Positions 1 through 64,000 of a stretch of DNA of 64,000 bases are shown here, in pieces. This DNA is from Gemmatimonadota bacterium (lineage in GTDB: Bacteria; Gemmatimonadota; Gemmatimonadetes; Longimicrobiales; Gaopeijiaceae). The notes under the pieces were generated by a model. It ran no database searches. It saw only the letters and a program-made list of their open reading frames with translations, and was not told the DNA's origin. The stretch's first letter is position 1; every line of letters starts with the position of its first letter. The translations under genes and the position numbers were made by a program. The stretch spans positions 89,237 through 153,236 of the forward strand of contig JAJDTB010000015.1 of the NCBI GenBank assembly GCA_022827345.1, given 5' to 3'.

Positions 1-118
1 GATCCGGCGTGATCAGCACCGTCCTGGCGCCAAGGCGCGCGGAGGCGGCGGCGGCCTCCGTCCCGGCGTGGCCACCGCCCACGACCACCACATCGTAACT
101 CAGTCGCAAGCCGCTCAT
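1..118 (-). CDS. mnmG: MnmG (GidA) tRNA uridine 5-carboxymethylaminomethyl modification enzyme, N-terminal fragment running off the window edge
   Basis: Reverse-strand translation from the ATG at 118 gives [39 protein letters not shown], matching the FAD-binding GGGHAG-EAA N-terminus of MnmG. The start shares an ATGA overlap with the mnmE stop. Not in the ORF track because it is truncated. Confidence 0.85.
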
Positions 119-1488
119 TTCCCTATGCAGAAGTCCCTGAACACCCGGTCCAGGACATCGTCCGTCGCCACCACGCCGAGGATCTCCTCGAGCGCGCTCT
201 CCGCCGTTTTCAGGTGCGCCGACGCGAATTCCGCCGGGACACCGCCTGCCAGCGCCTCACCGAACCCGGCTATCTCGGCCCTCGCTCTCCTCAAAAGATC
301 CGCCTGGCGGCGCCTCGTCACCACCGGCACCTCGTCGCGGCTCTCGACCACCCCCTGAAACACCAGGTCGCGAAGGACGTCGCCCAGGGAATCGAGGCCA
401 TCGCCGGACACCACGGACACGGTCACTTCGGACGGGTCCGCCTTCCAGCATCCGGGAGCCAGATCCCACTTCGTGCAGACCCGCACCACCGGGCAGGACA
501 GCGACTGGACGAACCCATCCTCCTCCTCGCTCATCCCGTGGCCCGCTTCCCGGCAGTACAGAACCACATCGGCCGCCGCCAGGTACCGGTGCGCGATCTC
601 GATCCCCAACCGCTCCACCTGGTTCGAACTGCTGCGGAGTCCCGCCGTATCCACCAGCCGAAAGGGGAAGCCGTCGATCGACACGACCGCCTCGATCGCG
701 TCGCGCGTCGTCCCCGCCTCGGCGGTCACTATGGCGCGCTCGATTCCCACTAACGCGTTGAACAGACTGGACTTACCGGAATTCGGGCGCCCTGCTAGAA
801 CCGCCACCGCCCCCTCCCGCAACAGTTCGCCGGCCGGAGCGGTCGCGAGAAGGCGATCCATCTTCGCCGCCACGCTTCCGGCGCGCGCGACGATCGTGTC
901 GATGGGCGTCGGCGCCTCGTCCTCCTCGGGGAAATCGATGTGCTGGACCAGGAGCGCGGACAGCCCGATGACCTCGCCGCGCAGGTCGGCGATGCGCTCG
1001 CCCAACCCCCTCTCGAGCTGGTGCAGCGCCACGGCTCGCCCCTTCGGCGAATTCGCGGCCACCACATCCCCCACCGCCTCCGCCTGCGTCAGGTCGAGCT
1101 TTCCGTTCAGGTACGCGCGCTGCGTGAACTCGCCGGCGCGAGCCCGGCGCGCCCCCAGGCCGACGCAGGCATCCACCACGGCCGCCGGGATGGAGATGCC
1201 GCCGTGCGTGGCGATCTCCACCACATCCTCTCCGGTGTAGCTGCCCGGCGCCGCGAACAGCGTCACCAGCGCATGGTCCAGGGCCTCACCCGAGCCTGGG
1301 CGATGGAGCACGCGGAGCCTGCTGGAGCGTTCGGGCCAATCCGCCATCGCGACCCCGCCGCACCGCATCAGGCCGCCGGCGATCTCCCGGGCCCCCGGTC
1401 CGGAGAGGCGGACGACCGCCACCGCGCCCACACCCGGCGGCGTGGCCAGCGCAACGATGGTGTCGAGGAGGGCGCCCGACCGGTCCAT
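115..1488 (-). CDS. mnmE: tRNA modification GTPase MnmE (TrmE)
   Basis: 457 aa. N-terminus is [22 protein letters not shown], the G-domain has [14 protein letters not shown] and DTAG, and the C-terminus ends in the hallmark CIGK. Sits next to mnmG and yidC. Confidence 0.95.
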
Positions 1489-1501
1489 GCCACAGCCCGC
1501 G

Positions 1502-3190
1502 TCAGGTCGGACGCTTGAGCGGCCCCGCTGCCTGCATCCTCTTGCGCTCCTTCCCGATGAGGATCTGCTGCGGGATGGAGGCGAGGTTCATGGTGGCGTA
1601 GTAGAGGTTCAGCCCCGACGGGAAACGCCAGAAGAGGACGAGCATCAGCGCCGGCATCATGTACAGCATCATCTTCATCTGCGGATTCGCCGTGTTGCCC
1701 GAGATCTTCATCGTCAGCAGCTGCGTCAGGTACAAACTCGCGGCCATGGCGACCGGCAGGATGTAGAAGGGGTCCCGGGACGACAGATCGGGCAGCCACA
1801 TGAAGGGCACGCCGCGCATTTCGATGGTGTTCTGGAAGACGAAGAACAGGGCGATCAGCAGCGGGAACGGGATCAGCATCGGGACGCAGCCCGACAGCGG
1901 GTTGATCTTGTGCTCCTTGTAGAGCTTCATCGTCTCCTGCTGCATCCGCTGCGGGTCCTGCTTGTACTTCTGCTTGATCTCCTCCGCGAAGGGCTGCAGC
2001 GCCATCATCTTCACCTGCGACAGCATCATCTTGCGGTTGAGCGGCCACATTACGACCCGCAGAAGGACCCCCATCGCGACCAGGACCCACCCGTAGGACA
2101 GGAAGAGGCTCTCGTGCATGAACCGCACGAGCCAGAGGACGATGCCGACGAAGGGGCGGATGACCGGCCGCATGAAGCGCCAGCCGTACGGGTTGACCTC
2201 TTCCAGGTCGTCGCCGATCGCGACCAGGCGCTCCCGCTCGATCGGCCCCAGGTAGGCGCGGTAGGTATAGTTGCCGGCGTCCGAGAGGGGTGTCCCCACG
2301 CTGATCCGGAGCGGCCCGCCCATCGTGCCCGGCTCGACCCTGATCCCGGCCAGGAAGTCGGCCCCTCCGCCGGAGCCGTCGCCCGGGAGGAGCACTTCGA
2401 CGAAGTACTTGCTCTTGACCGCCGCCCACCGGAGCGGCCCTTCCATGATCTCGGGCTCGTCGACGCGCGACAGGGGGCGCGAGCGGATGCCGTCGTCGAT
2501 GTGGTTGCCGGAGTAGGCCATCATCGGGCGGTCGTCCGACTCGCGCAGCTCGTTGACCGGGATCCCCTGCCCGAGGTCGACGAAGAGCGCCGCGCGATCG
2601 ATGGCCGGCAGCGATCCGTCCACCTGCACGATGTACGAATCGGCGGTGAAGGTGTACCGGATTTCGCTGAAGAACTGGCCGCCCGGGTAGTCGTAGCGGA
2701 AGGTCAGCGTGCGGGGGCCGCCGCCTGCGGCAATCCGGAGACCGTCTTCGGGGCTGACCGTGTACTGGTAGTTCGCGAGGTCGAAGGTCTCCCCGCCGCT
2801 GCCGGCCACCCACATGCCGCGAAGGATGTCCTCGCCCGGAGGCACCAGTTGCACGGGCCCGTCGCGGGTGAACGACTCGTAGCCCAGCAGCTCGATCGAC
2901 CGCGCCACCCCGCCGTAGTTGGAAAAGACGATTCGGTAGAGGGGGGTTTCCACCGTGACCAGCTGCTCGAGCACATCGTCGGTGGGCTGCACGGGCGCGG
3001 CGGGTTCCTGAGCCTCGTCGGGACCGGGGGGTACCGGGGGAGGCGTCTGGCTCGTCTCTTCGGCCGGCTCCGTGGCGACCTCGCCCTCCGGCGGCGCTTC
3101 GGGGCGGATCGGCGGAAACAGCATTTCCGTCAGCACGAAGACGCCGATCATCAGCGTCAGCGCCAGAAAGAACCTGAGCTCGGGCCTCAT
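1502..3190 (-). CDS. yidC: membrane protein insertase YidC
   Basis: Start moved inside the listed ORF to [20 protein letters not shown] (N-terminal TM segment). The C-terminal multi-TM region ([26 protein letters not shown]) is YidC/Oxa1-like. Position in the conserved rnpA-yidD-yidC order supports the call. Confidence 0.9.
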
Positions 3191-3414
3191 GACTCCGTTC
3201 GCTCCGGCACCGGGTCGAACCCGCATCCGCCCCATGGGTGACATCGCCCGATGCGTTTCATGCCCAGCCACACTCCCCTGACCGGCCCGTGCGTCTCGAT
3301 CGCGACGCGGGTGTATTCGGAGCAGGTGGGCAGGTAACGGCAGGCGGGAGGCAGTAGTCCGGAGATACAGACCTGATAGAACCGGATCATCCCGGTCATC
3401 ACGAATCGGAGCAT
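3187..3414 (-). CDS. yidD: membrane protein insertion efficiency factor YidD
   Basis: [69 protein letters not shown] carries the YidD motifs (C-R-Y-P-TCSEY and RC-P). The stop shares an ATGA overlap with the yidC start. Confidence 0.9.
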
Positions 3415-3788
3415 GCGGCCTCCACGGCAGCGGACATTTCGCACTCAAGCTGTTCATACGTTGCCCGGTAGGCCGGTGTTCTGATCCGCACCAGAACATC
3501 CATGCCGCATCCGCGCTCCTCGAGGCCCGTCAACACCCTCCGGCGGCCGATTGCACGCACTCTCCGCTTGAGCAGATTCCTGTCCACGATGCGAAAGCCC
3601 AGCTTCGGCACCACCCAGCCGATCCGGGGCCTGGAATGGGTCGCGGGACGGAAATACAGGTCCAGCGACCGGGTCCGACTGCGGCGCCCCTCCCTGAACA
3701 TCCGCCGGATCTCGGAGCCGCGGCGGATTCGCGCCGCCCGGGGCAGCCGCTCGCGGACCGGCGCCGCGCGGCCGCTCGCGTCAGTCAC
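3399..3788 (-). CDS. rnpA: ribonuclease P protein component RnpA (start assigned to a GTG at 3788; start uncertain)
   Basis: The [33 protein letters not shown]...[19 protein letters not shown] pattern is typical of RnpA. Lies immediately downstream of rpmH. Confidence 0.8.
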
Positions 3789-3796
3789 CGGGTTGC

Positions 3797-3955
3797 CTAC
3801 CGGCCGTTCTTGGATCCGATGCGGACCGTAAGGGACCAGCGCCCCCGCCGCCGCCGGCGATTCAGCGTCGCGCGGCCTGCCTTCGTGCTCATGCGTGAAC
3901 GGAACCCGTGCTTGTTGAGACGCTTCCGATTCCGCGGCCTGTATGTCGGTTTCAT
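3797..3955 (-). CDS. rpmH: 50S ribosomal protein L34
   Basis: Hand translation gives [52 protein letters not shown] (52 aa), a canonical L34. Absent from the ORF track because of its length. Divergent from dnaA. Confidence 0.9.
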
Positions 3956-4110
3956 GTCTTCCAGTCCCTCTTCCAGAAGGGCGGACCTTGCGCCCCGGTC
4001 GAATGGTCACAGCCTTTTAAGGTATCTGTGCTCGGCGACCCTGGTCAACCATCAATCCTGTCCAACGGCACCCGCGGTCGAAACAGGGTCCCCATTCGCG
4101 TGAATCCCGG

Positions 4111-4139
4111 TTGACTTCGTGCCCCCCGGGGCCTAGCTT
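4111..4139 (+). promoter_or_regulatory. sigma-70-like promoter candidate upstream of dnaA
   Basis: TTGACT (4111-4116), 17-nt spacer, TAGCTT (4134-4139), about 25 nt upstream of the dnaA start. Confidence 0.4.
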
Positions 4140-4160
4140 GGCGCCCCGTTACTCCCCACA

Positions 4161-5567
4161 TTGCTACGGATGGAACCAGGCGTCACAGATCTTTGGGAGC
4201 AGATTCTCGAGCAGGCCAGGGCCGGTCTGCCCGAGCAGAGTTTTTACACCTGGCTGACCAGCGCCAGCCCCGTGTCGCTGGCTGACGGGGTGCTCCACAT
4301 CGAAGCGCCCAGCCGCTTTCATGCCGAGTGGCTCGAAGACAAGTACGGCGCGATGGTGGACGACATCGCCAGCAGCATCGTGGGGTATCCGGTTTCGCTC
4401 CGGGTCACCTCGTCCGGGGCGGCGCCGGCGCGCAGCACCCCCGACCTTTCGGTAGCGCCCATCGTCGAGCCGCCGTCTCAACCTGCGACGCCCGACGCAA
4501 CCGCGCGCGCCGCGCCGAACGGAACGCGGACACCACCCGCTTCCGGGCTGAACCCGGACTACACCTTCGACAGGTTCATCGTCGGCGAGAACAGTGAACT
4601 GGCGCACGCCGCCAGTCGATCCGTGGCCGAGCTTCCGGCCCGCAGCTACAACCCGCTCTTCCTCTACGGTGCGACCGGCCTCGGCAAGACCCACCTCATG
4701 CAGGCGATCGCGCACGGTATGCTGCAGACCGGGACGACGACCAACGTCGGCTACATCCCGGCCGAACAGTTCGTCAACGAGATGGTAACCGCGATCTACC
4801 GGAACAGCACCGACGCGTTTCGGGCCCGGTATCGCTCGTACGACCTGCTGCTGGTGGATGACGTACAGTTTCTGAGGCGCAAGGAGCACACGCAGGAGGA
4901 GTTCTTTCACACCTTCAACGTGCTGTACAACGGCGATCGCCAGATCGTCCTCACGAGCGACCGCGAGCCGAAGGATCTCGAAGGATTGGAGGAACGGCTG
5001 GTGTCGCGCTTCGAGTGGGGCCTCGTGGCCGGCATCGGGCGCCCCAATTTCGAGACCCGCATCGCGATCCTGCGGCAGAAGGCCGGTGAGGAGGGTGTCT
5101 CGCTGCCCTTCGAGGTCCTCGAGCTCATCGCCCGCGCCTGTCGTTCTTCCGTGCGGGAACTGGAAGGGGCCATCATCAAGCTGCTTGCCTTTTCCTCCCT
5201 GACGGGTCAGGACGTAACGGCACGCCTCGCGCGAACCACCCTGACCGGGAACGGCGATGTGCGGGCGCACACGCCCCTGGATCCGGAAAGCATCCGCGAG
5301 AGCGTCGCCGATGCCTGGGGAGTCACCACCAAAGCGCTGATGTCGCGGCGCCGCTCGCAGAACATCGTCGTGCCGCGGCAGGTGGCGATGTTCCTGATTC
5401 GGGAGCTGCTGGAAATACCCCTCACCGGGATCGGCCGCTATTTCGGCGGCCGCGACCACTCCACGGTGATCTACTCCATCCGCAAGGTCGAGAAGCAGAT
5501 TGCCAGCGACGACACGTTTCGAGGCCGCGTCGAGGCCCTGCGCAAGCAGCTCGTGGCTGCCGCGTGA
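4161..5567 (+). CDS. dnaA: chromosomal replication initiator DnaA (alternative ATG start at 4170)
   Basis: 468 aa. N-terminus is LWEQILEQARAGLPEQSFYTWL. AAA+ Walker A is GATGLGKTHLMQAI, Walker B is LLLVDDVQFL, and domain IV has VVPRQVAMFLIRELL...DHSTVIYSIRKV. Confidence 0.97.
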   Translation: MLRMEPGVTDLWEQILEQARAGLPEQSFYTWLTSASPVSLADGVLHIEAPSRFHAEWLEDKYGAMVDDIASSIVGYPVSLRVTSSGAAPARSTPDLSVAPIVEPPSQPATPDATARAAPNGTRTPPASGLNPDYTFDRFIVGENSELAHAASRSVAELPARSYNPLFLYGATGLGKTHLMQAIAHGMLQTGTTTNVGYIPAEQFVNEMVTAIYRNSTDAFRARYRSYDLLLVDDVQFLRRKEHTQEEFFHTFNVLYNGDRQIVLTSDREPKDLEGLEERLVSRFEWGLVAGIGRPNFETRIAILRQKAGEEGVSLPFEVLELIARACRSSVRELEGAIIKLLAFSSLTGQDVTARLARTTLTGNGDVRAHTPLDPESIRESVADAWGVTTKALMSRRRSQNIVVPRQVAMFLIRELLEIPLTGIGRYFGGRDHSTVIYSIRKVEKQIASDDTFRGRVEALRKQLVAAA

Positions 5568-5881
5568 CCCAGCCCTGGAGACTGCCGCTTCGGCCGCAGG
5601 TGGATAATGTGGAAAACCTTGTGGATAAGCCCCTGAAATCCGTTGGCTTTCCACAATCGGCGCTCTCCGGGTGGCAAAAGGGCCGGGCTATCCAGATATT
5701 CCCACATGCCCCCCCGTCATCTGTTCCCGTTGGGAATCAATGCTGAAGAGCGTTTCCGCCGCTCTCTGTCCACTTTTTCCACAGTCTTTATGATGACGAC
5801 TATATCTTTCTCTATTACTAATTCAAGAGAGGACCATCGGGGTCCGCAGGTTCCCACAGGTCGTTCCAACAGGCGTACTTC
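5568..5881. other. oriC candidate: DnaA-box cluster plus AT-rich unwinding element in the dnaA-dnaN spacer
   Basis: One perfect DnaA box on the reverse strand: TGTGGATAA at 5620-5628, which equals TTATCCACA. Three one-mismatch boxes: GGTGGATAA at 5599-5607, TGTGGAAAA at 5608-5616, TTTTCCACA at 5775-5783. TTTCCACA occurs at 5648-5655. The stretch 5784-5830 (GTCTTTATGATGACGACTATATCTTTCTCTATTACTAATTCAAG) is strikingly AT-rich for this genome. Confidence 0.7.
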
Positions 5882-6985
5882 ATGATACTGACCATCACCC
5901 GCCAGAACCTCCACCAGGGCCTGGCCGCGGTCTCCGCGAGCATCCCGACCAAGACGACACTGCCCGTTCTGTCGAACGTCCTTCTGGAAGCCGAAGACAA
6001 CGCTCTCTGGGTGAGCGGCACCGATCTCGACGTTTCCATTCGCGTACGGGTGGCCGCCGACGTGAAACAGGCCGGCGCAATCACGGCGCCGGGCCGAAAG
6101 CTGCAGGAACTCACGCGCGAACTCCCGGACCAGCCGGTGGACCTCGGGGTGAAGGGACACCAGCTGGAGATCGGGTGCGGCTACAGCCGGTTCAAGCTCA
6201 ACGGACTCGCCAGCGAGGAGTTCCCGAACTTCCCGGCGATCGACTTCGAAGAGGGCTGGACGGTGTCCGAGGAATCGCTTCGGAACCTCATCCAGGCTAC
6301 GGCATTCGCCGTGTCCAACGAGGAGAGCCGGCCGATTCTGAACGGCGTGCTCTGGGAGCTGGAGGAATCCGGCATGAGCATGGTGGCGACCAATGGTCAC
6401 CGCCTCGCCAGAATGAGCGTCGAGGCGGGGTCGGCCAGCGCGGGCACCGCCGATTTCATCGTTCCTCCGTCGGCGCTCGCGCAGGTCGAACGGCTCTTCG
6501 ACGGTGACGGGGAACTGACCGTGGCGCGCGGCGGAAACTACCTCGGGTTCCGGTCGGAGACGAGGGAGGTCTACACCCGCCTGATCGATGGCAAGTACCC
6601 GAACTACGACCAGGTGATTCCAAAGGGGAACGACAAGACTGCGCGCATCGACAAGGCGGCCATGGAGGCCTCGGTGCGGCGGATGGCGGTGGTGGCGAGT
6701 GATCAGACGCACCGCATCAGGCTCTCCTTCGAGCAGGACAAGGTGCACCTCGACGCAAAAACACCCGATCTGGGCGAGGCGCACGACGAACTGGAACTGG
6801 ATTACCAGGGCGAGAGCCTCGAGATCGGCTTCAACGCCAACTACCTGCTGGAGGTGCTGAGGAACATGCCCGACGGCGAAGTGACATTCAGTTTCATGAC
6901 CTCCGAGCGGGCTGCGATTGTCGAGCCTGGCGACGCGGAGCTGGACTACCTGTGCCTTATCATGCCGCTGCGACTCGTCGACTGA
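5882..6985 (+). CDS. dnaN: DNA polymerase III beta sliding clamp
   Basis: 367 aa. MILTITRQNLHQGLAAVSASIPTKTTLPVLSNVLLEAEDNALWVSGTDLDVSIRV is a typical DnaN N-terminus, and the C-terminus ends YLCLIMPLRL. Confidence 0.97.
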   Translation: MILTITRQNLHQGLAAVSASIPTKTTLPVLSNVLLEAEDNALWVSGTDLDVSIRVRVAADVKQAGAITAPGRKLQELTRELPDQPVDLGVKGHQLEIGCGYSRFKLNGLASEEFPNFPAIDFEEGWTVSEESLRNLIQATAFAVSNEESRPILNGVLWELEESGMSMVATNGHRLARMSVEAGSASAGTADFIVPPSALAQVERLFDGDGELTVARGGNYLGFRSETREVYTRLIDGKYPNYDQVIPKGNDKTARIDKAAMEASVRRMAVVASDQTHRIRLSFEQDKVHLDAKTPDLGEAHDELELDYQGESLEIGFNANYLLEVLRNMPDGEVTFSFMTSERAAIVEPGDAELDYLCLIMPLRLVD

Positions 6986-7119
6986 GCGGCTGCACCCGGG
7001 AGTGCGGCGCGGCTGGCGGTCCATGGGACGGGTACGCGCTGCTTTCGCGCGACGGCGATCGCTCCGCGCCCGCTGTCGCAGTGCTCACACGCCTGGGCGA
7101 TGTCGTGGGACGGGTCCGG

Positions 7120-7662
7120 TCAGACGAGGTCTTTCGCGGCAAAAACCGCGCGCAGGTCGAAACCGGCGCCGCGCAGCAGCTCCCTGCCACCCTCTTCCCG
7201 ATCCACCAGAGCCAGCACCCCCACGACGATCGCCCCATGGCGCACGACGACCTGCACGGATGCGAGGAGGCTGCCGCCGGACGTGACCGTATCGTCGACA
7301 ACGACGACCTTCGCTCCAGCGGGAAGCCCGCCTTCGATCTGCCTCCCGGTGCCGTGACCCTTCGGCTCCTTGCGCACGGTGAACGCATCGAGGGTGCGGC
7401 CGGACCGGGTAGCGTGATTGGCGATCGCGTAGGCGACCGGGTCGGCGCCCAGGGTCATGCCCCCCACGAAGTCGGGCTCCCAACCGGCCTCCTGGATGGC
7501 GCGCCAGCAGACATCACCGACCAGCACCTGGCCCTCGCCGCACATGGTCGTGAGGCGGGCGTCGACGTAGTAGCGCGAACGCCGGCCGCTGGCGAGTGTA
7601 AAGTCTCCTGACTTGATGCTTCGCTCGGCGAGGAGCCTGCGCAGACGGGATTTGGAGGACAT
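7120..7662 (-). CDS. pyrE: orotate phosphoribosyltransferase
   Basis: Start at MSSKSRLRRLLAERSIKSGDFTLASGRRSRYYVD. The PRPP-binding loop is VVVVDDTVTSGGS. Confidence 0.9.
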   Translation of the reverse strand: MSSKSRLRRLLAERSIKSGDFTLASGRRSRYYVDARLTTMCGEGQVLVGDVCWRAIQEAGWEPDFVGGMTLGADPVAYAIANHATRSGRTLDAFTVRKEPKGHGTGRQIEGGLPAGAKVVVVDDTVTSGGSLLASVQVVVRHGAIVVGVLALVDREEGGRELLRGAGFDLRAVFAAKDLV

Positions 7663-8719
7663 GACGATGAAAAGATACATCGAGGACAGAGAAGTGGGAA
7701 GGGACCGGCACTACCGCCAATATACGCTAACTGCAAGTCTGACCGTTGCTTGCATCCTGCTCAGCGGGTGCGATATAACGGGGATCGGGAGCGGTCTGCT
7801 ACGCTTTGGACAGTCCGGTGAGGTGCGGGTTACCGTCGAGACGCCCCTGCACCTGGAACGCGGATGGCTGAAGCAGGAGATCACCTGGAGGTCGGACGGC
7901 GGCTGGGAGATCCGGGAGGAAATCGGCTATCAGGGCATCGTAGGGGAGCAGGACCGCCGGCCCAATCCCGGACTGCCGGTGATCTATGCCGGCGACTACG
8001 CGACCCTGATCCAGTCGCTCAATGACGACGACCGGCAGAATCTCGTGGGTTACTCCGAACTCGACCTGGTGAAGGATCCCGAGTGCGGTCCGGGGACAAG
8101 CCGGGTAGGCGTGCGAATCAGCGACAGCCGACGGAGGCAGACCCAGGAATGGATCCGGTGCGCATCGGGCACGTTCGCTACGCTGACCACGCAGGGGTCC
8201 GGGCCCGACGTGGCGGCCGCGCGCGTGGTGCAGGCTGTGATCACGGTCAGGAACTACACGGTGGGCGAGGATTTCAGGTCGGTGTACGTCGGCAGTCTCC
8301 CCTTTGCCACGATCGACAAGGGTACCGAAACCAGGTGGACCGATGACGAACCCATCGTATTCCGGGCGCCGGACGCAGCGGCGACCCGGGAGACGCAGGC
8401 CGCGCTGACGGAATTCTGGCGGGGTCACACGGGGCAACCGGACGCTACCGTGCCGGAGATCGACTGGGAGCAGGAGATGGTGCTGGTGGGGCTGATCGGC
8501 CAGCGCGAGGAGGTCGGGGACTCGGCCGAGATCAGAGGGGTGGTGACCGTGGCCGACGGAACCAAGATCGAACTCTGGGAGCGCGTACCGGGGGACTTCT
8601 GCGCGCCCACCCGACAGGTCGTCTGGCCCTTTCACATCGTCGTCGCACCCAGGGCTCCGGCTCCCGTCGAGTTTGCGGACGAAGTCAAGCGGGATCTGGT
8701 GCCCTGCGGCACCTCCTGA
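7661..8719 (+). CDS. hypothetical lipoprotein
   Basis: Lipobox-like LTVACILLSGC about 35 aa from the first in-frame ATG (MTMKRY...). I recognised no other motif. Confidence 0.55.
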   Translation: MTMKRYIEDREVGRDRHYRQYTLTASLTVACILLSGCDITGIGSGLLRFGQSGEVRVTVETPLHLERGWLKQEITWRSDGGWEIREEIGYQGIVGEQDRRPNPGLPVIYAGDYATLIQSLNDDDRQNLVGYSELDLVKDPECGPGTSRVGVRISDSRRRQTQEWIRCASGTFATLTTQGSGPDVAAARVVQAVITVRNYTVGEDFRSVYVGSLPFATIDKGTETRWTDDEPIVFRAPDAAATRETQAALTEFWRGHTGQPDATVPEIDWEQEMVLVGLIGQREEVGDSAEIRGVVTVADGTKIELWERVPGDFCAPTRQVVWPFHIVVAPRAPAPVEFADEVKRDLVPCGTS

Positions 8720-8743
8720 CCCCGACCCCATGAGGGCCGCCCC

Positions 8744-10225
8744 GTGAGTCTGCGCAACCGGTTTACGATCCTCTTCGTGGCGTTCGCCATCCTCGCGACG
8801 GCCCTGGAAGGGCTGCTTTCGTGGAGCGCCGCCAGCCGATACCTGGAGGAATCGCTCGATCAGCGCCTCGTCGACATAGCGGGCGTTGCCGCCGACCTGA
8901 AACTGAAGGACGAGCTGCCCTTCCTTCTCCTCCTGGGGAGCGACGAGGAGAGCGACGAGCTGTGGCGGACCTATCAGGAAACGCTGCAACGCCTCACCCG
9001 CCAACATGTGGACCGGGCCGACATCTTCCGCTGGACACCCGGTGACCGCGCGGCGACGGCGATCGTGACGACCGCGCCGCCCGACTCCATGGGCATCGGT
9101 CAGGAGCTGAGCTGGGTGCAGCCGTACCTCACCACCGCGGTGACCCAGGCTTCGCAGGAAGGCCACGCGACCACCGAGTTCTTCGATGGCCTGGACGGCC
9201 GATCCTACAAGTACGGGATCCTGGATCTCGGACAGGACGCATTTCTGGGAGTGCTGATCCCCGCGGACCACCTTGAACCGCTCGACAACCTCCGCCTGAC
9301 GGTTGTGATCGTGTCGGCCAGCGCCGCCGTACTGGCCGCAATCATAGGGTGGAGCCTCGCCGGCGGGATCGTGGCGCGCCTGCAGTCGCTCAGCCGGGCC
9401 GCGCTACGCATTCAGAGAGGGTGGATGGACCGCCCGGTGACGCTGGAGGGCGAGGATGAACTCGGGCGTCTGGCGCGGGCCATGGAGCGGATGCGGTCGG
9501 GGATTCAGAGGAGGGACGAGCAGATGCGCCTCATGCTGTCACAGGTGGCGCATGAGATCCGCAACCCGCTCGGAGGACTGGAGCTGTTTTCCGCGGCGGC
9601 GATGGACACCGACGATCCCGTGGAGCGGCGCCGCATTCTGGAGAGGGTGAGGAGGGAAGTCGTCGGCCTCAACGGGATTATCGACGAGTTCCTGGGATTC
9701 GCCCGGCCCGGTGACAGCGAACCGGTGCTGCACGACTTGCGGGCGCCCGTGCGCGAGGCCGCGGCCCTTGCCGAGGTCGAGCTGGAAAAGAAGGGGGGAG
9801 CGCTTCACATGGAGCTTCCCGCCGTGCCCGTGCTCGCCCTGGCGGACCCGCTGCAGGTGAAGCGGCTGATTCTGAATCTCTTGCGCAACGCCGCGCAGGC
9901 GGGAACGGAGGTGTGGGTGACGGTGGCCCTGGTCCGCGGTGAGGTGCGCATCGTCATCCGCGACAACGGGCCGGGCATCCCCGCCGAAATGCGGGACCGG
10001 GTCTTCGAGCCCTTCGTCGGCGACAAGGAACAGGGTGCCGGGCTGGGCCTGGCGATCGTGCGCAAGCTGGTCGAAGCGAACAACGGCCGGGTCGAGCTTG
10101 CGGAACGGCAGGCGGCGGAAGGTGAAACGGTTGGGATTGGCGCCGAATTCAACGTATACTTCGGGGGCCTCGAGGACCTGCCGGCGGATGGGGTTGAGCG
10201 GCAGGTCGAGGGGGGAGGGAGGTAA
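8744..10225 (+). CDS. sensor histidine kinase (periplasmic sensor, HAMP, HisKA, HATPase_c)
   Basis: Two TM segments. H-box is SQVAHEIRNPLGGL, N-box is LNLLRNAAQA, G1 is RDNGPGIP and G2 is GAGLGLAIVRKLV. Confidence 0.9.
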   Translation: MSLRNRFTILFVAFAILATALEGLLSWSAASRYLEESLDQRLVDIAGVAADLKLKDELPFLLLLGSDEESDELWRTYQETLQRLTRQHVDRADIFRWTPGDRAATAIVTTAPPDSMGIGQELSWVQPYLTTAVTQASQEGHATTEFFDGLDGRSYKYGILDLGQDAFLGVLIPADHLEPLDNLRLTVVIVSASAAVLAAIIGWSLAGGIVARLQSLSRAALRIQRGWMDRPVTLEGEDELGRLARAMERMRSGIQRRDEQMRLMLSQVAHEIRNPLGGLELFSAAAMDTDDPVERRRILERVRREVVGLNGIIDEFLGFARPGDSEPVLHDLRAPVREAAALAEVELEKKGGALHMELPAVPVLALADPLQVKRLILNLLRNAAQAGTEVWVTVALVRGEVRIVIRDNGPGIPAEMRDRVFEPFVGDKEQGAGLGLAIVRKLVEANNGRVELAERQAAEGETVGIGAEFNVYFGGLEDLPADGVERQVEGGGR

Positions 10226-10228
10226 TCG

Positions 10229-11641
10229 ATGGGTGCTTCAAAGCGCGTACTCATCATCGACGATCACGACTCGATGCGCGAAGGGCTCGAGTTGCTGATG
10301 CGCCGCCGGGGTCACAGGACCCTCTCGGCCAGCGGCGGGCAGGAAGGCCTGCGCCTGCTGCACGACGAGGGCGCCGATCTGGTCATCACCGACCTCAAGA
10401 TGGCCAGGGTCGACGGGATGAAGGTGCTTGAGGAGGTCCAGGGAACGGCGCCCGATACCGACGTGCTCGTCATCACGGGCTACGGCACGGTAGAGAAGGC
10501 CGTCGAAGCGATGAAGCTCGGCGCCTGCGACTTCGTCCTCAAGCCGTTCTCCTACGAAGAGTTCGCGATCAAGGTCGACCGGGTTCTCCGGGAACGGGAT
10601 GAGCGGTTGCGCCTGCAGCAGGAGAATCTGGCCCTGCGGGTCGAGAACACCTACCTGCGCAGCGAGGGCGACGACGGGCCGGAAGTTCCGTATGGGGAGA
10701 TGGTGGGAGAGTCCGGTGAAATCCGGAAGGTCAAGCGGTTTGTGAACCGGGTGGGGCGCTCCGACTCGACGGTCATGGTGTACGGCGAATCCGGCACCGG
10801 CAAGGAACTCGTCGCGCGGGCGATCCATGCCCGCTCGGCCCGCCACAAGGGCCCGTTCGTGCGGGTCAACTGCGGCGCCCTGCCGGAATCACTGCTCGAC
10901 TCCGAGCTCTTCGGGCACGAGCGCGGCGCCTTCACCGGGGCCGAAAGGAAGCGCCGGGGCCGATTCGAGCTTGCCGACGGCGGTACACTCTTTCTGGACG
11001 AGATCTCGACCATCTCGTCCGCGACCCAGGTGCGCCTGCTGCGTGTGCTCCAGGAAAGGGAGCTCGAGCGTCTGGGCGGCGAGGAGACGATTGCGGTGGA
11101 CGTGCGCATCGTCGCCGCGACCAACACGCCGGCCGAGGAGCTGCTGACCGGGGACAGCTTCCGCGAAGACCTGTATTACCGGCTGCACGTCGTCCCGGTG
11201 GAAGTGCCGCCGCTGAGGGCGCGCAGGAGCGATATCCGGCTGCTGGCGGAGCACTTCGTGGAGAAGCTGCAGGCGCGTACCCGCTCGGATGTGACGTCCA
11301 TCGACCCCGAGGCCCTGAAGCGTCTGGAGGAGTACGACTGGCCCGGCAACGTACGGGAACTCGAGAACGTGATCGAGCGCGCGCTGGTCCTGGCCGAGGG
11401 CGATGTGCTCCTGGAGAGCGACCTGCCGCTCCTGACCAATCTCGGCGGGGCCGGCGGGGTGAAGCTGTCCGGCAACACCCTGGGCGACGGGACGGATCTC
11501 CGCCGCACCATGGACGGCATCGAGGAACGCCTGGTCCGGCAGGCGCTGGCCCGCACGGGAGGCGTCAAGGCGGAGGCCGCGCGGCTTCTCGGGATCAAGA
11601 AGGGCACCCTGCAGTACAAGATCGACAAGTACGGGATATAG
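10229..11641 (+). CDS. sigma-54-dependent response regulator (NtrC family: REC, AAA+ and Fis-type HTH)
   Basis: The REC domain has LVITDLKMARVDG. The AAA+ domain has GESGTGKELVARAIH, GAFTGA, and TLFLDEIS. The C-terminal HTH is AARLLGIKKGTLQYKIDKYGI. Confidence 0.93.
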   Translation: MGASKRVLIIDDHDSMREGLELLMRRRGHRTLSASGGQEGLRLLHDEGADLVITDLKMARVDGMKVLEEVQGTAPDTDVLVITGYGTVEKAVEAMKLGACDFVLKPFSYEEFAIKVDRVLRERDERLRLQQENLALRVENTYLRSEGDDGPEVPYGEMVGESGEIRKVKRFVNRVGRSDSTVMVYGESGTGKELVARAIHARSARHKGPFVRVNCGALPESLLDSELFGHERGAFTGAERKRRGRFELADGGTLFLDEISTISSATQVRLLRVLQERELERLGGEETIAVDVRIVAATNTPAEELLTGDSFREDLYYRLHVVPVEVPPLRARRSDIRLLAEHFVEKLQARTRSDVTSIDPEALKRLEEYDWPGNVRELENVIERALVLAEGDVLLESDLPLLTNLGGAGGVKLSGNTLGDGTDLRRTMDGIEERLVRQALARTGGVKAEAARLLGIKKGTLQYKIDKYGI

Positions 11642-11645
11642 GACG

Positions 11646-12539
11646 ATGAGATCCCCGCTCCTGCTGGCTGCGACCGCTCTGGCTGCGACCGTCGCGCCGC
11701 TCCGTCTGGCAGCCCAGGAGAACGCTCTGGAGGTGGTCGAGAATTGGAACCAGGTCTATGACGCCGCGTATCACAACTACCAGAGCAAGGAGGGGGCGTT
11801 TCGAATCGTGGATGCCGAGTGGGTCAGGTTGAACGATGAACTGGAGCAGATTCGGCGAACCAACCCACGCCGCACGAGGCTCCTTCTGCCCGAAATCCAG
11901 CAGCTTTCCGAGCAAAGAACGGTTGCGACCAGCGAAGTCAGGGCCGCGCGGAGGCAGTGGCACGATTCCGGTGACGCCCTGATCAGCGCATTGGATGGCT
12001 ACCTGGACCTGTTGAACCTGCAGATGCAGGGTACGCCCATCGGCGACGCCTTCAATGATCTGCTTGCGGAATTCAATCGATGGAGCCAGCGGCTCGAAGA
12101 GGTCGAGTCACAGCTGGGCCCGCGCCTGTCGCTGGAGCTGAGGCCCATGCCGGACGTTCGCGCTCTCGACACGGATACCCCGGTTCAATTGAGGAACAAG
12201 GCGCGCCTGTTGGAGGAGGAGGCCAGGAGGGTCAACAACTCACTGGTGGATGTGGAAGAGGAGATCGATGCCCTCAGGAGGCGGCAGGAACGTGAGCGGA
12301 GCAGCGCGGACCTGCAGGCCCGGTACGACCGCTTCGATGATATCGTCCCTCCGGTCGGCGACCCGGAAGTCGACCCCCCGGAGGTCGTGCCCGACTCCAC
12401 GGGGACAGGCCTGGCGCAGACACCCGCGCAACGGCTCGAGCGGCTGGAGACGTTCAGGGACGAAGTCGAAGCCCGCCGCGATCAGCTGCTGGAGCAGGCC
12501 CGGGAGTTTCGGGACGAGGCAGAAAGGAGGGGCCGATGA
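11646..12539 (+). CDS. secreted coiled-coil protein, function unknown
   Basis: Signal-peptide-like MRSPLLLAATALAATVAPLRLAAQ followed by E/R/L-rich heptad-like sequence. Starts 5 nt after the response regulator stop. Confidence 0.6.
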   Translation: MRSPLLLAATALAATVAPLRLAAQENALEVVENWNQVYDAAYHNYQSKEGAFRIVDAEWVRLNDELEQIRRTNPRRTRLLLPEIQQLSEQRTVATSEVRAARRQWHDSGDALISALDGYLDLLNLQMQGTPIGDAFNDLLAEFNRWSQRLEEVESQLGPRLSLELRPMPDVRALDTDTPVQLRNKARLLEEEARRVNNSLVDVEEEIDALRRRQERERSSADLQARYDRFDDIVPPVGDPEVDPPEVVPDSTGTGLAQTPAQRLERLETFRDEVEARRDQLLEQAREFRDEAERRGR

Positions 12540-13669
12540 AGCGATTGAGCCTGACGGCGATCGCAGTCCTTGCGCTGGTGCTGCGTAGTGGAACGGCTGC
12601 GGCCCAGGTCCGTCTTGACGATGTCTCCTTCAACATGGGCGTGGCCAGCCAGTTGTACCACGGCGATTTCTCGGCCGTCACCGTGCCGCAGATCGATTCC
12701 ACCGAACGCGCGCTGGCGGGAGCCGGCGACATGGGAGCCAGGGGCACACTCACCCTCCTGGCCCAGGCCCGACAGTCCCTGCGCCTCGACTTCGACGCCG
12801 GGATGAGACAGTTCGTGACCAACGGCTTTCAGTTGCGGAACTATGCCCCGCGAGAACTCTCGGGGAGCCTGCGGAGCACCTATACCCGGCGCTACCGCGG
12901 GGGAACGCTGCGCGTCGTTCCCACCGTTGAATCGAGGTACATTGCGGATCGACCGCCAATGCCGCTCTACCTTCCTCCGGGATACAACTCGGCGGCCGTG
13001 GACGCCAACTACTCGCGAGCAGTTTCACCGGGCCTCGCCGTCTTTGGCCGGGTTGTCGGGGAACTGAAGGACTACGCCGCCCCGAGGGTGCTTCCGGCAC
13101 TGGACCTTCTGGATCGACGCACAATCACCCCGTCAACCGGAGTCACACTGCTGTTCCGCGGCCCCTCGGAGACCCTCGACCGGACAACGGTCACCTTCTT
13201 CGCTGCCTATCAGTACCACAGTTACCCGAAGCAGGGAGGGCTGGGCCTGCCACGGACGGACGACGGACTCCAGGCCGGGAGCGAATTCACCCTGGATCGC
13301 CGGGAGGCGCACGGGTTCGTGTTGACGCTTTCAGGCAACGCTACGCGAAATCGCTCCAGTTCCCGCCGTGTGGAGTACAACGCCGGCAGGATCCGTGCTA
13401 CGGCGGCTGTCGAACTGGGTGACGACACCCAGCTGGACATCGCCGGGCTTTGGGCCGTCAAGCGATACATCCATCCGCAGGAGGCCCTGGTTCCGGGCGA
13501 GGAAGCCGACAACGCGGCCAGCGTGAACGCTGAGATCACCCGCTTTCTGGGTGACGGCGTGCGCGCGGGCATCGGCGGCGGATGGATCAGGGCCGAGACG
13601 AATTTCAGCGGCGACTATTACGAGCGCTTCTCGGTGTCGTTCAGCCTGACGGTTAATCCGAGGTTCTAG
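12536..13669 (+). CDS. putative outer-membrane beta-barrel protein
   Basis: Signal peptide MKRLSLTAIAVLALVLRSGTAAAQ, alternating aromatic/hydrophilic pattern, and a C-terminal ...LTVNPRF ending in Phe. Overlaps the upstream gene by 4 nt. Confidence 0.55.
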   Translation: MKRLSLTAIAVLALVLRSGTAAAQVRLDDVSFNMGVASQLYHGDFSAVTVPQIDSTERALAGAGDMGARGTLTLLAQARQSLRLDFDAGMRQFVTNGFQLRNYAPRELSGSLRSTYTRRYRGGTLRVVPTVESRYIADRPPMPLYLPPGYNSAAVDANYSRAVSPGLAVFGRVVGELKDYAAPRVLPALDLLDRRTITPSTGVTLLFRGPSETLDRTTVTFFAAYQYHSYPKQGGLGLPRTDDGLQAGSEFTLDRREAHGFVLTLSGNATRNRSSSRRVEYNAGRIRATAAVELGDDTQLDIAGLWAVKRYIHPQEALVPGEEADNAASVNAEITRFLGDGVRAGIGGGWIRAETNFSGDYYERFSVSFSLTVNPRF

Positions 13670-13719
13670 TGTCCCGAGCGGGTTCAGGGGCCGACCGCGA
13701 CCCGCCCTGGGCAGCTGGC

Positions 13720-14466
13720 CTACAGTGAACCGCCGGTTTTCAGGAACACACCCAGTTCGGTCGGCAGTCCCGCGGCGACGATGGCCTCCGCGGCTCGGGC
13801 TACGTCGTAGGTGACTCTGGGAAAGCCGATGTCCAGACCTTCGGGCCCCACCTCGAGGAGCGCATAGGATCCCCTCGGGTCGCCGTCCTTCGGGCGGCCG
13901 ACCGATCCGGTATTGATCAGCACGCGGCCGTCCACGGTGCGGGTCCAGGGCTTGTGCGTGTGCCCGAAGAGGATGGCGTCCCCGTCCCGGGCCCCGAGGC
14001 GCGCGATCATCTTCCGGCAGAAGCGGTCGTTTCGGTCCTCGCGCCAGTAGACGGTGTTCAGGGTGGCCGCGCCGTGGACCAGGATCACCGCCGGGCCGGC
14101 CGCGTGGCCTCCCAGGGGGCGGAGGTCGAGGCGGAAGGGCAGGCTCGCCAGGAAGCGGCGGTTGGAGGGCGTCACCTGAGCGGAGGTCCACCTGTAGCTC
14201 GCAGCGGACAGGACCTTGTGGCGGGGGTCGTCGTGCTGGCAGCCGCAGGTGTCGTGGCCGAGGGCGACGGTCGTGTCGTAGTTGCCGGCGATCCCGGCGA
14301 TGCCCTCGGCGCGGATGCGTTCGATGACCTCGTTGGGCCACGGTCCGTACCCCACCAGGTCGCCCAGGTGGTAGGTGGCGTCGATGTGCCGGGTGGCGAT
14401 GTCGGTGAGCACGGCGTCCAGGGCAGGGAGGTTGCCGTGGATGTCCGAGATGAAGGCCAGCCGCAT
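13720..14466 (-). CDS. metallophosphoesterase (YfcE/MJ0936-like phosphodiesterase)
   Basis: Start moved to MRLAFISDIHGNLPAL. Other motifs are GDLVGYG, GNYD, and GHTHKPW. Confidence 0.85.
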   Translation of the reverse strand: MRLAFISDIHGNLPALDAVLTDIATRHIDATYHLGDLVGYGPWPNEVIERIRAEGIAGIAGNYDTTVALGHDTCGCQHDDPRHKVLSAASYRWTSAQVTPSNRRFLASLPFRLDLRPLGGHAAGPAVILVHGAATLNTVYWREDRNDRFCRKMIARLGARDGDAILFGHTHKPWTRTVDGRVLINTGSVGRPKDGDPRGSYALLEVGPEGLDIGFPRVTYDVARAAEAIVAAGLPTELGVFLKTGGSL

Positions 14467-14480
14467 GGTCCTCTCGCCTG

Positions 14481-15713
14481 CTACCGCGCGGTGCTCGCGG
14501 CCGACAACGCCGAAAGGACGTAGTCGATTCCGGCTTCGGTGTGGTCGGCGTTGATCTGGAACCGGATCGATTCGTCGCCGCGCGGCACGACCGGGTAGGC
14601 GAGCCCGGTGGCCAGGACGCCCGCGTCGAAGAGGGCGGCCACCAGCCTGCGCGTCTCGGCCGTGTCGCGCACCATGATCGGGACGATGGGGTGGTCGCCC
14701 GGGATGATCTCGAAGCCGCGATCGAGCAGTCCCGCCTCGAACCGCTTCGTCAGGTTGCGCAGTCGCCGCAGGCGGGCCGCGCCACCGGGGCCGGTCAGGA
14801 TCTCCAGCGACTTCATGGCCGCCGCCGCCTCTCCCGCCGTGATCGGGTTGGAGTAGATGTACAGCGGCGACGACTCGCGCAGGAACCGGATCACCGGCGA
14901 ATTCGACACCACGTACCCGCCATTCACACCGAAGGCCTTCCCGAGCGTCCCCACCAGGATGTCGCACGGCGCGCTCTCCGTGTACTCTTCGGTGCCCCTG
15001 CCGGTGGGCCCGAACGCCCCGACCCCGTGGGAGTCGTCCACCAGGACCACGACGTTCTCCGGGTAGGCGTCGTCGTGGCGCTGGGCGATCTCCATGATCT
15101 CGTCGACCGGCGCGTGGTCCCCGCGCATCGAGAAGATGCCGTCGGTCACCACGATCGCCCGCCGGGCCTTCCCCTTGCCGACCTCGAGCTCACGGTCGAG
15201 GGCGTCCATGTCGAGGTGCGGGTAGATCGCCTTGCCCGCCGGCCGCGACATGCGGATCGCGTTGATGATGCAGTTGTGGTTGAGCTCGTCGGAGAGGACG
15301 AAGGTGGTCTTGTCGGTCAGCGACACCAGCGCGCTGACGACCGCCGCGTACGCCGACGAGAAGATCATCCCCTCCTCGCGCCCGTGGAACGCAGCCAGAG
15401 CGCGCTCCAGCGCCGTGTGCTGCGAGTGGGTGCCCGCGATGAACCGCACCGCGCCCGGCCCCGCGCCCATGGCCCGCGCGGTGACCTCCTCGGCCTCGAT
15501 CACCTCGGGATGAAGGCTGAGCCCCAGGTACGAGTTGGCGTTCATGCGGATGAAGGGCTTGTCCCCCTGTCCTTCCAGGAGAAAGCGGGGACCCTGTCCA
15601 CCCTGAGGCGGAATCACCTCGCGGACAACCACTTCGGCACCCTTGGCGGTGCCCTGCTGCTCGAGTCCGGCCACCAGTCCTTCGACCACGGTGACCAGGC
15701 GGTCCATCGGCAT
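14481..15713 (-). CDS. kbl: glycine C-acetyltransferase (2-amino-3-ketobutyrate CoA ligase)
   Basis: Alpha-oxoamine synthase family: SDELNHNCIINAIRMS, VDDSHGVGAFGPTGRG, and the PLP-lysine context GTLGKAFG. Sits directly downstream of a short-chain-type threonine dehydrogenase. Confidence 0.8.
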   Translation of the reverse strand: MPMDRLVTVVEGLVAGLEQQGTAKGAEVVVREVIPPQGGQGPRFLLEGQGDKPFIRMNANSYLGLSLHPEVIEAEEVTARAMGAGPGAVRFIAGTHSQHTALERALAAFHGREEGMIFSSAYAAVVSALVSLTDKTTFVLSDELNHNCIINAIRMSRPAGKAIYPHLDMDALDRELEVGKGKARRAIVVTDGIFSMRGDHAPVDEIMEIAQRHDDAYPENVVVLVDDSHGVGAFGPTGRGTEEYTESAPCDILVGTLGKAFGVNGGYVVSNSPVIRFLRESSPLYIYSNPITAGEAAAAMKSLEILTGPGGAARLRRLRNLTKRFEAGLLDRGFEIIPGDHPIVPIMVRDTAETRRLVAALFDAGVLATGLAYPVVPRGDESIRFQINADHTEAGIDYVLSALSAASTAR

Positions 15714-15721
15714 AGTCGGCG

Positions 15722-16693
15722 CTACCTTCCGGCGGAACCCGCGCCAGCGCGGGCCGTTTGTGCGTTCAGCCCCCGGAACATGTCCGCCACCATGTCCGGA
15801 AGTTCGTAGTGATGTCGCCAGCCCCACTGCTCCCGCGCCTCCGAGTCGTCGAGCCGCCTGGGCCACGAGTCGGCGATCGATTGGCGCAGCGGATCGGGAT
15901 CGTAGTCGATCCTGAAACCGGGGATGTGCGCCCGGATGGCCTCGGCCAGCTCGGCCGGCGTGAACTGCATTGCGGTGATGTTGAAGGCGTTCCGGTAGGT
16001 CAGTCGGTCCGGAGGCGCCTCCATGAGCTCGACTACGGCGCGGATCGCGTCGGGCATGTACATCATGTCCATGCGCGTGTCGGCCCTGAGGAAGCACGTA
16101 TAGCGACCGTCGCGAAGGGCGGCGTGGAAGATCTCGACCGCGTAGTCGGTGGTGCCGCCGCCTGGGGGAGCGGCGTAGGAGATCAGCCCGGGGAAGCGCA
16201 GTCCCCGCACGTCTACCCCGAAGCGGCTGTGGTAGTAGTCGCAGAGCAGCTCGCCGGCCACCTTCGTAACCCCGTACATGGTCGTGGGGCGCTGGACGGT
16301 GGACTGCGGCGCCGGATCGCGCGGCGTCTCGGGGCCGAACGCGGCGATCGAGCTGGGCACGAACACGCGGCACCCGGCCTCGGCGGCCACCTGCAGGACG
16401 CTCACGAGGCCGTTCATGTTGAGCTTCCAGGCCGCGAGGGGGTTGGCTTCGGCGGTGGCCGAGAGAACCGCGGCCAGATGCAGAACGGCATCGGCGCGGA
16501 AGCCCGCCACCGTATCCCGCACGGCATCCAGGTCGAGGCAGTCGAGCTGGGCGGCCTGGCTGCGCGTGGCCCACTCCACCGGATCGCGGATGTCGGTGGC
16601 GAGGATTGCACCGTGGCCGTAGCGGGACTGCAGGGTGGAGGCGAGTTCCGTCCCGAGCTGCCCCGCGGCACCGGTAATGAGGATGCGCTTCAT
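15722..16693 (-). CDS. tdh: L-threonine 3-dehydrogenase, NAD-dependent epimerase/SDR type
   Basis: Start at MKRILITGAAGQLG. YGVTKVAGELL provides the catalytic YxxxK. Pairing with kbl supports the call. Confidence 0.75.
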   Translation of the reverse strand: MKRILITGAAGQLGTELASTLQSRYGHGAILATDIRDPVEWATRSQAAQLDCLDLDAVRDTVAGFRADAVLHLAAVLSATAEANPLAAWKLNMNGLVSVLQVAAEAGCRVFVPSSIAAFGPETPRDPAPQSTVQRPTTMYGVTKVAGELLCDYYHSRFGVDVRGLRFPGLISYAAPPGGGTTDYAVEIFHAALRDGRYTCFLRADTRMDMMYMPDAIRAVVELMEAPPDRLTYRNAFNITAMQFTPAELAEAIRAHIPGFRIDYDPDPLRQSIADSWPRRLDDSEAREQWGWRHHYELPDMVADMFRGLNAQTARAGAGSAGR

Positions 16694-16774
16694 TTGGCGT
16701 CCCGGAGGGAACCCTTCGTGGCATCCGGCCGGCGATGCGTCCCCGCCCGGCCGGCTGCGACTGCCACTGCTCAT

Positions 16775-16813
16775 TGTAAAGAGTACATTACATATTGTCA
16801 TGTTGTCTTTACA
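16775..16813. promoter_or_regulatory. AT-rich 39-bp palindrome, copy A, overlapping a promoter-like element facing tdh
   Basis: Sequence is TGTAAAGAGTACATTACATATTGTCATGTTGTCTTTACA. Outer arms TGTAAAGA and TCTTTACA are perfect inverted repeats. On the minus strand, ATGACA (16796-16801), a 17-nt spacer and TACAAT (16773-16778) form a near-consensus sigma-70 promoter about 80 nt upstream of tdh. Confidence 0.6.
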
Positions 16814-16947
16814 TACCTCGCACGGGTGGAAAACCACGGCTAGCGGTCGCAGGCAGGAAACAAGATGCCCGGAAACGGGCCGGGGGCAAGGTGCGGCCGC
16901 GCACCACCCGTCCGAACCGCCCGGGTCCTGCCGTCAGCCGCTACCCG

Positions 16948-17436
16948 TCAGCGCGTGCGGTCGCGGTCGCGCGATCCTCCCCTGCGCCGGAAGCGCTCCC
17001 GGTCCTCACGCAGGAATCGACGATAGGCGTCTCGCTGCTCCGGGGTCAGGATGCGCTCGATCTCGGCGTTGATGGAGTCCATCTGACTGCGCAGCCTGGG
17101 AAGCACCTCGTTCATGGCTTCCTGGGAGGCGATGCGCCGCCGCTCGAACGCTTCCTCGATCTGGGTGCGCTGCTCGTCGCTGAGCTCGAGGACGCGGGCC
17201 ATGCGGTCCGTCACGCGGGTGCGCGCCAGTTCCATGAACGGCGATCCTCCGCGCGGCACGTCCCCGGGCCGGGCCGACGGACGGGACGGGCGCTCCCCCT
17301 GCCAGACGGCCCGCCGCTCCCAATTCCCGCCGGGCCCGCCCCGGTGGTCCACGACGCGGAGCACCGCCAGGGTGGTTGCGGCTCCCGCGAAGAACACGGC
17401 GGCGAGCAGGGCGATGGCGGACGACTTGCGACTCAT
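16948..17436 (-). CDS. periplasmic Spy/CpxP-family (LTxxQ-motif) protein
   Basis: Signal peptide MSRKSSAIALLAAVFFAGAATTLA. The LSDEQRTQIEEAF and LTPEQRDAYRRF motifs are present. The start shares an ATGA overlap with the upstream gene. Confidence 0.7.
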   Translation of the reverse strand: MSRKSSAIALLAAVFFAGAATTLAVLRVVDHRGGPGGNWERRAVWQGERPSRPSARPGDVPRGGSPFMELARTRVTDRMARVLELSDEQRTQIEEAFERRRIASQEAMNEVLPRLRSQMDSINAEIERILTPEQRDAYRRFLREDRERFRRRGGSRDRDRTR

Positions 17437-17906
17437 GGTGCGTACTCCTCCTCCGCGGCGATGACCAGCTCTTCGACGGTGGGCGCGTAGCTCCCGTCCA
17501 CCCACCCGGCGACGGACCAGGGCATCATCGCCTCGGCGAACATCGTCTCGACGGGGGTGGCCTCCTCGGCGGGAAGCAGCAGCAGGACCGCGACCGCGGC
17601 GGCAGCAAGGCCGGCGACGCCGCTGAGCACCGGCCTGCGCCAGCCCGCGAGGGTCCCGGCGAGGCTCCGATACCGCCGGGCCTCCAGTACGGGTTCGGCA
17701 CGCTCGTTGATCCGGGCCACCAACGCTTCCCAGCGCCCGGGACTGATCACCGGGTCGAGCGCGAACACGTCGCGCTGGGTATGTGGGCGGTCACCCTCGG
17801 CCTGTGGGCGGTCGCGCTCGGCCTTCGGGCGATCACGCCCGGCGCGCGCGCGCGGTCTCTCTCCGCTGTGGTCCTGGCCGTCCCGGCCGTTTGGCAGATC
17901 TGTCAT
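17433..17906 (-). CDS. putative anti-sigma factor (single-pass membrane protein)
   Basis: Lies directly after the ECF sigma gene. Has one TM segment (VLSGVAGLAAAAVAVLLLL) and an R/D/P-rich repeat (RDRPKAERDRPQAEGDRP). I saw no zinc-binding anti-sigma motif. Confidence 0.5.
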   Translation of the reverse strand: MTDLPNGRDGQDHSGERPRARAGRDRPKAERDRPQAEGDRPHTQRDVFALDPVISPGRWEALVARINERAEPVLEARRYRSLAGTLAGWRRPVLSGVAGLAAAAVAVLLLLPAEEATPVETMFAEAMMPWSVAGWVDGSYAPTVEELVIAAEEEYAP

Positions 17907-17908
17907 TC

Positions 17909-18469
17909 TCAAAGGCTCCCAAGAGCAAGGGTGCTCGAAAGGCGTTTTCGCATCGCCTTTCTGGCGACATGAAGGTGAACGCGCGACGAACCGGCCGAAA
18001 TCCCGAGTTCTCGGGCGATTTCGCCGTGTTTCCACCCCTCGAGATCGTACAGAACGAGCACTCTCCTCTGCAGATCGGTGAGGTGTTCCATCGCGTCGCT
18101 GAGGCGGCTGCGCAGTTCGGCGTTCCGCGCGTCGGCGAAGGGATCGTCACGCGACGCGGCGGAGAAGGCCGTCTCGATGGGGGTCGTCGCTCTCACGCGC
18201 TGGTAATCCCTGTGATTGTGGGCGGTGTTGCGGACAATCGTCAGCAGCCAGGCGCGGAACCCGTCCGGGTTGCGGCAGTCGTCGATTCGCTCCAGCGCCT
18301 TGATGAAGGCATCCTGGCACACGTCGTCGGCATCGCCGGGGATGTCGAGTCTGGCGCGCGCCACGGCGTGCGCCGCCCGGAGGTGCCGCCGGACGAGCTG
18401 GTCGAATGCACGGCTGTCGCCCCGCCGCACGCGTGCGACGAGGATCGCGTCGGTTTCGCCGTTGTCCAT
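17909..18469 (-). CDS. ECF-type RNA polymerase sigma factor
   Basis: Region 2 is AFDQLVRRHLRAAHAVARARL...DADDVCQDAFIKAL. Region 4 is LQRRVLVLYDLEGWKHGEIARELGISAGSSRVHLHVARKAMRKRL. Confidence 0.9.
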   Translation of the reverse strand: MDNGETDAILVARVRRGDSRAFDQLVRRHLRAAHAVARARLDIPGDADDVCQDAFIKALERIDDCRNPDGFRAWLLTIVRNTAHNHRDYQRVRATTPIETAFSAASRDDPFADARNAELRSRLSDAMEHLTDLQRRVLVLYDLEGWKHGEIARELGISAGSSRVHLHVARKAMRKRLSSTLALGSL

Positions 18470-18500
18470 ATGCGAAGAGACAGCCGAAGGAACGGTTGTG

Positions 18501-18854
18501 TTACCCGGCGGGCTGCTCCTGGTCGGTGTCGGCCCCGGTGGACTTGGGCGTCCAGCGCCCCAAATCCCGGGCTTCGTACTTGTCCATCACGCGGGCAAAG
18601 GCGCGCTCCAGATCGATCCCCTGCTGATTGGCCAGCGAGACGACGACGAACAGGACATCGGCAATCTCCAGCTCCAGCTCCGCGGGCGCCTCGTCGTCAC
18701 GCTTGGGCTTGGAGCCGAAACGGTGGTTGACCTCGCGCGACAGCTCGCCGACCTCCTCCATCAACCGCGCCAGGATCGCCAGCGGGGGCCAGTAGCCCTC
18801 CTCGAAGCGGCTGATCCATTGATCGACACGCGCCTGCGCGTCCCGGATCCTCAC
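18501..18854 (-). CDS. MazG-like nucleotide pyrophosphohydrolase
   Basis: LMEEVGELSREV...ELEIADVLFVVVSLANQQGIDLERAF carries the EExxE and DxxxD-type MazG motifs. The GTG start shares a GTGA overlap with the upstream stop. Confidence 0.75.
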   Translation of the reverse strand: MRIRDAQARVDQWISRFEEGYWPPLAILARLMEEVGELSREVNHRFGSKPKRDDEAPAELELEIADVLFVVVSLANQQGIDLERAFARVMDKYEARDLGRWTPKSTGADTDQEQPAG

Positions 18855-19888
18855 TCGGCCGCCCCGCGCGGCTCGACGACGATCTTGCCGAAGACGGCCC
18901 CGGCCTCCAGCAGCTCGTGAGCCCTGCGGGTGTTCTCGAGCGGCACGACCTCGTGAATCGGCGGCACGACGGTGCCGTTGAAGACCAGGTGCATGGCGTC
19001 GCGGAACTCGTCGGGTGTCCCCATGGTCGACCCCATGACGGTGAGCTGGCGCCAGAAGAGGAGCCGGATGTCGACCACCCCGTTGGCGCCGGTGGTCGCG
19101 CCGAACGACACCAGCCGCCCGCCCACCGCGAGGGCCCGCAGGAGATTCGGCCAGATCGCCTCGCCGACCGAATCCAGGCACACGTCCACGCCCCGCCTGC
19201 CGGTTGCCAGGAAAACCTCCTTGGGCCAGTTGGTGGCCGTGCGGTCGAAGACATGGTCGGCGCCGAGCGCACGCACGCGCCGGACGAGGTCGGGGGAGGA
19301 CGTGATGGCGAAGACCTCCGCGCCCGCCGCCTTCGCATACTGCACCGCCATGGTCGAGACGCCCCCGCTCGCTCCGGTGATGAGGACCCGGTGTCCTGCC
19401 CGCAGTCCCCCGCGCGAGAACAGGCCGTGCCAGGCCGTCACCCCGACCAGCGCCGCCGCCGCGGCCGTAACCGGTGAAACGTGCTCCGGCAGCTCCACGA
19501 GGTTCGCGGCGGGTGCCACCGCAAACTCCGCGAATCCCCCCTGCGTGTGCTCGCCGATGATCTCGAGCGGAGCCGCGCGTCCGTACGGCAGCCGCGCCAG
19601 GCGATACCAGTCATAGTTCAGCGACGGATCGACCAGCACGCGCTTGCCCACCCACGACTCGTCCACGCCGTCGCCGACTGCGTCGACCGTCCCGGCGATG
19701 TCCGAGCCGCCGATGTGCGGCATCGGAATCTCGATGGGCAGCCCGCGCCGCATCCACAGGTCGAGGTGGTTCATCGAGGAGGCTTCGACCGCGATCCTGG
19801 CTTCGCCGGGCCGCGGGTTCGGCGTGGGCATGTCGTCGACGACAATGACTTCAGGGCCGCCGTTCTCGTGAAACACTGCTGTTTTCAA
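18851..19888 (-). CDS. zinc-binding alcohol dehydrogenase / NADPH:quinone oxidoreductase family protein
   Basis: TTG start giving (M)KTAVFHENGGPEVIVVDDMPTP. The Rossmann motif is ITGASGGVSTMAVQYAKAAGAEVF. MDR superfamily. Confidence 0.8.
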   Translation of the reverse strand: MKTAVFHENGGPEVIVVDDMPTPNPRPGEARIAVEASSMNHLDLWMRRGLPIEIPMPHIGGSDIAGTVDAVGDGVDESWVGKRVLVDPSLNYDWYRLARLPYGRAAPLEIIGEHTQGGFAEFAVAPAANLVELPEHVSPVTAAAAALVGVTAWHGLFSRGGLRAGHRVLITGASGGVSTMAVQYAKAAGAEVFAITSSPDLVRRVRALGADHVFDRTATNWPKEVFLATGRRGVDVCLDSVGEAIWPNLLRALAVGGRLVSFGATTGANGVVDIRLLFWRQLTVMGSTMGTPDEFRDAMHLVFNGTVVPPIHEVVPLENTRRAHELLEAGAVFGKIVVEPRGAAE

Positions 19889-20135
19889 GGTTCGAATCCG
19901 CTCTCGTGCAAGGGGTGGATGGGTTGGGCGTCCAAGGAAGATAGGGCCACGTGGCGGACCTCGCGCGGCGCGCCCGAAAGGGATGAGCCGCTCCCGCGGA
20001 GCCGGGCCGACGGGCGCGGGCATGTCTGGATGGGACCATTTGGCTGTCCCTGCCCGGATGCTCCGGTTTAGCTTTCGAGGCCGATTGCGGGCACCGGGGG
20101 CCGGCGGGTCGGCCTCACCCTTCACCCACGACCGA

Positions 20136-20531
20136 ATGACTGGGAGCATGGCAGGCGAGGAACAGAACGCGACCCGCCCTGCGGGGCCGGGCGAAGGCGA
20201 GGACGATCGCACGCTGGGGGGCTATTTTGCCGTACACACCCGGCCCCCGGCCTTCGAGGCCTGCGACGGCTTCCCCTACACGGTTTCGATCGAGACCGAG
20301 CGCTCGCCCGACCTGAAGGCACCTGTGGCGGGCTACCTGGTCTTCCCGCGCTGGGCAGGGACCGGGCTCGGCATCGTGGGCCACGTGGAGACTCCGCTGC
20401 TGTGGCGGGGGGCGTCCCGGGAGGCGGTGGTGGAGCAGGCGGAGGCTCTGAGTTTGCATGAGGTCCAGCATCTGCTGAACGAGGCAGTTGTGCGCCGGAC
20501 GGCAGCCGGCCAAAACGGTGAGCCTGCGTGA
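20136..20531 (+). CDS. hypothetical protein
   Basis: Coding-like composition. Its stop overlaps the queE start by 4 nt. No motif recognised. Confidence 0.4.
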   Translation: MTGSMAGEEQNATRPAGPGEGEDDRTLGGYFAVHTRPPAFEACDGFPYTVSIETERSPDLKAPVAGYLVFPRWAGTGLGIVGHVETPLLWRGASREAVVEQAEALSLHEVQHLLNEAVVRRTAAGQNGEPA

Positions 20532-21211
20532 TGGGTGACCCGGGCCGCGCGGGGTCGGTCCGCGTCACGGAGATCTTCCACTCCATCCAGGGGGAGTCCA
20601 CCTGGGCGGGTCTTCCGTGCACCTTCGTCCGCCTGACCGGGTGCCCGCTGCGGTGCGTCTGGTGCGACACCGCGTACGCATTCCACGGCGGCACGCGCAT
20701 GGGCATCGACGAGGTGCTCGCCGCGGTCCGCGCAAAGGGCTGCCGCCTGGTCGAGATCACGGGCGGCGAGCCGCTGGTCCAGCCGGGTGCCGCCACCCTC
20801 GCCCGCCGGCTGCTCGAGGAGGGCTGTACGGTGCTCGTCGAGACCTCCGGAGCGCTGGACGTGAGCGTGCTGGACCCCGGGGTGCACCGCATCATGGACC
20901 TCAAGTGCCCGGGCTCGGGAGAGGAACACCGCAACCTCTGGTCCAACCTCGACCACCTCACGCGGCGCGACGAGGTCAAGTTCGTCGTCGACGGGCCCGG
21001 GGACTTCGAGTGGGCCGCGGGCGTCATCCGCCGCCACGGACTGGACGAGCGGGTGCGGGAAGGCTCCCTGGGCGCGCTCCTGGTCTCGCCGGTCTGGGGG
21101 ATGGAGGGGATGGAGGAACTGGCCGCCCGGATCCTCGAGAGCGGGCTGCCCGTCCGGTTCCAGACCCAGCTCCACAAGCACATCTGGGGACCGGACCGGG
21201 CCGGCGTTTAG
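20528..21211 (+). CDS. queE: 7-carboxy-7-deazaguanine synthase (radical SAM)
   Basis: EIFHSIQGESTWAGLPCTFVRLTGCPLRCVWCDTAYAF carries the CxxxCxxC cluster and the QueE-specific N-terminus. Confidence 0.9.
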   Translation: MMGDPGRAGSVRVTEIFHSIQGESTWAGLPCTFVRLTGCPLRCVWCDTAYAFHGGTRMGIDEVLAAVRAKGCRLVEITGGEPLVQPGAATLARRLLEEGCTVLVETSGALDVSVLDPGVHRIMDLKCPGSGEEHRNLWSNLDHLTRRDEVKFVVDGPGDFEWAAGVIRRHGLDERVREGSLGALLVSPVWGMEGMEELAARILESGLPVRFQTQLHKHIWGPDRAGV

Positions 21212-21291
21212 CAGGCAGCCCGCGGACAAACCCTCCCGGCATTCGAACGGCGATGCATCCGGGCTGGCCGCTTCGCTCAGACTGTTCACAC

Positions 21292-21330
21292 TGTAATGTT
21301 GACGTTACAATTTGCCATGTGCAGTGTACA
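21292..21330. promoter_or_regulatory. AT-rich 39-bp palindrome, copy B (most diverged), with a promoter-like element facing the NUDIX gene
   Basis: Sequence is TGTAATGTTGACGTTACAATTTGCCATGTGCAGTGTACA. ACACTG (21287-21292) and CAGTGT (21322-21327) form an extra inverted pair. On the plus strand: GTTACA (21304-21309), 17-nt spacer, TACATT (21327-21332). Confidence 0.5.
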
Positions 21331-21469
21331 TTTTCGTTTTCCAGGGCTTCGCTCTACGTTGCTCCTCGGGCGAATAGCGCTGCTATTCACCTCTCGTCGC
21401 GCCTTGCCAGCCCGGCGCCTCGCCGCTCTCGGTGCTCGCGCGGGTCTATCCACGGACTGCTGAAAGCGC

Positions 21470-22141
21470 GTGGAAGAACCCCCCCTGGATTCGGCTGAGA
21501 CAGCGTCCGCGCCCGACCGTACCGCGCCCCTGTCGCGGCTTGCCCGCGTACTGGCCGGACGATTCGGCGGGATCGAGTCGGCACAGCCGGACCCGGCGCG
21601 CAAGAACGCGGCTGTCGCGCTCGTGCTGCGGCCCCCGGAAGGCATAGCGGACGCCGCGGCGCTGCAGTGCGACTTCCTCGCGATCCGGCGGGCCGAGTCG
21701 GCGCGGGATCCGTGGTCCGGGCAGATGGCGCTGCCGGGCGGCCGCCTCGACCGTGCGGACGCCGGACTGTCCGCGGCCGCGGTCCGCGAGACCGGCGAGG
21801 AAACCGGGGTCGACCTCACGCGCCCCCGGGCGTTGCTCGGCCGGGGCGAGGCGCTGCGCCCCGTCGCCGTCCGCATCCCGCCGCTCACGATCTGGCCCTT
21901 CGTCTTCCGGGTGGACGCCGGCACCGACGCGCGGGTGGCCAGCCACGAGGTCGCGGCGGTGCACTGGTTCCCGCTGCGCGCGATGGAGGACCCGGCCAAC
22001 CAGGGGACCCATACCTGGCGCTACGGCGGCGTCGTGCGCCACTTCCCCTGCGTGCGCATCGACGGCCAGGTCGTCTGGGGCCTGACCTACCGCGTGCTGA
22101 CGCGCTTCCTGAAGGTTGTCAGGGATCCGGCCGCTCCCTGA
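21470..22141 (+). CDS. NUDIX hydrolase (CoA pyrophosphatase-like); start uncertain
   Basis: The Nudix box is GGRLDRADAGLSAAAVRETGEETGV. Confidence 0.75.
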   Translation: MEEPPLDSAETASAPDRTAPLSRLARVLAGRFGGIESAQPDPARKNAAVALVLRPPEGIADAAALQCDFLAIRRAESARDPWSGQMALPGGRLDRADAGLSAAAVRETGEETGVDLTRPRALLGRGEALRPVAVRIPPLTIWPFVFRVDAGTDARVASHEVAAVHWFPLRAMEDPANQGTHTWRYGGVVRHFPCVRIDGQVVWGLTYRVLTRFLKVVRDPAAP

Positions 22142-22188
22142 CGCGCGGCGGGCGGCCGAAAGGGCGAGCGTGGCGCGGGAGCGCGGGG

Positions 22189-23345
22189 TCAGGGCCGGGC
22201 GGCCCGGTGTTCGGATTGCTCGGTGAGAATGCCGCGCTTCCGCAGTTCTTCGATGTAGAGCGCGGGCGGCACGATTTCGTCGGGCGTACCGGCGCCGGGT
22301 TGCAGCTGTCCGCGCGCCTGCATCAGCGCCGTAATGGACAGGGAGAACCCGGTGGTGCGCGCCATGGCGCTGAGGCCGGTCGCGGGGTCCTGCCGGTCGG
22401 TGACCTCGAAGCGCACGCGCGTTTCCGCGCCGCCCCGCGGGCCGGTCACATCGACGCGCACGACGACCAGGTCGCCGCCTCCGTTGCCGCAGAGGGTCGG
22501 CGTGACCTGCTGAATGAAAAATCTGCGCGGGTTGATCCGGCGTCCCTCGTGCACGACCTCCCGGTCGCTGAGCAGGCCGAGGTCGCGGATCGCGCGCATG
22601 ATGCGGGCGTGGCCGGGATACCGGAGCGTCTTGTACTCGAGGGTCCTGACCCGGCCCTCATGGCGCTGGGGGAGCGTCGAGGTCCCGCCGCCGGTGAAGA
22701 AGGCCTCGAGGCGGCCGATCGGCTCGGGGAAGTCGAGGTGCTCGACCTCCGAGAGGGCGTCGACCCGGGTCCGCTTGCCGTCGCGCAGGATGACCGCCGG
22801 GGTGACGTAGTAGTCGAGCATCCCCTCGAGGGAATACACGATCTCGTAGTTCAGGGGGGGCCTGGGGTCCTGCGGCAGGCCGCCCACCCACAGCCGCACC
22901 GCATCGGCCGAGTCCAGCGCGGCGATGCCCGCCTGTGCGAAGATGTTGACCATGCCGGGTGCCAGGCCGGTGTCGGGGACGATCGAGATGCCGCGCTCGC
23001 GGGCCGCACCGTCGAGCCTTCGCTGCTCGTCGACGATCGCGGTGTTGCCGCCCAGGTCGGTGAAGTGGACGCCCGCCTCCACCGCCAGCCGCGCGACGGG
23101 AAGGTTGAAGTGATAGGGCAGCGCGCAAAGGACCGCGTCGACCCCCTGCATCGCCGCCGCAACCTGCCCGTCGTCCGCCGCATCGACCTCGACCAGGCGC
23201 AGGCGGCCCTCGAGGTGCGGCTCGAGGCAGGGGTGCACGGTGCAGGTGTCGAGATCCGCGATAACGACCTCGTCGACCCCGCCGGCGCCAAGCAGATCGA
23301 AGGCGGCGGCCGTGCCCTGGGTGCCGCCGCCAAGAACGAGAAACC

Positions 23346-23349
<4 letters not shown>
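22189..23349 (-). CDS. saccharopine dehydrogenase-like NAD(P)-binding oxidoreductase
   Basis: N-terminus [20 protein letters not shown], plus GLAPGMVN and TLRYPGH motifs. Overlaps the gyrA stop by 4 nt. Confidence 0.75.
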
Positions 23350-25829
<2,480 letters not shown>

Positions 25830-25850
25830 CTGGGCTACCGGAATTCCGAA

Positions 25851-25889
25851 TGTAAAGACAACATGACATTATGTAATGTTGCCATGACA
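25851..25889. promoter_or_regulatory. AT-rich 39-bp palindrome, copy C, overlapping a promoter-like element 20 nt upstream of gyrA
   Basis: Sequence is TGTAAAGACAACATGACATTATGTAATGTTGCCATGACA. Bases 25850-25879 match the reverse complement of 16785-16814 at 29 of 30 positions. On the minus strand: ATTACA (25872-25877), 17-nt spacer, TACATT (25849-25854). Confidence 0.6.
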
Positions 25890-25976
25890 TAGCGCAGATT
25901 CAAGCGCGACCGGCCCGCGTGCCAGGAGCCCGGAGGCAGCGCCGCGCGGATGCCGGGGGATTTTGTCCACGGGCTC

Positions 25977-26822
25977 CTATAGCGCCCCGCGAACGATACC
26001 CCGCTCCTGCACCTCGACCGGATCGCCGAGGGCGACCGGCCCCTGGGCGAGGTGCACCGTGTTGACGCCGAAGTAGACCAGGCTCTCGATGCGCCGGTAG
26101 CGGGCGAGCGTGCGCAGCGGCTCCTGGTCGGGGTCGCGGACGCCCGTTTCCTGGTCGGTCGTGGTGACCTTGCAGCGCGCGCACAGCTTGACGCCGCGAA
26201 AGGGAAGGGTGCCCATCGTGAACTCCCTCCAGAAGTCCTCTTCGTGGGGACGGTCGCCGCTGACCACGATGTTGGGACGGAAGCGTTCCACGGGAATCTT
26301 GCGGCCGACGCGGCGGGCCAGTTCGTCGGCCGAAGCCTGGGAGACAAGGAGGGCCGGGTAGCCGTCGGCGAACGACACGCGGTGGCCCTCGGCGTAGTCG
26401 GGGTCGGTGTGGCGGATGTCGCCTTCGCCCATGAAGACCAGGCGGTGGGCGCCGCCGAGGACCGAAGACACCCAGGCGTCGGCGGCCGCCGACACGGTGC
26501 GGACATCCACGATCGAGCTCCAGACGGTCGCCTGGAGCCGCTCTCCGCGGGGCGTAAGGGGCAGGTGGATCGCGGGGGCGTCCGGCGCCTCGAGCGTGAG
26601 GGCGCCGTCCGCGACCGCCGGGCGGATGGTGGCGAGGCGCGGGGTGTCGCGCTGCGTGACGAAGCCGCCGTCCGGCTTGACCACCATCCAGCGGCGGTCG
26701 AACCTTGGCCCCATCGCCTCGAAGTGGAGCGTGTCGACATCGAAGCCCCTGGCCCCCTTGACCGGATGGATCCGGAGCCGCACGACCCGGTTGGGCATCG
26801 CGCCCGACGGGCTGTCTGTCAT
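25977..26822 (-). CDS. MOSC domain-containing protein (YcbX-like)
   Basis: N-terminal beta-barrel VVRLRIHPVKGARG, then RFRPNIVVSG...PHEEDFWREF and LCARCKVTTTDQETG. Confidence 0.8.
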   Translation of the reverse strand: MTDSPSGAMPNRVVRLRIHPVKGARGFDVDTLHFEAMGPRFDRRWMVVKPDGGFVTQRDTPRLATIRPAVADGALTLEAPDAPAIHLPLTPRGERLQATVWSSIVDVRTVSAAADAWVSSVLGGAHRLVFMGEGDIRHTDPDYAEGHRVSFADGYPALLVSQASADELARRVGRKIPVERFRPNIVVSGDRPHEEDFWREFTMGTLPFRGVKLCARCKVTTTDQETGVRDPDQEPLRTLARYRRIESLVYFGVNTVHLAQGPVALGDPVEVQERGIVRGAL

Positions 26823-27226
26823 GTCATCTTCCTCTGCCGCGCGATGGTGAGCGGAAGGGTCGCCTGGTGGCGCCCGTTCACGGCGATGTCGAAGGTGTGG
26901 ATGCCGAGTTCCTGGAAGACGATCCCGTCCAGGTTGATCACGTGAGGCACGCGAATGCCGGTCTGGAGGCTGCCGCGCCCGGGCCTGACGTTGAGCTCGC
27001 CGTTGAGGGAGACGAGTTCGGTCCCGGTGGGGCTGGTCAGCCTGATGCTGAGATTGTGCGTGCCCGCGTCGGCGGCGCCCCCGAGAAAGCGCAGGACGAG
27101 GGCCAGGCGTCCGTGCCGTGCCGGGAACTGCTGCACGGCGATCTGGTCGAAGACGCCGAGGAGGTTGAGTTTGCCGGAACCGTCGATCGTGGCGGCATCG
27201 GCGGTGAGCGCCAGGTCTATGTCCAC
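26819..27226 (-). CDS. hypothetical small protein (GTG start preceded by GGAGG)
   Basis: (M)DIDLALTADAATIDGSGKLNLLGVFDQIAVQQFPARHGRLALVLRF... Translationally coupled on both sides. No motif recognised. Confidence 0.5.
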   Translation of the reverse strand: MDIDLALTADAATIDGSGKLNLLGVFDQIAVQQFPARHGRLALVLRFLGGAADAGTHNLSIRLTSPTGTELVSLNGELNVRPGRGSLQTGIRVPHVINLDGIVFQELGIHTFDIAVNGRHQATLPLTIARQRKMT

Positions 27227-27966
27227 TTGAAGCCTCCGAGAAGAGATCTGTGCAGCACGAGCCCGATCAGGAGATTCAGGGCCGTGTGGGCGAGGATGGA
27301 GGGCCACAGGCTTCCCGTCCAGGCGACGCCGAGGGCCAACACCAGCCCCATGGCGCCCGCCCTCGCCATGCCGAGCGGCCCCTGATAACCGTGTACGATA
27401 CCAAATGCCGCGTTCACCGGCAGGGCGGCGAGCAGGTACGAGCCGAACCACGGCATCAGGAACACCGGGAGGAAGCCGCGGAAGACGACCTCCTCGGACC
27501 ATCCGGCTGCTGCGGTCAGCAAGGCGAACGCGCTCCTTTCCCTGCCCGTGGCGGGCATGATCGCATGTACGACCTCCGTTTCCCGCCACCCGCGGAGAAC
27601 GGACAGGCCCCGGAAAAGATACGCGACGGCGAGCCCGCCCCCCGTCAGCAGAGCCGCGGGACCGAGAAACGGCACCCAGGCCGGGGGCCAGCCGGGCTGG
27701 AGGGATTCCCCGCCGCCGAGCCAGCGCCACGCCAGAAAGGTCACTCCCCCGGCGACCATCAACACCACGGCTGAACTGAGGTAGAGTGCGACGCGGGCAT
27801 CCCGGATCTCCGCCGCCGGGGGGAATTCGCGGCCGGTGGACAGGGCCGGGATCAGGGTCAGCCAGACCGCGGCGATCAGCGCCGCCACGAGCCCGCCCAG
27901 CCCGGCGAAGACGAAGACGGCGGCCAGCACCACGGCTGCGCCCGTCCACACCGCCGGTCTCTTCAC
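27217..27966 (-). CDS. CPBP-family (CAAX/Abi) intramembrane glutamic protease
   Basis: Multi-TM protein with SEEVVFRGFL (EExxxR), FGIVHG (FxxxH) and ILAHTALN (HxxxN). Confidence 0.85.
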   Translation of the reverse strand: MKRPAVWTGAAVVLAAVFVFAGLGGLVAALIAAVWLTLIPALSTGREFPPAAEIRDARVALYLSSAVVLMVAGGVTFLAWRWLGGGESLQPGWPPAWVPFLGPAALLTGGGLAVAYLFRGLSVLRGWRETEVVHAIMPATGRERSAFALLTAAAGWSEEVVFRGFLPVFLMPWFGSYLLAALPVNAAFGIVHGYQGPLGMARAGAMGLVLALGVAWTGSLWPSILAHTALNLLIGLVLHRSLLGGFKWT

Positions 27967-29447
27967 GCCGGGGCGCTCTCGCCGGCCGGCGCCCGGGCAC
28001 CCGCTTCCGCGCCGAACCTCCGCCCGCCGGCGACGATCCGGTCCAGAACGCGGGCGAGATCTTCCTCTGTCGTGCGGTAGTTGAGCACGCAGAACCGGAG
28101 GGAGAAGCAGTCCTTCACGCGAGTCGACGACATCATCGCGAAGCCCGACTGCACGATCTCGTCCTGGATGCGTTCGTTGAGGTCATCCAGGGCGGCCGCC
28201 GGAATGGACCCGTCCCCGCGGTACCGGAAACACACGATCCCCAGGCACTGGGGGGAGAGCAGCTCGAGTTCGGCCTCGCTTCGGATGCGGGCCTCCGCGC
28301 TCTTCGCCAGCGCAATGCCCCTCGCGACCGCTTCACGATGCGCGGCAACGCCGTACCTCTGCATCGACAGCCAGACCCGCAATGCGCGGAAGGTCCGGGT
28401 GAGCTGAAGGCCGCGGTCGCAGAAGTTGACGTGTTCGGGGCCCCACTCGGCGTCCTGCAGATAGGAGGGCATGATTCGGAACGCCGCCTCGAGGCGGGTC
28501 GCGTCGCGGGCGAGCAGGCAGCCGGTTTCGTACGGCTGGAAGAGCCACTTGTGGGGATCCAGCGAGAGACTGTCGGAGAGCTCCATCCCCTGGAGCAGGG
28601 GCCGCGTCCCGGGATCCAGCACCGCAAACCCTCCATACGCGGCATCGATGTGGTACCAGAGGCCCTCGTCGCGCGCGATCCCGGCCAGCTCCGCCAGGGG
28701 GTCGATGCTTCCCGTGTTCGTCGTGCCGGCGTTGGCGATCAGGCAGAAGGGCTCGAGGCCGGCGGCGCGGTCCCGCCGTATCGCCGACAGCAGCCGCGAG
28801 GGCCGGATTCGGAAGGCGTCGTCGGTGGGCACGAAACGGAAGAGCGCGGGGTCGACACCGGCAATGCGGGCGGCGCGGCTCACCGAGGCGTGTGTCTGCC
28901 CGGATGCGTAGACGGTTCCGCGCGCGGGATTCCCCGCCGCTTCCCGGGCGGCGACGATCGCGATCAGGTTGGCCGCGGAACCCCCGCTCGTGAACAGACC
29001 GCCGCCGCCCTCCGGATATCCCATCCATTCCCTGAACCACTCCGTGACCGTGACTTCGATCTGGGAGGGTCCGGACGACTCCAGCCAGGTCCCCTGGAAG
29101 ATGTTGTAGCCGTTGACCAGGAAGCTGGCCAGCACGGATGCCCAGGTGGGGCTGGACGGGATGAAGGCGAGAAAACGGGGGTGGTCGATCCGTCCGGCAA
29201 GCGGCATCACGTCGCCCAGGACGGTGTCGAGCAGCCCGGCCAGGTCGCGGCCTTCCTCCGGTGGCGGGCCGTGCAGCATCGGTTCGGTGATGTCGCGGGT
29301 CGCTCCCTGCCACGCGGGCCCGTCGCCGAGGCGGGCCCAGCGGTCCACGATGGCGTCGACGACGGCGTATCCGGAGCGCCGCATTTCTTCCGGCGTCTCC
29401 AGCAGCGGGCCTGCCGCCGTGTCGGGCCTGGGTGGCTCGTCGATCAT
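27963..29447 (-). CDS. pyridoxal-dependent (group II) amino-acid decarboxylase
   Basis: SLSLDPHKWLFQPYETGCLL carries the PLP-lysine HK motif. TSGGSAANLIAI is also present. Confidence 0.85.
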   Translation of the reverse strand: MIDEPPRPDTAAGPLLETPEEMRRSGYAVVDAIVDRWARLGDGPAWQGATRDITEPMLHGPPPEEGRDLAGLLDTVLGDVMPLAGRIDHPRFLAFIPSSPTWASVLASFLVNGYNIFQGTWLESSGPSQIEVTVTEWFREWMGYPEGGGGLFTSGGSAANLIAIVAAREAAGNPARGTVYASGQTHASVSRAARIAGVDPALFRFVPTDDAFRIRPSRLLSAIRRDRAAGLEPFCLIANAGTTNTGSIDPLAELAGIARDEGLWYHIDAAYGGFAVLDPGTRPLLQGMELSDSLSLDPHKWLFQPYETGCLLARDATRLEAAFRIMPSYLQDAEWGPEHVNFCDRGLQLTRTFRALRVWLSMQRYGVAAHREAVARGIALAKSAEARIRSEAELELLSPQCLGIVCFRYRGDGSIPAAALDDLNERIQDEIVQSGFAMMSSTRVKDCFSLRFCVLNYRTTEEDLARVLDRIVAGGRRFGAEAGARAPAGESAPA

Positions 29448-29531
29448 CCGTTGACGCTTCGGCTTTCGGGGGTTCTAGTGTACTGTTGAGGGACCAATGT
29501 CCAGTGCAATTGCACCGAGAGATACATCACT

Positions 29532-29840
29532 GTGACCGATACCGCACGAGTGAAGGCAACGTACAGCGTAGTCGACGCGCTCGATCATCCGCACGGCGGA
29601 CGCATTCTTCGCCTGCGCCTGAGGCAGGGAGAGGCGCTGACCCTGAAGGAATTGAAGAGCAGTGGCCTGATTGCGACGACGGACGGCGCCGAGGCACAGC
29701 TCCGGGTGGACGGGTTCGCGCTCTTCGGCGGCAAGCTCACCGACGCCCGCCTGGCTCTGACGGGACGCGTGGATGTCCATGTGCGCGGTGAGGGAGCGCG
29801 CACGATAGAGTCCGGGTGGACGATCAGCGGCCCGGCCTGA
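29532..29840 (+). CDS. hypothetical protein
   Basis: 102-aa ORF with coding-like composition and a GTG start 6 nt after an ATACAT hexamer. No motif recognised. Confidence 0.4.
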   Translation: MTDTARVKATYSVVDALDHPHGGRILRLRLRQGEALTLKELKSSGLIATTDGAEAQLRVDGFALFGGKLTDARLALTGRVDVHVRGEGARTIESGWTISGPA

Positions 29841-29916
29841 CGACCTGCGACCACGCCTGACGACCTGCGGCCGCACCTGACGAGCCGCAAGCCCTGCCAG
29901 ACGATCCGCGTCTCAG
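29836..29916. repeat. degenerate ~20-bp tandem repeat, about 4 units
   Basis: Units are CCTGACGACCTGCGACCACG, CCTGACGACCTGCGGCCGCA, CCTGACGAGCCGCAAGCCCTG and CCAGACGATCCGCGTCTCAG. They lie between two convergent genes. Confidence 0.7.
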
Positions 29917-30641
29917 CCGTCCTGCGACCCGCGGCTGAACCCCGGGGGATCGCGCTCGAAAGTCTGGCGGAACCAGTCCACGTACGCGGCATTCCCGTCC
30001 GGATTCTCGGCCTGCCACTCCTTGCGCGCCTCGACAAAGGCAGCGGGACGCGCAGTCAGGACGAATTCCTCCAGGAAACCGTGCTCGCTGGCGTAGGCGA
30101 TTTCATCGAGAATGCTGTACGGACGCGCATCGAAGATGGAGCGCTGGTAGATCCAGACGTCGGCCACCCGTGACAGGATGGCCAGCTCGAGCTCGAATTC
30201 GTCGGCTCCCACCGCCTCGGGCAGCCAGCGGTCGAGCCGGTCCTGCACGGCCATGAGGTGGAGGTGGGCGTAGAACTGGTATGGCCACCGCGCGTCTGAA
30301 TTGGGCTGGAGGCTTACGGTCGCGGAGTCGCCCTGGGCGTTCAGATGAAGCTCTTCCCAGGGGTAGACCGGTCCTTCCTGGGCGTTGGCGATGATCATGA
30401 ACGAAGGGTCAAGCCTGATACTGTCCGTCTGTTCGCGAACCCAGGCGTCCACCTCTTCCATGCGTTCCTGGGTCGGCACGATGCGGGCGCCGGAATAGAC
30501 GACCAGACGGCGAGGGTTGGGCAGTTCGATCTCGCCGGTAGCGCACGCGAGCAGCGGCAGCGCGACCACTGAGAACGCGGCCAGGAGCAGGGTCGGGCGG
30601 GAGGCCGCCACCGGCGGGATATGGTGAGTGTGGTAGGGCAT
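29913..30641 (-). CDS. hypothetical lipoprotein
   Basis: Signal/lipobox-like LLLAAFSVVALPLLACATG. No other motif recognised. Confidence 0.5.
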   Translation of the reverse strand: MPYHTHHIPPVAASRPTLLLAAFSVVALPLLACATGEIELPNPRRLVVYSGARIVPTQERMEEVDAWVREQTDSIRLDPSFMIIANAQEGPVYPWEELHLNAQGDSATVSLQPNSDARWPYQFYAHLHLMAVQDRLDRWLPEAVGADEFELELAILSRVADVWIYQRSIFDARPYSILDEIAYASEHGFLEEFVLTARPAAFVEARKEWQAENPDGNAAYVDWFRQTFERDPPGFSRGSQDG

Positions 30642-30692
30642 GGTCGAGCTTCACGACTCCTTCCTGCGGATCAGATGCACACCTCCGGAACT

Positions 30693-30902
30693 TTACTCAA
30701 CCCCATTGCGGCGGTCCATGTTCCCCCGCTCTTCCGCCGGGCCGCGCCAGCGCAGGAACTCGAAGGGACTGCGGCAGTCGGCGCACCAGCAGGTCGTGAG
30801 CGAGGCATGGCTACCGAAGAGCGACATGACCTCGGTGCGGCTGCCTTCACAGAACGGACAGGGAGGCGCGTCGTTCGGGGTCGGCGCGGTGGACGGCTTC
30901 AC
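30693..30902 (-). CDS. stand-alone zinc-ribbon protein resembling the C-terminal part of PaaD
   Basis: PPCPFCEGSRTEVMSLFGSHASLTTCWCADCRSPFEFLRW matches the CPxC...FG...C..CxxPF.F pattern of the PaaD C-terminus. Lies directly after paaC. Confidence 0.6.
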   Translation of the reverse strand: MKPSTAPTPNDAPPCPFCEGSRTEVMSLFGSHASLTTCWCADCRSPFEFLRWRGPAEERGNMDRRNGVE

Positions 30903-30908
30903 GGGACG

Positions 30909-31673
30909 CTACTCGACGAAGAGGTCACGGTTGCGATCACCCCGCGCCCGCTCGACCGCCTCCTCGGCGGGAGCACCGGGGCCGCGGCGCCGCTTCCCGT
31001 CCCAGCCGGCGCGTGAGGGCTCGATGTCGTCGAGGCGGATCCGGGCCGCTGCCAGCGTGGAGCCCAGCCGCGCCTCGCACCGGTCGCGCACGGCGTCGAG
31101 GGGCAGCACGCTGCCGCCGGTGACGAGATCGCGGTAGAGGCCGTCGCCGGGGAGGAGCCACGCGAGCGTCGAGGGCAGCATGGCGCGCGCCGCCTCCGCC
31201 ACCCGCGCGGCGCCCTCTCCCCCCGAACCCGCCAGGCGCTGGAACCAGGCCGCGCCGAACTGGTGGTGGTACTCCTCCTCGGCCAGCATCTTGGGGACGC
31301 GCGACCGTGCGAGCGGGAAGTTCCCGCCGGCGATGCTATCGAGCGCAACGGAAAGGGCGCCGTCCACCACCACCGTCGCCGCGACGAAGTCGGCCCAGTC
31401 CGCGAAGGGGTCGTCCAGTGCGGGGGCGGAGTAGTACCGCTCGGCGGGGCGGGTGTGCTCGACCTCGAAGGGGTCGTAGCCGAGCCGCTTCAGCATCGAG
31501 TACAGGAGCCGCGCGTGCCCCCATTCGTCCTGCGCCATGGACGACGCCGCGATTCCGGTCTCGATCGAGGGGCTGCCCAGGATCCAGTCGCTGTAGCGGA
31601 TGCCGAGCAGCCGCTTGGTGTCCGCGAGGCTGAGGATGTGCCGGGCCAGCGGCGAGGGGGCCGAGTCGGTCAA
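30909..31673 (-). CDS. paaC: 1,2-phenylacetyl-CoA epoxidase subunit C-like protein
   Basis: Ferritin-like fold: LADTKRLLGIRYSDWILGSPSIETGIAASSMAQDEWGHARLLY...AEEEYHHQFG. Confidence 0.7.
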   Translation of the reverse strand: MTDSAPSPLARHILSLADTKRLLGIRYSDWILGSPSIETGIAASSMAQDEWGHARLLYSMLKRLGYDPFEVEHTRPAERYYSAPALDDPFADWADFVAATVVVDGALSVALDSIAGGNFPLARSRVPKMLAEEEYHHQFGAAWFQRLAGSGGEGAARVAEAARAMLPSTLAWLLPGDGLYRDLVTGGSVLPLDAVRDRCEARLGSTLAAARIRLDDIEPSRAGWDGKRRRGPGAPAEEAVERARGDRNRDLFVE

Positions 31674-31906
31674 CCGTCACCCTCCCTTCCGCGCCGGTTC
31701 CGCCCCCAGGGCCCATCGTCCCGGTTGACGGGGATGACCGCCCCGCGCGGCACCACGCACATCTCGAACCACTTCTCCTCGTCGTAGGTCTTCCACGCGT
31801 AGACCCGCGCCAGTTCGTCCCCCGGCGCGTCCACGTAGCCGATGTGACGGAGCGGCTCGCCCCGCTTCTTGCGGGCGAAGACCTCGTAGACGCCCTCGCC
31901 GATCAC
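31670..31906 (-). CDS. paaB: 1,2-phenylacetyl-CoA epoxidase subunit B-like protein
   Basis: YEVFARKKRGEPLRHIGYVDAPGDELARVYAWKTYDEEKWFEMCVVPR is typical PaaB. The GTG start shares a GTGA overlap with the upstream stop. Confidence 0.75.
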   Translation of the reverse strand: MIGEGVYEVFARKKRGEPLRHIGYVDAPGDELARVYAWKTYDEEKWFEMCVVPRGAVIPVNRDDGPWGRNRRGREGDG

Positions 31907-32286
31907 GCCCCCACTCCCAGCCGCGCGAGCTTCCGCCGCCCCTCCTCCGAGATCCGTGCCGTGGTCCACGGGGGGTCCCACACCTCGTTGATCTCGACGC
32001 GGTCCACCCAGGGCTCCATCGCGATCCGGTCGCTGACGTCCTGCTTGATGAAGTCCATGCAGGGACAGGCCGTCGCCGTGAAGGTGAGGTCGACCCGGGC
32101 CGTCCCGTCCTCGAAGCCCACGCCGTACACGAGCCCGAGTTCGACGACCGAGATCGGCAGTTCGGGGTCGAGCACCTCGCCGAGGACCGCGCGCACGGCC
32201 GCTGCCCCGTCGGCGGGGGCCTCGGCGAGCGGTGCCGACCACCTGTCGCGGCCGCCCGACGCATCCGGCAGCGCCATCGGCCGCAT
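31903..32286 (-). CDS. DUF59 (MIP18/SufT-like) protein, N-terminal-PaaD-like
   Basis: VRAVLGEVLDPELPISVVELGLVYGV...TFTATACPCMDFI...VWDPPWTTARISEEG. Confidence 0.7.
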   Translation of the reverse strand: MRPMALPDASGGRDRWSAPLAEAPADGAAAVRAVLGEVLDPELPISVVELGLVYGVGFEDGTARVDLTFTATACPCMDFIKQDVSDRIAMEPWVDRVEINEVWDPPWTTARISEEGRRKLARLGVGA

Positions 32287-32351
32287 GGCCAGCAGCGTCT
32301 TCAGGGGACGCCTGCGCCGGGGAGGCGCGGAGGCCGTCGCGATGCCGCCGC

Positions 32352-33317
32352 TCAGTTCAGCCACGAGGACACCGTGCCGCGCGACCTCCGCACCGACTCG
32401 ACGTAGCGCTCGTTCATCGGCCCCCGGCCCTTCCAGCGGGCGAAAACCGCGTCCCAGGATATCTCGCCGTCGTCGAAGAGCCAGTGCTTGGCGTCGGGGT
32501 CGTACTCGCAGGGGAACGGGTAGTCCAGGACGTATTCCTCGGCAGCCTCGTCGTAGTGCGCGGGCACCTTCAGTCCCAGGCCCTCGCAAAGCGGAACCGT
32601 GGACGACATCCACAGCTGGCGAAGCTCGTCGTTGGTGAGCCCCTTGAGCTTGTAGTCCAGCTGGCCGCTGTGCCGCTTGAGGTCGTCGGGAAGGCCGAAC
32701 CACTCGATGGTCATCGGGAACATCCAGTCCACGCACCGCTGCAGCAGCTCGGTCGCCGCGCCCCCCGCCCGCGCCAGGCGGCGCATCCACACCTCTCCGT
32801 GGCGAAGGTGGAAGGTCTCCTCCATGTCCACCTTCACCAGCGCCCGCTTGAGGGGCCCGTAGGATGTGTTGCGGTGCACGTCGCCCAGCAGGCAGATCCC
32901 GGCCCGGTCGAAGAACCCGTTGGCCACCACCAGCTCGGCCCAGTTGTCGAGCGGCTGGTCGAAGCCGTAGGGGTGCTTGAACTCGTGGGGCTCGCGTCCG
33001 TACACCAGCTTCTCCTTCGACACCCCCATGTCCTCGAGGAGCCGGTAGGCGATGTTGGCGTGCGCCAGCTCGTCCTGGATGATCGCGTGCGCGCTGACCT
33101 GCGTGTTGGTTGAAGGAGCATGACGGGCGGCGAGCCAGTACGCGGGCGCGCTCATCAGCTCCGTGTCGGCCTGGACGGTCAACTGGATGATGATCGCCCT
33201 CCTGTAGCCCGGCGTCATCTCCTCCGGCGACTCCAGGATGTAGCCGCTGCGGATTCGCTCCTTGAGCTGCTCTTCGGCTCGTTGCGACATCAGGTCGTCC
33301 TTTCTTCGCGTGGCCAC
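32352..33317 (-). CDS. paaA: 1,2-phenylacetyl-CoA epoxidase catalytic subunit A-like protein
   Basis: Di-iron ligand contexts IIQDELAHANIAYRLLEDMG and VDMEETFHLRHGEVWMRRL. Confidence 0.8.
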   Translation of the reverse strand: MATRRKDDLMSQRAEEQLKERIRSGYILESPEEMTPGYRRAIIIQLTVQADTELMSAPAYWLAARHAPSTNTQVSAHAIIQDELAHANIAYRLLEDMGVSKEKLVYGREPHEFKHPYGFDQPLDNWAELVVANGFFDRAGICLLGDVHRNTSYGPLKRALVKVDMEETFHLRHGEVWMRRLARAGGAATELLQRCVDWMFPMTIEWFGLPDDLKRHSGQLDYKLKGLTNDELRQLWMSSTVPLCEGLGLKVPAHYDEAAEEYVLDYPFPCEYDPDAKHWLFDDGEISWDAVFARWKGRGPMNERYVESVRRSRGTVSSWLN

Positions 33318-33321
33318 GAGA

Positions 33322-33621
33322 TCAGATTCCCAGCGCCGAGCGGATCAGGGGGCTGATCCGGTCCGGCGTCCAGGGCGGATCGAAGGTCAGCTCGACCTCG
33401 GCGTCCTCAACGCCGTCCACACTCGCCACCGCCGCCTTCGCATCGTCGAGGATCTGTCCGGCCGCGGGGCACATGGGGGTCGTGAGCGATATGGTCGCCT
33501 TGGCGGCATCACCTTCGACCTCGATGTCGTATACCAGCCCCAGGACCACGAGGTCCAGGTTGAGCTCGGGATCCTTCACCGTCTTGAGCGCGTCGCGTAC
33601 GGCCTTCTTCGTAACCGGCAC
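33322..33621 (-). CDS. DUF59 (MIP18/SufT-like) metal-sulfur cluster assembly-type protein
   Basis: LKTVKDPELNLDLVVLGLVYDI...LTTPMCPAAG...TFDPPWTPDRIS. Confidence 0.75.
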   Translation of the reverse strand: MPVTKKAVRDALKTVKDPELNLDLVVLGLVYDIEVEGDAAKATISLTTPMCPAAGQILDDAKAAVASVDGVEDAEVELTFDPPWTPDRISPLIRSALGI

Positions 33622-33845
33622 CTTGGCGAAACCTCCGATATTGCTGGGCTGCGTGCCACATGAAGCGACCGGGACCGAACATCCCGGCGCGTGCGTCGCC
33701 GATCAAAGCAAAATGCCGCCGGCAACGGAGATACCGCAATGTAACAGCCCCCGGGCGCTGCTCGTCCCCGCCATCCTCCTGCAAAAGACCCCGCTGACCG
33801 CGGCGCGCTTGCGTCGGGCGCGGCAAATCGGGACACTGGAGCATC

Positions 33846-34925
33846 ATGCGAATCGCGATCAACACGGGTGGCGGCGACGCTCCCGGGCTCAACGCGGTGA
33901 TCCGGGCGGCGGTTCTGGCGGCGCAGGGCAGGGGATGGGATGTCGTCGGCATTCGCCGGGGCTACAGCGGTCTTTTCAAGCCACACGGCATCGTGCCGCT
34001 GACGGAGAGGTCGGTGAGCGGGATCACCCATATGGGCGGGACGATCCTGGGGACCTCGAACCGCGGGAATCCGTTCTCCTTCCCCGTCGAGCGGTCGGGC
34101 GGCACCGTCGAAATGGTGGACCGCTCCGACCAGGTGATCAGCAGGATCGAGGAACTGGGGATCGACTGCCTGATCGCGGTCGGGGGGGACGGGTCGCTGC
34201 GCATCGCCGCGGAGTTGGCGAACAAGGGACTCAAGGTCGTCGGGGTGCCGAAGACCATCGACAACGACCTGGACGCGACGGCGGTGACCTTCGGCTTCCA
34301 CACCGCGGTGCAGACGGCCACCGACGCGATCGGCAAGCTGCACTCCACCGCCGAGGCCCACCAGCGGGTGATGGTGGTCGAGCTCATGGGACGGCACGCC
34401 GGCTGGATCGCGCTCTTCGCGGGGTTCGCTTCCACCGCGGACGTAATCCTGATCCCCGAAATACCGTATGACCTTGCGAGGGTGGCGGAGAAGATCGGGG
34501 AGAGGTGGGCCGAGGGCTCCGAGTTCGCGATCATCGTGGTGGCCGAGGGGGCGATTCCGAAGGGTGGCGAGGCATCGTACCTGGAAAAACCGGCGCTGAG
34601 CGGCGGCAGGAGACTCGGAGGCGTGGCCAAGATGATCGCGTGGCAGCTGGAGGACCTTACCGGGCACGAAACCCGCAGCCTCGTTCTCGGGCACCTTCAG
34701 CGCGGCGGGGAACCAATCGCCTTCGACAGGATACTGTCTCTGAGCTTCGGCACGGCGGCGGTCGAGTTGATCGCAAACGGACAGTTCGGGTGCATGGTGG
34801 CGCTGGATCCTCCCAGGGTTCGGGGCGTGCCGCTCGCACAGGCCGTCAGCAAGCTGAAGACGGTGCCCCTGGACCACGAACTGATCCTCTCCGCCAGGGC
34901 GATGGGGATTTCCTTCGGAGACTGA
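33846..34925 (+). CDS. pfkA: ATP-dependent 6-phosphofructokinase
   Basis: N-terminus MRIAINTGGGDAPGLNAVIRA. VGGDGSLRIA has GGDGS rather than GGDDS, which favours ATP dependence. PKTIDNDL and MGRHAGWIA are also present. Confidence 0.9.
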   Translation: MRIAINTGGGDAPGLNAVIRAAVLAAQGRGWDVVGIRRGYSGLFKPHGIVPLTERSVSGITHMGGTILGTSNRGNPFSFPVERSGGTVEMVDRSDQVISRIEELGIDCLIAVGGDGSLRIAAELANKGLKVVGVPKTIDNDLDATAVTFGFHTAVQTATDAIGKLHSTAEAHQRVMVVELMGRHAGWIALFAGFASTADVILIPEIPYDLARVAEKIGERWAEGSEFAIIVVAEGAIPKGGEASYLEKPALSGGRRLGGVAKMIAWQLEDLTGHETRSLVLGHLQRGGEPIAFDRILSLSFGTAAVELIANGQFGCMVALDPPRVRGVPLAQAVSKLKTVPLDHELILSARAMGISFGD

Positions 34926-34953
34926 CAGCCCATGGACAAGGCTACCCGCTGAC

Positions 34954-35712
34954 ATGCGACTGATTCATCCGGCACTGGCCGTGATCACAGTCTGCGCCGC
35001 GCTCTGTCCGGGAGCGGCGGTGGGCCAGGATCCACCTGACACCGCCGGGGTCACGGTGGAAGGCGAAGTGCTGGACGTCACCAACAACGTCCCGGTCGCC
35101 GTGGCGATCGTCGCGATCCCGGCGCTCAACCGCAGCACGATCACCGATGAGCTGGGCTACTTCCGGCTCGAAGGGGTGCCCGCCGGGTTCTACCCGATTC
35201 AGGTGCACCGCGTGGGGTACGAAACCCTCGCGGCCGAGGTGCCGCTCAACGGGCAGGAGGTGCTGGGACTGTACCTGACCCCGGGCCCCGTGTCGCTGGA
35301 GGGGATCGAGGTGACGGTGACGAGCGAAGCGGACATGGAGCGGCGGGCGATGGGCATCTCGACCCGGAGCATCATCGGGCCGCTCGAGATGGAGGAGCTT
35401 CGCGAGCGCTACTTCAGCCTGGACCAGATCTTCCTGGGCCGCTATTTCCCGCGGGCCCGCTTCAGGCCGGGCCGCGGGCTGGGAGATCCCGGTTGCCTGA
35501 TGGTCTCCACACTGACGTTCAGCGGACGCAGGTGCGCGGCAGTGGTGGTCGACGGGGTGCTCCTTGGCCCCGAGGCGTCGCAATGGGTGTACCGGATGAG
35601 CACCCACGAAGTCTTCTCCGTCCGCTTCCTTCAGGGTCCCGGAGCCGCCCTGCGCTACGGTCATCGCGGCAGCGATGGGGTGCTGTTGATCGAGACGCGG
35701 GCAGGGCGCTGA
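34954..35712 (+). CDS. carboxypeptidase-regulatory-like (CarboxypepD_reg) domain protein
   Basis: Signal peptide, then GEVLDVTNNVPVAVAIVAIPALNRSTITDELGYFRLEGVPAGFYPIQVHRVGY. Confidence 0.65.
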   Translation: MRLIHPALAVITVCAALCPGAAVGQDPPDTAGVTVEGEVLDVTNNVPVAVAIVAIPALNRSTITDELGYFRLEGVPAGFYPIQVHRVGYETLAAEVPLNGQEVLGLYLTPGPVSLEGIEVTVTSEADMERRAMGISTRSIIGPLEMEELRERYFSLDQIFLGRYFPRARFRPGRGLGDPGCLMVSTLTFSGRRCAAVVVDGVLLGPEASQWVYRMSTHEVFSVRFLQGPGAALRYGHRGSDGVLLIETRAGR

Positions 35713-35714
35713 AA

Positions 35715-35733
35715 TGTAAAGACGACAGAAGTC
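35715..35733. repeat. truncated copy (D) of the AT-rich palindrome, abutting the island junction
   Basis: TGTAAAGACGACAG matches the left arm of copies A and C. Similarity is lost after about 35728, and integrase-flank homology begins at 35738. Confidence 0.5.
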
Positions 35734-35737
35734 CCCA

Positions 35738-35885
35738 ATTCGTGATCCTGTTGTGAGCGTGTTACTTACGGGATTCCAAGGTCCGATTCCCGCTGATCGG
35801 ATCAGACGCCTCCCTTGCGGGGACGGCTGTCCAGAGCCGTCCTAAGCTGTACTTCGTCGGTGTGCTGGTAACGCAGACTGCCAAC
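35738..35885 (-). pseudogene. 3' remnant of a tyrosine integrase plus its downstream flank (copy L)
   Basis: Reverse-strand translation of 35802-35882 gives GSLRYQHTDEVQLRTALDSRPRKGGV*. The intact integrase ends VLRCYQRADEGQLREALESRRRVQV*. The flank blocks CGTGTTACTTACGGG (35758-35772) and GATTCCCGCTGATCGG (35785-35800) are exact reverse complements of 42566-42580 and 42524-42539. Confidence 0.7.
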
Positions 35886-36188
35886 GCGCCGAATCAAGGC
35901 AAGAAATCACGTAAGTTCAATCAGGGCTGCACGATCTGCCACTCTTGCCATTGGGTTGCATCCGGTCGGATCGGGTCGCGAAAGCGGGAAAACCGGGATT
36001 GATTTGCGGGAATCGCGGGCGTCCTCATGTCCTTCTCAATCGGGCGATTGGCCATGTTCGCATTCGCGTGGCGATGGCGGGGAGGCATACCCATCTACGC
36101 CTTGATCGAGGGTAACGATCTGTAAGCAGTTGGGGCCAGCTGCCCTTTCCGCATCCTGTCAACCGGGAACGCCCGTCCCAGGCCACGA

Positions 36189-39100
36189 TCAGCCGTTCCG
36201 GACGAGGGCGGCCACTTTCTGCACCGTCTCGATGATCGCGCCACGCCCGCCGCCCCAGCAGAAGCGCCATGGCCGGTCATTCGGCCAGAGTTGGCGAACG
36301 TGGCGGCCGAAGTTGGTGCGAACGAAGCGAAGGATGACCAGCCCGTGATGGTCGGCCGCGTGCCGTTCGAGTTCGGGCAGGGCGCGACGCCAGTTGCTCC
36401 CCCATCCGGTCTGGACGAAGGTGGTGTGGATATGCGGATCGCGCTCGCGCAGTGCCTCGCGGACCGGTGCTTCCAGTTTGGCCGCCTCCTCGGCCCCCCC
36501 GGCGACCAGAATTCTGACATGTCTCCGCCGGGTCGGCGGCCCGCCCGCAGCGTCGGCACCCACTGCTCTTGCACCGCCCAACTGTTGGGCGAGAGCCCGG
36601 TGCCTGTCGCGCATCTCCCGGTAGAAAGAGGCGTCGATGCCGTACCCCGAGATCCGTGCCAGAATGCCGGCGGCGTCATGGAGACCGTCTTCGGTATCCT
36701 CTGAGGCTTTTCGGTGGAACAGCTCTCTCAGAATCCCGGTTGCGGCCTCGAACTCCCCGAGCGCCTCGTGGCTTCGGGCGCGCGCGATGGCAGAGTCCTC
36801 GCGGCTCCAAGCCGGATCGTAACCCGCCGGGTCGTTCAGGAGTTTCTGAAACTCCGGGACCGCCACGCCCTTCAGGGCGAGGCGTTCGAGTTCGTCCAGA
36901 GCGTCTCCGGCCCGTTCGTGCGACCGTGCATGCATGTGACCCCGGACGGCGGCCCGAAGATCGGCGGCCTTGAGATCGGCGGGCCTGCCGCTGTCGCTCG
37001 CCCGCGAATGGAGCTTTTCGGCAAGGAGCGGGCAGTGCCGGAGAGCCGGGCCGCACTCGGCGAGTGCGTCCAGCACGAGTCCGTCGGCAGCTTCGATGAC
37101 GGCTTCGGACACGCGCCGGAGATTCTCCTTGTCGTCGGCCAAGTCGAACGCTTCGACGGTCTCCCTGACGAGGTGGATCGGAAACCGAGCACCTGACGCG
37201 AGCGCGTCGACGATGACGCGGGCGGCGTGCATGAGCTTGTCGGGCTGAAGTTGCCGTGCTTTCGCGATTGCCGCATAGAGGTTGGATCGTGGCACCAGGC
37301 TTCCGTAGGATCGGACCCGCTTCGAGAAACGCAGGTGCGCGGCTACGAGATGGCGCTCAGCCGCGTCGTCGTCGTTGCCGCGAGCGAGCGCGAGGACACC
37401 CAGACAGTAGTGCCCGTGGGCGGAGCCGTCTGTCTCTTCCCGAACCGATTGCCGGAAGTGGTCCTCACCCTTGGCGAGACGCTCGCGAACGCTCGCCACG
37501 GCGGCCTGGCCGGTAGGCAGCGCAACATCCTCGATGGCGTCGAAACCGCCCGCCATCAGGCCGAGGTCGGCGTACACCATCGCACGGGCGTTTGGATCCG
37601 GATCTGCTACCAGAAGATCCTTCAGAATCCGCTCCGCCCGCTCGTGCTCGCGGAGTGCCCGGAGACTGTGCGCGAAGCGGCGTCTGGCGTCGAGCAGGAC
37701 CCGCTGTTCCGGAGCCGAACCGGCTTCCTCCAGCTGTTCGCCGACCCGGACGAGCAGGTCGAAGATGTGGCGGGCGTGGGTGGCGTCACCTTCCCGGAGG
37801 AGGTCCGTGGCTGCGGAGAGGAGCGGGTCGAAGAGCCGGGGTTCCAAGATCAGCGCGCGGTCGGTCAGCGACCGCCCGATCTCCGCGGTCCGGCCCACCC
37901 CGTGCAAGGCATTGACGATGGCGAGAACCGCGAACGCCGAAGCTGGGCTGCTCCCGGTCACCAACTCCCTGACGAATGGGTTGTCGTCGTACTCGCGCAC
38001 GATCCGGTCCCATCGTTCGCGCGCCGCCCATGCCTTCACGGCTCCCGTCCAGTACCATTGCAGGCGGGCCGGATGCTTGACGCTCAAGGAGTCGTCCGCG
38101 CTGCGGTCGAAGAGGCCGTCCCTGTATCCGGCATGGAAGCAGGACTCATGCCGGGTGCCGTTGAGCCTGACGAACTCCTCGATCACTGCGTCGATCTCGT
38201 TCTCGCTCAGCGCCCCCCTCGTCTCCCGCGCGCTCTCGTCGAGAGCCCGCTCGATAAGCCGGTCCAGGATCGTGAGCGATCCCGGACGGGAGGACGACGT
38301 GAGATGTCGGCGGGCCGGGGCAGCTTTCCCCTCGGCTTCATCAACGGAAGCCTCCTCCATGATCCCTGTCGGGGGCGTGGAAACGTCGCTTGGGTCATCC
38401 TCGCCACGGTCTTCCCCGTCCAGCACCGCCGGCGCCTGACGTTGCGGAACGTCCGGTGCGTCGGATGTCTCGGTTGCCGTCCTCGCAGCGTTTCGCCGGG
38501 CGGCCTTCCGCGGCTCAGGACCACCTCCCGGGTCACCCAGAGCCCAACGATCTCTGAGCCATGCGCGCGACTTCTCGCCCAGAGGCGCCCCGACCCCCCA
38601 AAGGACGAGGAGGTATAGGGCCACGGCCCGGTCCCCGTACTTGTCGGCCATCTTGGCCGCGACACTCGCCAAGGCGTCCTGTGAGGCGTCGATGCTCTCG
38701 ACCGATTCGACTTCGCCGTCGTCGTGCGGTATCCCGAGTCCGTCCAGGAAGGTCGTTACCATCGGGAGGCGTGCGGGCGTTTCGACGCTGGTCAGGAGGA
38801 TGAGCTGCGTGACCATCGGATCTTGCAGTGGAACGGTGCAAGTGGTCCGGACAAGCTTGTCGAGTGGCCAACGGCGAACCGTCTGCGGACGAAAACTCAT
38901 GGCGTCGGCCACCGCCTTGCAGACCGTCTCGCGCCCGATCTCGTCGCTCTCGATGAACCACCGAACCCCCTCCTCGCGCTCGTCTCGGTTCAGCACGTTC
39001 CACAGATTCACGGCACTTGGGCGCGTCGCCCGCTTCACCAACTGCTTGAGCCGGGGGTCGGTTTCCGTGCGGGAACCCGTCCGAACCGGCGTGGCTGGAG

Positions 39101-39359
39101 CCGATTCCTCGCTTTGGGGGTCTGGAGCACCGGCGCGGCGGTTGCCAAGGATGATCTTGCCGAGCTTGGTTATGGGCATGGATAGCGCAGGGCGGGCGGA
39201 TGGAGGCGGAGCTTGCAAATCTAATGCCTCCCGACGCCGGAGAGCGGTGCCGAGACGTGCCGGAGCCTCTGACGGCGGCTCAGACGCGGTTTCCGGGCGA
39301 CGGAGGGGCGTTTCGGGCAACCTACGGGCCGTGGAATGGGCCAGGATCGACGATCTCAT
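36189..39359 (-). CDS. large orphan protein (996-1056 aa): unknown N-terminal domain, long alpha-helical/TPR-like repeat region, C-terminal Rossmann-like module reminiscent of DUF2325
   Basis: The ORF is open from 39359. The first ~60 codons (MRSSILAHSTARR...) are derived from the duplicated integrase 5' block, so MPITKLGKIILG at 39179 is an alternative start. The C-terminus is VRILVAGGAEEAAK...HIHTTF...GLVILRFVRTNFGRHV...GGGRGAIIETVQKV. I found no Walker A or other catalytic motif by eye. Confidence 0.7.
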   Translation of the reverse strand: MRSSILAHSTARRLPETPLRRPETASEPPSEAPARLGTALRRREALDLQAPPPSARPALSMPITKLGKIILGNRRAGAPDPQSEESAPATPVRTGSRTETDPRLKQLVKRATRPSAVNLWNVLNRDEREEGVRWFIESDEIGRETVCKAVADAMSFRPQTVRRWPLDKLVRTTCTVPLQDPMVTQLILLTSVETPARLPMVTTFLDGLGIPHDDGEVESVESIDASQDALASVAAKMADKYGDRAVALYLLVLWGVGAPLGEKSRAWLRDRWALGDPGGGPEPRKAARRNAARTATETSDAPDVPQRQAPAVLDGEDRGEDDPSDVSTPPTGIMEEASVDEAEGKAAPARRHLTSSSRPGSLTILDRLIERALDESARETRGALSENEIDAVIEEFVRLNGTRHESCFHAGYRDGLFDRSADDSLSVKHPARLQWYWTGAVKAWAARERWDRIVREYDDNPFVRELVTGSSPASAFAVLAIVNALHGVGRTAEIGRSLTDRALILEPRLFDPLLSAATDLLREGDATHARHIFDLLVRVGEQLEEAGSAPEQRVLLDARRRFAHSLRALREHERAERILKDLLVADPDPNARAMVYADLGLMAGGFDAIEDVALPTGQAAVASVRERLAKGEDHFRQSVREETDGSAHGHYCLGVLALARGNDDDAAERHLVAAHLRFSKRVRSYGSLVPRSNLYAAIAKARQLQPDKLMHAARVIVDALASGARFPIHLVRETVEAFDLADDKENLRRVSEAVIEAADGLVLDALAECGPALRHCPLLAEKLHSRASDSGRPADLKAADLRAAVRGHMHARSHERAGDALDELERLALKGVAVPEFQKLLNDPAGYDPAWSREDSAIARARSHEALGEFEAATGILRELFHRKASEDTEDGLHDAAGILARISGYGIDASFYREMRDRHRALAQQLGGARAVGADAAGGPPTRRRHVRILVAGGAEEAAKLEAPVREALRERDPHIHTTFVQTGWGSNWRRALPELERHAADHHGLVILRFVRTNFGRHVRQLWPNDRPWRFCWGGGRGAIIETVQKVAALVRNG

Positions 39360-39390
39360 CCTCCCGAGGGGTACGGGTAGGGTCTAAACC
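39324..39390. repeat. block X-prime: direct repeat of the sequence at the 5' end of the disrupted integrase
   Basis: CCAGGATCGACGATC (39341-39355) and CCGAGGGGTACGGG (39364-39377) recur at 43651-43665 and 43674-43687 on the same strand. Flanking positions are partly conserved. Confidence 0.7.
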
Positions 39391-40027
39391 CGGCCGCGTG
39401 GAGAGCGCCGCCGTCAAAGAGGCTCCAGAGGGTTCGCCTTCGCCCTCGCCGTCCGCGAGTTGAAGAGCTTGCCCCCGGGCGACCCGGCCACCGCTGTGGC
39501 AGGCGGCGAGCGGGAAGGGTTCGCGGGCGTCCCCCAGGCTGGCTTGTGCCACGCTACGGTGGACAAGCCAGCGGACTCCCCGTGGCCACACTTCGTGCGG
39601 CACCGCGGAGGCTAGCGGGGGGCTGTGCCCCCTCTGACCCCCCCTCAATCACCAAGGCGTGTCGCAACCGGCTGGACGCCGAACGCGCCGTCTTCCCGTG
39701 CGCGCCGCGCACCGCGAGTTCTCGAAGTCGCTCCGGGAACGCCGCCTCGGGATTTGAAACCGTGGCCGCGTCCGCCGGGCAAGGAAGGAATCGCGCCGGG
39801 CGAGGACGGTGCTCGCCAAACCGGCGGCCTCCCGCCAGCGAGGATGCACGCGGTCGATCACCGGCGCTACTTCAGGTGACGTTCGAGCCGCCCCGAACAC
39901 CAATGGTGCCCGGCGAACCGGCGACATTGACGCTGCCCGACGACTCGCCGAGTTTTCCCGATAGGGCGATTCCCCGACTCATCCGCGTCCATTCCGGCGC
40001 GCACCTGGCCTCCGAAAGGGTAACGAC

Positions 40028-40708
40028 ATGGGCAGCTCGCATGATGCCGTCATGCAGTACGTGGAAGACGAACTGAAGAAGGACCGCCGCGTCAAGAACG
40101 CGACCTTGTTCGCCGGTGCCCGGGAGATCGAGGAGTCGGTGGGGGAGCTTACGCTGCAACAGTTTCACGCCAAGTACCGTCTGCCCGCGACCCGGCGCAT
40201 CGCACCGCCGCGACAGCCCGCACGGCAACCGAAGGCGGACCGGGCGCCTGCCCCCGTGCCCGCGCCATCCGGCGACGGCGCGGCCGTCATGGAGTTCGTG
40301 GTGCGGGCGCTCGAAGCGGACCCCGGCATCTCGAACGCGGACCTGTTCGCGGCGGCCCGCAAGATCGACCCCTCCGTCGCGGAACTCTCCGCCCGGCAGT
40401 TCCATGCGAAGTATCCGCTCCAAGTGAAGGCGCGGCTGGCAAAAGCCGCAACGGCCGAGCCCGATGCGCCGCCGGAACCGGAAGCGCCACCGGCTGAGGA
40501 AACGGCCGCCGGGGATGCGCCACCGACCGAGGAAGCCGCCGCCGAGGATGGGCCACCGGCGGGGACAGGCGACCCGTCCGCCGTGCGCCGTCTGCTGTTG
40601 GATCTGGCCAAGGAACTCGCGAACGCGGGGAGTCAGGCGGAGACGATCGAGGTCGTGGCCCGGCTGGATGACTATGTGGCCGACATTATGAAGGCGGCGC
40701 GGGGCTGA
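40028..40708 (+). CDS. hypothetical protein with two tandem ~50-aa repeats and a P/E/A-rich linker
   Basis: Repeat 1 is AVMQYVEDELKKDRRVKNATLFAGAREIEESVGELTLQQFHAKYRLP. Repeat 2 is AVMEFVVRALEADPGISNADLFAAARKIDPSVAELSARQFHAKYPLQ. A PPEPEAPPAEETAAGDAPPTEEAAAEDGPPAG linker follows, then a short C-terminal helix. Confidence 0.6.
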   Translation: MGSSHDAVMQYVEDELKKDRRVKNATLFAGAREIEESVGELTLQQFHAKYRLPATRRIAPPRQPARQPKADRAPAPVPAPSGDGAAVMEFVVRALEADPGISNADLFAAARKIDPSVAELSARQFHAKYPLQVKARLAKAATAEPDAPPEPEAPPAEETAAGDAPPTEEAAAEDGPPAGTGDPSAVRRLLLDLAKELANAGSQAETIEVVARLDDYVADIMKAARG

Positions 40709-41318
40709 GTCGTCGGCAAAGCCCGCGTGGTTGGAAACCGACATCGAGGGGCGGCGCGGGGCGCGGTGGCGCGACAGTACGAAAAGACGGCACAAGGGCT
40801 ACGTTGTCCCCCTGACCGAGGAGCCCGGTTCGCCGCCCGGTGACTCTTGAGACATCGGCAGCGAGCGCGGTCCACGGTTGCCAACGCCTTCCGGCACGGA
40901 TTGCTGGTCCGGAGCGACCCCCGAGGGAGGGTGGGATGGAAGTGCACATCCCAACCCTCCCCGATGCCACGCCAGGCATCGGAATCGGGGGGTCGCTCCG
41001 GTCACGGCCTCCGGTTCCGGCGCGGCGCAGCCGCCCCGGAGGCCGTGGTGCAACCTACAGCCGGACAACGACATGCAAAGTCGCGGACGTGCACGTCCGA
41101 ATCCCGTTTTCGCGCACATGCCCCCGATTTCACATGTGCGCCTCTGGATTGGCACCGGGACCCACCTCCGAGTCCGAACAACGGACTCCATCAAGCTTCG
41201 TGAGCCACACCCCGACTGACCCCCGATCATCCGCCTGAACCGCTCCCTTCGGGGCGGGACGGACCTGCCGGAAGACCTGCCACTGGCCAGACACGCCCGC
41301 GCGAGCGAAGTTTCAAGT

Positions 41319-42518
41319 GTGCAGATCGTGCAGCCCATCGTCGAAAGGAATCGAATGATGGGACGCACGAAACGGGACCGGCGCTCGTACAGCGCCGGCG
41401 AATGGGGCCGGAACCGGGTGAGGATCTTTGCCGACCCGAAGACCGGCATCCTCCAGATCGAGTGGCGAGAGAACGGGCGAAGGCTAACCCGGTCCCTCAA
41501 GCACCGCGACTGGCGGCGCGCGAAGCGGCAGGCCGACAAGTTTGCCGCAGGGTTCGCCGGGCCGGTATTGAACGGCAAGCAGGAAGCCGAGCCCAAGCCG
41601 CTGACTCTGGGCACGCTCTTTGACATCTACGGTGAGGAGGTGACGCCCACGAAGGGCAAGGGCACGCAAGCGCGCGACCGGTACTCGACCGAGATGTTTC
41701 TCGGGTTCTTCGGACGGGACCGCGACCCGGCGACCCTCTCGCAGCGCGATTGGGACCGGTTCATCCGGGAGCGCCGCGCGGGCAGGGTCGGGGCCTCGGG
41801 CCGGCCGGTGCGCAACCGGACGATCGAATGGGATCTGACGTTCCTGATGGCCGTGCTCAACTGGGCGGCGAGGTCGAGGGACGACCAGGGCCGCCTGTTC
41901 CTCGACAGGAATCCGCTGAAGGGCCTCAGGAAGCCCACGGCGAAGAACCCCGCGAGGGTTCTGCTGACCGAGGACGAGTACAGGGCGATGCTCGGGGTTT
42001 CCCGGCAGGTCAACTGGCGATTCCACGTCGCCCTCGTGCTCGCGCACGAGACCGGTCACCGAATCGGTGCCATCCGCCAGCTTCGGTGGAGTGACATCGA
42101 CTTCGAGGGCAGGACGATCCGGTGGAGGGCCAAGCACGAGAAGACGGGCTACGAGCACGTCACGCCGATGACGGACGAGGCCGTCGCCGCCTTGGAGGAG
42201 GCGCGGCGCATGACCACCGGCACGGGAGACACTCCGGTGATGCCCGCCGGGACGGACCCTTCCCGGTGCATGGACAGTTCCTGGGCCTACCAGTTCTGGT
42301 GCAGGGCGCAGAAGCGGGCGGGCTTGGAGCCCAAGCGCGGGAGGGGCTGGCACTCGCTCAGGCGAAAGTTCGCCTCGGACCTGATGGACCTGCCCCTCAA
42401 GGTCCTGTGCCAGCTGGGCGGCTGGAAGAACGCCCACACGGTTCTGCGCTGCTATCAGAGAGCCGACGAGGGACAACTCAGGGAGGCGCTGGAGAGCCGC
42501 CGCAGGGTTCAGGTCTGA
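41319..42518 (+). CDS. tyrosine-type site-specific recombinase/integrase, intact (probable ATG start at 41355)
   Basis: C-terminal catalytic domain with LAHETGHRIGAIRQLRWSDID, GWHSLRRKFASDL, and LGGWKNAHTVLRCYQ (R...HxxR...Y). Confidence 0.9.
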   Translation: MQIVQPIVERNRMMGRTKRDRRSYSAGEWGRNRVRIFADPKTGILQIEWRENGRRLTRSLKHRDWRRAKRQADKFAAGFAGPVLNGKQEAEPKPLTLGTLFDIYGEEVTPTKGKGTQARDRYSTEMFLGFFGRDRDPATLSQRDWDRFIRERRAGRVGASGRPVRNRTIEWDLTFLMAVLNWAARSRDDQGRLFLDRNPLKGLRKPTAKNPARVLLTEDEYRAMLGVSRQVNWRFHVALVLAHETGHRIGAIRQLRWSDIDFEGRTIRWRAKHEKTGYEHVTPMTDEAVAALEEARRMTTGTGDTPVMPAGTDPSRCMDSSWAYQFWCRAQKRAGLEPKRGRGWHSLRRKFASDLMDLPLKVLCQLGGWKNAHTVLRCYQRADEGQLREALESRRRVQV

Positions 42519-42609
42519 GAATCCCGATCAGCGGGAATCAAACGGCGGGAACCGGCTCGTCGAAACCCGTAAGTAACACGGGTACAGACAGATACGAATC
42601 CGGTTCCGT

Positions 42610-43640
42610 CCGCTGGTAACACCGCAGGACGGTCTAGGCCTCCTTCCAGCCACCGAGATCGCAGAGCACCTTGAGCGGCAGACCCATGAGGTCGGTCGCA
42701 CACTTGCGCCTCAGCGAGTGCCAGCCCCTTCCGCGCTTGGGCTCCAGCCCCGCCCGCCTCTCGGCGAACTTCCACCAAGCGGCCATCCGCGGGCCGCTCA
42801 CGCATGTCGAGGGATCCCGCAACGCGGGCAAAACCGGCGCGTCCCCGGACGCGTGATTGTGCTCCCTCGCCTCCTCCAAGGCTCCGGTCGCTTCGGCGGT
42901 CACCGGCGTCCGGTGCTCGTACCCGGTCTTCTCGTGCTCGGCCCGCCAGAGGATGGTCCGCTGCTCGAAGTCGATGTCAGACCACCTCAGCTTGCGGATG
43001 GCACTGATGCGGTGACCCGTTTCGTGCGCGAGTACGAGCGCGACGCGGAAGCGCCAGCCAACCCGCCCGGACACCTTGAGCATCGCCTCGCATTCCTCGT
43101 CGGAAAGCACGACCCGGGTGGGGTTCTTCACCGTCGGCACCCCTGAGTCCCTTGAGCGGGTTGGAGTCGATGAGCAGACCGCCCCGCTCGTCCCTCGACT
43201 TGGCGGCCCAGTTGAGGATCGCGAGCAGGATCCTCAGGTCGTAGCCCACGGTGCGGTCGGACGCGGGCTTGCCGCTCGGTCCGATCCTGCCCGCGCGCCG
43301 CTCCCGGATGAACCGGTCCCAGTCGCGCTGGGAAAGCGTCAGGGGACTGCGGTTCGGCCCGAAGATCGGAGAAACACTCTCATCGCGGCCCGGTCGGACC
43401 TCTGAGTCGTCTCCGCCTTGGTGGGCGTCACCTCTTCGCCGTAGATGTCAAAGAGCTTCTCCAGGGTGAGCGGCTCGGGCTCGGCTTCCGCCTTGCGCAG
43501 CGAATTCGTCCGCCTGCCGCTTCGCCCTCACCCAATCGCGGTGACCCAGCGATCGGGTGCGCCTGCGCCCGTTCTCTCGCCACTCCATCTGGTAAAGGCC
43601 GGTCTTGGCGTCGGGAAACACCCTCACGCGGTTCCGGGCT
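42610..43640 (-). pseudogene. disrupted paralogue of the integrase, tail-to-tail with the intact copy
   Basis: Homology to the intact integrase runs through three reading frames: ARNRVRVFPDAKTGLYQMEWRENGRR, then KAEAEPEPLTLEKLFDIYGEEVTPTK, then LSQRDWDRFIRERRAG...LNWAAKSRDERGGLLIDSNPLKGL, then PTVKNPTRVVLSDEECEAML...GWHSLRRKCATDL...LGGWKEA. An in-frame TAG at 42634-42636 precedes TVLRCYQR, and the native C-terminus is missing. Confidence 0.85.
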
Positions 43641-43878
43641 CTGGGATCGCCCAGGATCGACGATCGCCGACCTCCGAGGGGTACGGGGTCGGGTGAGAAT
43701 CGCCTTCGAGCACAGCCTCGACGAGGAACCGGGGGATCCCGAAGCGAACCGCGATGGCTGCCGGATCCTCGCCCCGGGCCGTCCGCTCACGGATATCGCA
43801 GGTGAGGCATACGGCTTCCCCCCGGGGACGGCCCACGTCGCAGGACCCACACCGCCGTTCCCCTGCTGACGGGGCCAC
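43624..43878 (-). CDS. putative small zinc-ribbon/HTH-like protein (possible excisionase or regulator)
   Basis: GTG start. Contains CGSCDV...CLTCDI followed by GEDPAAIAVRFGIPRFLVEAVLE. Its 3' end lies in repeat block X. Weak call. Confidence 0.3.
   Translation of the reverse strand: MAPSAGERRCGSCDVGRPRGEAVCLTCDIRERTARGEDPAAIAVRFGIPRFLVEAVLEGDSHPTPYPSEVGDRRSWAIPEPGTA
43634..43700. repeat. block X: direct-repeat partner of 39324-39390
   Basis: See block X-prime. The two copies are 4,310 bp apart on the same strand. Confidence 0.7.
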
Positions 43879-43907
43879 GACAGCGGCGGCAGCCGCCGAT
43901 CCGCCAT

Positions 43908-44102
43908 CTAGCTCGCTGGAGGCCGGGGCACTTGGAGGTCCTTGCAGATCTTTCTGGTGAGGTCCCGGTTGATCTCGTTGTGCCGGGGAATCGTCGAGAC
44001 CCTCTTGGCCGCCCGGTTGATGTAGAGGGTGTGGTTCGCGCCTTCGCGCAGAAAGGCGCATCCGTGGTATGCCAAGTGCCGCAGCAGGTCTCGGCGCTTC
44101 AC
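43908..44102 (-). CDS. hicA: HicA-family mRNA interferase toxin
   Basis: (M)KRRDLLRHLAYHGCAFLREGANHTLYINRAAKRVSTIPRHNEINRDLTRKICKDLQV is typical of HicA/YcfA. The GTG start shares a GTGA overlap with the hicB stop. Confidence 0.85.
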   Translation of the reverse strand: MKRRDLLRHLAYHGCAFLREGANHTLYINRAAKRVSTIPRHNEINRDLTRKICKDLQVPRPPAS

Positions 44103-44305
44103 GCCGTGACAGTGATGGGCTCTCTGATGACCGCACCGCCGTCGGCGTCTTCGCGGGCCATTTCCCGGTTGGCTTCGATCACCATGGCGACGGCTTCCCG
44201 CAGATTCGACCGAGCTTCTTCGAGGGAAGCGCCCTGGGTGTTGGCACCGGGAAACTCCTCGATGAAGGCGATGTAGCCTTCAGGGACTTTCCGGAACACC
44301 GCCAT
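44099..44305 (-). CDS. hicB: HicB-family antitoxin (short form)
   Basis: MAVFRKVPEGYIAFIEEFPGANTQGASLEEARSNLREAVAMVIEANRE shows the HicB N-terminal RNase-H-like fold pattern. Confidence 0.75.
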   Translation of the reverse strand: MAVFRKVPEGYIAFIEEFPGANTQGASLEEARSNLREAVAMVIEANREMAREDADGGAVIREPITVTA

Positions 44306-44571
44306 GCATTGCAGGTCCACCACTGAACTCCTTGTGACGCCGATGGATGCATTCACGCTAGCGGTCACCCGGCGCTAGCGCCATCCTCCGCCCGGGCGGT
44401 TCGGACGTCTCAACCTCGGCGGACACCGCCGCCAGCGGCTTGTCAAAAAGACCCCCGCCGGTAATCGCGGGGGGCCGCAGCGACGGCAACGGAACCGCGT
44501 GTGCCTATTGGCAGGCGAGAGCCGGTATGGAATCGGCTGCCGCCGGACGGCTTCGTGATCCCTGCCCAGCG

Positions 44572-45801
44572 TCACCTTAACGGGCTGCTCATTACCTCAT
44601 ATACCTCCACGAACTCCACGCCCAGTTCGTCCCGCCTCAGCACGGCGATCCTCCCGTGCGCCACATCCAATAGCTCGTGCGGCTGGCCCGTCACAGCGAC
44701 CGTATCCTCAATCCAGATAGGCCGAAGCACCGGGAGGCTGAGCTTCCCGACCGGCGTCCCGTTCGCGTCGAGAATCGTCCAGCGCCGCATCTCGTCGGCC
44801 AGCTTCGGGTAGTCGCCGATCCAGATCCCCCCATCGGGGTCGACGCTGATCGCACCATAGGCCGGATAGGTGTCCCGCACCGTCGACTGCTCCAGCCGCC
44901 GGCGCCAGTTCGCGTGAACTTCCTCGGGGAGAATCGCCAGGAAGGTCTCGGTCCACTCTTCCTTCTCCGCTGCCGTGACCACCCGCGGCGAGTACCCGCC
45001 GCGAATCCGGGTGACGGGGGCGGCTCCCCGGTAGAGTGTGAGGTTCAGCGAATCGTTCGTGCCGACGAGCGCGTGTTCTCCTCGTCCGGTAAAGAGCGCG
45101 GTGAGGCCGAACCCGACGGGGTTCCAGTCGTCGCCGACGTGGCGCTCCTTGCCCGCCCACTGGCCGAGCGTATCGACGATCTCGCCAGCGTCGTTCGCGA
45201 GCACGAGGAAAACCGGACCCCGCTGGATTCCCGGGGGTAGGGTCGGCCGCGTCTCCAGTGCCGCGAGCACCTCTCCGCTCCCCAGCCGACTCAGCGGGAC
45301 CGCCGCCCCGAGTCCCGCCCCCTGCTCCAAGCGGATGATGTCGGTCACCGTTCCCTGCGAGTCCAGAAAGGTCAGTCGGCGCTGACGCCAATCAAAGACG
45401 AACGGCGCGCCATCCGGGCCGACCGCGACTCGCTTGATATCCAAGTACTCCCCTGGCCCCTCGCCTTCCCGACCCGAACGCGCGCGAACCGTCCCGTCCG
45501 GTTCAAGGAAGGTGAGTTCGAACAGCCGACTGTCGGCGATGACCAGCGACGAATCCGGCAGAAACGCAGCCGCTATGACCGCCTCGAAGAAGAGATCGGC
45601 AATCGTGGTGGTGGTATGAAGGAGTCGCAGCTCCACCTCAGGCAGGTCGAGCATGTGGACATCCGAAACCCGGACGATCTCCACGCCCGCAGAATCGGCA
45701 GTCGTGATGCAGCCCCTGCTTGCCGTCTCGGTTGACTGACTCTCGCATGCCATGGTGGTGGAGAGTGCGGCGAAGATGAGAAAGCGCGAAGTCTGTGACA
45801 T
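44572..45801 (-). CDS. 6-bladed beta-propeller-type lipoprotein
   Basis: Lipobox AALSTTMAC. Repeated D/G-rich strand patterns and IWIGDY. Family call is tentative. Confidence 0.55.
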   Translation of the reverse strand: MSQTSRFLIFAALSTTMACESQSTETASRGCITTADSAGVEIVRVSDVHMLDLPEVELRLLHTTTTIADLFFEAVIAAAFLPDSSLVIADSRLFELTFLEPDGTVRARSGREGEGPGEYLDIKRVAVGPDGAPFVFDWRQRRLTFLDSQGTVTDIIRLEQGAGLGAAVPLSRLGSGEVLAALETRPTLPPGIQRGPVFLVLANDAGEIVDTLGQWAGKERHVGDDWNPVGFGLTALFTGRGEHALVGTNDSLNLTLYRGAAPVTRIRGGYSPRVVTAAEKEEWTETFLAILPEEVHANWRRRLEQSTVRDTYPAYGAISVDPDGGIWIGDYPKLADEMRRWTILDANGTPVGKLSLPVLRPIWIEDTVAVTGQPHELLDVAHGRIAVLRRDELGVEFVEVYEVMSSPLR

Positions 45802-46012
45802 TCTCTGGTCCTTCCGACGGCGGTGGTCCCGCAGGTTCCACCAAGAACGCTACGAGACCTTGAGTAGCTTCTACAATCGAAAACAGGTACGGGTGAAGCA
45901 GTGCAAATGTTCGTTGGGGCCGACGAGGAAGTGGCAATGCCGGTCATTGATTCCCCCGAAAACCGCGCTCACGCGTTACTAGCTCGACGGCACCCCAGGC
46001 GGTGTTCGTTTG

Positions 46013-47698
46013 TCAGCGACTCAACTCCGCGAGCTTCGCCCTCGCCAGTTGCGCTGGCTCGTAGTCCTCATCGGCGTTCTCCCACACGGTAAGCGCGCTC
46101 GTCAGGTTCTCCACCGCCCCCCCGATGTCCCCCCGTGTCTCCATCAGAAACGCCATCTCCAGGTGCGCGTGCGGATCGGCCGGAACCAAACGAAACGCCT
46201 CCCGCAGCTCGGCTTCCGCTTCGTCGAGGAAGCCCGCGCGGCGCAGCGCGCGACCCGCTCCACGGTAGTACCTACCCTCCGGCGATAGGGCGATAGCTGC
46301 CCTGAAGCTCTCCGCCGCCCCTGCGTAGTCCTCCGCGCGGTCGCGGATTAGCCCCAGGTCCCCCAAGAGGGTTGCCCTGATGAGTCCCCGAACATCCCCA
46401 GCCTCCACTGCGTCCGACGCTTGCCGGTGCGCATCGAGAGCGGCTGCCACGCCCTGCGCCGCAAGAGCGACGTGAACGGTCGCGCTTGCGACGTAGGTAG
46501 ACAACGGTGTCTGGAGCCCTGCCCGCACTTCCTCCAGGAGGGTGACCGCCTCGTCGACACGACCCGCGTCAAGATATACGAGGATGTCGCCGACGCGCCC
46601 GAGAGCCATGGCGCGCGGCGTCTCGAAGCCTGACTCCTCCTGCACCCTTGCCTCAATCGCGTGGATCGCATCTGCCATCTCCCCACGCCGGTGGTGATAA
46701 CGAGTAAGCCACGACAGCGCCCGGGCCCGCTGCGCTCGAGTGCTGGCTTGTGCCAACAAACGGTCGTACCCGGCACGGGCTTCCTCCAATCGCCCGACAT
46801 CCAGATCGAGGTCCGCGAGCAACCTCGCAGGTCCCTGTGACAGAGGTTCCAAGGCGATGGCCCGCTCCAGCGCTTCGCGCGCGTCTTCGTGCTGGCCGCG
46901 CCGCCGGTGGAAGTCCGCCAGCGAGTAGTATCCGGATACGTCTCCGGGGAACCGCTCTACATGCTCGGTCCACAGGGACAAAGCCTCGGCATAGTTGCCC
47001 AGACTCTCGTGTGCTCGGGCCATAGACAGGATTGGTCGGCCGTCGAGGGGATCGAGGCGGCGGATCTCGGTTAGGGTCGCCAGCACATCCTCCCATTCAC
47101 CGTTCGCCAGCTGCATCCCGGCCAGAATGTTCAACGCGTTCAAGTCGTTGGGATACAGTCCGACCCACATGTCCACTACGGTCGCCACTTTGTCCGTCTC
47201 CCCAGTCTCCACGTAGTACTCCGCCCTGATCTGGAAGCCGTAGCGCTCGGGCACTCGGTAGAGGTTCTCCATGGCCGCCACCAGCGGTGCCATGGCGACG
47301 ACCGCACCCTCCGCCGATTGTCGCAACACGAGGTGCAAGGCGTATTGTGCGATGGTGAAGCTGGGATCGAGGGTTGTGGCGGTGGTCAGGTATTCTATGG
47401 CCCCCTCGACATCTCGGTGGACGCGGTCGAGGAAAACCCCCTTGAAGAAAGCCTCCACTGCGGCGGCGTTCTCGGAGAGCCGTGAGTGTAAAGGCAAGTC
47501 CTCGACGCCTTCGCGGACAGGGATCTCCAGGGCTCTCTTCACGGGTCCCGACATCTCATCGACAAGTGCGAGCAGGTCGGTCCCTTCGTGGAAGGTCTCC
47601 CCCGCGAGCGATCCGTTACCCGCTCTGTACACCCTGAGGTCGCGTGGCAAGCTCGCCAATGACGGCTGGGAAGCGGGAGGACTTTCCGGCGTGTCCAT
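46013..47698 (-). CDS. tetratricopeptide (TPR) repeat protein
   Basis: Multiple 34-aa A/L/Y/G-patterned repeats, for example NYAEALSLWTEHVERFPGDVSGYYSLADFHRRRGQHEDAREALERAIALEP. Confidence 0.8.
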   Translation of the reverse strand: MDTPESPPASQPSLASLPRDLRVYRAGNGSLAGETFHEGTDLLALVDEMSGPVKRALEIPVREGVEDLPLHSRLSENAAAVEAFFKGVFLDRVHRDVEGAIEYLTTATTLDPSFTIAQYALHLVLRQSAEGAVVAMAPLVAAMENLYRVPERYGFQIRAEYYVETGETDKVATVVDMWVGLYPNDLNALNILAGMQLANGEWEDVLATLTEIRRLDPLDGRPILSMARAHESLGNYAEALSLWTEHVERFPGDVSGYYSLADFHRRRGQHEDAREALERAIALEPLSQGPARLLADLDLDVGRLEEARAGYDRLLAQASTRAQRARALSWLTRYHHRRGEMADAIHAIEARVQEESGFETPRAMALGRVGDILVYLDAGRVDEAVTLLEEVRAGLQTPLSTYVASATVHVALAAQGVAAALDAHRQASDAVEAGDVRGLIRATLLGDLGLIRDRAEDYAGAAESFRAAIALSPEGRYYRGAGRALRRAGFLDEAEAELREAFRLVPADPHAHLEMAFLMETRGDIGGAVENLTSALTVWENADEDYEPAQLARAKLAELSR

Positions 47699-47992
47699 CC
47701 GAACAGTCTAGGTCCGCTACAGGACCGTGGCAAACCGCAGTCGTGTCCAGTCGAGAGACCGGGGCGGAGGCACACTTTTGTTGAACAGGCTGATTGAAGG
47801 TGAGCCCCGGACATCCCTTGAGTCCGCTCAAGAAGGCGGTCCGAACGGCTTTGGGAGTCCCGCTATTCCGGTCCGTTTTTCCCGCTTTCGCGTTACGGTC
47901 CAGCAGGGTCCAGCCCAACGGCAGGAAACGCAGATCGTGCAGCCCTGTAAGTAGTTAGACGGGTTCCTGCCGCGATTTCGACCCTTGCCATG

Positions 47993-48031
47993 CTGCAACA
48001 ACGACATTACATTATGTAATGTTCTCTATAC
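47993..48031. promoter_or_regulatory. AT-rich 39-bp palindrome, copy E, with a perfect 19-bp core palindrome
   Basis: Sequence is TGCAACAACGACATTACATTATGTAATGTTCTCTATACA. The core ACATTACAT-T-ATGTAATGT (48003-48021) is perfectly palindromic. On the plus strand: ATTACA (48005-48010), 17-nt spacer, TACATT (48028-48033). Confidence 0.55.
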
Positions 48032-48055
48032 ATTTTTGGGACTCCCAGCGAGCCG

Positions 48056-50752
48056 CTAGCTGACTGGCCGCGTGCGCCTCCAGTCCTCGGCCCGCATCGA
48101 CACCAGGTTGGCGAACAGGCGGTACGCGCCGGGCACGCCCGCGGGGAACTGCCGGAAGAATGCCAGACCGGTATAGATGTAGAGGCCGTCGCCCACTTCG
48201 GCCACGAGCAGGCTGCCGCGTTTCGGGTCCTCGCCCGGGTCGGCCATCTCCATGACGGGCGTGAAGCGGTCGTCCCACTCTCCCGGGAAGTACAGTCCCC
48301 GTTCCTGCACCCACCCCTCGAAGTCGGCGGGTCCGATGGCGTTCGGCCCCGCGAAGACGGGTGATGCGGGCGCCAGGATCGTGACGGCCGCGTTCTCGTC
48401 GGTCACGCGGTCGTGGGGGCGGCTGATCGACACCGGGTAGGGCGCAAACCCGCCCGCCGAGTACTCGTACCTGTTGTACTGCGTGATCACCGTGCCGCCA
48501 CCGCGCGCGAAATCGAGCAGCGCCTCGTTGATGGCGCGCAGATCGGGCCGCGTCTCGTAGGCGCGGACGCCCAGCACGAGCACGTCGAATTCGGCGAAAT
48601 CGCCGCCCCGGACGCGCTCCTCGTCCAGCTCGGCCACCTCCATGCCCATCTGCCTGAGCGCGGCCGGGCCGTCATCGCCGGATCCCATGACGTAGCCGAC
48701 GCGCAGGTCGGTGTCCGCCGCGACGGGGAAGGCCATGACGCGCACCGCGGCGTCGCGCGCCATCAGCGTCCTCGGGATGTGGGGGTGGTCGATGATGTCG
48801 AACTGTGCGCGGAAGCCGCCGCCCGCGGTGCCCGCCACGGCGCGGAAGAGGTGCGATCCGTCGCCGGCCTCGCCCCGGGGCGTCACCGCGAAGGTGAACG
48901 ACGCGCTCGCGCCGGCCGGTTCCAGCGCGAAGGGGGCGCTCATCGGCTCGACCGCCCAGCCGTCGGGCGCCTCGAGCCGCACCGTGCCCGACCGCGCAGC
49001 CGTCGATGTGTTGGTCAGCACCACGCCGATCTCCCGCACCCCGCCCGCCCCCCTCGGCCACACCATCCCCGGCGGATCCACCTCGACGTTGATCGCCGGC
49101 GCGACCAGGACCGCTTCCCGGTACTCGCCGGTGGCCTGGTCCACCCCCACGTACTCGCCCTCGCGCTCGACGGCCAGCACGACCGCGCCGGCCGACCCGC
49201 CGTCCGGGGCCAGGGTCATGCTCACATCGGCCCGGATGGGCGGTGGATCGAAGGGAAGCGCCCACAGCGCCCCGTCGTCCGGCCACACGTGCATGGCGCC
49301 GTCGCGCGGTGCGTCCAGGTAGTACGGCGCCGAGGTGGACGCGTCGGCCGGCACCGTGACCCGCCAGCTCCAGCGCGCGATCTGCCCGCCCGCGAGGCGA
49401 CCGTCGGCCGACGTCGGGGGCACCGGTGTCCGGAAAAAGGGAGAACGGGACGGCGCCACTGACGACTCCTCCGTGGGCGAGGCCTCCCAACCCGGCGGCA
49501 GCAGCAACCGGGCCGCCACCCCCGACAGGTCGAACCCGCCGCCGTTCCACACGTTGACGTCGACCACGACCGACTCGCCCGGGGTGAGCAGGTCGCGTCC
49601 CACCCGCACCTCGGTCACGACGCCGGCTGCGGCCAGCAGCGCCTCGGAGAGCTGGTCGAGACGGTGCTCCAGCAGCCGCTTGCCGTCGCCGGCCGGAGCG
49701 TCGTCCACGAGGCCGCGCAGGGTCGCGGCCGCATCGGCCAGGCCGGCCACGGCGCCGTCGGGCCGCAGCGCCGAGAGTCCGCGCCCCGCATCGGCCAGGG
49801 CGCCTCGGTAACGCGCAAGTCGCCGCTCGGTATCCGCCGGCCATCCCGCAGGCAAGGGTGTGCCGAGCTGCCCGATGAGCGTGGTGTCGATGCCCGCGAA
49901 GATGCCGTCGTCCTCCAAGCCCTCCACCACCGACGCCGCCAGCTGGAGCGGACTCGACCTCGGGCCCGGGAACTCGCCCGAACCCATGTCCTGGGAGCGG
50001 TGCTGGCTGCGGCTTTCCATGGCCAGCTGGAAGTGCGACCGGCCCAGCAGGGGATCGTAGCCGCCCGTCGGCACGCTCACGGTCGCGTCGCGGGGGAGGA
50101 AGCGCATCGAGGTGTACAGCTTGGACGGCTGCCACGGGGTGACACCCTGCGCGGCCAGTTCGGGATAGCGATCGGCGTCGCCCGCCGCCGTGAAGGCCTC
50201 GTGCGCGGCCCTCCCGGCGAGCTGATGCTGGCCGTGACCGTCGCGGGGGGTGCCCGAAAAGACCGAGACGATCACGTGCGGCCGGAACTTGCGCACCACG
50301 AACACCACGTCGCGCAACACATCCTCAAACGGCCACAGCCCGAGCGCCTCGTCGATGGTCTTCGAGAAGCCGAAGTCGAAGGCGCGGGTGAAGAACTGCT
50401 CCCCGCCGTCGAGGGCGCGGGCCGCCACCAGCTCGCCCGTGCGGATCACGCCAAGCCCCTCGTGCAGCCTCGGCCCGATCAGATTCTGCCCGCCCTCGCC
50501 GCGGCTGAGCGACAGGTAGGCCGTCTCGGCACCCATCCCCCGCGCGAGGGCGGCGAGGAGCGCCGTGTCCTCGTCGTCGGGGTGGGCGGCGATCATCAGC
50601 ACGCGCTTCACGCCGTCCAGCTGGCGCAGGCGCAGTCCGGCGCCCACGACTCCCTGGTCCTGCTGGGCGGCGAGCGTGCTGGAGGTCGGCACACAGGGCC
50701 ACAGGGCCAGTCCGGCTAGCACCGCCGCGGTCGCAATCTTGCCCGGTTTCAT
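48056..50752 (-). CDS. PIG-L/LmbE-family deacetylase fused to a large C-terminal region
   Basis: Start at MKPGKIATAAVLAGLALWP (signal-like). VLMIAAHPDDEDTALLAALA and HGQHQ are present. The long C-terminus ends in a class-I amidotransferase-like segment (VLVLGVRAYE). Confidence 0.8.
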   Translation of the reverse strand: MKPGKIATAAVLAGLALWPCVPTSSTLAAQQDQGVVGAGLRLRQLDGVKRVLMIAAHPDDEDTALLAALARGMGAETAYLSLSRGEGGQNLIGPRLHEGLGVIRTGELVAARALDGGEQFFTRAFDFGFSKTIDEALGLWPFEDVLRDVVFVVRKFRPHVIVSVFSGTPRDGHGQHQLAGRAAHEAFTAAGDADRYPELAAQGVTPWQPSKLYTSMRFLPRDATVSVPTGGYDPLLGRSHFQLAMESRSQHRSQDMGSGEFPGPRSSPLQLAASVVEGLEDDGIFAGIDTTLIGQLGTPLPAGWPADTERRLARYRGALADAGRGLSALRPDGAVAGLADAAATLRGLVDDAPAGDGKRLLEHRLDQLSEALLAAAGVVTEVRVGRDLLTPGESVVVDVNVWNGGGFDLSGVAARLLLPPGWEASPTEESSVAPSRSPFFRTPVPPTSADGRLAGGQIARWSWRVTVPADASTSAPYYLDAPRDGAMHVWPDDGALWALPFDPPPIRADVSMTLAPDGGSAGAVVLAVEREGEYVGVDQATGEYREAVLVAPAINVEVDPPGMVWPRGAGGVREIGVVLTNTSTAARSGTVRLEAPDGWAVEPMSAPFALEPAGASASFTFAVTPRGEAGDGSHLFRAVAGTAGGGFRAQFDIIDHPHIPRTLMARDAAVRVMAFPVAADTDLRVGYVMGSGDDGPAALRQMGMEVAELDEERVRGGDFAEFDVLVLGVRAYETRPDLRAINEALLDFARGGGTVITQYNRYEYSAGGFAPYPVSISRPHDRVTDENAAVTILAPASPVFAGPNAIGPADFEGWVQERGLYFPGEWDDRFTPVMEMADPGEDPKRGSLLVAEVGDGLYIYTGLAFFRQFPAGVPGAYRLFANLVSMRAEDWRRTRPVS

Positions 50753-50774
50753 GGTGGGAAGGTAACTATCCCCG

Positions 50775-51290
50775 ATGGACATCGCCGCCACGCTGCGCAG
50801 CTACGATGGGAAGCGCGTCGCGCCCTTCCGCGCGGTGGCGGAGGCGGTGCGGGACGCGCCGGAGCGCGCGATCGGCCAGCTCGTCGACCTTGCCGCGTCG
50901 GACGAGATGGCGCTTCAAGTGGGCGCAACGTGGGTGCTCAAGCACCTCGCCGAGCGGGGTGCGCCACCGCGCGGTTCCGGTGCGGCGAGGCTCCTGGACC
51001 TGCTGGGTCGGCCGATTGCGCCCGACGCGGCGTTGCACATCCTGCAGACCCTGCCGCACATGCGCATCGAGGCCGGCCAGCGGGGCGCCCTCCGGAAAGC
51101 GCTGGTGGGGCTGATCCGGTCGCGCCGCACCTTCATACGCGCCTGGGCGTACAGCGGACTCGGCATTCTGGCTGCGCACGACCCCACGCTGCGATCCGAC
51201 GTCGAACGCCTGTTCGACGAAGCCATGAAGACCGACTCCGCCGCCGTGAAGGTCCGCATCCGACACGCCCGCGCGGCGATGGCGCGCTAG
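50775..51290 (+). CDS. hypothetical HEAT/ARM-like helical protein
   Basis: 171-aa helical repeat-like sequence, possibly resembling a DNA-alkylation-repair-type repeat. Very tentative. Confidence 0.4.
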   Translation: MDIAATLRSYDGKRVAPFRAVAEAVRDAPERAIGQLVDLAASDEMALQVGATWVLKHLAERGAPPRGSGAARLLDLLGRPIAPDAALHILQTLPHMRIEAGQRGALRKALVGLIRSRRTFIRAWAYSGLGILAAHDPTLRSDVERLFDEAMKTDSAAVKVRIRHARAAMAR

Positions 51291-51318
51291 CGAGCTTCGC
51301 GCCCGCCGCCCGTCGCCG

Positions 51319-52260
51319 TCACCCCCGCGGCCACGCCGAGCCCAGCCCCTCGGGCGCCCGCGACCTGCCGAACCATCCCGCCAGCGCCGCCAGGCTGAGC
51401 ACGTACGGCAGCGCAAGAAAGAGCGGATAGGGCAGATCCGCGTCAACCGCCTGCAGCGCGAACTGCAGCGCCTCCGCGCCCCCGAAGAAGAGCGCCGCCG
51501 CAACCACGCCCTTCGGGTTCCAGCGCCCGAGCACCACGACCGCGATCGCAATGAACCCCTTCCCGGCCGACATGTTCTCGGCGAAGGTCCCCGTGTGCAC
51601 CAGGCTCAGATGCGCGCCCGCCAGCCCCGCCGTCAGCCCCGCGAAGACGACCGCCAGCATGCGCGTCCGCACCACCGGCACCCCCGCCGAATTTGCCGCT
51701 TCCGGCGACTCGCCGACCGCCCGCAGCGACAGCCCCCGGCGCGTGCGGAAGAGGAACCAGCCCAGCACCGGCACCAGCAGATACGCCAGGTACGCCGTCA
51801 CCGCCTGATCGAAGAACGCCGGCCCGATCACCGGGATTTGCGCCAGCAGGGGCACCTCCCACGCCGGCACCGTCGGCAGCTCCAGCGCCAGCCCGGTCGC
51901 CCCGAACCGGCTCTGGAAGACCGCCCCCGTGAATCCCAGGCTGCCGATCGTCACCGCCGTCCCCGTGATGATCTGGTCGGTATTCAGCCACACCGCGAAC
52001 GCCGCGAAGACGAGCGCCGCCATCCCTCCCGCGAGCGCCCCGGCCGCCAATCCCCCGTACGGCCCCAACGCGAGCGCACCGAGCGCCCCCCCGAGCGCGC
52101 CCCAGATCACCGAACCCTCGAGCCCGATGTTGATCACGCCCGCCCGCTCCGAGACCGTTTCCCCGAGAGCGGCCAGCGCCAGCGGCACCGCCAGTCCCAC
52201 GGCAGCGACGAGGAAGGAGGAGAGGGCGCCGAATTCAGCCACGGGAACCTCGGCCGGCAA
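51319..52260 (-). CDS. ABC transporter permease (BMP/nucleoside-type importer)
   Basis: Multi-TM protein with the EGSVIWGALGG and GKGFIAIAVVVLGRWNP motifs typical of this family. Alternative GTG start at 52242. Confidence 0.8.
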   Translation of the reverse strand: MPAEVPVAEFGALSSFLVAAVGLAVPLALAALGETVSERAGVINIGLEGSVIWGALGGALGALALGPYGGLAAGALAGGMAALVFAAFAVWLNTDQIITGTAVTIGSLGFTGAVFQSRFGATGLALELPTVPAWEVPLLAQIPVIGPAFFDQAVTAYLAYLLVPVLGWFLFRTRRGLSLRAVGESPEAANSAGVPVVRTRMLAVVFAGLTAGLAGAHLSLVHTGTFAENMSAGKGFIAIAVVVLGRWNPKGVVAAALFFGGAEALQFALQAVDADLPYPLFLALPYVLSLAALAGWFGRSRAPEGLGSAWPRG

Positions 52261-53284
52261 GCGCCTGCCAGCTTCTGTCTACGGTGAGCACGGCGAGGAT
52301 GACCAGCGCCTCGATCCCCCGGACCCATACCTCCGGCACACCCGCGTCGCGCTGCATCGCCCCGCCTCCCGCGCTCAGTGCCCCGAACACGATCGCCGTC
52401 ACCACCACGGCCAGCGGGTTGAGGCGCGCCAGCAGCGCCACGGCGATCGCGGTGTAGCCCCACCCCGGCGACAGCCCCTCGTACATGCGGTGCGTGACGC
52501 CCGCCACCTGCACCCCGCCCGCGAGCCCCGCGACCGCGCCGGACGCGAGGAACGCCAGCCAGACCACGGGCTGCGCGCGGAACCGCCCGCTCACTTCCGC
52601 CGCCCGGGGAGACGCCCCGACGGCGCGCAGCCGGAACCCGCCGGGGGTCCGCGTCAGATAGAGCCAGAGCGCGACCGCGATCAGGAGCCCGACGAGGAAT
52701 CCCAGGTGCAGGCGCGTTCCGGGTATCAGGTCGGGGAGGTGTGCCGCCGGCGGGATCTCGTCGGTCTGATTGAAGACGCCGCGGGACTCGCGCAGCGGGC
52801 CCTGCACCAGGAACTGGGCCATGAAGAGGGCCACGAAGTTCATGAGCAGGGTGGTGATCACCTCGCCCACGCCCATCCCGGTCTTCATCGCCGCGGGGCC
52901 CGACGCCCACAGCGCACCGGCCGCGGCGGCGGCAAGGAGGGCGGCGGGGATGACGAGAAGGCCGGGGGCGCCGGGGAGCGCCACCGCGACGGCCACGGCG
53001 GCGAGCGCGCCCGCGTGCAGCTGTCCCTCCGCGCCGATGTTCCAGACGCGCGCCTTGAAGGCGAGGGCGACGGCCAGGCCGGTGAGGAGCAGGGGGGTGG
53101 CCCGCACCAGCGTGAACGAGACGAAGCGGTCCCATGTGCCGAAGGCGCCCCGGAAGAGGGCGGCGAAGGCGTCGCCGGGCGGATAGCCGCCGAGCGCGAG
53201 GAGGGCGGCCGCGACGGCCAGGGTGGCCAGCAGCGCGGTAGCGGCGGTCAGCGCCGGGGTGAGCGCGTGGCTGCGGGTGCTCAC
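52235..53284 (-). CDS. ABC transporter permease (BMP/nucleoside-type importer)
   Basis: The GTG start shares a GTGA overlap with the ATPase stop. Contains VWNIGAEGQLHAGAL and GWGYTAIAVALLARLNP. Confidence 0.8.
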   Translation of the reverse strand: MSTRSHALTPALTAATALLATLAVAAALLALGGYPPGDAFAALFRGAFGTWDRFVSFTLVRATPLLLTGLAVALAFKARVWNIGAEGQLHAGALAAVAVAVALPGAPGLLVIPAALLAAAAAGALWASGPAAMKTGMGVGEVITTLLMNFVALFMAQFLVQGPLRESRGVFNQTDEIPPAAHLPDLIPGTRLHLGFLVGLLIAVALWLYLTRTPGGFRLRAVGASPRAAEVSGRFRAQPVVWLAFLASGAVAGLAGGVQVAGVTHRMYEGLSPGWGYTAIAVALLARLNPLAVVVTAIVFGALSAGGGAMQRDAGVPEVWVRGIEALVILAVLTVDRSWQALAGRGSRG

Positions 53285-54894
53285 GGGGCGGCGTCTCCGC
53301 GCGCGCTCAGCATCCGTTCGCCGATCGCGGTGGGGTTGTGGTCCTCGCGCGGCACCGGGATCAGCCGGCCCCGCACCATCACCGCGATCCGGTCGGACAG
53401 CTCCAGGATCTCGTCGAGATCGGCCGAGATCAGCACCACGCCGGGCGGGCGCTCCCCGCTCCTCGCGAGTGCGGCGATCCGGGCGCGGACCGCAATGGTC
53501 GCCTTCACGTCCAGGCCGCGCGTCGGCGACTCGGCCACGAGCAGATTGCCGCTCCGCAGGAACTCCCGCCCCGTGACCACCTTCTGCTGGTTGCCCCCCG
53601 ACAGGACGCCCGCGGGCGTGGCGGGGGAATCCGCGCGCACGTCCATATCGCGCACGAGCGCCGCCGCCGTCTCTCCCACGCTCGCCCAATCCAGCCACGG
53701 CCCCTGCCGGTAGTCGTCACTGCCGTGCACCGCCAGCGCGACGTTCTCGGAGATTGTGAACTCGTTCACAAGCCCCTCTTCGCTGCGGTCCTGGGGGATC
53801 CAGCCCACCTCTTCGGGCAGTTGGACCTCCCCCGAATCCGGGCGCCGCATCCCCGCGAGCACCGCGGCGAGGGTGCGCTGGCCATTTCCCCCCACACCGG
53901 CGATGCCGAGGATCTCGCCCCGCCGCACCTCCATGCTTACGCCGCGGAGCGGGATGGGGCCTCCGGTCGACACCGTGACCGCCCGAAGCCTGGCCACCTC
54001 GACATCATCACCCGCCCGCGGTTCCGGCGCTTGTTCGGCGCCCGCCGCCCCCACCTTCGGCGCGTCTTCGCCAACCATCCCGCCCGACTTCGGCACGTCT
54101 TCGCCGCCCCCACCCACCGTCCCCGGGCCACCAGCATCCCCACCCCCCACCCCCCCGCCCCCCCCATCCACCCCCGCCCCCACCATCGCCTCCGCCAACT
54201 CCCGCGCCGAGACCCCCGCGGCCTCCCCCGTCAGCACCCACCGCCCCCTCCGCAGCACCGTCACGCGGTCGGCCGCGGCCAGCACCTCGTCCAGCTTGTG
54301 CGCCACCAGGACGATCCCCGCCCCGGCGCGCGCCACCTGCCGCAGCACGGCGAAGAGCCCCTCCACCTCCTGCGGCGCCAGCACGGCCGTCGGCTCGTCC
54401 AGCAACAACACCCGCGTCTCCCCCATGAGCGCCTTCAGGATCTCCACCCGCTGGCGCTCCACCACCCCCATCCTCCCGACCGGCACGTCCAGCTGCACCT
54501 CCAGGCCGAGCTCCTCCGCGCGCGCCTCGACCCGTTCCCGGTACCCGGGGCTGCCCATCCCCCGGCGCGTCCACGCTGCCGCGTCGAAAAGCGCGACGTT
54601 CTCGAACCCGGTGAAGCGCGGCACGAGCGAGAAGTGCTGGTGCACCATCGAGACGCCGAGCGCGCGCGCCCCGCCCACGCCACCTGCACCTAGCGGCTCC
54701 CCGCCGATCTCCACCTGGCCCGCATCCGGCGCCAGGATCCCGGCCGCCACGCGCGCCAGCGTCGTCTTCCCGGCCCCGTTTTCGCCGAGCAGCCCGTGGA
54801 TCTCTCCCGGCGCGAGCGCGAAGTCGACCTCGTCGAGCGCGGTGACCGGCCCGAACCGGCGCGTCACGCCCGAGAGCCGCAGGGCGCCGGCCAC
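53281..54894 (-). CDS. ABC transporter ATP-binding protein with duplicated ATPase domains and a Gly-rich inter-domain insertion
   Basis: Domain 1 has GLLGENGAGKTTL, then LLLDEPT. Domain 2 has GIAGVGGNGQ, LSGGNQQK and LLVAESPTRGLD. The GTG start is assigned at 54894. Confidence 0.85.
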   Translation of the reverse strand: MAGALRLSGVTRRFGPVTALDEVDFALAPGEIHGLLGENGAGKTTLARVAAGILAPDAGQVEIGGEPLGAGGVGGARALGVSMVHQHFSLVPRFTGFENVALFDAAAWTRRGMGSPGYRERVEARAEELGLEVQLDVPVGRMGVVERQRVEILKALMGETRVLLLDEPTAVLAPQEVEGLFAVLRQVARAGAGIVLVAHKLDEVLAAADRVTVLRRGRWVLTGEAAGVSARELAEAMVGAGVDGGGGGVGGGDAGGPGTVGGGGEDVPKSGGMVGEDAPKVGAAGAEQAPEPRAGDDVEVARLRAVTVSTGGPIPLRGVSMEVRRGEILGIAGVGGNGQRTLAAVLAGMRRPDSGEVQLPEEVGWIPQDRSEEGLVNEFTISENVALAVHGSDDYRQGPWLDWASVGETAAALVRDMDVRADSPATPAGVLSGGNQQKVVTGREFLRSGNLLVAESPTRGLDVKATIAVRARIAALARSGERPPGVVLISADLDEILELSDRIAVMVRGRLIPVPREDHNPTAIGERMLSARGDAAP

Positions 54895-54917
54895 CGTCCG
54901 TATGCGGCCCCCGTCCG

Positions 54918-55976
54918 TCAGGACGAAGACGGCTCCTCCGCCGGGGGCTCGAGAAAGTCGATCTTCGGGACCTCCAGCGCGCCCGCGATGATGGCCGCCC
55001 GCGCCTCGTCGATCCGGGCGAGCGCGCCGACCGGGATGACCCCCTCCCGGGCCGGGTTGGGGACGAAGTCGACCGAACCGCCGCCGAGCCCCGTGATGGT
55101 GGGTCCGGAGAGCGAGCCCGCCTGCCAGGCGAGCGCCGTGCGCAGGAAGATCGTGGGGATGTTGATCACCGCGCTGCCGACGATGACGTCGGGGGCGACG
55201 TCGTTCTGGTCGCGGTTCATCCCGAAGGCCCAGGCCTCGCTGCCGCCTTCGCGGGCTTCGCGCACGGCCTGGAAGAAGCCGAAGCTTGCCGCGTCGACAT
55301 TGTGGATGAGGGCGTCGGCACCCTGCCGCAACTGGGCGGCGGCCGCTTCCTTCGCGGCCGAGACATCGTCCCAGCTGCCGATGAACGTCTCGAGCACGAC
55401 CGCATCCGGCATCACCGCCTTCACCCCCGCCTCGAAAGCGATGAACGTGCCCTTGGCGCTCGGGATCTCGACGCCGCCCACCATCCCCACGGTCCCGGAC
55501 TGCGTGACGGAGCCGGCCGCCATCCCGGCGAGGTAGGACGCTTCGTGAAGCCCGAAGATGATCGGGACGACGTTCGCGGACGACCGCGACCCCGACGAGA
55601 CCACGAAGGTGACGTCGGGGTACATCTCGCCGGCGCGGCTCGCGGCGTCCTGGTACTCGAAGCCGTGGCCGAAGATCAGCCCGTAGCCGGACTCGGCGTA
55701 CGAAATGAAGGCCTCGTCGAACTCGGCGGGGGTGCGGGTCTGCTGGTGCGAGACGCGGAAGCCCAGCGAGTCGCCGATCAGCTGCAGGCCTTCGTAGGCC
55801 CCCGCGTACCAGCCGGCGTCGCTTACGGGGCCGGCTGTGAGGAGGGCGACGGCGGGCCGGCCGGTGTCGGCAGCCGGGTCGGCGCCGCAGGCCGCAGCCG
55901 CGATCGAAAGGGAAAGCGCGGTCGTGCGCAAAAATCCGCGGCCGGAATCCATCGTCGCCGAGAAGGGATCTTTCAT
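54918..55976 (-). CDS. BMP-family (Med/PnrA-like) ABC substrate-binding lipoprotein
   Basis: Lipobox LSIAAAACG. Contains VALLTAGPVSDAGWYAGAYEG. Confidence 0.85.
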   Translation of the reverse strand: MKDPFSATMDSGRGFLRTTALSLSIAAAACGADPAADTGRPAVALLTAGPVSDAGWYAGAYEGLQLIGDSLGFRVSHQQTRTPAEFDEAFISYAESGYGLIFGHGFEYQDAASRAGEMYPDVTFVVSSGSRSSANVVPIIFGLHEASYLAGMAAGSVTQSGTVGMVGGVEIPSAKGTFIAFEAGVKAVMPDAVVLETFIGSWDDVSAAKEAAAAQLRQGADALIHNVDAASFGFFQAVREAREGGSEAWAFGMNRDQNDVAPDVIVGSAVINIPTIFLRTALAWQAGSLSGPTITGLGGGSVDFVPNPAREGVIPVGALARIDEARAAIIAGALEVPKIDFLEPPAEEPSSS

Positions 55977-56078
55977 GGAAATGCCGGGTCTTTGTCTGCT
56001 CTGGTGGCCCGTCGAAGTGGGACAGTACAATATATGCGTGATCCCGCACACCGTTCCGACCCCGACCGGAAAGCCCTA

Positions 56079-57485
56079 ATGAGCCAATCCCGCGACCATT
56101 GGAGTTCCAACGCAGGCCTCGTACTCGCCGCCACCGGCAGCGCGATCGGCCTCGGCAACCTCTGGAAGTTCCCGTTCATCACCTGGGAGAACGACGGAGG
56201 CGCCTTCGTTCTGGTCTACCTGATCTGCATTGCGGCGGTCGGACTGCCGATCATGATGGCCGAGCTGCTGATCGGGCGGCGCAGCCAGAAGAGCGCGGTG
56301 GGGGCGTTAAAGGACGCGGTTGCGTCGAAATGGCCGGCCGGCCGGAAGCTCGGCGGGCTGGTGGGGGGATGGGGCGTGCTGGCCGGCTTCATCCTGCTCA
56401 GCTACTACACGGTCATCGCGGGCTGGTCGCTCTACTACTTCGCACAGTCGGTCGGGTGGACCTTAGGCGGCTTCCCGGCGGATCTATCGCCAGGCGAACT
56501 CTTCGATGCGCAGGTAGGCAACGCGGGCCTGCAGCTGGCACTCTCCCTGAGCTTCAGCATCGGGACGATCGCGGTCGTCTACTTCGGGGTGAGCAAGGGG
56601 ATCGAACGGATCGCGCGGATCTTCCTGCCGATCCTCTTCGGGATCCTGCTGCTCATGCTCTTCAGCGCGCTCAGCATGAGCGGAGCGGGCGAGGCGCTCG
56701 CCTTCATCTTCCGGCCCAACTTCGCCGACCTGGGGCGCGACGCGGTCCTTGAGGCGCTCGGGCACTCCTTCTTCACCCTCTCGCTCGGCATGGGGGCGAT
56801 GATCACCTACGGGTCGTACATCTCCCGCAAGCACTCGGTGGTGAAGGCTTCGGGGGCGATCGTGGCGCTCGACACCATCATCGCGCTGGTCGCCACCGTG
56901 ATCATGTTCTCGGTGATCTTCTCGGTCGCCGGCATGCGCGACGAGGTGGGCGGCTCGACGGTCGGCATGCTCTTCATCTCGCTGCCCGAGCTGTTCTACA
57001 CCGAGGTGCCCTTCGGCGTCGTGCTGGGGCCGCTCTTCTACGTGCTGGTGGCGCTCGCCGCGCTGACCTCGACGATCTCGCTCCTCGAGGTGGTGTCGGC
57101 CTACCTGATCGACGAGCGCGGTCTGACGCGCCACAAGGCGACGATCGGGGCGGGCGCGGCGATCTTCGTGTTCACCATCTTCGCCGCGCTGTCGTTCACG
57201 GGAACGCCGATCCTGTCGACCATGGAGGTCTTCGAAGGCAAGGCCGGCTGGTTCTCCACCGCCGATCACTTCGTCTCGAACTGGATGCTGCCGACGGGCG
57301 GGTTCTTCATCACCCTCGCGGCGGGCTGGTTCATGACCCGCGACGCGACGAAGAGCGAGCTGGTGGACGGCACCGAACCAGGCTGGTTCAAGTACGGCGC
57401 GTGGCGCTTCTTCATCCGCTGGGTGGCGCCGATCGCGGTGGCGGCGATCATCTACTTCGTGATCCTGGGGGTGGACTTCAGTTAG
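56079..57485 (+). CDS. sodium-dependent transporter, SNF (neurotransmitter:sodium symporter) family
   Basis: WSSNAGLVLAATGSAIGLGNLWKFPFITWENDGGAFVLVYL is the NSS signature. Confidence 0.92.
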   Translation: MSQSRDHWSSNAGLVLAATGSAIGLGNLWKFPFITWENDGGAFVLVYLICIAAVGLPIMMAELLIGRRSQKSAVGALKDAVASKWPAGRKLGGLVGGWGVLAGFILLSYYTVIAGWSLYYFAQSVGWTLGGFPADLSPGELFDAQVGNAGLQLALSLSFSIGTIAVVYFGVSKGIERIARIFLPILFGILLLMLFSALSMSGAGEALAFIFRPNFADLGRDAVLEALGHSFFTLSLGMGAMITYGSYISRKHSVVKASGAIVALDTIIALVATVIMFSVIFSVAGMRDEVGGSTVGMLFISLPELFYTEVPFGVVLGPLFYVLVALAALTSTISLLEVVSAYLIDERGLTRHKATIGAGAAIFVFTIFAALSFTGTPILSTMEVFEGKAGWFSTADHFVSNWMLPTGGFFITLAAGWFMTRDATKSELVDGTEPGWFKYGAWRFFIRWVAPIAVAAIIYFVILGVDFS

Positions 57486-57937
57486 GCCGAACCCGATCTG
57501 GCGGACATCCCGGTTTCCCCAAGCAGCTTTTTCACCAGGCCGTGACAAAGGACATCGACGGTTGATGCAAGCCGAAGGGTGGGGAAGCGGTCGGCGCAGA
57601 TCCTTCTTGCCTTGCGTTCGTCGATCAGCGCGATGGCGCCTCGCCCGACGGCATAGGCGATCGTTGCGGCCTCGCCGTCGTCCAGGGTCTCCTTGAATCC
57701 TCCTTCGACCAGCGACCGATAGACGGGGCCGTCGCCCGGCTCCATCTCCACCAGCTCAATCGAACCATCGTGGATCAGCGCTTCGAGTCCCTCCCAGGAT
57801 CCGTGTCCACGGGATCCCCCCGTCAACAGCTCGCGGCGCACGGTTTTCGTCACCAGAAAGCGGTTCGGGAAACAACCGATGATGGCGGCCGCCGTCCGTG
57901 TCGCGTTGAGGTTGATGATTACGCTGGCATCGGTCAC
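57482..57937 (-). CDS. PIN-like domain protein (putative toxin/RNase partner of the Xre-ImmA protein)
   Basis: GTG start giving (M)TDASVIINLNAT... with acidic positions in DASV, LDDGEAATIAYA and LIDERKARR, consistent with a PIN-like fold. Starts 16 nt downstream of the Xre-ImmA gene. Confidence 0.55.
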   Translation of the reverse strand: MTDASVIINLNATRTAAAIIGCFPNRFLVTKTVRRELLTGGSRGHGSWEGLEALIHDGSIELVEMEPGDGPVYRSLVEGGFKETLDDGEAATIAYAVGRGAIALIDERKARRICADRFPTLRLASTVDVLCHGLVKKLLGETGMSARSGSA

Positions 57938-57953
57938 GACCGGGACGCCCGGT

Positions 57954-59135
57954 TCACCGGGGAAGCTGGACGACCTCATCCGCCTCGCATCTCTCGGTCT
58001 CCACTCCGTCGAGGAGGTCACGCACTTCAAGCCGATGGAGCTTGAGCAACTGGGCGAGCTGCCCCTCGCTGTAGTAGCCGCGTTTCCATGCCTCGCGCAC
58101 CAGCAACCCCAGCCTTTTCGGGACGTAGTCCCCATCGGAAGTGTCGGCGGCCGGGTGGTGCCAGGTCCCCAGCACGCGGTCCGCTTGCCGGTTGGTGATG
58201 CCCCCGTTCGACTGAAACCAGTCCCAGGTGCCGGTTCGGGCCAGGCCCAGCTCCTCGAGACGGCGCACCATCATTTCGCGCGAGACGGCGAACCGGTCGG
58301 CAAGGAGGATCACGTGGCGGCGGGTCAGATGCGAATGACCGGCGGTCAACTCGTCAAAACGCTGCTTCACGGCCCTCGCCGGAGTCAGCAGGGAGCGCGC
58401 GAAGCAATCCGCGTATCGCTCTTCGCGCGAGCGGGGGCTTTCGTCGGACCAGAGCACGGCGGGCTCTCGCCGGGTTGAGGTAAAGTGCCCGAGCTCATGG
58501 GCGGCGGTGTAGTTCCGCCGGGCCAAGGGGTGACTGGCGTTCAGGAGCACGCAAGCCCCAACGCCGTCGTCGTAGGCGAACAGTCCCGAGATGCGGCTGT
58601 CTAGACGCCGCACATGCACGCGAATGCCCAGGTCCAGTTCCATGATCGACACGATGTCCCTGACCGGGCCGGCTCCCAGCCCGAGCCACACGCGCAGCTC
58701 CTGGGCGTCCTGTTCCGCCTGGATCCCGACATCGCCGGGCAGAATGGGTCTGGCTCGAGGATAGTTCCGGTGCCGGGCAACACCCAGGGCGTTCTCAAGC
58801 TCCACCTCGGCGCTGACGAGACCCGTCAGCAGCTGGGCCGCCTCCTCGGTGCCGTCGTCCGGGCAGCGCGCCAGGCTTCGGAACTGGGGCACGAGACCGA
58901 GGTGGACCGCCTCCCGTCGCAGGATCGCGTTTGCGGAGGTACCGTAACGGATCGCAAGCGCCTGCAGTTCGTGCGTGCGGACTCGCCGCTTCCCCTGTTC
59001 GATGGCGACAAGGGTGGTGCGCGCGATCTCGATCGCCGCAGCCGCTTCAGCTTGGGTGAGCCGCGCCGTCTTGCGGGCGATGCGAAGGCGCTGGCCGATC
59101 TCGCGGTCGCTGGCGCGCGCGGTGATCACGGTCAT
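57954..59135 (-). CDS. Xre-type HTH fused to an ImmA/IrrE-family (COG2856) zinc metallopeptidase
   Basis: N-terminal HTH is IGQRLRIARKTARLTQAEAAAAIEIARTTLVAIEQGKR. The HEXXH motif occurs in YTAAHELGHFTS. Confidence 0.85.
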   Translation of the reverse strand: MTVITARASDREIGQRLRIARKTARLTQAEAAAAIEIARTTLVAIEQGKRRVRTHELQALAIRYGTSANAILRREAVHLGLVPQFRSLARCPDDGTEEAAQLLTGLVSAEVELENALGVARHRNYPRARPILPGDVGIQAEQDAQELRVWLGLGAGPVRDIVSIMELDLGIRVHVRRLDSRISGLFAYDDGVGACVLLNASHPLARRNYTAAHELGHFTSTRREPAVLWSDESPRSREERYADCFARSLLTPARAVKQRFDELTAGHSHLTRRHVILLADRFAVSREMMVRRLEELGLARTGTWDWFQSNGGITNRQADRVLGTWHHPAADTSDGDYVPKRLGLLVREAWKRGYYSEGQLAQLLKLHRLEVRDLLDGVETERCEADEVVQLPR

Positions 59136-59207
59136 CGGTTTCTCCGTCTTCCACGGGCCATCGTTCTCGTACTTCCTCCCTTGGCGGGGAGCGAATCCAC
59201 CAAGAAA

Positions 59208-59244
59208 TGTCAGACACCGTAGTCGTATTATCCGACAATGTCAA
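59208..59244 (-). promoter_or_regulatory. candidate promoter/operator of the Xre-ImmA operon
   Basis: Minus strand has TTGACA (59239-59244), a 17-nt spacer and TACGGT (59216-59221). Two 9-bp palindromes bracket it: TGTCAGACA (59208-59216) and GACAATGTC (59234-59242). Confidence 0.35.
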
Positions 59245-59349
59245 TCCGCGACAGCAGCGTGCAAGCGCAGCCGCAACTACCGCTCGCCCGCCGGCCCGCT
59301 GTAGTATCTTCCTGGACACCCCAAACCGACCCCGCTCGACGCCCGAAGA

Positions 59350-61509
59350 ATGCGCCGCACCGAACCGACTGCCCCCAAACGGCCCCCCGAAGTCTCCTTC
59401 GGCGGGCGTGTCCTCTTTCTGGCGGACGATGCCGACCTGATCCGCCGCCAGCTGCACGAAGGGCTCGACCTGGACCTGACCCCCGAGCTGCAGGCCAGCC
59501 TCCGCCACCAGATCAGCACCGACGAGATCACCCCCGCCTACATCTGCTTCTTCTACGACGAGACGCTGGGCGAATTCCCGTATCTGGGGCTGGAAGTAGC
59601 CAGCCCGAACGGCGGCACCGAGGCCCCCATCGAGCGCGGCACCGTCAAGAACGCCGGCTTCATCTGCTCCGTCGCCGGCAAGCGCCGCGGCAAGGGATCG
59701 AGCCGCGAGCAGAGCCCCTACGCCGAGCTAATGGCCGGCATCAAGGTCGTCGTCAGCGAGAGCATCGAGCGCATCTACAACGAGAACTGCCAGAACCTGG
59801 GGATCCTGACCACGACCGACTTCGGCCTCATCGACCGGATCCGCTCCGGGGAGCCGATTCCGCTGAGCGAGTTCACCGCCGGGACCGACGACATCACGCG
59901 ACAGATCATCGAGTACGGGGGGCTGTTCGAGTTCAACATGGCGAGGATGGCGGGCCAGGTGACGCTGCCGGCGCCGCGCGCGCTGGGCGGTGCTCCCGCA
60001 GGCGACGCAGGGAAGCCGCCAGCCGTCGCGCCGAACGGGCAGCCGGGCGACAGCCGCCGCGCTTCCACCCCCCGCCCCATGACTCTCGGCGAGAAGATCT
60101 TCGCCAGGAAATGGGTCGTCGACGCGGCCGAGGGGCGCATCGGCACCGGCTGGGCCGAGCCCGGCGAGGCGGGATTCTTCCGCGCCGACATCCGCTTCTC
60201 GCACGAGTACGTGACCCCCATGGCCGCCATCTTCTTCGAGCAGAAGCTGGGGGGCGACGCGAAGGTGCTCGACCCGGACACGATCCTGTTTTTCCGCGAC
60301 CACCTGACCTTCCTGCACAAGGTCATGAGCCAGGAGCGGATCGAGCAGGGGCTGCTGGCGGTCGCGAACGAACTGGAGGTCAAGCAGCGCGAGTTCTCCG
60401 AGCGGCAGGGGATCCGGCTGTACGGCGAGCAGCAGGGCCACGTGATGGGCTCCGAGGCGATCTGCCACTCGAAGATCCTGGAGGACTACGCCGAGCCCGG
60501 CATGCTGATCATCGGGACCGATTCGCACACCCCCCATGCGGGCGCGGTTGGGGCGCTGGCATTCGGCGTTGGGACCACGGCGATCTTCAACTCGTGGATC
60601 ACGAAGGACGTGCGGGCGCGGATCCCGCCGTCGTTCAAGGTGGTGGTGGACGGCACGCTGCCCGCGAACTGTACCGCCAAGGACCTCATGCTCGAGATCC
60701 TTCGGCACCCGTATGTGCGGGATGGGCACGCGATCGGCCAGATCATCGAGTACGCGGGCCCGGTCGTGGAGAGGCTCTCTGTGGATGAGAGAGCGACCAT
60801 GACCAACATGGCCGCCGAAGTGGGCGCATTCACGGGTCTGGTCGCGGCCGACGAGAGAACGGTCGAGTTCCTCGTGCGGGAACGCGGCATGCCCCTGGCC
60901 CGCGCCCGGGCGCTGGTCGAGGGGGTGCACAGCGACCCCGGCGCCGAATACGTCAAGATCATCGAGATCGACGCCACGCGGCTGCGTCCCATGGTCGCGC
61001 TCCCCGGCGACCCCGGAAACGGCCTCTACATCGACGAGCTCGCCGACACGGTGCCGATCGAGATCGCCTACGCCGGATCCTGCACGGCCGGCAAGAAGGA
61101 AGACATGGACATGTACGCGCGGGTCTTCCGCGAGGCCCGCGACCACTGGGGGCTCGGCGTCCACCCCGACGTTAGCTGCTACATCCAGTGCGGCTCGACC
61201 GACGTGCGGGAGTACGCGCGCGAGCAGGGGTACCTGGACCTGTTCCGCGAGATCGGCGCCGAGTTCATCGAGCCGGGGTGCGGCGCGTGCATCGCGGCCG
61301 GGCCGGGGGTCACGCGGTCTGCGGAGCAGGTGTCGGTGTCGTCGCAGAACCGCAACTTCCCCGGGCGGAGCGGGCCGGGTCAGCTGTATCTGGTGTCGCC
61401 GTACTCGGTGGCCGCGTCGGCGGTGGCGGGGAGAGTGGTGGGGTGGGAGCCGGGGGCGAGGGTGGAGAGGGCGGGGGCGGGCGGGCCGCGGATGCCGGTG
61501 TTGGTGTAA
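59350..61509 (+). CDS. aconitase/isopropylmalate-isomerase-family hydro-lyase with the swivel (LeuD-like) domain at the N-terminus
   Basis: The N-terminal GKGSSREQSPYAEL is the LeuD/domain-4 GSSRE motif. This is followed by the catalytic GTDSHTPHAG, AYAGSCTAGK, EPGCGACI, and SSQNRNFPGRSG. Confidence 0.85.
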   Translation: MRRTEPTAPKRPPEVSFGGRVLFLADDADLIRRQLHEGLDLDLTPELQASLRHQISTDEITPAYICFFYDETLGEFPYLGLEVASPNGGTEAPIERGTVKNAGFICSVAGKRRGKGSSREQSPYAELMAGIKVVVSESIERIYNENCQNLGILTTTDFGLIDRIRSGEPIPLSEFTAGTDDITRQIIEYGGLFEFNMARMAGQVTLPAPRALGGAPAGDAGKPPAVAPNGQPGDSRRASTPRPMTLGEKIFARKWVVDAAEGRIGTGWAEPGEAGFFRADIRFSHEYVTPMAAIFFEQKLGGDAKVLDPDTILFFRDHLTFLHKVMSQERIEQGLLAVANELEVKQREFSERQGIRLYGEQQGHVMGSEAICHSKILEDYAEPGMLIIGTDSHTPHAGAVGALAFGVGTTAIFNSWITKDVRARIPPSFKVVVDGTLPANCTAKDLMLEILRHPYVRDGHAIGQIIEYAGPVVERLSVDERATMTNMAAEVGAFTGLVAADERTVEFLVRERGMPLARARALVEGVHSDPGAEYVKIIEIDATRLRPMVALPGDPGNGLYIDELADTVPIEIAYAGSCTAGKKEDMDMYARVFREARDHWGLGVHPDVSCYIQCGSTDVREYAREQGYLDLFREIGAEFIEPGCGACIAAGPGVTRSAEQVSVSSQNRNFPGRSGPGQLYLVSPYSVAASAVAGRVVGWEPGARVERAGAGGPRMPVLV

Positions 61510-61736
61510 GGGGCGGCTTCGAGTCTCGTCGGCTCGACCGACGTGCAGGAGTACACGCGCCAGTTGGGGCCTGGACGCGGCATGTAACAAATCGCCGACC
61601 TCGCGGCCACATAATGGACAAGGCACGGCTCTACACATTACCCCAACAGTGAGGCCGGTGTCCCAGGCGAGTAGTCGCCGATACCATGCCGCTCGACAAC
61701 CGGGCGGAATACCCAACCCAATCAAGGAGGCATGCC

Positions 61737-62180
61737 ATGAACGTATGGCGACCCACCACAACGTACCGGCTTGTCATCGGTACGTGTCTCATCTTCCTCG
61801 GAGCCTGCAAGGAGGACAGCATGACCAACGCATCAGATGCACCAGACGACATCCCGGTCGTTACCGAACAGCGCAGGGCGGACGGAACTTTCTCCATCGA
61901 GATTCCCGATGGGGTTGAGCCCGGGACCTACCCCGTCCGATTCGTAGTCAAGGATGTAAATGGGACGGTCACGCACGAAGAGGTGCGGTACGGCCCGCTC
62001 CTGGAGGCAGATGCTGCGCCCATGTCGCCGGAAGACGAGCAGGTCATCCGTGACATTGTACGCGACTTGCGTAAGCGCGGGGATCCGGCAGCCTTTGAGC
62101 GCGATATCAGTAAGCTGGAGAAGATAGGGGTGCCTGCGCGCCTGCTCGTCGACCCCGATCACGAGAGGAGCGGCAAATGA
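61737..62180 (+). CDS. hypothetical lipoprotein
   Basis: MNVWRPTTTYRLVIGTCLIFLGAC contains a lipobox. GGAGG lies upstream of the ATG. Confidence 0.6.
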   Translation: MNVWRPTTTYRLVIGTCLIFLGACKEDSMTNASDAPDDIPVVTEQRRADGTFSIEIPDGVEPGTYPVRFVVKDVNGTVTHEEVRYGPLLEADAAPMSPEDEQVIRDIVRDLRKRGDPAAFERDISKLEKIGVPARLLVDPDHERSGK

Positions 62181-62587
62181 ACGCGTTTCACAGAACATTG
62201 GGCCTGCTCGGGGTGTTGCAGGTGCTCGCCTTGCCTGCGCCGGCTACCGCCGCGTCCGTCTATCCCGCCGCCGGCGAGCTCATGCTTCCAGCCCCCATCT
62301 CGGTCGCGGATGTGGTGGCGGTATCCGCCACCTGTGCGCTGTCCAACGGAACTGCAGTCCCTCAATCAGCAGGTAGGTGCGCGCGCGCGTTGCGCCAAGT
62401 CTGGGAGGCCTGCAGGCCGGGTAACGACGACGACGGCGCATCATCGTGTTCAAGCGCAATATGGGAGGCCGTGACAGCCTGCGCTGCACCCTTTTGGCGA
62501 ATCGCCCGATGCTACATAAGCTCAAACGACATAGGTGAGTTTATCAAGTGCGTCGCCGGGATAGAAGACGACGACGGCTGGGCCTAG
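62177..62587 (+). CDS. hypothetical secreted cysteine-rich protein
   Basis: Signal peptide LGLLGVLQVLALPAPATAAS and 8 Cys in the mature part. Overlaps the upstream gene by 4 nt. Confidence 0.55.
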   Translation: MNAFHRTLGLLGVLQVLALPAPATAASVYPAAGELMLPAPISVADVVAVSATCALSNGTAVPQSAGRCARALRQVWEACRPGNDDDGASSCSSAIWEAVTACAAPFWRIARCYISSNDIGEFIKCVAGIEDDDGWA

Positions 62588-62636
62588 CACCATAGCGGAA
62601 TCCATCAAGTAGACACCGGGCGGGATGGCGCAAAGA

Positions 62637-62673
62637 GGGGCGGGAAAGGAAGCCAATCTTCCTTTCCCGCCCC
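62637..62673 (+). terminator. strong hairpin, intrinsic-terminator candidate
   Basis: GGGGCGGGAAAGGAAG, loop CCAAT, CTTCCTTTCCCGCCCC: a perfect 16-bp stem. The T-tract after it is weak (TGTCGCTTT). Confidence 0.6.
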
Positions 62674-62746
62674 TGTCGCTTTGGACCTGCCCCGCTTTCA
62701 CGGACGGTTAGTTCTTGGGGTTTGCCCGCCTCCCGGCACCGCTTCC

Positions 62747-62986
62747 CTACCCCCCCCGCCTGCGGCCCATAGTTTCAGCGCCGCGGAGTGGCCAGCCCCC
62801 GGATGGCCATGAGTTGTTAGAATGTCCCGCTCCATCCTGGAGCTGCTTGACTTCCCGCTTCAGCTCCCTCATCTCCTTGCGGGCCTCAGTCCTCAGTCCG
62901 TCGCTGCGCCGGCCCTCGTCTGCTTCCCGCCATGGCACAGCTCCTTGGTTGGCACCAATAGAAAAGTATCCGTCATAGCGGGGCAA
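62747..62986 (-). CDS. hypothetical protein downstream of the ECF sigma gene (weak call)
   Basis: The ATG lies 7 nt after the sigma gene stop. Short coiled-coil-like RTEARKEMRELKREVKQLQ. No TM segment or anti-sigma motif seen. A competing plus-strand ORF exists. Confidence 0.3.
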   Translation of the reverse strand: MPRYDGYFSIGANQGAVPWREADEGRRSDGLRTEARKEMRELKREVKQLQDGAGHSNNSWPSGGWPLRGAETMGRRRGG

Positions 62987-62992
62987 CTACAC

Positions 62993-63517
62993 TTAGCCGA
63001 CCAGCAATTGCCTCAACTTCATGACAGCTCGATGACGGTATACTCGGACTGTCCCAGTCGCCATCTCGAGGGCCTCGGCAATTTCAACATCCGACATGCT
63101 CTTTGCAATCATGAGTTGCAGTATTCTGCGCTGCATCTGAGGTAGTGATTCTACAGCTTGTATCAACATTTCAATCCCCGGTTCAGATTTTGCCACAAAA
63201 TCGCTTATATCAACGGAACACAGGGAACAAAAGTCCCTAAAGAGACGTTCGCGCCTTTGACGTTTTCTTGCAATTCGTCGTCCTACATTCCGTGTGACCC
63301 CTGCGAGCCACGCCCCGGGTGTGGTAACATGTTGCAGCGCATGGCGATCCATCCAAGAGACCAATAGTGCTTCCTGTACGATGTCTTCGGCAGTCACCGA
63401 ACGGCCCGCGTACCTGTCGGCCACAGCCAACATCCTCGGGCGATGATCCCTGACCCACTCTGTGAATGCGGCAACACTCCCATCGATTGTACAGGATTGC
63501 TTCCGGGACTGGCACAC
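62993..63517 (-). CDS. ECF-type RNA polymerase sigma factor
   Basis: GTG start 6 nt after AGGAGG. Region 2 is FTEWVRDHRPRMLAVADRYAGRSVTAEDIVQEALLVSW. Region 4 is LPQMQRRILQLMIAKSMSDVEIAEALEMATGTVRVYRHRAVMKLRQLL. Confidence 0.8.
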   Translation of the reverse strand: MCQSRKQSCTIDGSVAAFTEWVRDHRPRMLAVADRYAGRSVTAEDIVQEALLVSWMDRHALQHVTTPGAWLAGVTRNVGRRIARKRQRRERLFRDFCSLCSVDISDFVAKSEPGIEMLIQAVESLPQMQRRILQLMIAKSMSDVEIAEALEMATGTVRVYRHRAVMKLRQLLVG

Positions 63518-64000
63518 TGGACACCTCCTGATCGGACAAGTCGGCAGCAAAAGCCAAACTGGCGCAGCGGGGCCCACGGTCCCCGCGACTCGGTTTGGCA
63601 CAAATACCCCGCTTTCCGGATAAGTTCCTGGTGGAACCACAGGTCCCTTCTCGGGCAGGGTCGTTCCTACACCCCTGAGCCAAGAGATTGCGCAGAGGGA
63701 GTACGCATATCCGCTATCGTTGTCGATGCCCCTCGGAGTTGCACCGCGAGAGTGAAGTACGGCTTCCCAGATCCGACCAGCAGAGACGGGTTCGATTTCC
63801 ACCGGCAGAGCCGTGAGGCTGTTGCGGATTCTCGTCCATTCGTTCCTGGCGATCCGGCATCGGCTGGTAGCAACCCGGAGCACGTTCCCTACTGCAAAGG
63901 TGACGGCGCAAGTGGCGGCCCTGCGTCACCAGCGAGGCGCGTCCCGCTCGGGGCAGCCGAGGCTTCGGCCCGTGTCGTCGAACAGCGCCAATCAGCGTTT

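Follow-up and report, generated by a model that had tools for sequence, protein, structure and literature searches.

A 43-bp AT-rich palindromic repeat with promoter-like architecture, dispersed through intergenic DNA of Gemmatimonadota

The recurrent palindrome in the window (the whole 64-kb stretch of DNA that was analysed) is the core of a previously undescribed family of AT-rich intergenic repeats of about 43 bp in Gemmatimonadota genomes. Judged from sequence, the repeat is best read as a dispersed, portable two-way promoter cassette, a reading to which we assign a probability of roughly 45%. Gemmatimonadota are abundant in soils and sponges and, to our knowledge, almost nothing is known of their transcription initiation or of how their genomes are reshaped. 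Our literature search found no paper on the motif or on Gemmatimonadota repeats.

The 43-bp unit, ATGTAA-N8-TTACAT-N-ATGTAA-N8-TTACAT, is made up of four hexamers of the TTACAT type whose orientation alternates; half-sites of the same orientation are spaced 21 bp, or two helical turns, apart. The TACA of the arms is conserved in 97%, and the outer arms, TGTAAAG and CTTTACA, are terminal inverted repeats. A 43-bp position weight matrix (PWM) trained solely on non-window genomes scored copies A, C, E and B at 71, 68, 56 and 41 bits; the rest of the window stayed at or below 10 bits and none of 20 shuffles scored above 0. The core ACATTACATWATGTAATGT, with up to three mismatches, matched three times in the window and not once in 100 shuffles. 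The window has 67.8% GC, and every module copy in it is intergenic. The preliminary description of a recurrent AT-rich palindrome in intergenic DNA of a high-GC genome was therefore confirmed; the sequences it gave for A, B, C and E were found letter for letter, and copy C is indeed identical to the reverse complement of copy A at 29 of 30 positions. The palindrome that it described as 39 bp is real but belongs to a unit of 43 bp (e.g. 16773-16815). Among its four full copies, A, B and C stand, whereas E is a chimera of a half module and an island end: the supposed left motif arm of E (47993-48000) belongs to an insertion of 12,273 bp, whose end it forms. The modules and associated repeats in the window are as follows.

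16773..16815, no strand: module copy A, between the ECF-sigma operon terminator (hairpin 16868-16884) and tdh; PWM 71 bits
16773..16801, minus strand: promoter-like reading of copy A towards tdh-kbl, ATGACA (16801-16796), 17 nt, TACAAT (16778-16773)
16693, minus strand: ATG of tdh, downstream of the promoter-like reading of copy A
16693..16772, plus strand: relative of the left arm of the composite repeat (end repeat and hairpin); nhmmer match to copy-B unit positions 12-132, E 4.9e-5
21214..21461, plus strand: composite repeat with copy B, 245 bp (left arm 21214-21289, module, right arm 21333-21461)
21290..21332, no strand: module copy B, decayed; PWM 41 bits
25849..25891, no strand: module copy C; PWM 68 bits; kept in L017, missing in L117
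25892..25977, minus strand: left-arm homologue upstream of copy C; nhmmer E 6e-7, arm profile match
35713..35727, no strand: half-module D (AATGTAAAGACGACA), left part of the island-interrupted module, which is intact in strain L003
48001..48034, no strand: right two-thirds of the interrupted module (copy E of the preliminary description), from sequence and the L003 comparison

In a scan of public genomes the core matched 113 times. Gemmatimonadota MAGs, chiefly of Longimicrobiales, account for 95 of these matches. The arms beyond the searched core reached a median of 26.8 bits in the Gemmatimonadota matches, and at most 2.4 bits in 15 of the 18 others. These flanking arms are conserved there only, and the family is essentially confined to Gemmatimonadota, mainly to Longimicrobiales-type genomes, and it is common to many species of the phylum. 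Single chromosomes of 3-4 Mb carry at least seven dispersed strict-core copies, and there are tens of copies per genome, distributed over many intergenic spacers. This copy number, with a 6-8-6 architecture present twice, is unlike the single-copy dif site of Xer recombination, which the preliminary description likewise did not recognise in the palindrome. A phage origin was rejected, since viral contigs held only chance core matches, in AT-rich phages, and the island end was absent from them. A GyrA query against metagenomes led to a single locus.

As the four hexamers alternate in orientation, the module can be read as a promoter from both sides. In either direction it presents a sigma-70-type -35 (aT(T/G)ACA), 17 bp and a -10 (TACA(T/A)T), the hexamers being near TTGACA and TATAAT, with A at -11, T at -7 and a spacing within 17+/-1 bp. 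The hexamer/17-nt/hexamer arrangement noticed earlier is present in every copy, always with 17 nt. ATGACA-17-TACAAT in copy A matches 10 of 12 positions and, facing tdh, is the sole sigma-70-type match in 16 kb; (G/A)TTACA-17-TACATT in B, C and E matches 8 of 12. On the plus strand, copy B reads GTTACA (21304-09), 17 nt, TACATT (21327-32) towards the NUDIX gene (start 21470), and copy E reads ATTACA (48006-11), 17 nt, TACATT (48029-34), aimed into the 3' end of the PIG-L gene. Copy C reads ATTACA (25877-72), 17 nt, TACATT (25854-49) on the minus strand, and the gyrA ATG is at 25829, 20 nt past it. A clear Shine-Dalgarno sequence and ATG lie 28-40 nt beyond the module in at least 10 copies. Promoter-like sites outside modules in these genomes have the form TTGAC-N17-19-TAnnnT, often TACnnT, and 16 of 21 have a same-strand CDS downstream.

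The two sides of the module are not equivalent. The ATACA-type arm (TATACA/CATACA), which has the better -10 likeness, faces the gene in 18 of 36 solo copies and lies on the far side in 1 of 36 (p = 7.6e-5); in convergent copies it accounts for 2 of 16 arms (p = 0.0135). The gene-facing asymmetry, the sigma-70-type geometry and the restriction to Gemmatimonadota strengthen the earlier suggestion of a lineage-specific strong-promoter module. Against the promoter reading, the -35 is much more often ATTACA than TTGACA, and some variants carry four TTKACA hexamers without a -10-like outer arm (L047 4181). Searching de novo for a promoter motif, by hexamer strand bias in 367 upstream regions, was uninformative, as the set consisted mostly of operon-internal regions. 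We infer that the module has promoter activity; RNA polymerase holoenzyme would then begin transcription some 7 nt beyond an outer arm. Landing upstream of a gene, a copy would supply that gene's promoter, as may be the case for gyrA, tdh-kbl and possibly the NUDIX gene, and would later be tuned on the gene-facing side, from TTTACA to TATACA/CATACA, while copies between convergent genes would be by-products of dispersal.

The genomic context of the copies was evaluated with our own crude gene calls at the fetched loci; strands were called by codon phase and checked on 8 known genes. Of the 33 solo copies for which a gene could be called on either flank, 8 (24%) are located between convergent genes, much like the 22% of all gene pairs, so placement is not enriched for promoter positions. 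The spacer-type and stop-codon tallies come in part from a rougher GC3-based stop-to-stop caller, which misjudged strands in tight operons (e.g. kbl); by those counts many copies abut or supply stop codons. No tRNA or Rfam RNA was found near copies in the window or in 60+10 loci, and an association with tRNAs or known RNAs was thus rejected. The 77 neighbouring proteins cluster almost all as singletons and span 88 heterogeneous Pfam families with no more than three members each, without a coherent gene set and, among the neighbours examined, without a recurrent regulator gene. As the copies are intergenic and their neighbours unrelated housekeeping genes, consistent with the unrelated downstream genes described before, a regulon was rejected. 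The absence of copies A, B and C from the relative L117 is likewise not what operators of a regulon would lead one to expect.

L117 has a GyrA 89% identical to that of the window, and its spacer at the site of copy B measures 22 bp as opposed to 299 bp in the window. Copy C is kept in another relative, L017. The D/E site was kept as well, with 35 of 43 positions identical between L003 and L117, whose D/E loci were retrieved via gyrA and not via the motif. Filled and empty sites thus occur among relatives, in many unrelated contexts, and retention of the motif at orthologous loci is partial. Where copies are retained, they are 81-86% identical while the flanking spacers fall to 30-53%; in an orthologous trio the two arms are invariant at 9/12 and 8/12 positions, compared with 34-45% in the flanking spacer. 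This trio and the identity at the D/E site point to functional constraint, which favours the promoter reading. The D/E site lies between convergent genes, yet it is conserved between species, which speaks against the promoter reading, and in one-way contexts the far arm is conserved equally with the near arm, a feature that a one-way promoter alone neither explains nor needs.

The conservation of all four half-sites at orthologous sites, far arm included, could instead reflect an array of binding sites for one lineage-specific protein (a dimer of dimers, a global regulator, a nucleoid protein or a recombinase-like protein). Such a protein would recognise all four TTACAT half-sites, which form two ATGTAA-N8-TTACAT dyads at a distance of 21 bp, and the promoter likeness would be secondary or part of a combined promoter/operator. 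It would account for the conserved copy between convergent genes, the two-turn spacing of same-orientation half-sites, the variants that retain four hexamers despite GC-rich spacers, the symmetric change of both inner half-sites in L053 2003 (TTTCCAT-A-ATGGAAA) and the recombination of integrase islands inside the 8-bp dyad spacer. However, the gene-facing asymmetry demands a direction, which a symmetric binder cannot supply, the neighbours contain neither a coherent gene set nor a recurrent regulator gene, and no candidate protein was found. We know of no operator that matches among LexA, CRP/FNR, Fur, NtcA, PadR and the pho box, and of no fit in both spacing and sequence when OmpR, LytTR, Ter and the dif XerD arm are added. 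We regard a binding array as possible but somewhat doubtful. For the earlier proposal of an operator array of a global regulator the outcome is mixed: the far arm is conserved like the gene-facing one, and the neighbours form no regulon.

The D/E site is interrupted by a mobile island, with the following features.

35728..48000, no strand: inserted island, 12,273 bp; flanks ACGACA at 35722-27 and 48001-06
41319..42518, plus strand: tyrosine recombinase gene of the island, Pfam PF00589
42634-43140, minus strand: second, partial tyrosine recombinase gene, Pfam PF00589

By blastn, L003 1-105 corresponds to 48105-48001 of the window and L003 100-14419 to 35727-21408, so that L003 holds an intact module at the island site. 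ACGACA is identical at both junctions, and the two recombinase genes match PF00589 with E values of 9.9e-20 and 5.4e-16. A second island has integrated into a different module, in L017, and these two related integrase islands recombined within 8-bp dyad spacers. Integrase-carrying genomic islands therefore land on modules. The candidate island attP holds …TGCAACAACGACAGAAGTCC… and the candidate attB is ATGTMA-N8-TTACAT. Much as other elements use tRNA genes, the islands may simply take advantage of a target that is conserved and present in many copies.

Each of the copies A, B and C is linked to fragments of a larger repeat. The ends of the copy-B composite are the inverted repeats GCAGCCCGCGGACAAA ... 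TATCCACGGACTGC. An alignment of the 245-bp composite with sequences from 20 other genomes has a mean column identity of 79%; the ends of the composite are inverted over about 19 bp (CTAGCAGCCCGTGGACAAA / TTTATCCACGGACTGCTAG) and often flanked by TAG, which may belong to the end. A structured RNA formed by the composite is possible; its covariation term in RNAalifold is about 0. On the minus strand, 16693..16772 is the 5' leader of tdh, and this stretch of roughly 100 bp is missing in L117. The end repeat TAGGAGCCCGTGGACAAAATCC of the left-arm homologue next to copy C begins at the MOSC stop codon. Nesting is also seen inside a 175-nt repeat, where the module and some 15 bp to either side of it are bracketed by a duplicated GCTTCGC; the 175-nt repeat is found without the module as well, in varied spacers, with or without some 70 bp inserted internally, and the carrier of copy B folds as a long rod (-98.8 kcal/mol, z = -4.7). 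A tandem duplication was observed. Orthologous copies that are missing and the nested insert in the 175-nt repeat count for a copy-and-paste origin, and together with the nesting in larger repeats they favour the small mobile palindromic element of the preliminary description.

These marks of mobility, the spacer-type distribution equal to background and the frequent contact with stop codons (both from rough gene calls) would suit a purely selfish small repeat of REP or MITE type, its promoter likeness due to chance AT-richness and its conservation to recent spread or gene conversion. Retained copies are nevertheless far more similar than their flanking spacers, their asymmetry tracks gene direction, and, in contrast to what is typical of REP or MITE families, the repeat is conserved in many species of the phylum. 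Among 69 solo copies searched for direct repeats of 2-8 bp, no boundary offset exceeded chance, so target-site duplications were not seen. No transposase with matching ends was seen in the fetched loci; between the paired modules of L039, where an IS-type transposase and other ORFs lie, no RAYT was obvious by eye. We therefore find a repeat without host function unlikely. The promoter module and the mobile element appear to describe a single entity from two sides, and of the earlier interpretation as a whole these two parts gained support.

A hairpin or cruciform element (a two-way terminator, an mRNA-stabilising stem or a REP-type hairpin) would likewise be palindromic and could follow stop codons as many copies do, and some copies fold well (L080 at -19.3 and L003 at -16 kcal/mol). 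The variable positions, however, do not covary: complementarity does not exceed chance, and positions 5/15, -5/25 and 9/11 are anti-correlated (z -4.7, -3.8 and -2.8). Folding energy is uneven (z = -0.4 for B and -1.2 for C), the AU-rich stems have no proper U-tract, and a terminator scan made no call on the modules. For lack of covariation and because of the uneven folding this explanation was rejected as very improbable.

A more speculative model, which we consider quite unlikely, combines several of these observations. The module would be the recognition site of a DNA-binding or recombinase-type protein specific to the Gemmatimonadota lineage, which would keep the half-sites conserved and copy the module without target duplications. 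It would then be a self-spreading promoter/operator cassette that rewires operons and is used by islands as a multi-copy attachment site.

If the promoter-cassette reading is right, the module would provide the clearest promoter consensus so far for this lineage, a case in which a 43-bp cassette has divided operons and given them new promoters (radical-SAM/NUDIX, gyrA, tdh-kbl), and a defined attachment site that integrative islands find in many copies. The module could serve as a compact promoter part for a high-GC phylum and as a probe for its binders.

Small intergenic inverted-repeat elements that carry sigma-70-like promoters for neighbouring genes include the Correia elements of Neisseria, MITEAba12, BrickBuilt and QMITE1; such promoter-bearing MITEs vary in presence between related genomes and insert into each other (PMC10969869). 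The module resembles them in being small, dispersed, intergenic, promoter-like, variably present and nested. Correia elements, however, measure about 100-200 bp, have TA duplications and an IHF site and belong to one genus, whereas the module, an AT-rich sequence of 43 bp in a genome of 68% GC, is made up of four phased half-sites, shows no target duplication in solo copies and is common to many species of a phylum. REP sequences are extragenic palindromes of about 40 bp, often behind stops and between convergent genes, and are insertion targets for mobile elements; the module shares with REP/BIME its length of about 40 bp, palindromic form, extragenic position, frequent placement behind stops or between convergent genes and targeting by mobile elements. 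REPs form GC-rich hairpins in which pairing is maintained and the GTAG head conserved, while the module is AT-rich, lacks GTAG, does not maintain pairing and had no RAYT gene in the loci examined. Variants of ERIC with internal inserts exist, and the 175-nt carrier of copy B is similarly a long imperfect palindrome in varied spacers, with or without an insert; it has no sequence relation to ERIC/IRU, comes from another phylum, and its insert is the promoter-like module itself. Matus-Garcia et al. reportedly described in 2012 'mobile promoters' reused upstream of unrelated genes. As in these and in back-to-back divergent sigma-70 promoters, two outward -35/-10 pairs share a centre and the same sequence stands before non-homologous genes, but the module is conserved (about 70 bits) far beyond what a promoter needs and also sits where no gene can be driven. 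Finally, each half-module, with inverted 6-bp arms around an 8-bp spacer, resembles the core sites of tyrosine recombinases (attB, dif, loxP type). In contrast to those sites, there are tens of modules per genome and not one, with no sign of a host recombinase acting on them; dif/Xer is a single copy near the terminus with an 11-6-11 layout, and the module occurs in many copies with a 6-8-6 layout twice.

The four sequences reported in the preliminary description were exact in position and in letters when the window was read again, and the 29/30 identity between copy C and the reverse complement of copy A, as well as the hexamer, 17-nt spacer and hexamer pattern of each copy, were borne out. 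The repeat unit, the module, is 43 bp long and consists of four TTACAT-type hexamers of alternating orientation: two ATGTAA-N8-TTACAT dyads abut at one central base, and hexamers of the same orientation are 21 bp apart. The window, taken from a 251-kb metagenome scaffold (KELL22-1 scaffold_14), has a GC content of 67.8%, and the sites of A, B, C and E are among its few AT-rich islands. A 74-bp AT-rich island at 5765-5838, directly upstream of an ORF at 5882-6985 (+), and an extended low-GC stretch at the window end (62500-63235) are unrelated to the module. The 19-bp core with at most 3 mismatches was matched 3 times in the window and never in 100 shuffles. A 43-bp position matrix, trained solely on instances from other genomes, gave bit scores of 71 for A, 68 for C, 56 for E and 41 for B, and of 10 or less for all remaining sites of the 64 kb; no shuffle rose above 0. 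No tRNA or Rfam family was found near the window copies.

Module copies and integrase island in the window
16773-16815, genes all on the - strand: copy A, in the gap separating an ECF-sigma operon's terminator from the tdh-kbl start
21290-21332, both genes on the + strand: copy B, in the spacer separating a radical-SAM gene from a NUDIX gene
25849-25891, both genes on the - strand: copy C, in the spacer separating a MOSC gene from gyrA, the gyrA ATG being 20 nt past the module
35713-35727: half-copy D
36189-39359: island, 1056-aa protein with no Pfam match
41319-42518: island, tyrosine recombinase
42634-43140: island, second, partial recombinase
44099-44374: island, HicB-like protein
46013-47698: island, TPR protein
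48001-48034: copy E, 22 bp past a PIG-L gene's stop codon

When 185,579 species genomes were scanned once with ACATKACATWWTGTMATGT, at least 113 stretches matched; among the core matches listed, 95 of 113 belonged to MAGs of Gemmatimonadota, most of them from Longimicrobiales and some of them sponge-associated bins. In Gemmatimonadota the flanks beyond the searched core are strongly conserved (outer-arm TACA 97%); the resulting consensus is aATGTAAAG-nnn-ACAT(T/G)ACAT-w-ATGT(A/C)ATGT-nnn-CTTTACATT. The score of the arms alone has a median of 26.8 bits in this phylum and is at most 2.4 bits in 15 of the 18 listed matches from other taxa, the exceptions being an AT-rich Paenibacillus (L057), a Latescibacterota single-cell genome (L079) and a MAG labelled 'Acidobacteriota' (L075). 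The full-looking modules of L079 (1888-1930, in a genome of 35% GC) and L075 (7210-7273, two copies overlapping with an offset of 21 bp) could be due to binning or labelling error, or the repeat could range more widely in the FCB group. A single complete chromosome carries at least 5-7 strict-core copies, distributed chromosome-wide, and the draft MAG SB0662_bin_23 at least 10; with looser copies included there are probably some tens per genome. The viral contigs searched gave chance matches only, and a literature search found no paper on the motif. Most of the loci compared below were selected by exact core match, with gene models called by us.

The module family is a dispersed repeat with turnover. 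In the relative L117, GyrA is 89% identical and 22 kb are syntenic with the window, yet three of the four modules are absent: the B site is 22 bp long instead of 299 bp, the A site 53 bp instead of 154 bp, and the C-site spacer is unrelated sequence. The C-site module is present in another relative, L017, and that of the D/E site is 35/43 identical between L117 and a third, L003, a comparison that is unbiased because both loci were fetched through gyrA. Retention of the motif at orthologous loci, raised in the preliminary description, holds for D/E and fails in L117 for A, B and C. In modules upstream of orthologous genes (proteins 81-88% identical), the arms were 9/12 and 8/12 invariant and the surrounding spacer 34-45%; these loci being motif-selected, core conservation is partly a selection effect, while arm conservation is not. 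L117 also has an extra 1.1 kb (13645-14809) between the saccharopine dehydrogenase and NUDIX genes, missing from the window. At L021 4220, L086 1537, L100 3125 and other loci, an upstream ORF enters the module and ends at the TAA of TGTAAAG, so the repeat may have replaced the last codons or supplied the stop.

Integrase islands use the module as a landing site. In L003 an intact module lies between the ends of the PIG-L and CarboxypepD_reg genes, and the same ends are 12.3 kb apart in the window. The half-copy at 35713-35727 is the left arm of the interrupted module and copy E (48001-48034) the remainder; the inserted DNA (35728-48000), absent from L003, has ACGACA on either side. With the insertion resolved, the stretch first read as E's 'left arm' (TGCAACAA) is the island end, and E is not the full copy it was taken for. 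In L017 a related island (integrase-region DNA 74-79% identical) occupies another module, upstream of gyrA, its junction again within the 8-bp dyad spacer and beside GACA.

Among 107 copies of at least 40 bits, 71 were solo, 28 were central in a 245-bp composite repeat and 8 had one composite arm. The composite is common to 21 genomes in differing gene contexts (mean column identity 79%) and has end repeats of ~19 bp (CTAGCAGCCCGTGGACAAA / TTTATCCACGGACTGCTAG). Copy B is one such composite (21214-21461); A and C each adjoin a homologue of the left arm, in opposite orientations relative to the gene each precedes. A form of ~175 nt without the module (L008 1875-2051, L110 2075-2252) has a predicted long-rod fold (-98.8 kcal/mol, z = -4.7). 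As CGCTTCGC is single in this form and flanks both sides of the ~70-bp module-bearing insert in the composite, the module has inserted into another repeat. The 175/245-nt repeat, which may be a MITE or a small-RNA gene, is often bordered by TAG and so is commonly placed at stop codons. Each composite arm ends in a hairpin and T-run, terminator-like for transcripts leaving the module. Both end repeats contain TT(A/G)TCCACg (window 21447-21455, TCTATCCAC; 25962-25970; alignment consensus), an 8/9 match to the DnaA-box consensus (TTATCCACA/TTGTCCACA), which may be coincidence. At L029 5280-5680 the composite, which here precedes an alanine dehydrogenase gene, is in tandem with a 249-bp period, the second copy being truncated right after the module.

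The small mobile palindromic element envisaged in the preliminary description agrees with this nesting, with the dispersal and with the turnover; against it, no target-site duplications were found flanking solo copies, and no transposase matching the module was seen in the loci examined. That the module is a purely selfish repeat we consider unlikely. A hairpin function, which its palindromic form would allow, is highly improbable and was rejected: at variable positions the two halves were complementary no more than by chance, three position pairs were anti-correlated (5/15, z = -4.7; -5/25, z = -3.8; 9/11, z = -2.8), predicted RNA hairpin energies were uneven, between -7.4 and -19.3 kcal/mol, with B and C folding no better than shuffles. 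In a typical copy one inner site is TGACA and the other TTACA, and no more than one side has a TATACA arm.

We assign a probability of about 0.45 to the module being a dispersed two-way promoter cassette, a commitment that reflects promoter evidence for and against: copies upstream of genes would have been co-opted as putative promoters and then tuned. Read from either side, the module gives aT(T/G)ACA, 17 bp, TACA(T/A)T; towards tdh, copy A reads ATGACA-17-TACAAT (10/12), the sole sigma-70-type site in 16 kb. In these genomes the promoter-like sites outside modules follow the pattern TTGAC-N17-19-TAnnnT (the -10 often TACnnT), with same-strand coding sequence downstream in 16 of 21, so the arm of the module agrees with the local -10. 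At least 10 copies have a clear Shine-Dalgarno sequence and ATG 28-40 nt past the module, and the downstream genes are ordinary and mutually unrelated (pyruvate kinase, tRNA synthetase, SecDF, ATP synthase a subunit, peptide deformylase, gyrA, tdh). The strongest evidence suggesting a promoter is directional: among solo copies for which a single downstream gene was inferred, a TATACA/CATACA arm faces the gene in 18/36 and lies on the far side in 1/36 (p = 7.6e-5); in convergent contexts 2/16 arms are of this type (p = 0.0135).

Other features count against a promoter-only reading. Solo copies lie between convergent genes in 8/33 cases (24%, vs 22% of all neighbouring gene pairs), and one such copy has been conserved from species to species; far and near arms are equally conserved; and a few variants keep four -35-like hexamers without the -10-like arm. 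The lineage-specific promoter module first suggested is favoured by its Gemmatimonadota range, -35/-10 geometry and gene-facing arm, and disfavoured by the convergent copies. A protein binding all four half-sites, possibly in addition to a promoter role, is a lesser possibility. In a single instance (L053 2003-2045) the outer arms are kept and both inner half-sites altered alike (TTTCCAT-A-ATGGAAA vs TTACAT-T-ATGTAA), which hints at a dimeric reader. Variants with GC-rich spacers (L047 4181-4223, L020 1100-1142, L006 3076-3118, L027 4613-4655) retain four TT(T/G)ACA hexamers at unchanged spacing, as in TATGTCAT-CTCTGC-TTTACA-CAA-TGTAAA-GCGCAG-TTGACATC.

As a two-way promoter cassette, the module would work most like promoter-bearing MITEs, of which Correia elements are an example (PMC10969869), but it is far smaller, shows no target duplications around solo copies and has been conserved in many species. 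With REPs it shares its size, its location and a role as an insertion target, but it fails the hairpin test. A dif-like role is ruled out by the many copies per genome. Each dyad is nevertheless laid out like a recombinase core site, and the islands use it as such.

Follow-up and report, generated by a model that had tools for sequence, protein, structure and literature searches.

The window studied here, that is, the whole 64,000-nucleotide stretch of DNA analysed, carries at 41319..42518 (+) an intact gene for a tyrosine recombinase of 399 aa with the motif ..LRCYQ.., hereafter integrase B. Its product scored 71.4 bits against PF00589 (cut-off 27.1, E=1e-19) and matched phrog_1 (E=3e-48). 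Alignment to XerA (4a8e) paired GHR with GLR, HSLRRKF with HQLRHSF, GGW with LGH and RCY with QIY; the catalytic set of Arg, His-x-x-Arg, His/Trp and C-terminal nucleophilic Tyr is present, with the Tyr of RCYQ at the position of the XerA catalytic Tyr. Pfam gave no arm-binding or SAM-like domain at the N-terminus.

Integrase B belongs to an inner element, B (35873-42611; 6,748 bp with one repeat copy), flanked by 9-bp direct repeats of GCTGGTAAC. The left repeat (35864..35872), placed by a joint 35863->42612, lies inside an integrase fragment of an outer element, R, and the right one (42612..42620) lies outside the right inverted repeat described below. The end of B away from the integrase is a conserved module of ~180 nt (35873..36035, +; nhmmer E=1e-42, 53 family hits) that contains CGTAAGT (35910), an inverted 16-nt motif (35924-35939) and two copies of GCGGGAA (35984 and 36006). 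At the opposite end, the integrase-side attachment arm (42519..42611, +; nhmmer E=1e-39), previously taken as the right repeat, contains two GCGGGAA (42531 and 42545) and one CGTAAGT (42568), and is conserved at 76-98% in 12 loci.

Two cargo genes were found between these ends. The first is an orphan ORF of 1056 aa (36189..39359, -) with no match in Pfam, NCBIfam, PADLOC or PHROGs and only 26 homologues, all without a name, two of them with TPR_19; since these homologues are about 1000 aa long, its start is probably near 39218. The second (40028..40708, +), recognized as an ORF with a third-position GC signal, encodes a 226-aa protein with an internal duplication of ~50 aa and no family match in Pfam or NCBIfam, and a homologous gene is present in L080, L028, L037 and L060. 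A conserved non-coding module 5' of the integrase (40886..41163), aligned by blastn to >20 loci, occurs in both orientations among family copies and showed no clear coding frame. It is followed at the integrase 5' end by the 16-nt motif GCAGATCGTGCAGCCC (41321..41336, +), where similarity to other B-type loci has a sharp boundary. No excisionase gene was identified, and none of the three ORFs of B matched MobC or a relaxase, which leaves B outside the strict definition of an integrative mobilizable element. Phage structural and replication genes were likewise not found, the integrase being the only PHROGs match, and B does not qualify as a prophage.

The outer element R spans 35728-48000, with its integrase gene (minus strand) at the left end. 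Its integrase-side arm (35728..35801, -; nhmmer E=2e-19), which aligns to 42519-42599 and had been read as the left repeat, contains GCGGGAA (reverse complement at 35787) and CGTAAGT (reverse complement at 35764). The cargo of R comprises, all on the minus strand, a HicA toxin gene (43908-44102; PF07927, E=7e-8), a HicB-like antitoxin gene (44099-44368; weak UPF0150/HicB-like matches) and, at 44572..47698, genes for a 409-aa protein without family match and a 561-aa TPR protein, the latter two missing in a shorter R-like variant (joint 44332->47877). The distal end module of R (47833..48000, -; nhmmer E=5e-43) is an inverted homologue of 35873-36035 (blastn, 75% over 93 nt) and carries the 16-nt motif at 47930-47945. 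R is bounded by 6-bp direct repeats of ACGACA at 35722..35727, on the side of its integrase, and at 48001..48006, both placed by a joint 35721->48001 and by motif positions. Its chromosomal neighbours are a 252-aa CarboxypepD_reg-like protein gene on the left (34954..35712, +; PF13715/PF13620) and, on the right, a gene for a 911-aa protein with a PIG-L/LmbE-type deacetylase domain (48056..50791, -; NCBIfam, below cut-off).

A split integrase and its inverted homologue

The integrase gene of R was found in two pieces. Its 3' fragment (A; 35802..35872, -) translates to ..YQHTDEVQLRTALDSRPRKGGV*, stop codon included, and its 5' fragment (C; 42612..43726, -), recovered by tblastn and a three-frame read of the reconstruction, ends in ..GGWKEA*TVLRCYQ. 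Fragment C, a pseudogene, has four changes of frame and a single TAG, at which L002 reads CAG, and shares 72.8% nucleotide identity with integrase B over 1057 aligned nt (74-80% in ungapped segments). Once exactly 6,748 bp are removed, the two fragments fuse in frame (..GGWKEA*TVLRCYQHTDEVQLRTALDSRPRKGGV*). The R integrase is interrupted by B at the codon of its catalytic Tyr (..LRC-Y-Q..), and the left GCTGGTAAC, which reads G-TTA-CCA-GC on the minus strand, spans Cys-Tyr-Gln. A sequence-only reading of this DNA had noticed that the minus strand at the left repeat encodes the integrase C-terminus; it does, as the 3' portion of another integrase, which is split, and not as a loose relic.

That reading had also proposed that a segment holding the live integrase is bracketed by inverted, recombinase-associated sequences, and the alignments and the PF00589 match bear this out. 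The exact 16-nt block GATTCCCGCTGATCGG (35785-35800) recurs as its reverse complement at 42524-42539, as described, and a second exact block, a 15-mer, was recovered within 35758-35793 versus 42545-42580 (83% over 36 nt). Gapped local alignment of the reverse complement of 35650-36000 with 42350-42700 scored 66, against a mean of 19 and a maximum of 29 in 300 shuffles, which places the likeness far beyond chance. The alignment extends from the coding 3' end of the integrases out to 35738 and 42599, the reverse complement of 35738-35872 being homologous to 42463-42599. An nhmmer profile built from 83 family sequences (integrase 3' end plus flank) matched 35860-35722 (-; E=2e-19) and 42460-42617 (+; E=1e-39). 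The homology of the left copy is real and reaches about 35722, beyond the 35738 first given. Each inverted repeat consists of an integrase 3' end with its attachment arm, one from R and the other from B; they surround B because the two elements are homologous and oppositely oriented, and because the 3' end and arm of R have been displaced.

Junctions and unoccupied sites in metagenome contigs

Unoccupied sites were found for both elements. Two other sponge metagenomes, X5 and X7, yielded contigs (1587 and 4680 nt) with the exact empty R site, in which the chromosomal neighbours of R are contiguous with each other at flank depth; at this joint (35721->48001) six letters fit both sides. The target is an intergenic palindromic site, AATGTAA-AGACGACA-TTACATT. 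A form of R devoid of B was found in X2 as a 252-nt contig that covers the unique sequence 35683-35872 and continues with 62 nt from 42621; nine letters fit both sides of its joint (35863->42612). It coexists in X2 with the occupied form (contig 35844-39634), at depths of 66.5 and 51.5 respectively, crude values that add up to more than the flank depth (about 85). The depth of B cargo versus R cargo was 13 versus 33 in X3, 16 versus 91 in X4 and 16 versus 14 in X1. No circle joint of excised B appeared among the joints listed from contigs; an attP-like joint, arm|GCTGGTAGC|end module, was observed within a tandem array of L018. Both B and R are flanked by direct repeats of a core of which their unoccupied target holds one copy, as is characteristic of integrative elements.

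These junctions bear on two other explanations of the locus. The first, that B and R were integrated tail to tail at a shared chromosomal site and decayed afterwards, with B outside the R gene, is in our judgement very improbable. Tandem arrays do occur in the family (L007, L012 and L018) and the R integrase has decayed, but its two fragments lie on the same strand, fuse in frame on removal of B and are directly linked in the B-less contig. Moreover, the B repeat differs from the ACGACA of R, sits within coding sequence and is missing from the empty chromosomal site of the X5 and X7 contigs. The inverted tandem integrations suggested earlier hold in so far as two integrations of opposite orientation are recorded here; they are nested, one within the integrase gene of the other, and do not share a tandem site.

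The second is an invertible switch, in which the 6.8-kb segment would be turned over between the repeats 35738-35800 and 42519-42599 through integrase B or homologous recombination. Recombinase-mediated inversion had been raised as one possibility for the segment 35738-42599, and real inverted repeats do enclose a live recombinase. We consider the switch very improbable as well. The polymorphism observed is presence or absence at the direct 9-bp repeats, and direct repeats yield insertion and excision and not inversion. Contigs from eight metagenome runs contained no opposite-strand joint between the repeat copies, whether in the full list of joints at 95% likeness (X1-X4) or among the joints listed for four further runs, with the reservation that rare forms are invisible in contigs. 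The same convergent orientation is shared by 12 independent loci. In addition, identity between the repeats is about 72%, and no exact stretch exceeds 16 bases, which makes them a poor substrate for homologous recombination. The hairpin CCCGTAAGTAACACGGG, offered as a candidate core site, is not conserved: it folds in the right copy only (-8.2 kcal/mol); in the left copy the sequence is ...ACACGCTC, with no fold (-1.7 kcal/mol), and other subfamilies, with CCCGTAAGTTCAACGATCAC, lack it. Crossover was observed at the direct repeats 35864-35872 and 42612-42620 and not at the inverted repeats.

Relatives of element B and their targets

Eleven relatives of integrase B were examined in Longimicrobiales genome assemblies, with a span of 10 kb fetched for each. 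In all 11 loci whose integrase clusters with B in the tree, a second, convergent integrase follows ~90 nt 3' of the B-type one and is likewise cut at the catalytic-Tyr codon, at residue 380-385. The right junction recurs as ..GTCC|GCTGGTARC|AC.., the core of L023 being different (GCTGATAGC). The element sides of these junctions are 78-98% alike and the target sides only 64-87%, so the 11 insertions are independent of one another; four of the loci lie at separate places in one chromosome. In L006, the same B element, at 95% identity, occupies a different integrase, with both junctions present and the 9-bp repeat GCTGGTAAC, and a third left junction was found in L096. Simple insertion is proven only for the window and L006 (with this third left junction), since the left junction of 9 of the other 11 B-type loci lies beyond the fetched 10 kb. 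In L001 and similar loci, the DNA 5' of the integrase bears no relation to B, and similarity begins sharply at 41321; the integrase together with its arm may thus also be mobile, or recombine, as one module.

The composite of B within R is also present in L002. This recurrence, the L006 element with both its junctions, and the crossing of both B junctions with zero differences by independent X1 short-read contigs (34000-35935 and 42152-42741) make it most improbable that repeated integrase copies were mis-joined in assembly, despite an about 25x over-representation of the integrase in the metagenomes and short-read contigs that end inside it.

The class of target tracks the phylogeny of the integrase. 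Sister clades use integrase codons ~60 and ~97, the 'GNNLNQIAR' motif of MobC, REP-like hairpins and tRNA genes, and some relatives, L001 among them, carry mobC and a relaxase gene. Within the B clade, 14 of 17 integrase genes read TAT-CAG-A. The far-end module copy of the 16-nt motif is complementary to the copy at every integrase 5' end.

Proposed history and comparison with known systems

Altogether, the data indicate that the region 35.7-48.0 kb is very probably a composite island of 12.3 kb, in the genome of a sponge-associated member of the Longimicrobiales (Gemmatimonadota), in which B is nested in the integrase gene of R. R would have integrated first, by site-specific tyrosine-recombinase recombination, into its intergenic palindromic site. 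B, comprising the end module, two orphan genes, integrase and arm, would later have entered the R integrase gene in the opposite orientation, its core GCTGGTAAC pairing with a target that reads CGGTGT-TACCAGC-ACACCG in the sense direction of the R gene. In this target, a 7-bp spacer, which opens with the catalytic Tyr codon, is enclosed by a 6-bp inverted repeat. Integrase B is the putative catalyst of this step, and the GCGGGAA and CGTAAGT repeats of both arms are putative protein-binding arm sites. Integration would have duplicated the 9-bp identity and parted the last 20 codons and arm of R (35728-35872) from 42612-43726.

Landing at the Tyr codon may benefit B by offering a harmless site that is ubiquitous among relatives, through loss of the integrase of the host element, or by hitch-hiking. 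More tentatively, the B clade could be a dedicated 'integrase hunter' whose core evolved to match the catalytic-Tyr codon and its neighbours (TG[TC]-TAC-CAG-C) in sibling integrases, which lands only inside other mobile elements, disables their integrase and rides along, and whose own gene escapes by synonymous recoding; with its sister clades it would form a competing or parasitic network, which the 16-nt motif might tune. If so, sponge-symbiont genomes would hold a network of mutually parasitising, competing mobile elements.

B is a site-specific integrative element whose target, the catalytic-Tyr codon of a sibling integrase, is unusual and apparently undescribed, no such case having come up in the literature searched. 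B resembles lambda-type islands and prophages in its PF00589 domain (R..HxxR..W/H..Y), terminal integrase, short core and long motif-bearing arms, and some of its sister clades use tRNA genes as those islands do; unlike in them, the target gene is not regenerated. In invertible switches (Fim, Hin/Gin and shufflons), crossover takes place at the inverted repeats, and the two orientations occur side by side. The recombinase gene of B likewise adjoins inverted repeats, but contigs showed neither crossover at these repeats nor both orientations at the B locus. The 'res-site hunters' of the Tn5053/Tn402 family are DDE transposons that aim at the DNA sites of serine resolvases; B, like them, lands preferentially in what other mobile elements use for recombination, but employs a tyrosine recombinase and a short identity inside recombinase coding sequence.

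Streptococcal integrative mobilizable elements target the oriT nic site or Maff2-like and SNF2-like genes of Tn916, ICESt3 and Tn5252-type elements (PMC5704250). B shares with them a single tyrosine integrase, a conserved target in mobile elements, gene disruption and nesting, and differs in its target, the catalytic-Tyr codon of a sibling's integrase, in its Gemmatimonadota host and in carrying no mobilization gene. The 'suicidal' archaeal integrases of SSV type have attP within their own gene, which integration splits into N- and C-terminal fragments (PMC7253208). The B locus is similar in that the two pieces of an integrase gene flank the integrated element; it differs in that integrase B is intact with its core 93 nt past its stop, the split gene being a paralogue (~73% nucleotide identity) that belongs to another element and whose fragments lie outside the repeats of B.

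Anatomy of the nested elements

Integrase B (41319-42518, 399 amino acids, PF00589) is intact, and an exact look-up of its protein returned no match. About 95 nt past it lies a second integrase, fragment C, on the opposite strand (42612 to ~43726), with 72.8% nucleotide identity to integrase B over 1057 aligned nt and 74-80% in the ungapped segments I1-I5. The integrase likeness of C ends exactly at ..TVLRCYQ, and the left remnant A, on the minus strand, starts at ..YQ. A 9-bp direct repeat, GCTGGTAAC, is located at 35864-35872 and 42612-42620, and C and A fuse in one frame (..GGWKEA*TVLRCYQHTDEVQLRTALDSRPRKGGV*) after removal of 6,748 bp with one repeat copy kept. The tyrosine of RCYQ aligned to the catalytic tyrosine of XerA (PDB 4a8e). 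From the geometry of C and A, the repeat and the in-frame fusion, the segment 35873-42611 has the appearance of an insertion that hit a resident integrase in its active-site codon, and not that of a cassette between switch sites.

A second inverted match (35922-36014 vs 47947-47855) belongs to a conserved end module of ~180 nt, of which a profile search found 53 copies in related loci, and which in the window occupies 35858-36035 on the plus strand and 48011-47833 on the minus strand. Two homologous elements therefore share one layout of end module, cargo, integrase and ~90-nt arm: the inner element B, in plus orientation, and the outer element R, in minus orientation, whose arm extends to near 35722 and whose end module extends to near 48000. 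A 6-bp repeat flanking R (ACGACA, 35722-35727 and 48001-48006) was predicted from the sequence, with AATGTAA-AGACGACA-TTACATT as the predicted empty site. R is probably immobile now, because its integrase carries four frame changes and one TAG, in place of which the related locus L002 has CAG. The absence of any tRNA gene within the window rules out a tRNA-targeted island. No Rfam match was found in 35000-48500, and scanning 35650-36250 for promoters and terminators gave no result.

The sequence-only reading had described 35738-42599 as bounded by inverted copies of an integrase 3' end and its flank. Judged by alignment, this observation is real and well beyond chance. The GATTCCCGCTGATCGG block (35785-35800) and 42524-42539 are reverse complements without a mismatch, and the 15-mer at 35758-35772 forms part of a 36-nt arm with 83% complementarity to 42545-42580. 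Gapped local alignment of the reverse-complemented left region with the right region scored 66 (mean 19 and maximum 29 in 300 shuffles), and it covers the end of the integrase coding sequence (last ~55 nt) and the flank as far as 35738 and 42599. The integrase C-terminus reported beside the left copy is also present, encoded by minus strand 35802-35872 (YQHTDEVQLRTALDSRPRKGGV*).

Forms of the locus in sponge metagenomes

The window sequence is present in sponge metagenomes. Both B junctions were crossed with zero differences by contigs of X1, the run containing all of the window's words, and the arrangement is therefore not an assembly artefact. Contigs of 1.6 and 4.7 kb in runs X5 and X7 join 35721 directly to 48001 across an overlap of 6 and 4 letters, and have the depth of the chromosomal flank; they are the predicted empty R site. 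In run X2, a 252-nt contig (depth 66.5) extends from unique chromosomal sequence at 35683 through the R arm and A to 35872 and then takes up 62 nt from 42621 onward. It is the B-less form of R at the locus itself, found alongside a contig with the occupied left junction (35844-39634, depth 51.5). Cargo depths agree with this, B vs R being 13 vs 33 in X3 and 16 vs 91 in X4, but 16 vs 14 in X1. Since B cargo is present and R cargo absent in X5, X7, X8 and X12 (depth of the larger R cargo ~0), B resides at other places too.

The possibility that the repeats delimit an invertible segment was examined in the same contigs. The complete list of joints (35650-42625, 95% likeness, four runs) held no opposite-strand joint between the repeat copies, at the resolution of contigs, from which a rare inverted form could escape. 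The orientation is fixed in 12 loci, and the hairpin proposed as a core site was rejected. The inverted repeats follow from the geometry of the locus, in which two homologous elements are nested head to head. For annotation, it has to be noted that inverted repeats around a recombinase may be a by-product of nesting and not a switch.

Other variants were observed in these runs. A joint of 44332 to 47877 in X2 and X7 corresponds to an R-like variant without the 409-aa and TPR genes, in which HicAB directly adjoins the far-end module, that is, the end module away from the integrase. Another, of 35777 to 47920 (X2, depth 65, with just 32 nt on its shorter side), combines the outer ~50 nt of the R arm with the outer ~80 nt of the far-end module. 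It could represent a miniature derivative that lacks an integrase and occupies the same site, or else a quirk of mapping. In the metatranscriptome X6, depth over the integrase 5' region (41042-41475) reached 7233, vs 43 for a neighbouring chromosomal gene and ~1-3 for B cargo, and the DNA of that sample had the integrase region at ~25x the flank. Transcription of the family integrases appears to be strong, contig depth being a crude measure.

Recurrence of the junction and choice of target

Integrase B has at least 550 relatives in a scan of one genome per species, with several copies of family integrases per genome. The 79 loci fetched came mostly from metagenome assemblies of Longimicrobiales and other Gemmatimonadota, a few contigs being labelled Vicinamibacteraceae, Terriglobia, Binatia, Dehalococcoidia or Gammaproteobacteria. 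Eleven of them cluster with B in the tree (L001-L006, L008-L010, L020 and L023; 81-96% amino-acid identity), and all 11 have a convergent integrase ~90-100 nt downstream, cut at query residue 380-385. The convergent cut integrase is missing from five loci at 80-83% identity, namely L007, L012 and L013, which have another target, L011, at a non-integrase site with the same core, and L018, which displays the expected attP-type joint (arm|GCTGGTAGC|end module). The B-type loci share the junction ..GATACGAATCTG....GTCC | GCTGGTA(A/G)C | AC.G.AG.AC.GTC.., with a deviating core in L023 (GCTGATAGC). Their inserted sides are 78-98% identical over 900 nt and their target sides 64-87% over 700 nt, and four of them occupy different positions in one chromosome; on these comparisons, the B-type loci are independent insertions. 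In L006, the window's B element (95% identity over 35799-42694) interrupts a different integrase and lies between two copies of GCTGGTAAC; the displaced fragment there reads YQRADEGQLRKALEARRRVSV*. A metagenome scan with the attL 19-mer gave 18 matches, 17 unrelated by chance and one real, L096, the third left junction; the other nine B-type loci showed none within the 10 kb fetched, their left end being farther out. In L018, the far-end module is split after ~35 nt by a 3.5-kb insertion (11268-11300 and 14833-14960), so this module is also a nesting target.

A survey of ~85 integrase-side junctions, together with a neighbour-joining tree of 89 integrases, revealed that target class tracks integrase clade. 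Within integrase genes, at least three different positions are struck: the catalytic-Tyr site, in reverse orientation; codon ~97 (LFDIYGEEV), in the same orientation (L024, L025, L028 and L034, ~11272); and codon ~60 (SLKHRDW), in both orientations (L052, 11272; L058, 3761-3816). L083 (3267-3446) is a further locus with such an insertion by another clade. Two clades enter the GNNLNQIAR motif of MobC/NikA-like mobilization genes (Pfam-confirmed in L031), ~20 loci have a REP-like hairpin (GCTGGCT..CCTTA..AGCCAGCC) as target, and three have tRNA genes. Sites of the MobC, hairpin and tRNA types lie just past the integrase-side arm, the flank 3' of the integrase, in L026, L030, L031, L033, L042, L051 and L055.

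The R-type target site reads ..CTGCGGTGTTACCAGCACACCGAC.., and B's own version of it TGCTATCAGAGA. Occupied targets have TACCAGC at Tyr-Gln-(next codon) in 10/10 cases scored, and L023, outside the scoring of the script, has TATCAGC. TACCAGC is also found, unoccupied, in 15 other intact family integrases. At the same place, TATCAGA is present in 14 of the 17 integrases at least 80% identical to B, a set that includes the five non-Tyr-targeting loci named above. The pattern fits a core that B's own gene would not offer. Evolved self-immunity is put forward as a hypothesis, because AGR codons at that position occur in other clades as well.

Putative recombination sites, cargo and known systems

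Integrase B would exchange strands within GCTGGTAAC, between attP and the integrase-borne site, and the attP of the B circle would consist of 42519-42620 joined to 35873-36035. Each arm has two copies of GCGGGAA and a single CGTAAGT, all oriented alike, in columns nearly invariant across the family; these are putative arm-type protein-binding sites, for which the pattern is typical. No excisionase was identified.

A perfect 16-nt motif, GCAGATCGTGCAGCCC, marks the 5' end of nearly all family integrases, where it overlaps possible GTG starts, and is inverted in every far-end module. It occurs at 41321-41336(+), 35924-35939(-) and 47930-47945(+), three matches in the window vs 0.11 expected, and 154 times in L001-L079. 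In the far-end module it is flanked by the arms CGGCAGGAA/TTCCTGCCG, whose stem (columns 26-34/72-80 of the module alignment A1) is paired in 92% of cells; double changes number 14, vs 6.2 expected, and G-U pairs are frequent on one strand. The motif could control the integrase, as an antisense RNA or an operator, or serve for module swapping. A small RNA in the far-end module was not supported: RNAalifold favours another weak fold, folding energies were no better than those of shuffles (z = -0.85 and -0.28), and the module was not enriched in metatranscriptome contigs.

Some B-type integrases adjoin mobC and a relaxase (L001), and in such loci likeness to the window's B begins sharply at 41321, which indicates, on sequence comparison, a modular cargo. 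This boundary, together with a common variant lacking the 264 nt directly upstream of the integrase motif (joint of 41054 to 41319; depth 59 in X1 and 621 in X4), suggests frequent recombination at the integrase 5' end. The 1056-aa protein of B has only 26 homologues, all unnamed, and neither it nor the 226-aa cargo protein could be given a function from PADLOC, NCBIfam, Pfam or PHROGs. The R cargo includes HicAB. In L080, the 1056-aa homologue adjoins a Type ISP-like methylase/restriction enzyme and a DUF433/DUF5615 pair. The L080 region (3485-7406) comprises homologues of both B orphan genes, this pair and the enzyme, an N6_Mtase/Type_ISP_C protein of 1129 aa, a hint that the elements carry defence-type cargo. 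Upstream of the 1056-aa gene, 39325-39377 matches 43635-43687, at the 5' end of R's integrase, in direct orientation (79% over 53 nt), and 39254-39643 recurs in several loci at 67-74% identity. The region may be what remains, within the B cargo, of the 5' end of an older integrase.

Site-specific integrative elements choose conserved host genes and, in a few cases, conserved parts of conjugative elements. The B clade has repeatedly landed on the active-site tyrosine codon of its relatives' integrase, a target that is guaranteed wherever relatives exist, has no host cost and disables the mobility of a competitor. In the literature searched, no insertion into a sibling integrase at its active-site codon was found described, although such a case may exist. 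The locus is a concrete example, open to testing, of sibling mobile elements in conflict or in a hyperparasitic relation, and closely related integrases with different short targets form a natural series for studying the retargeting of tyrosine integrases. Nesting also helps to explain the over-representation of integrases in sponge-symbiont metagenomes and the many broken or truncated copies near queried integrases.

The nearest precedent for B is provided by the streptococcal integrative mobilizable 'hunters', whose targets in conjugative elements are oriT nic sites or conserved genes (PMC5704250). Archaeal integrases of the SSV type likewise leave a split integrase, but the fragments are those of their own gene (PMC7253208), whereas B splits the gene of a sibling.
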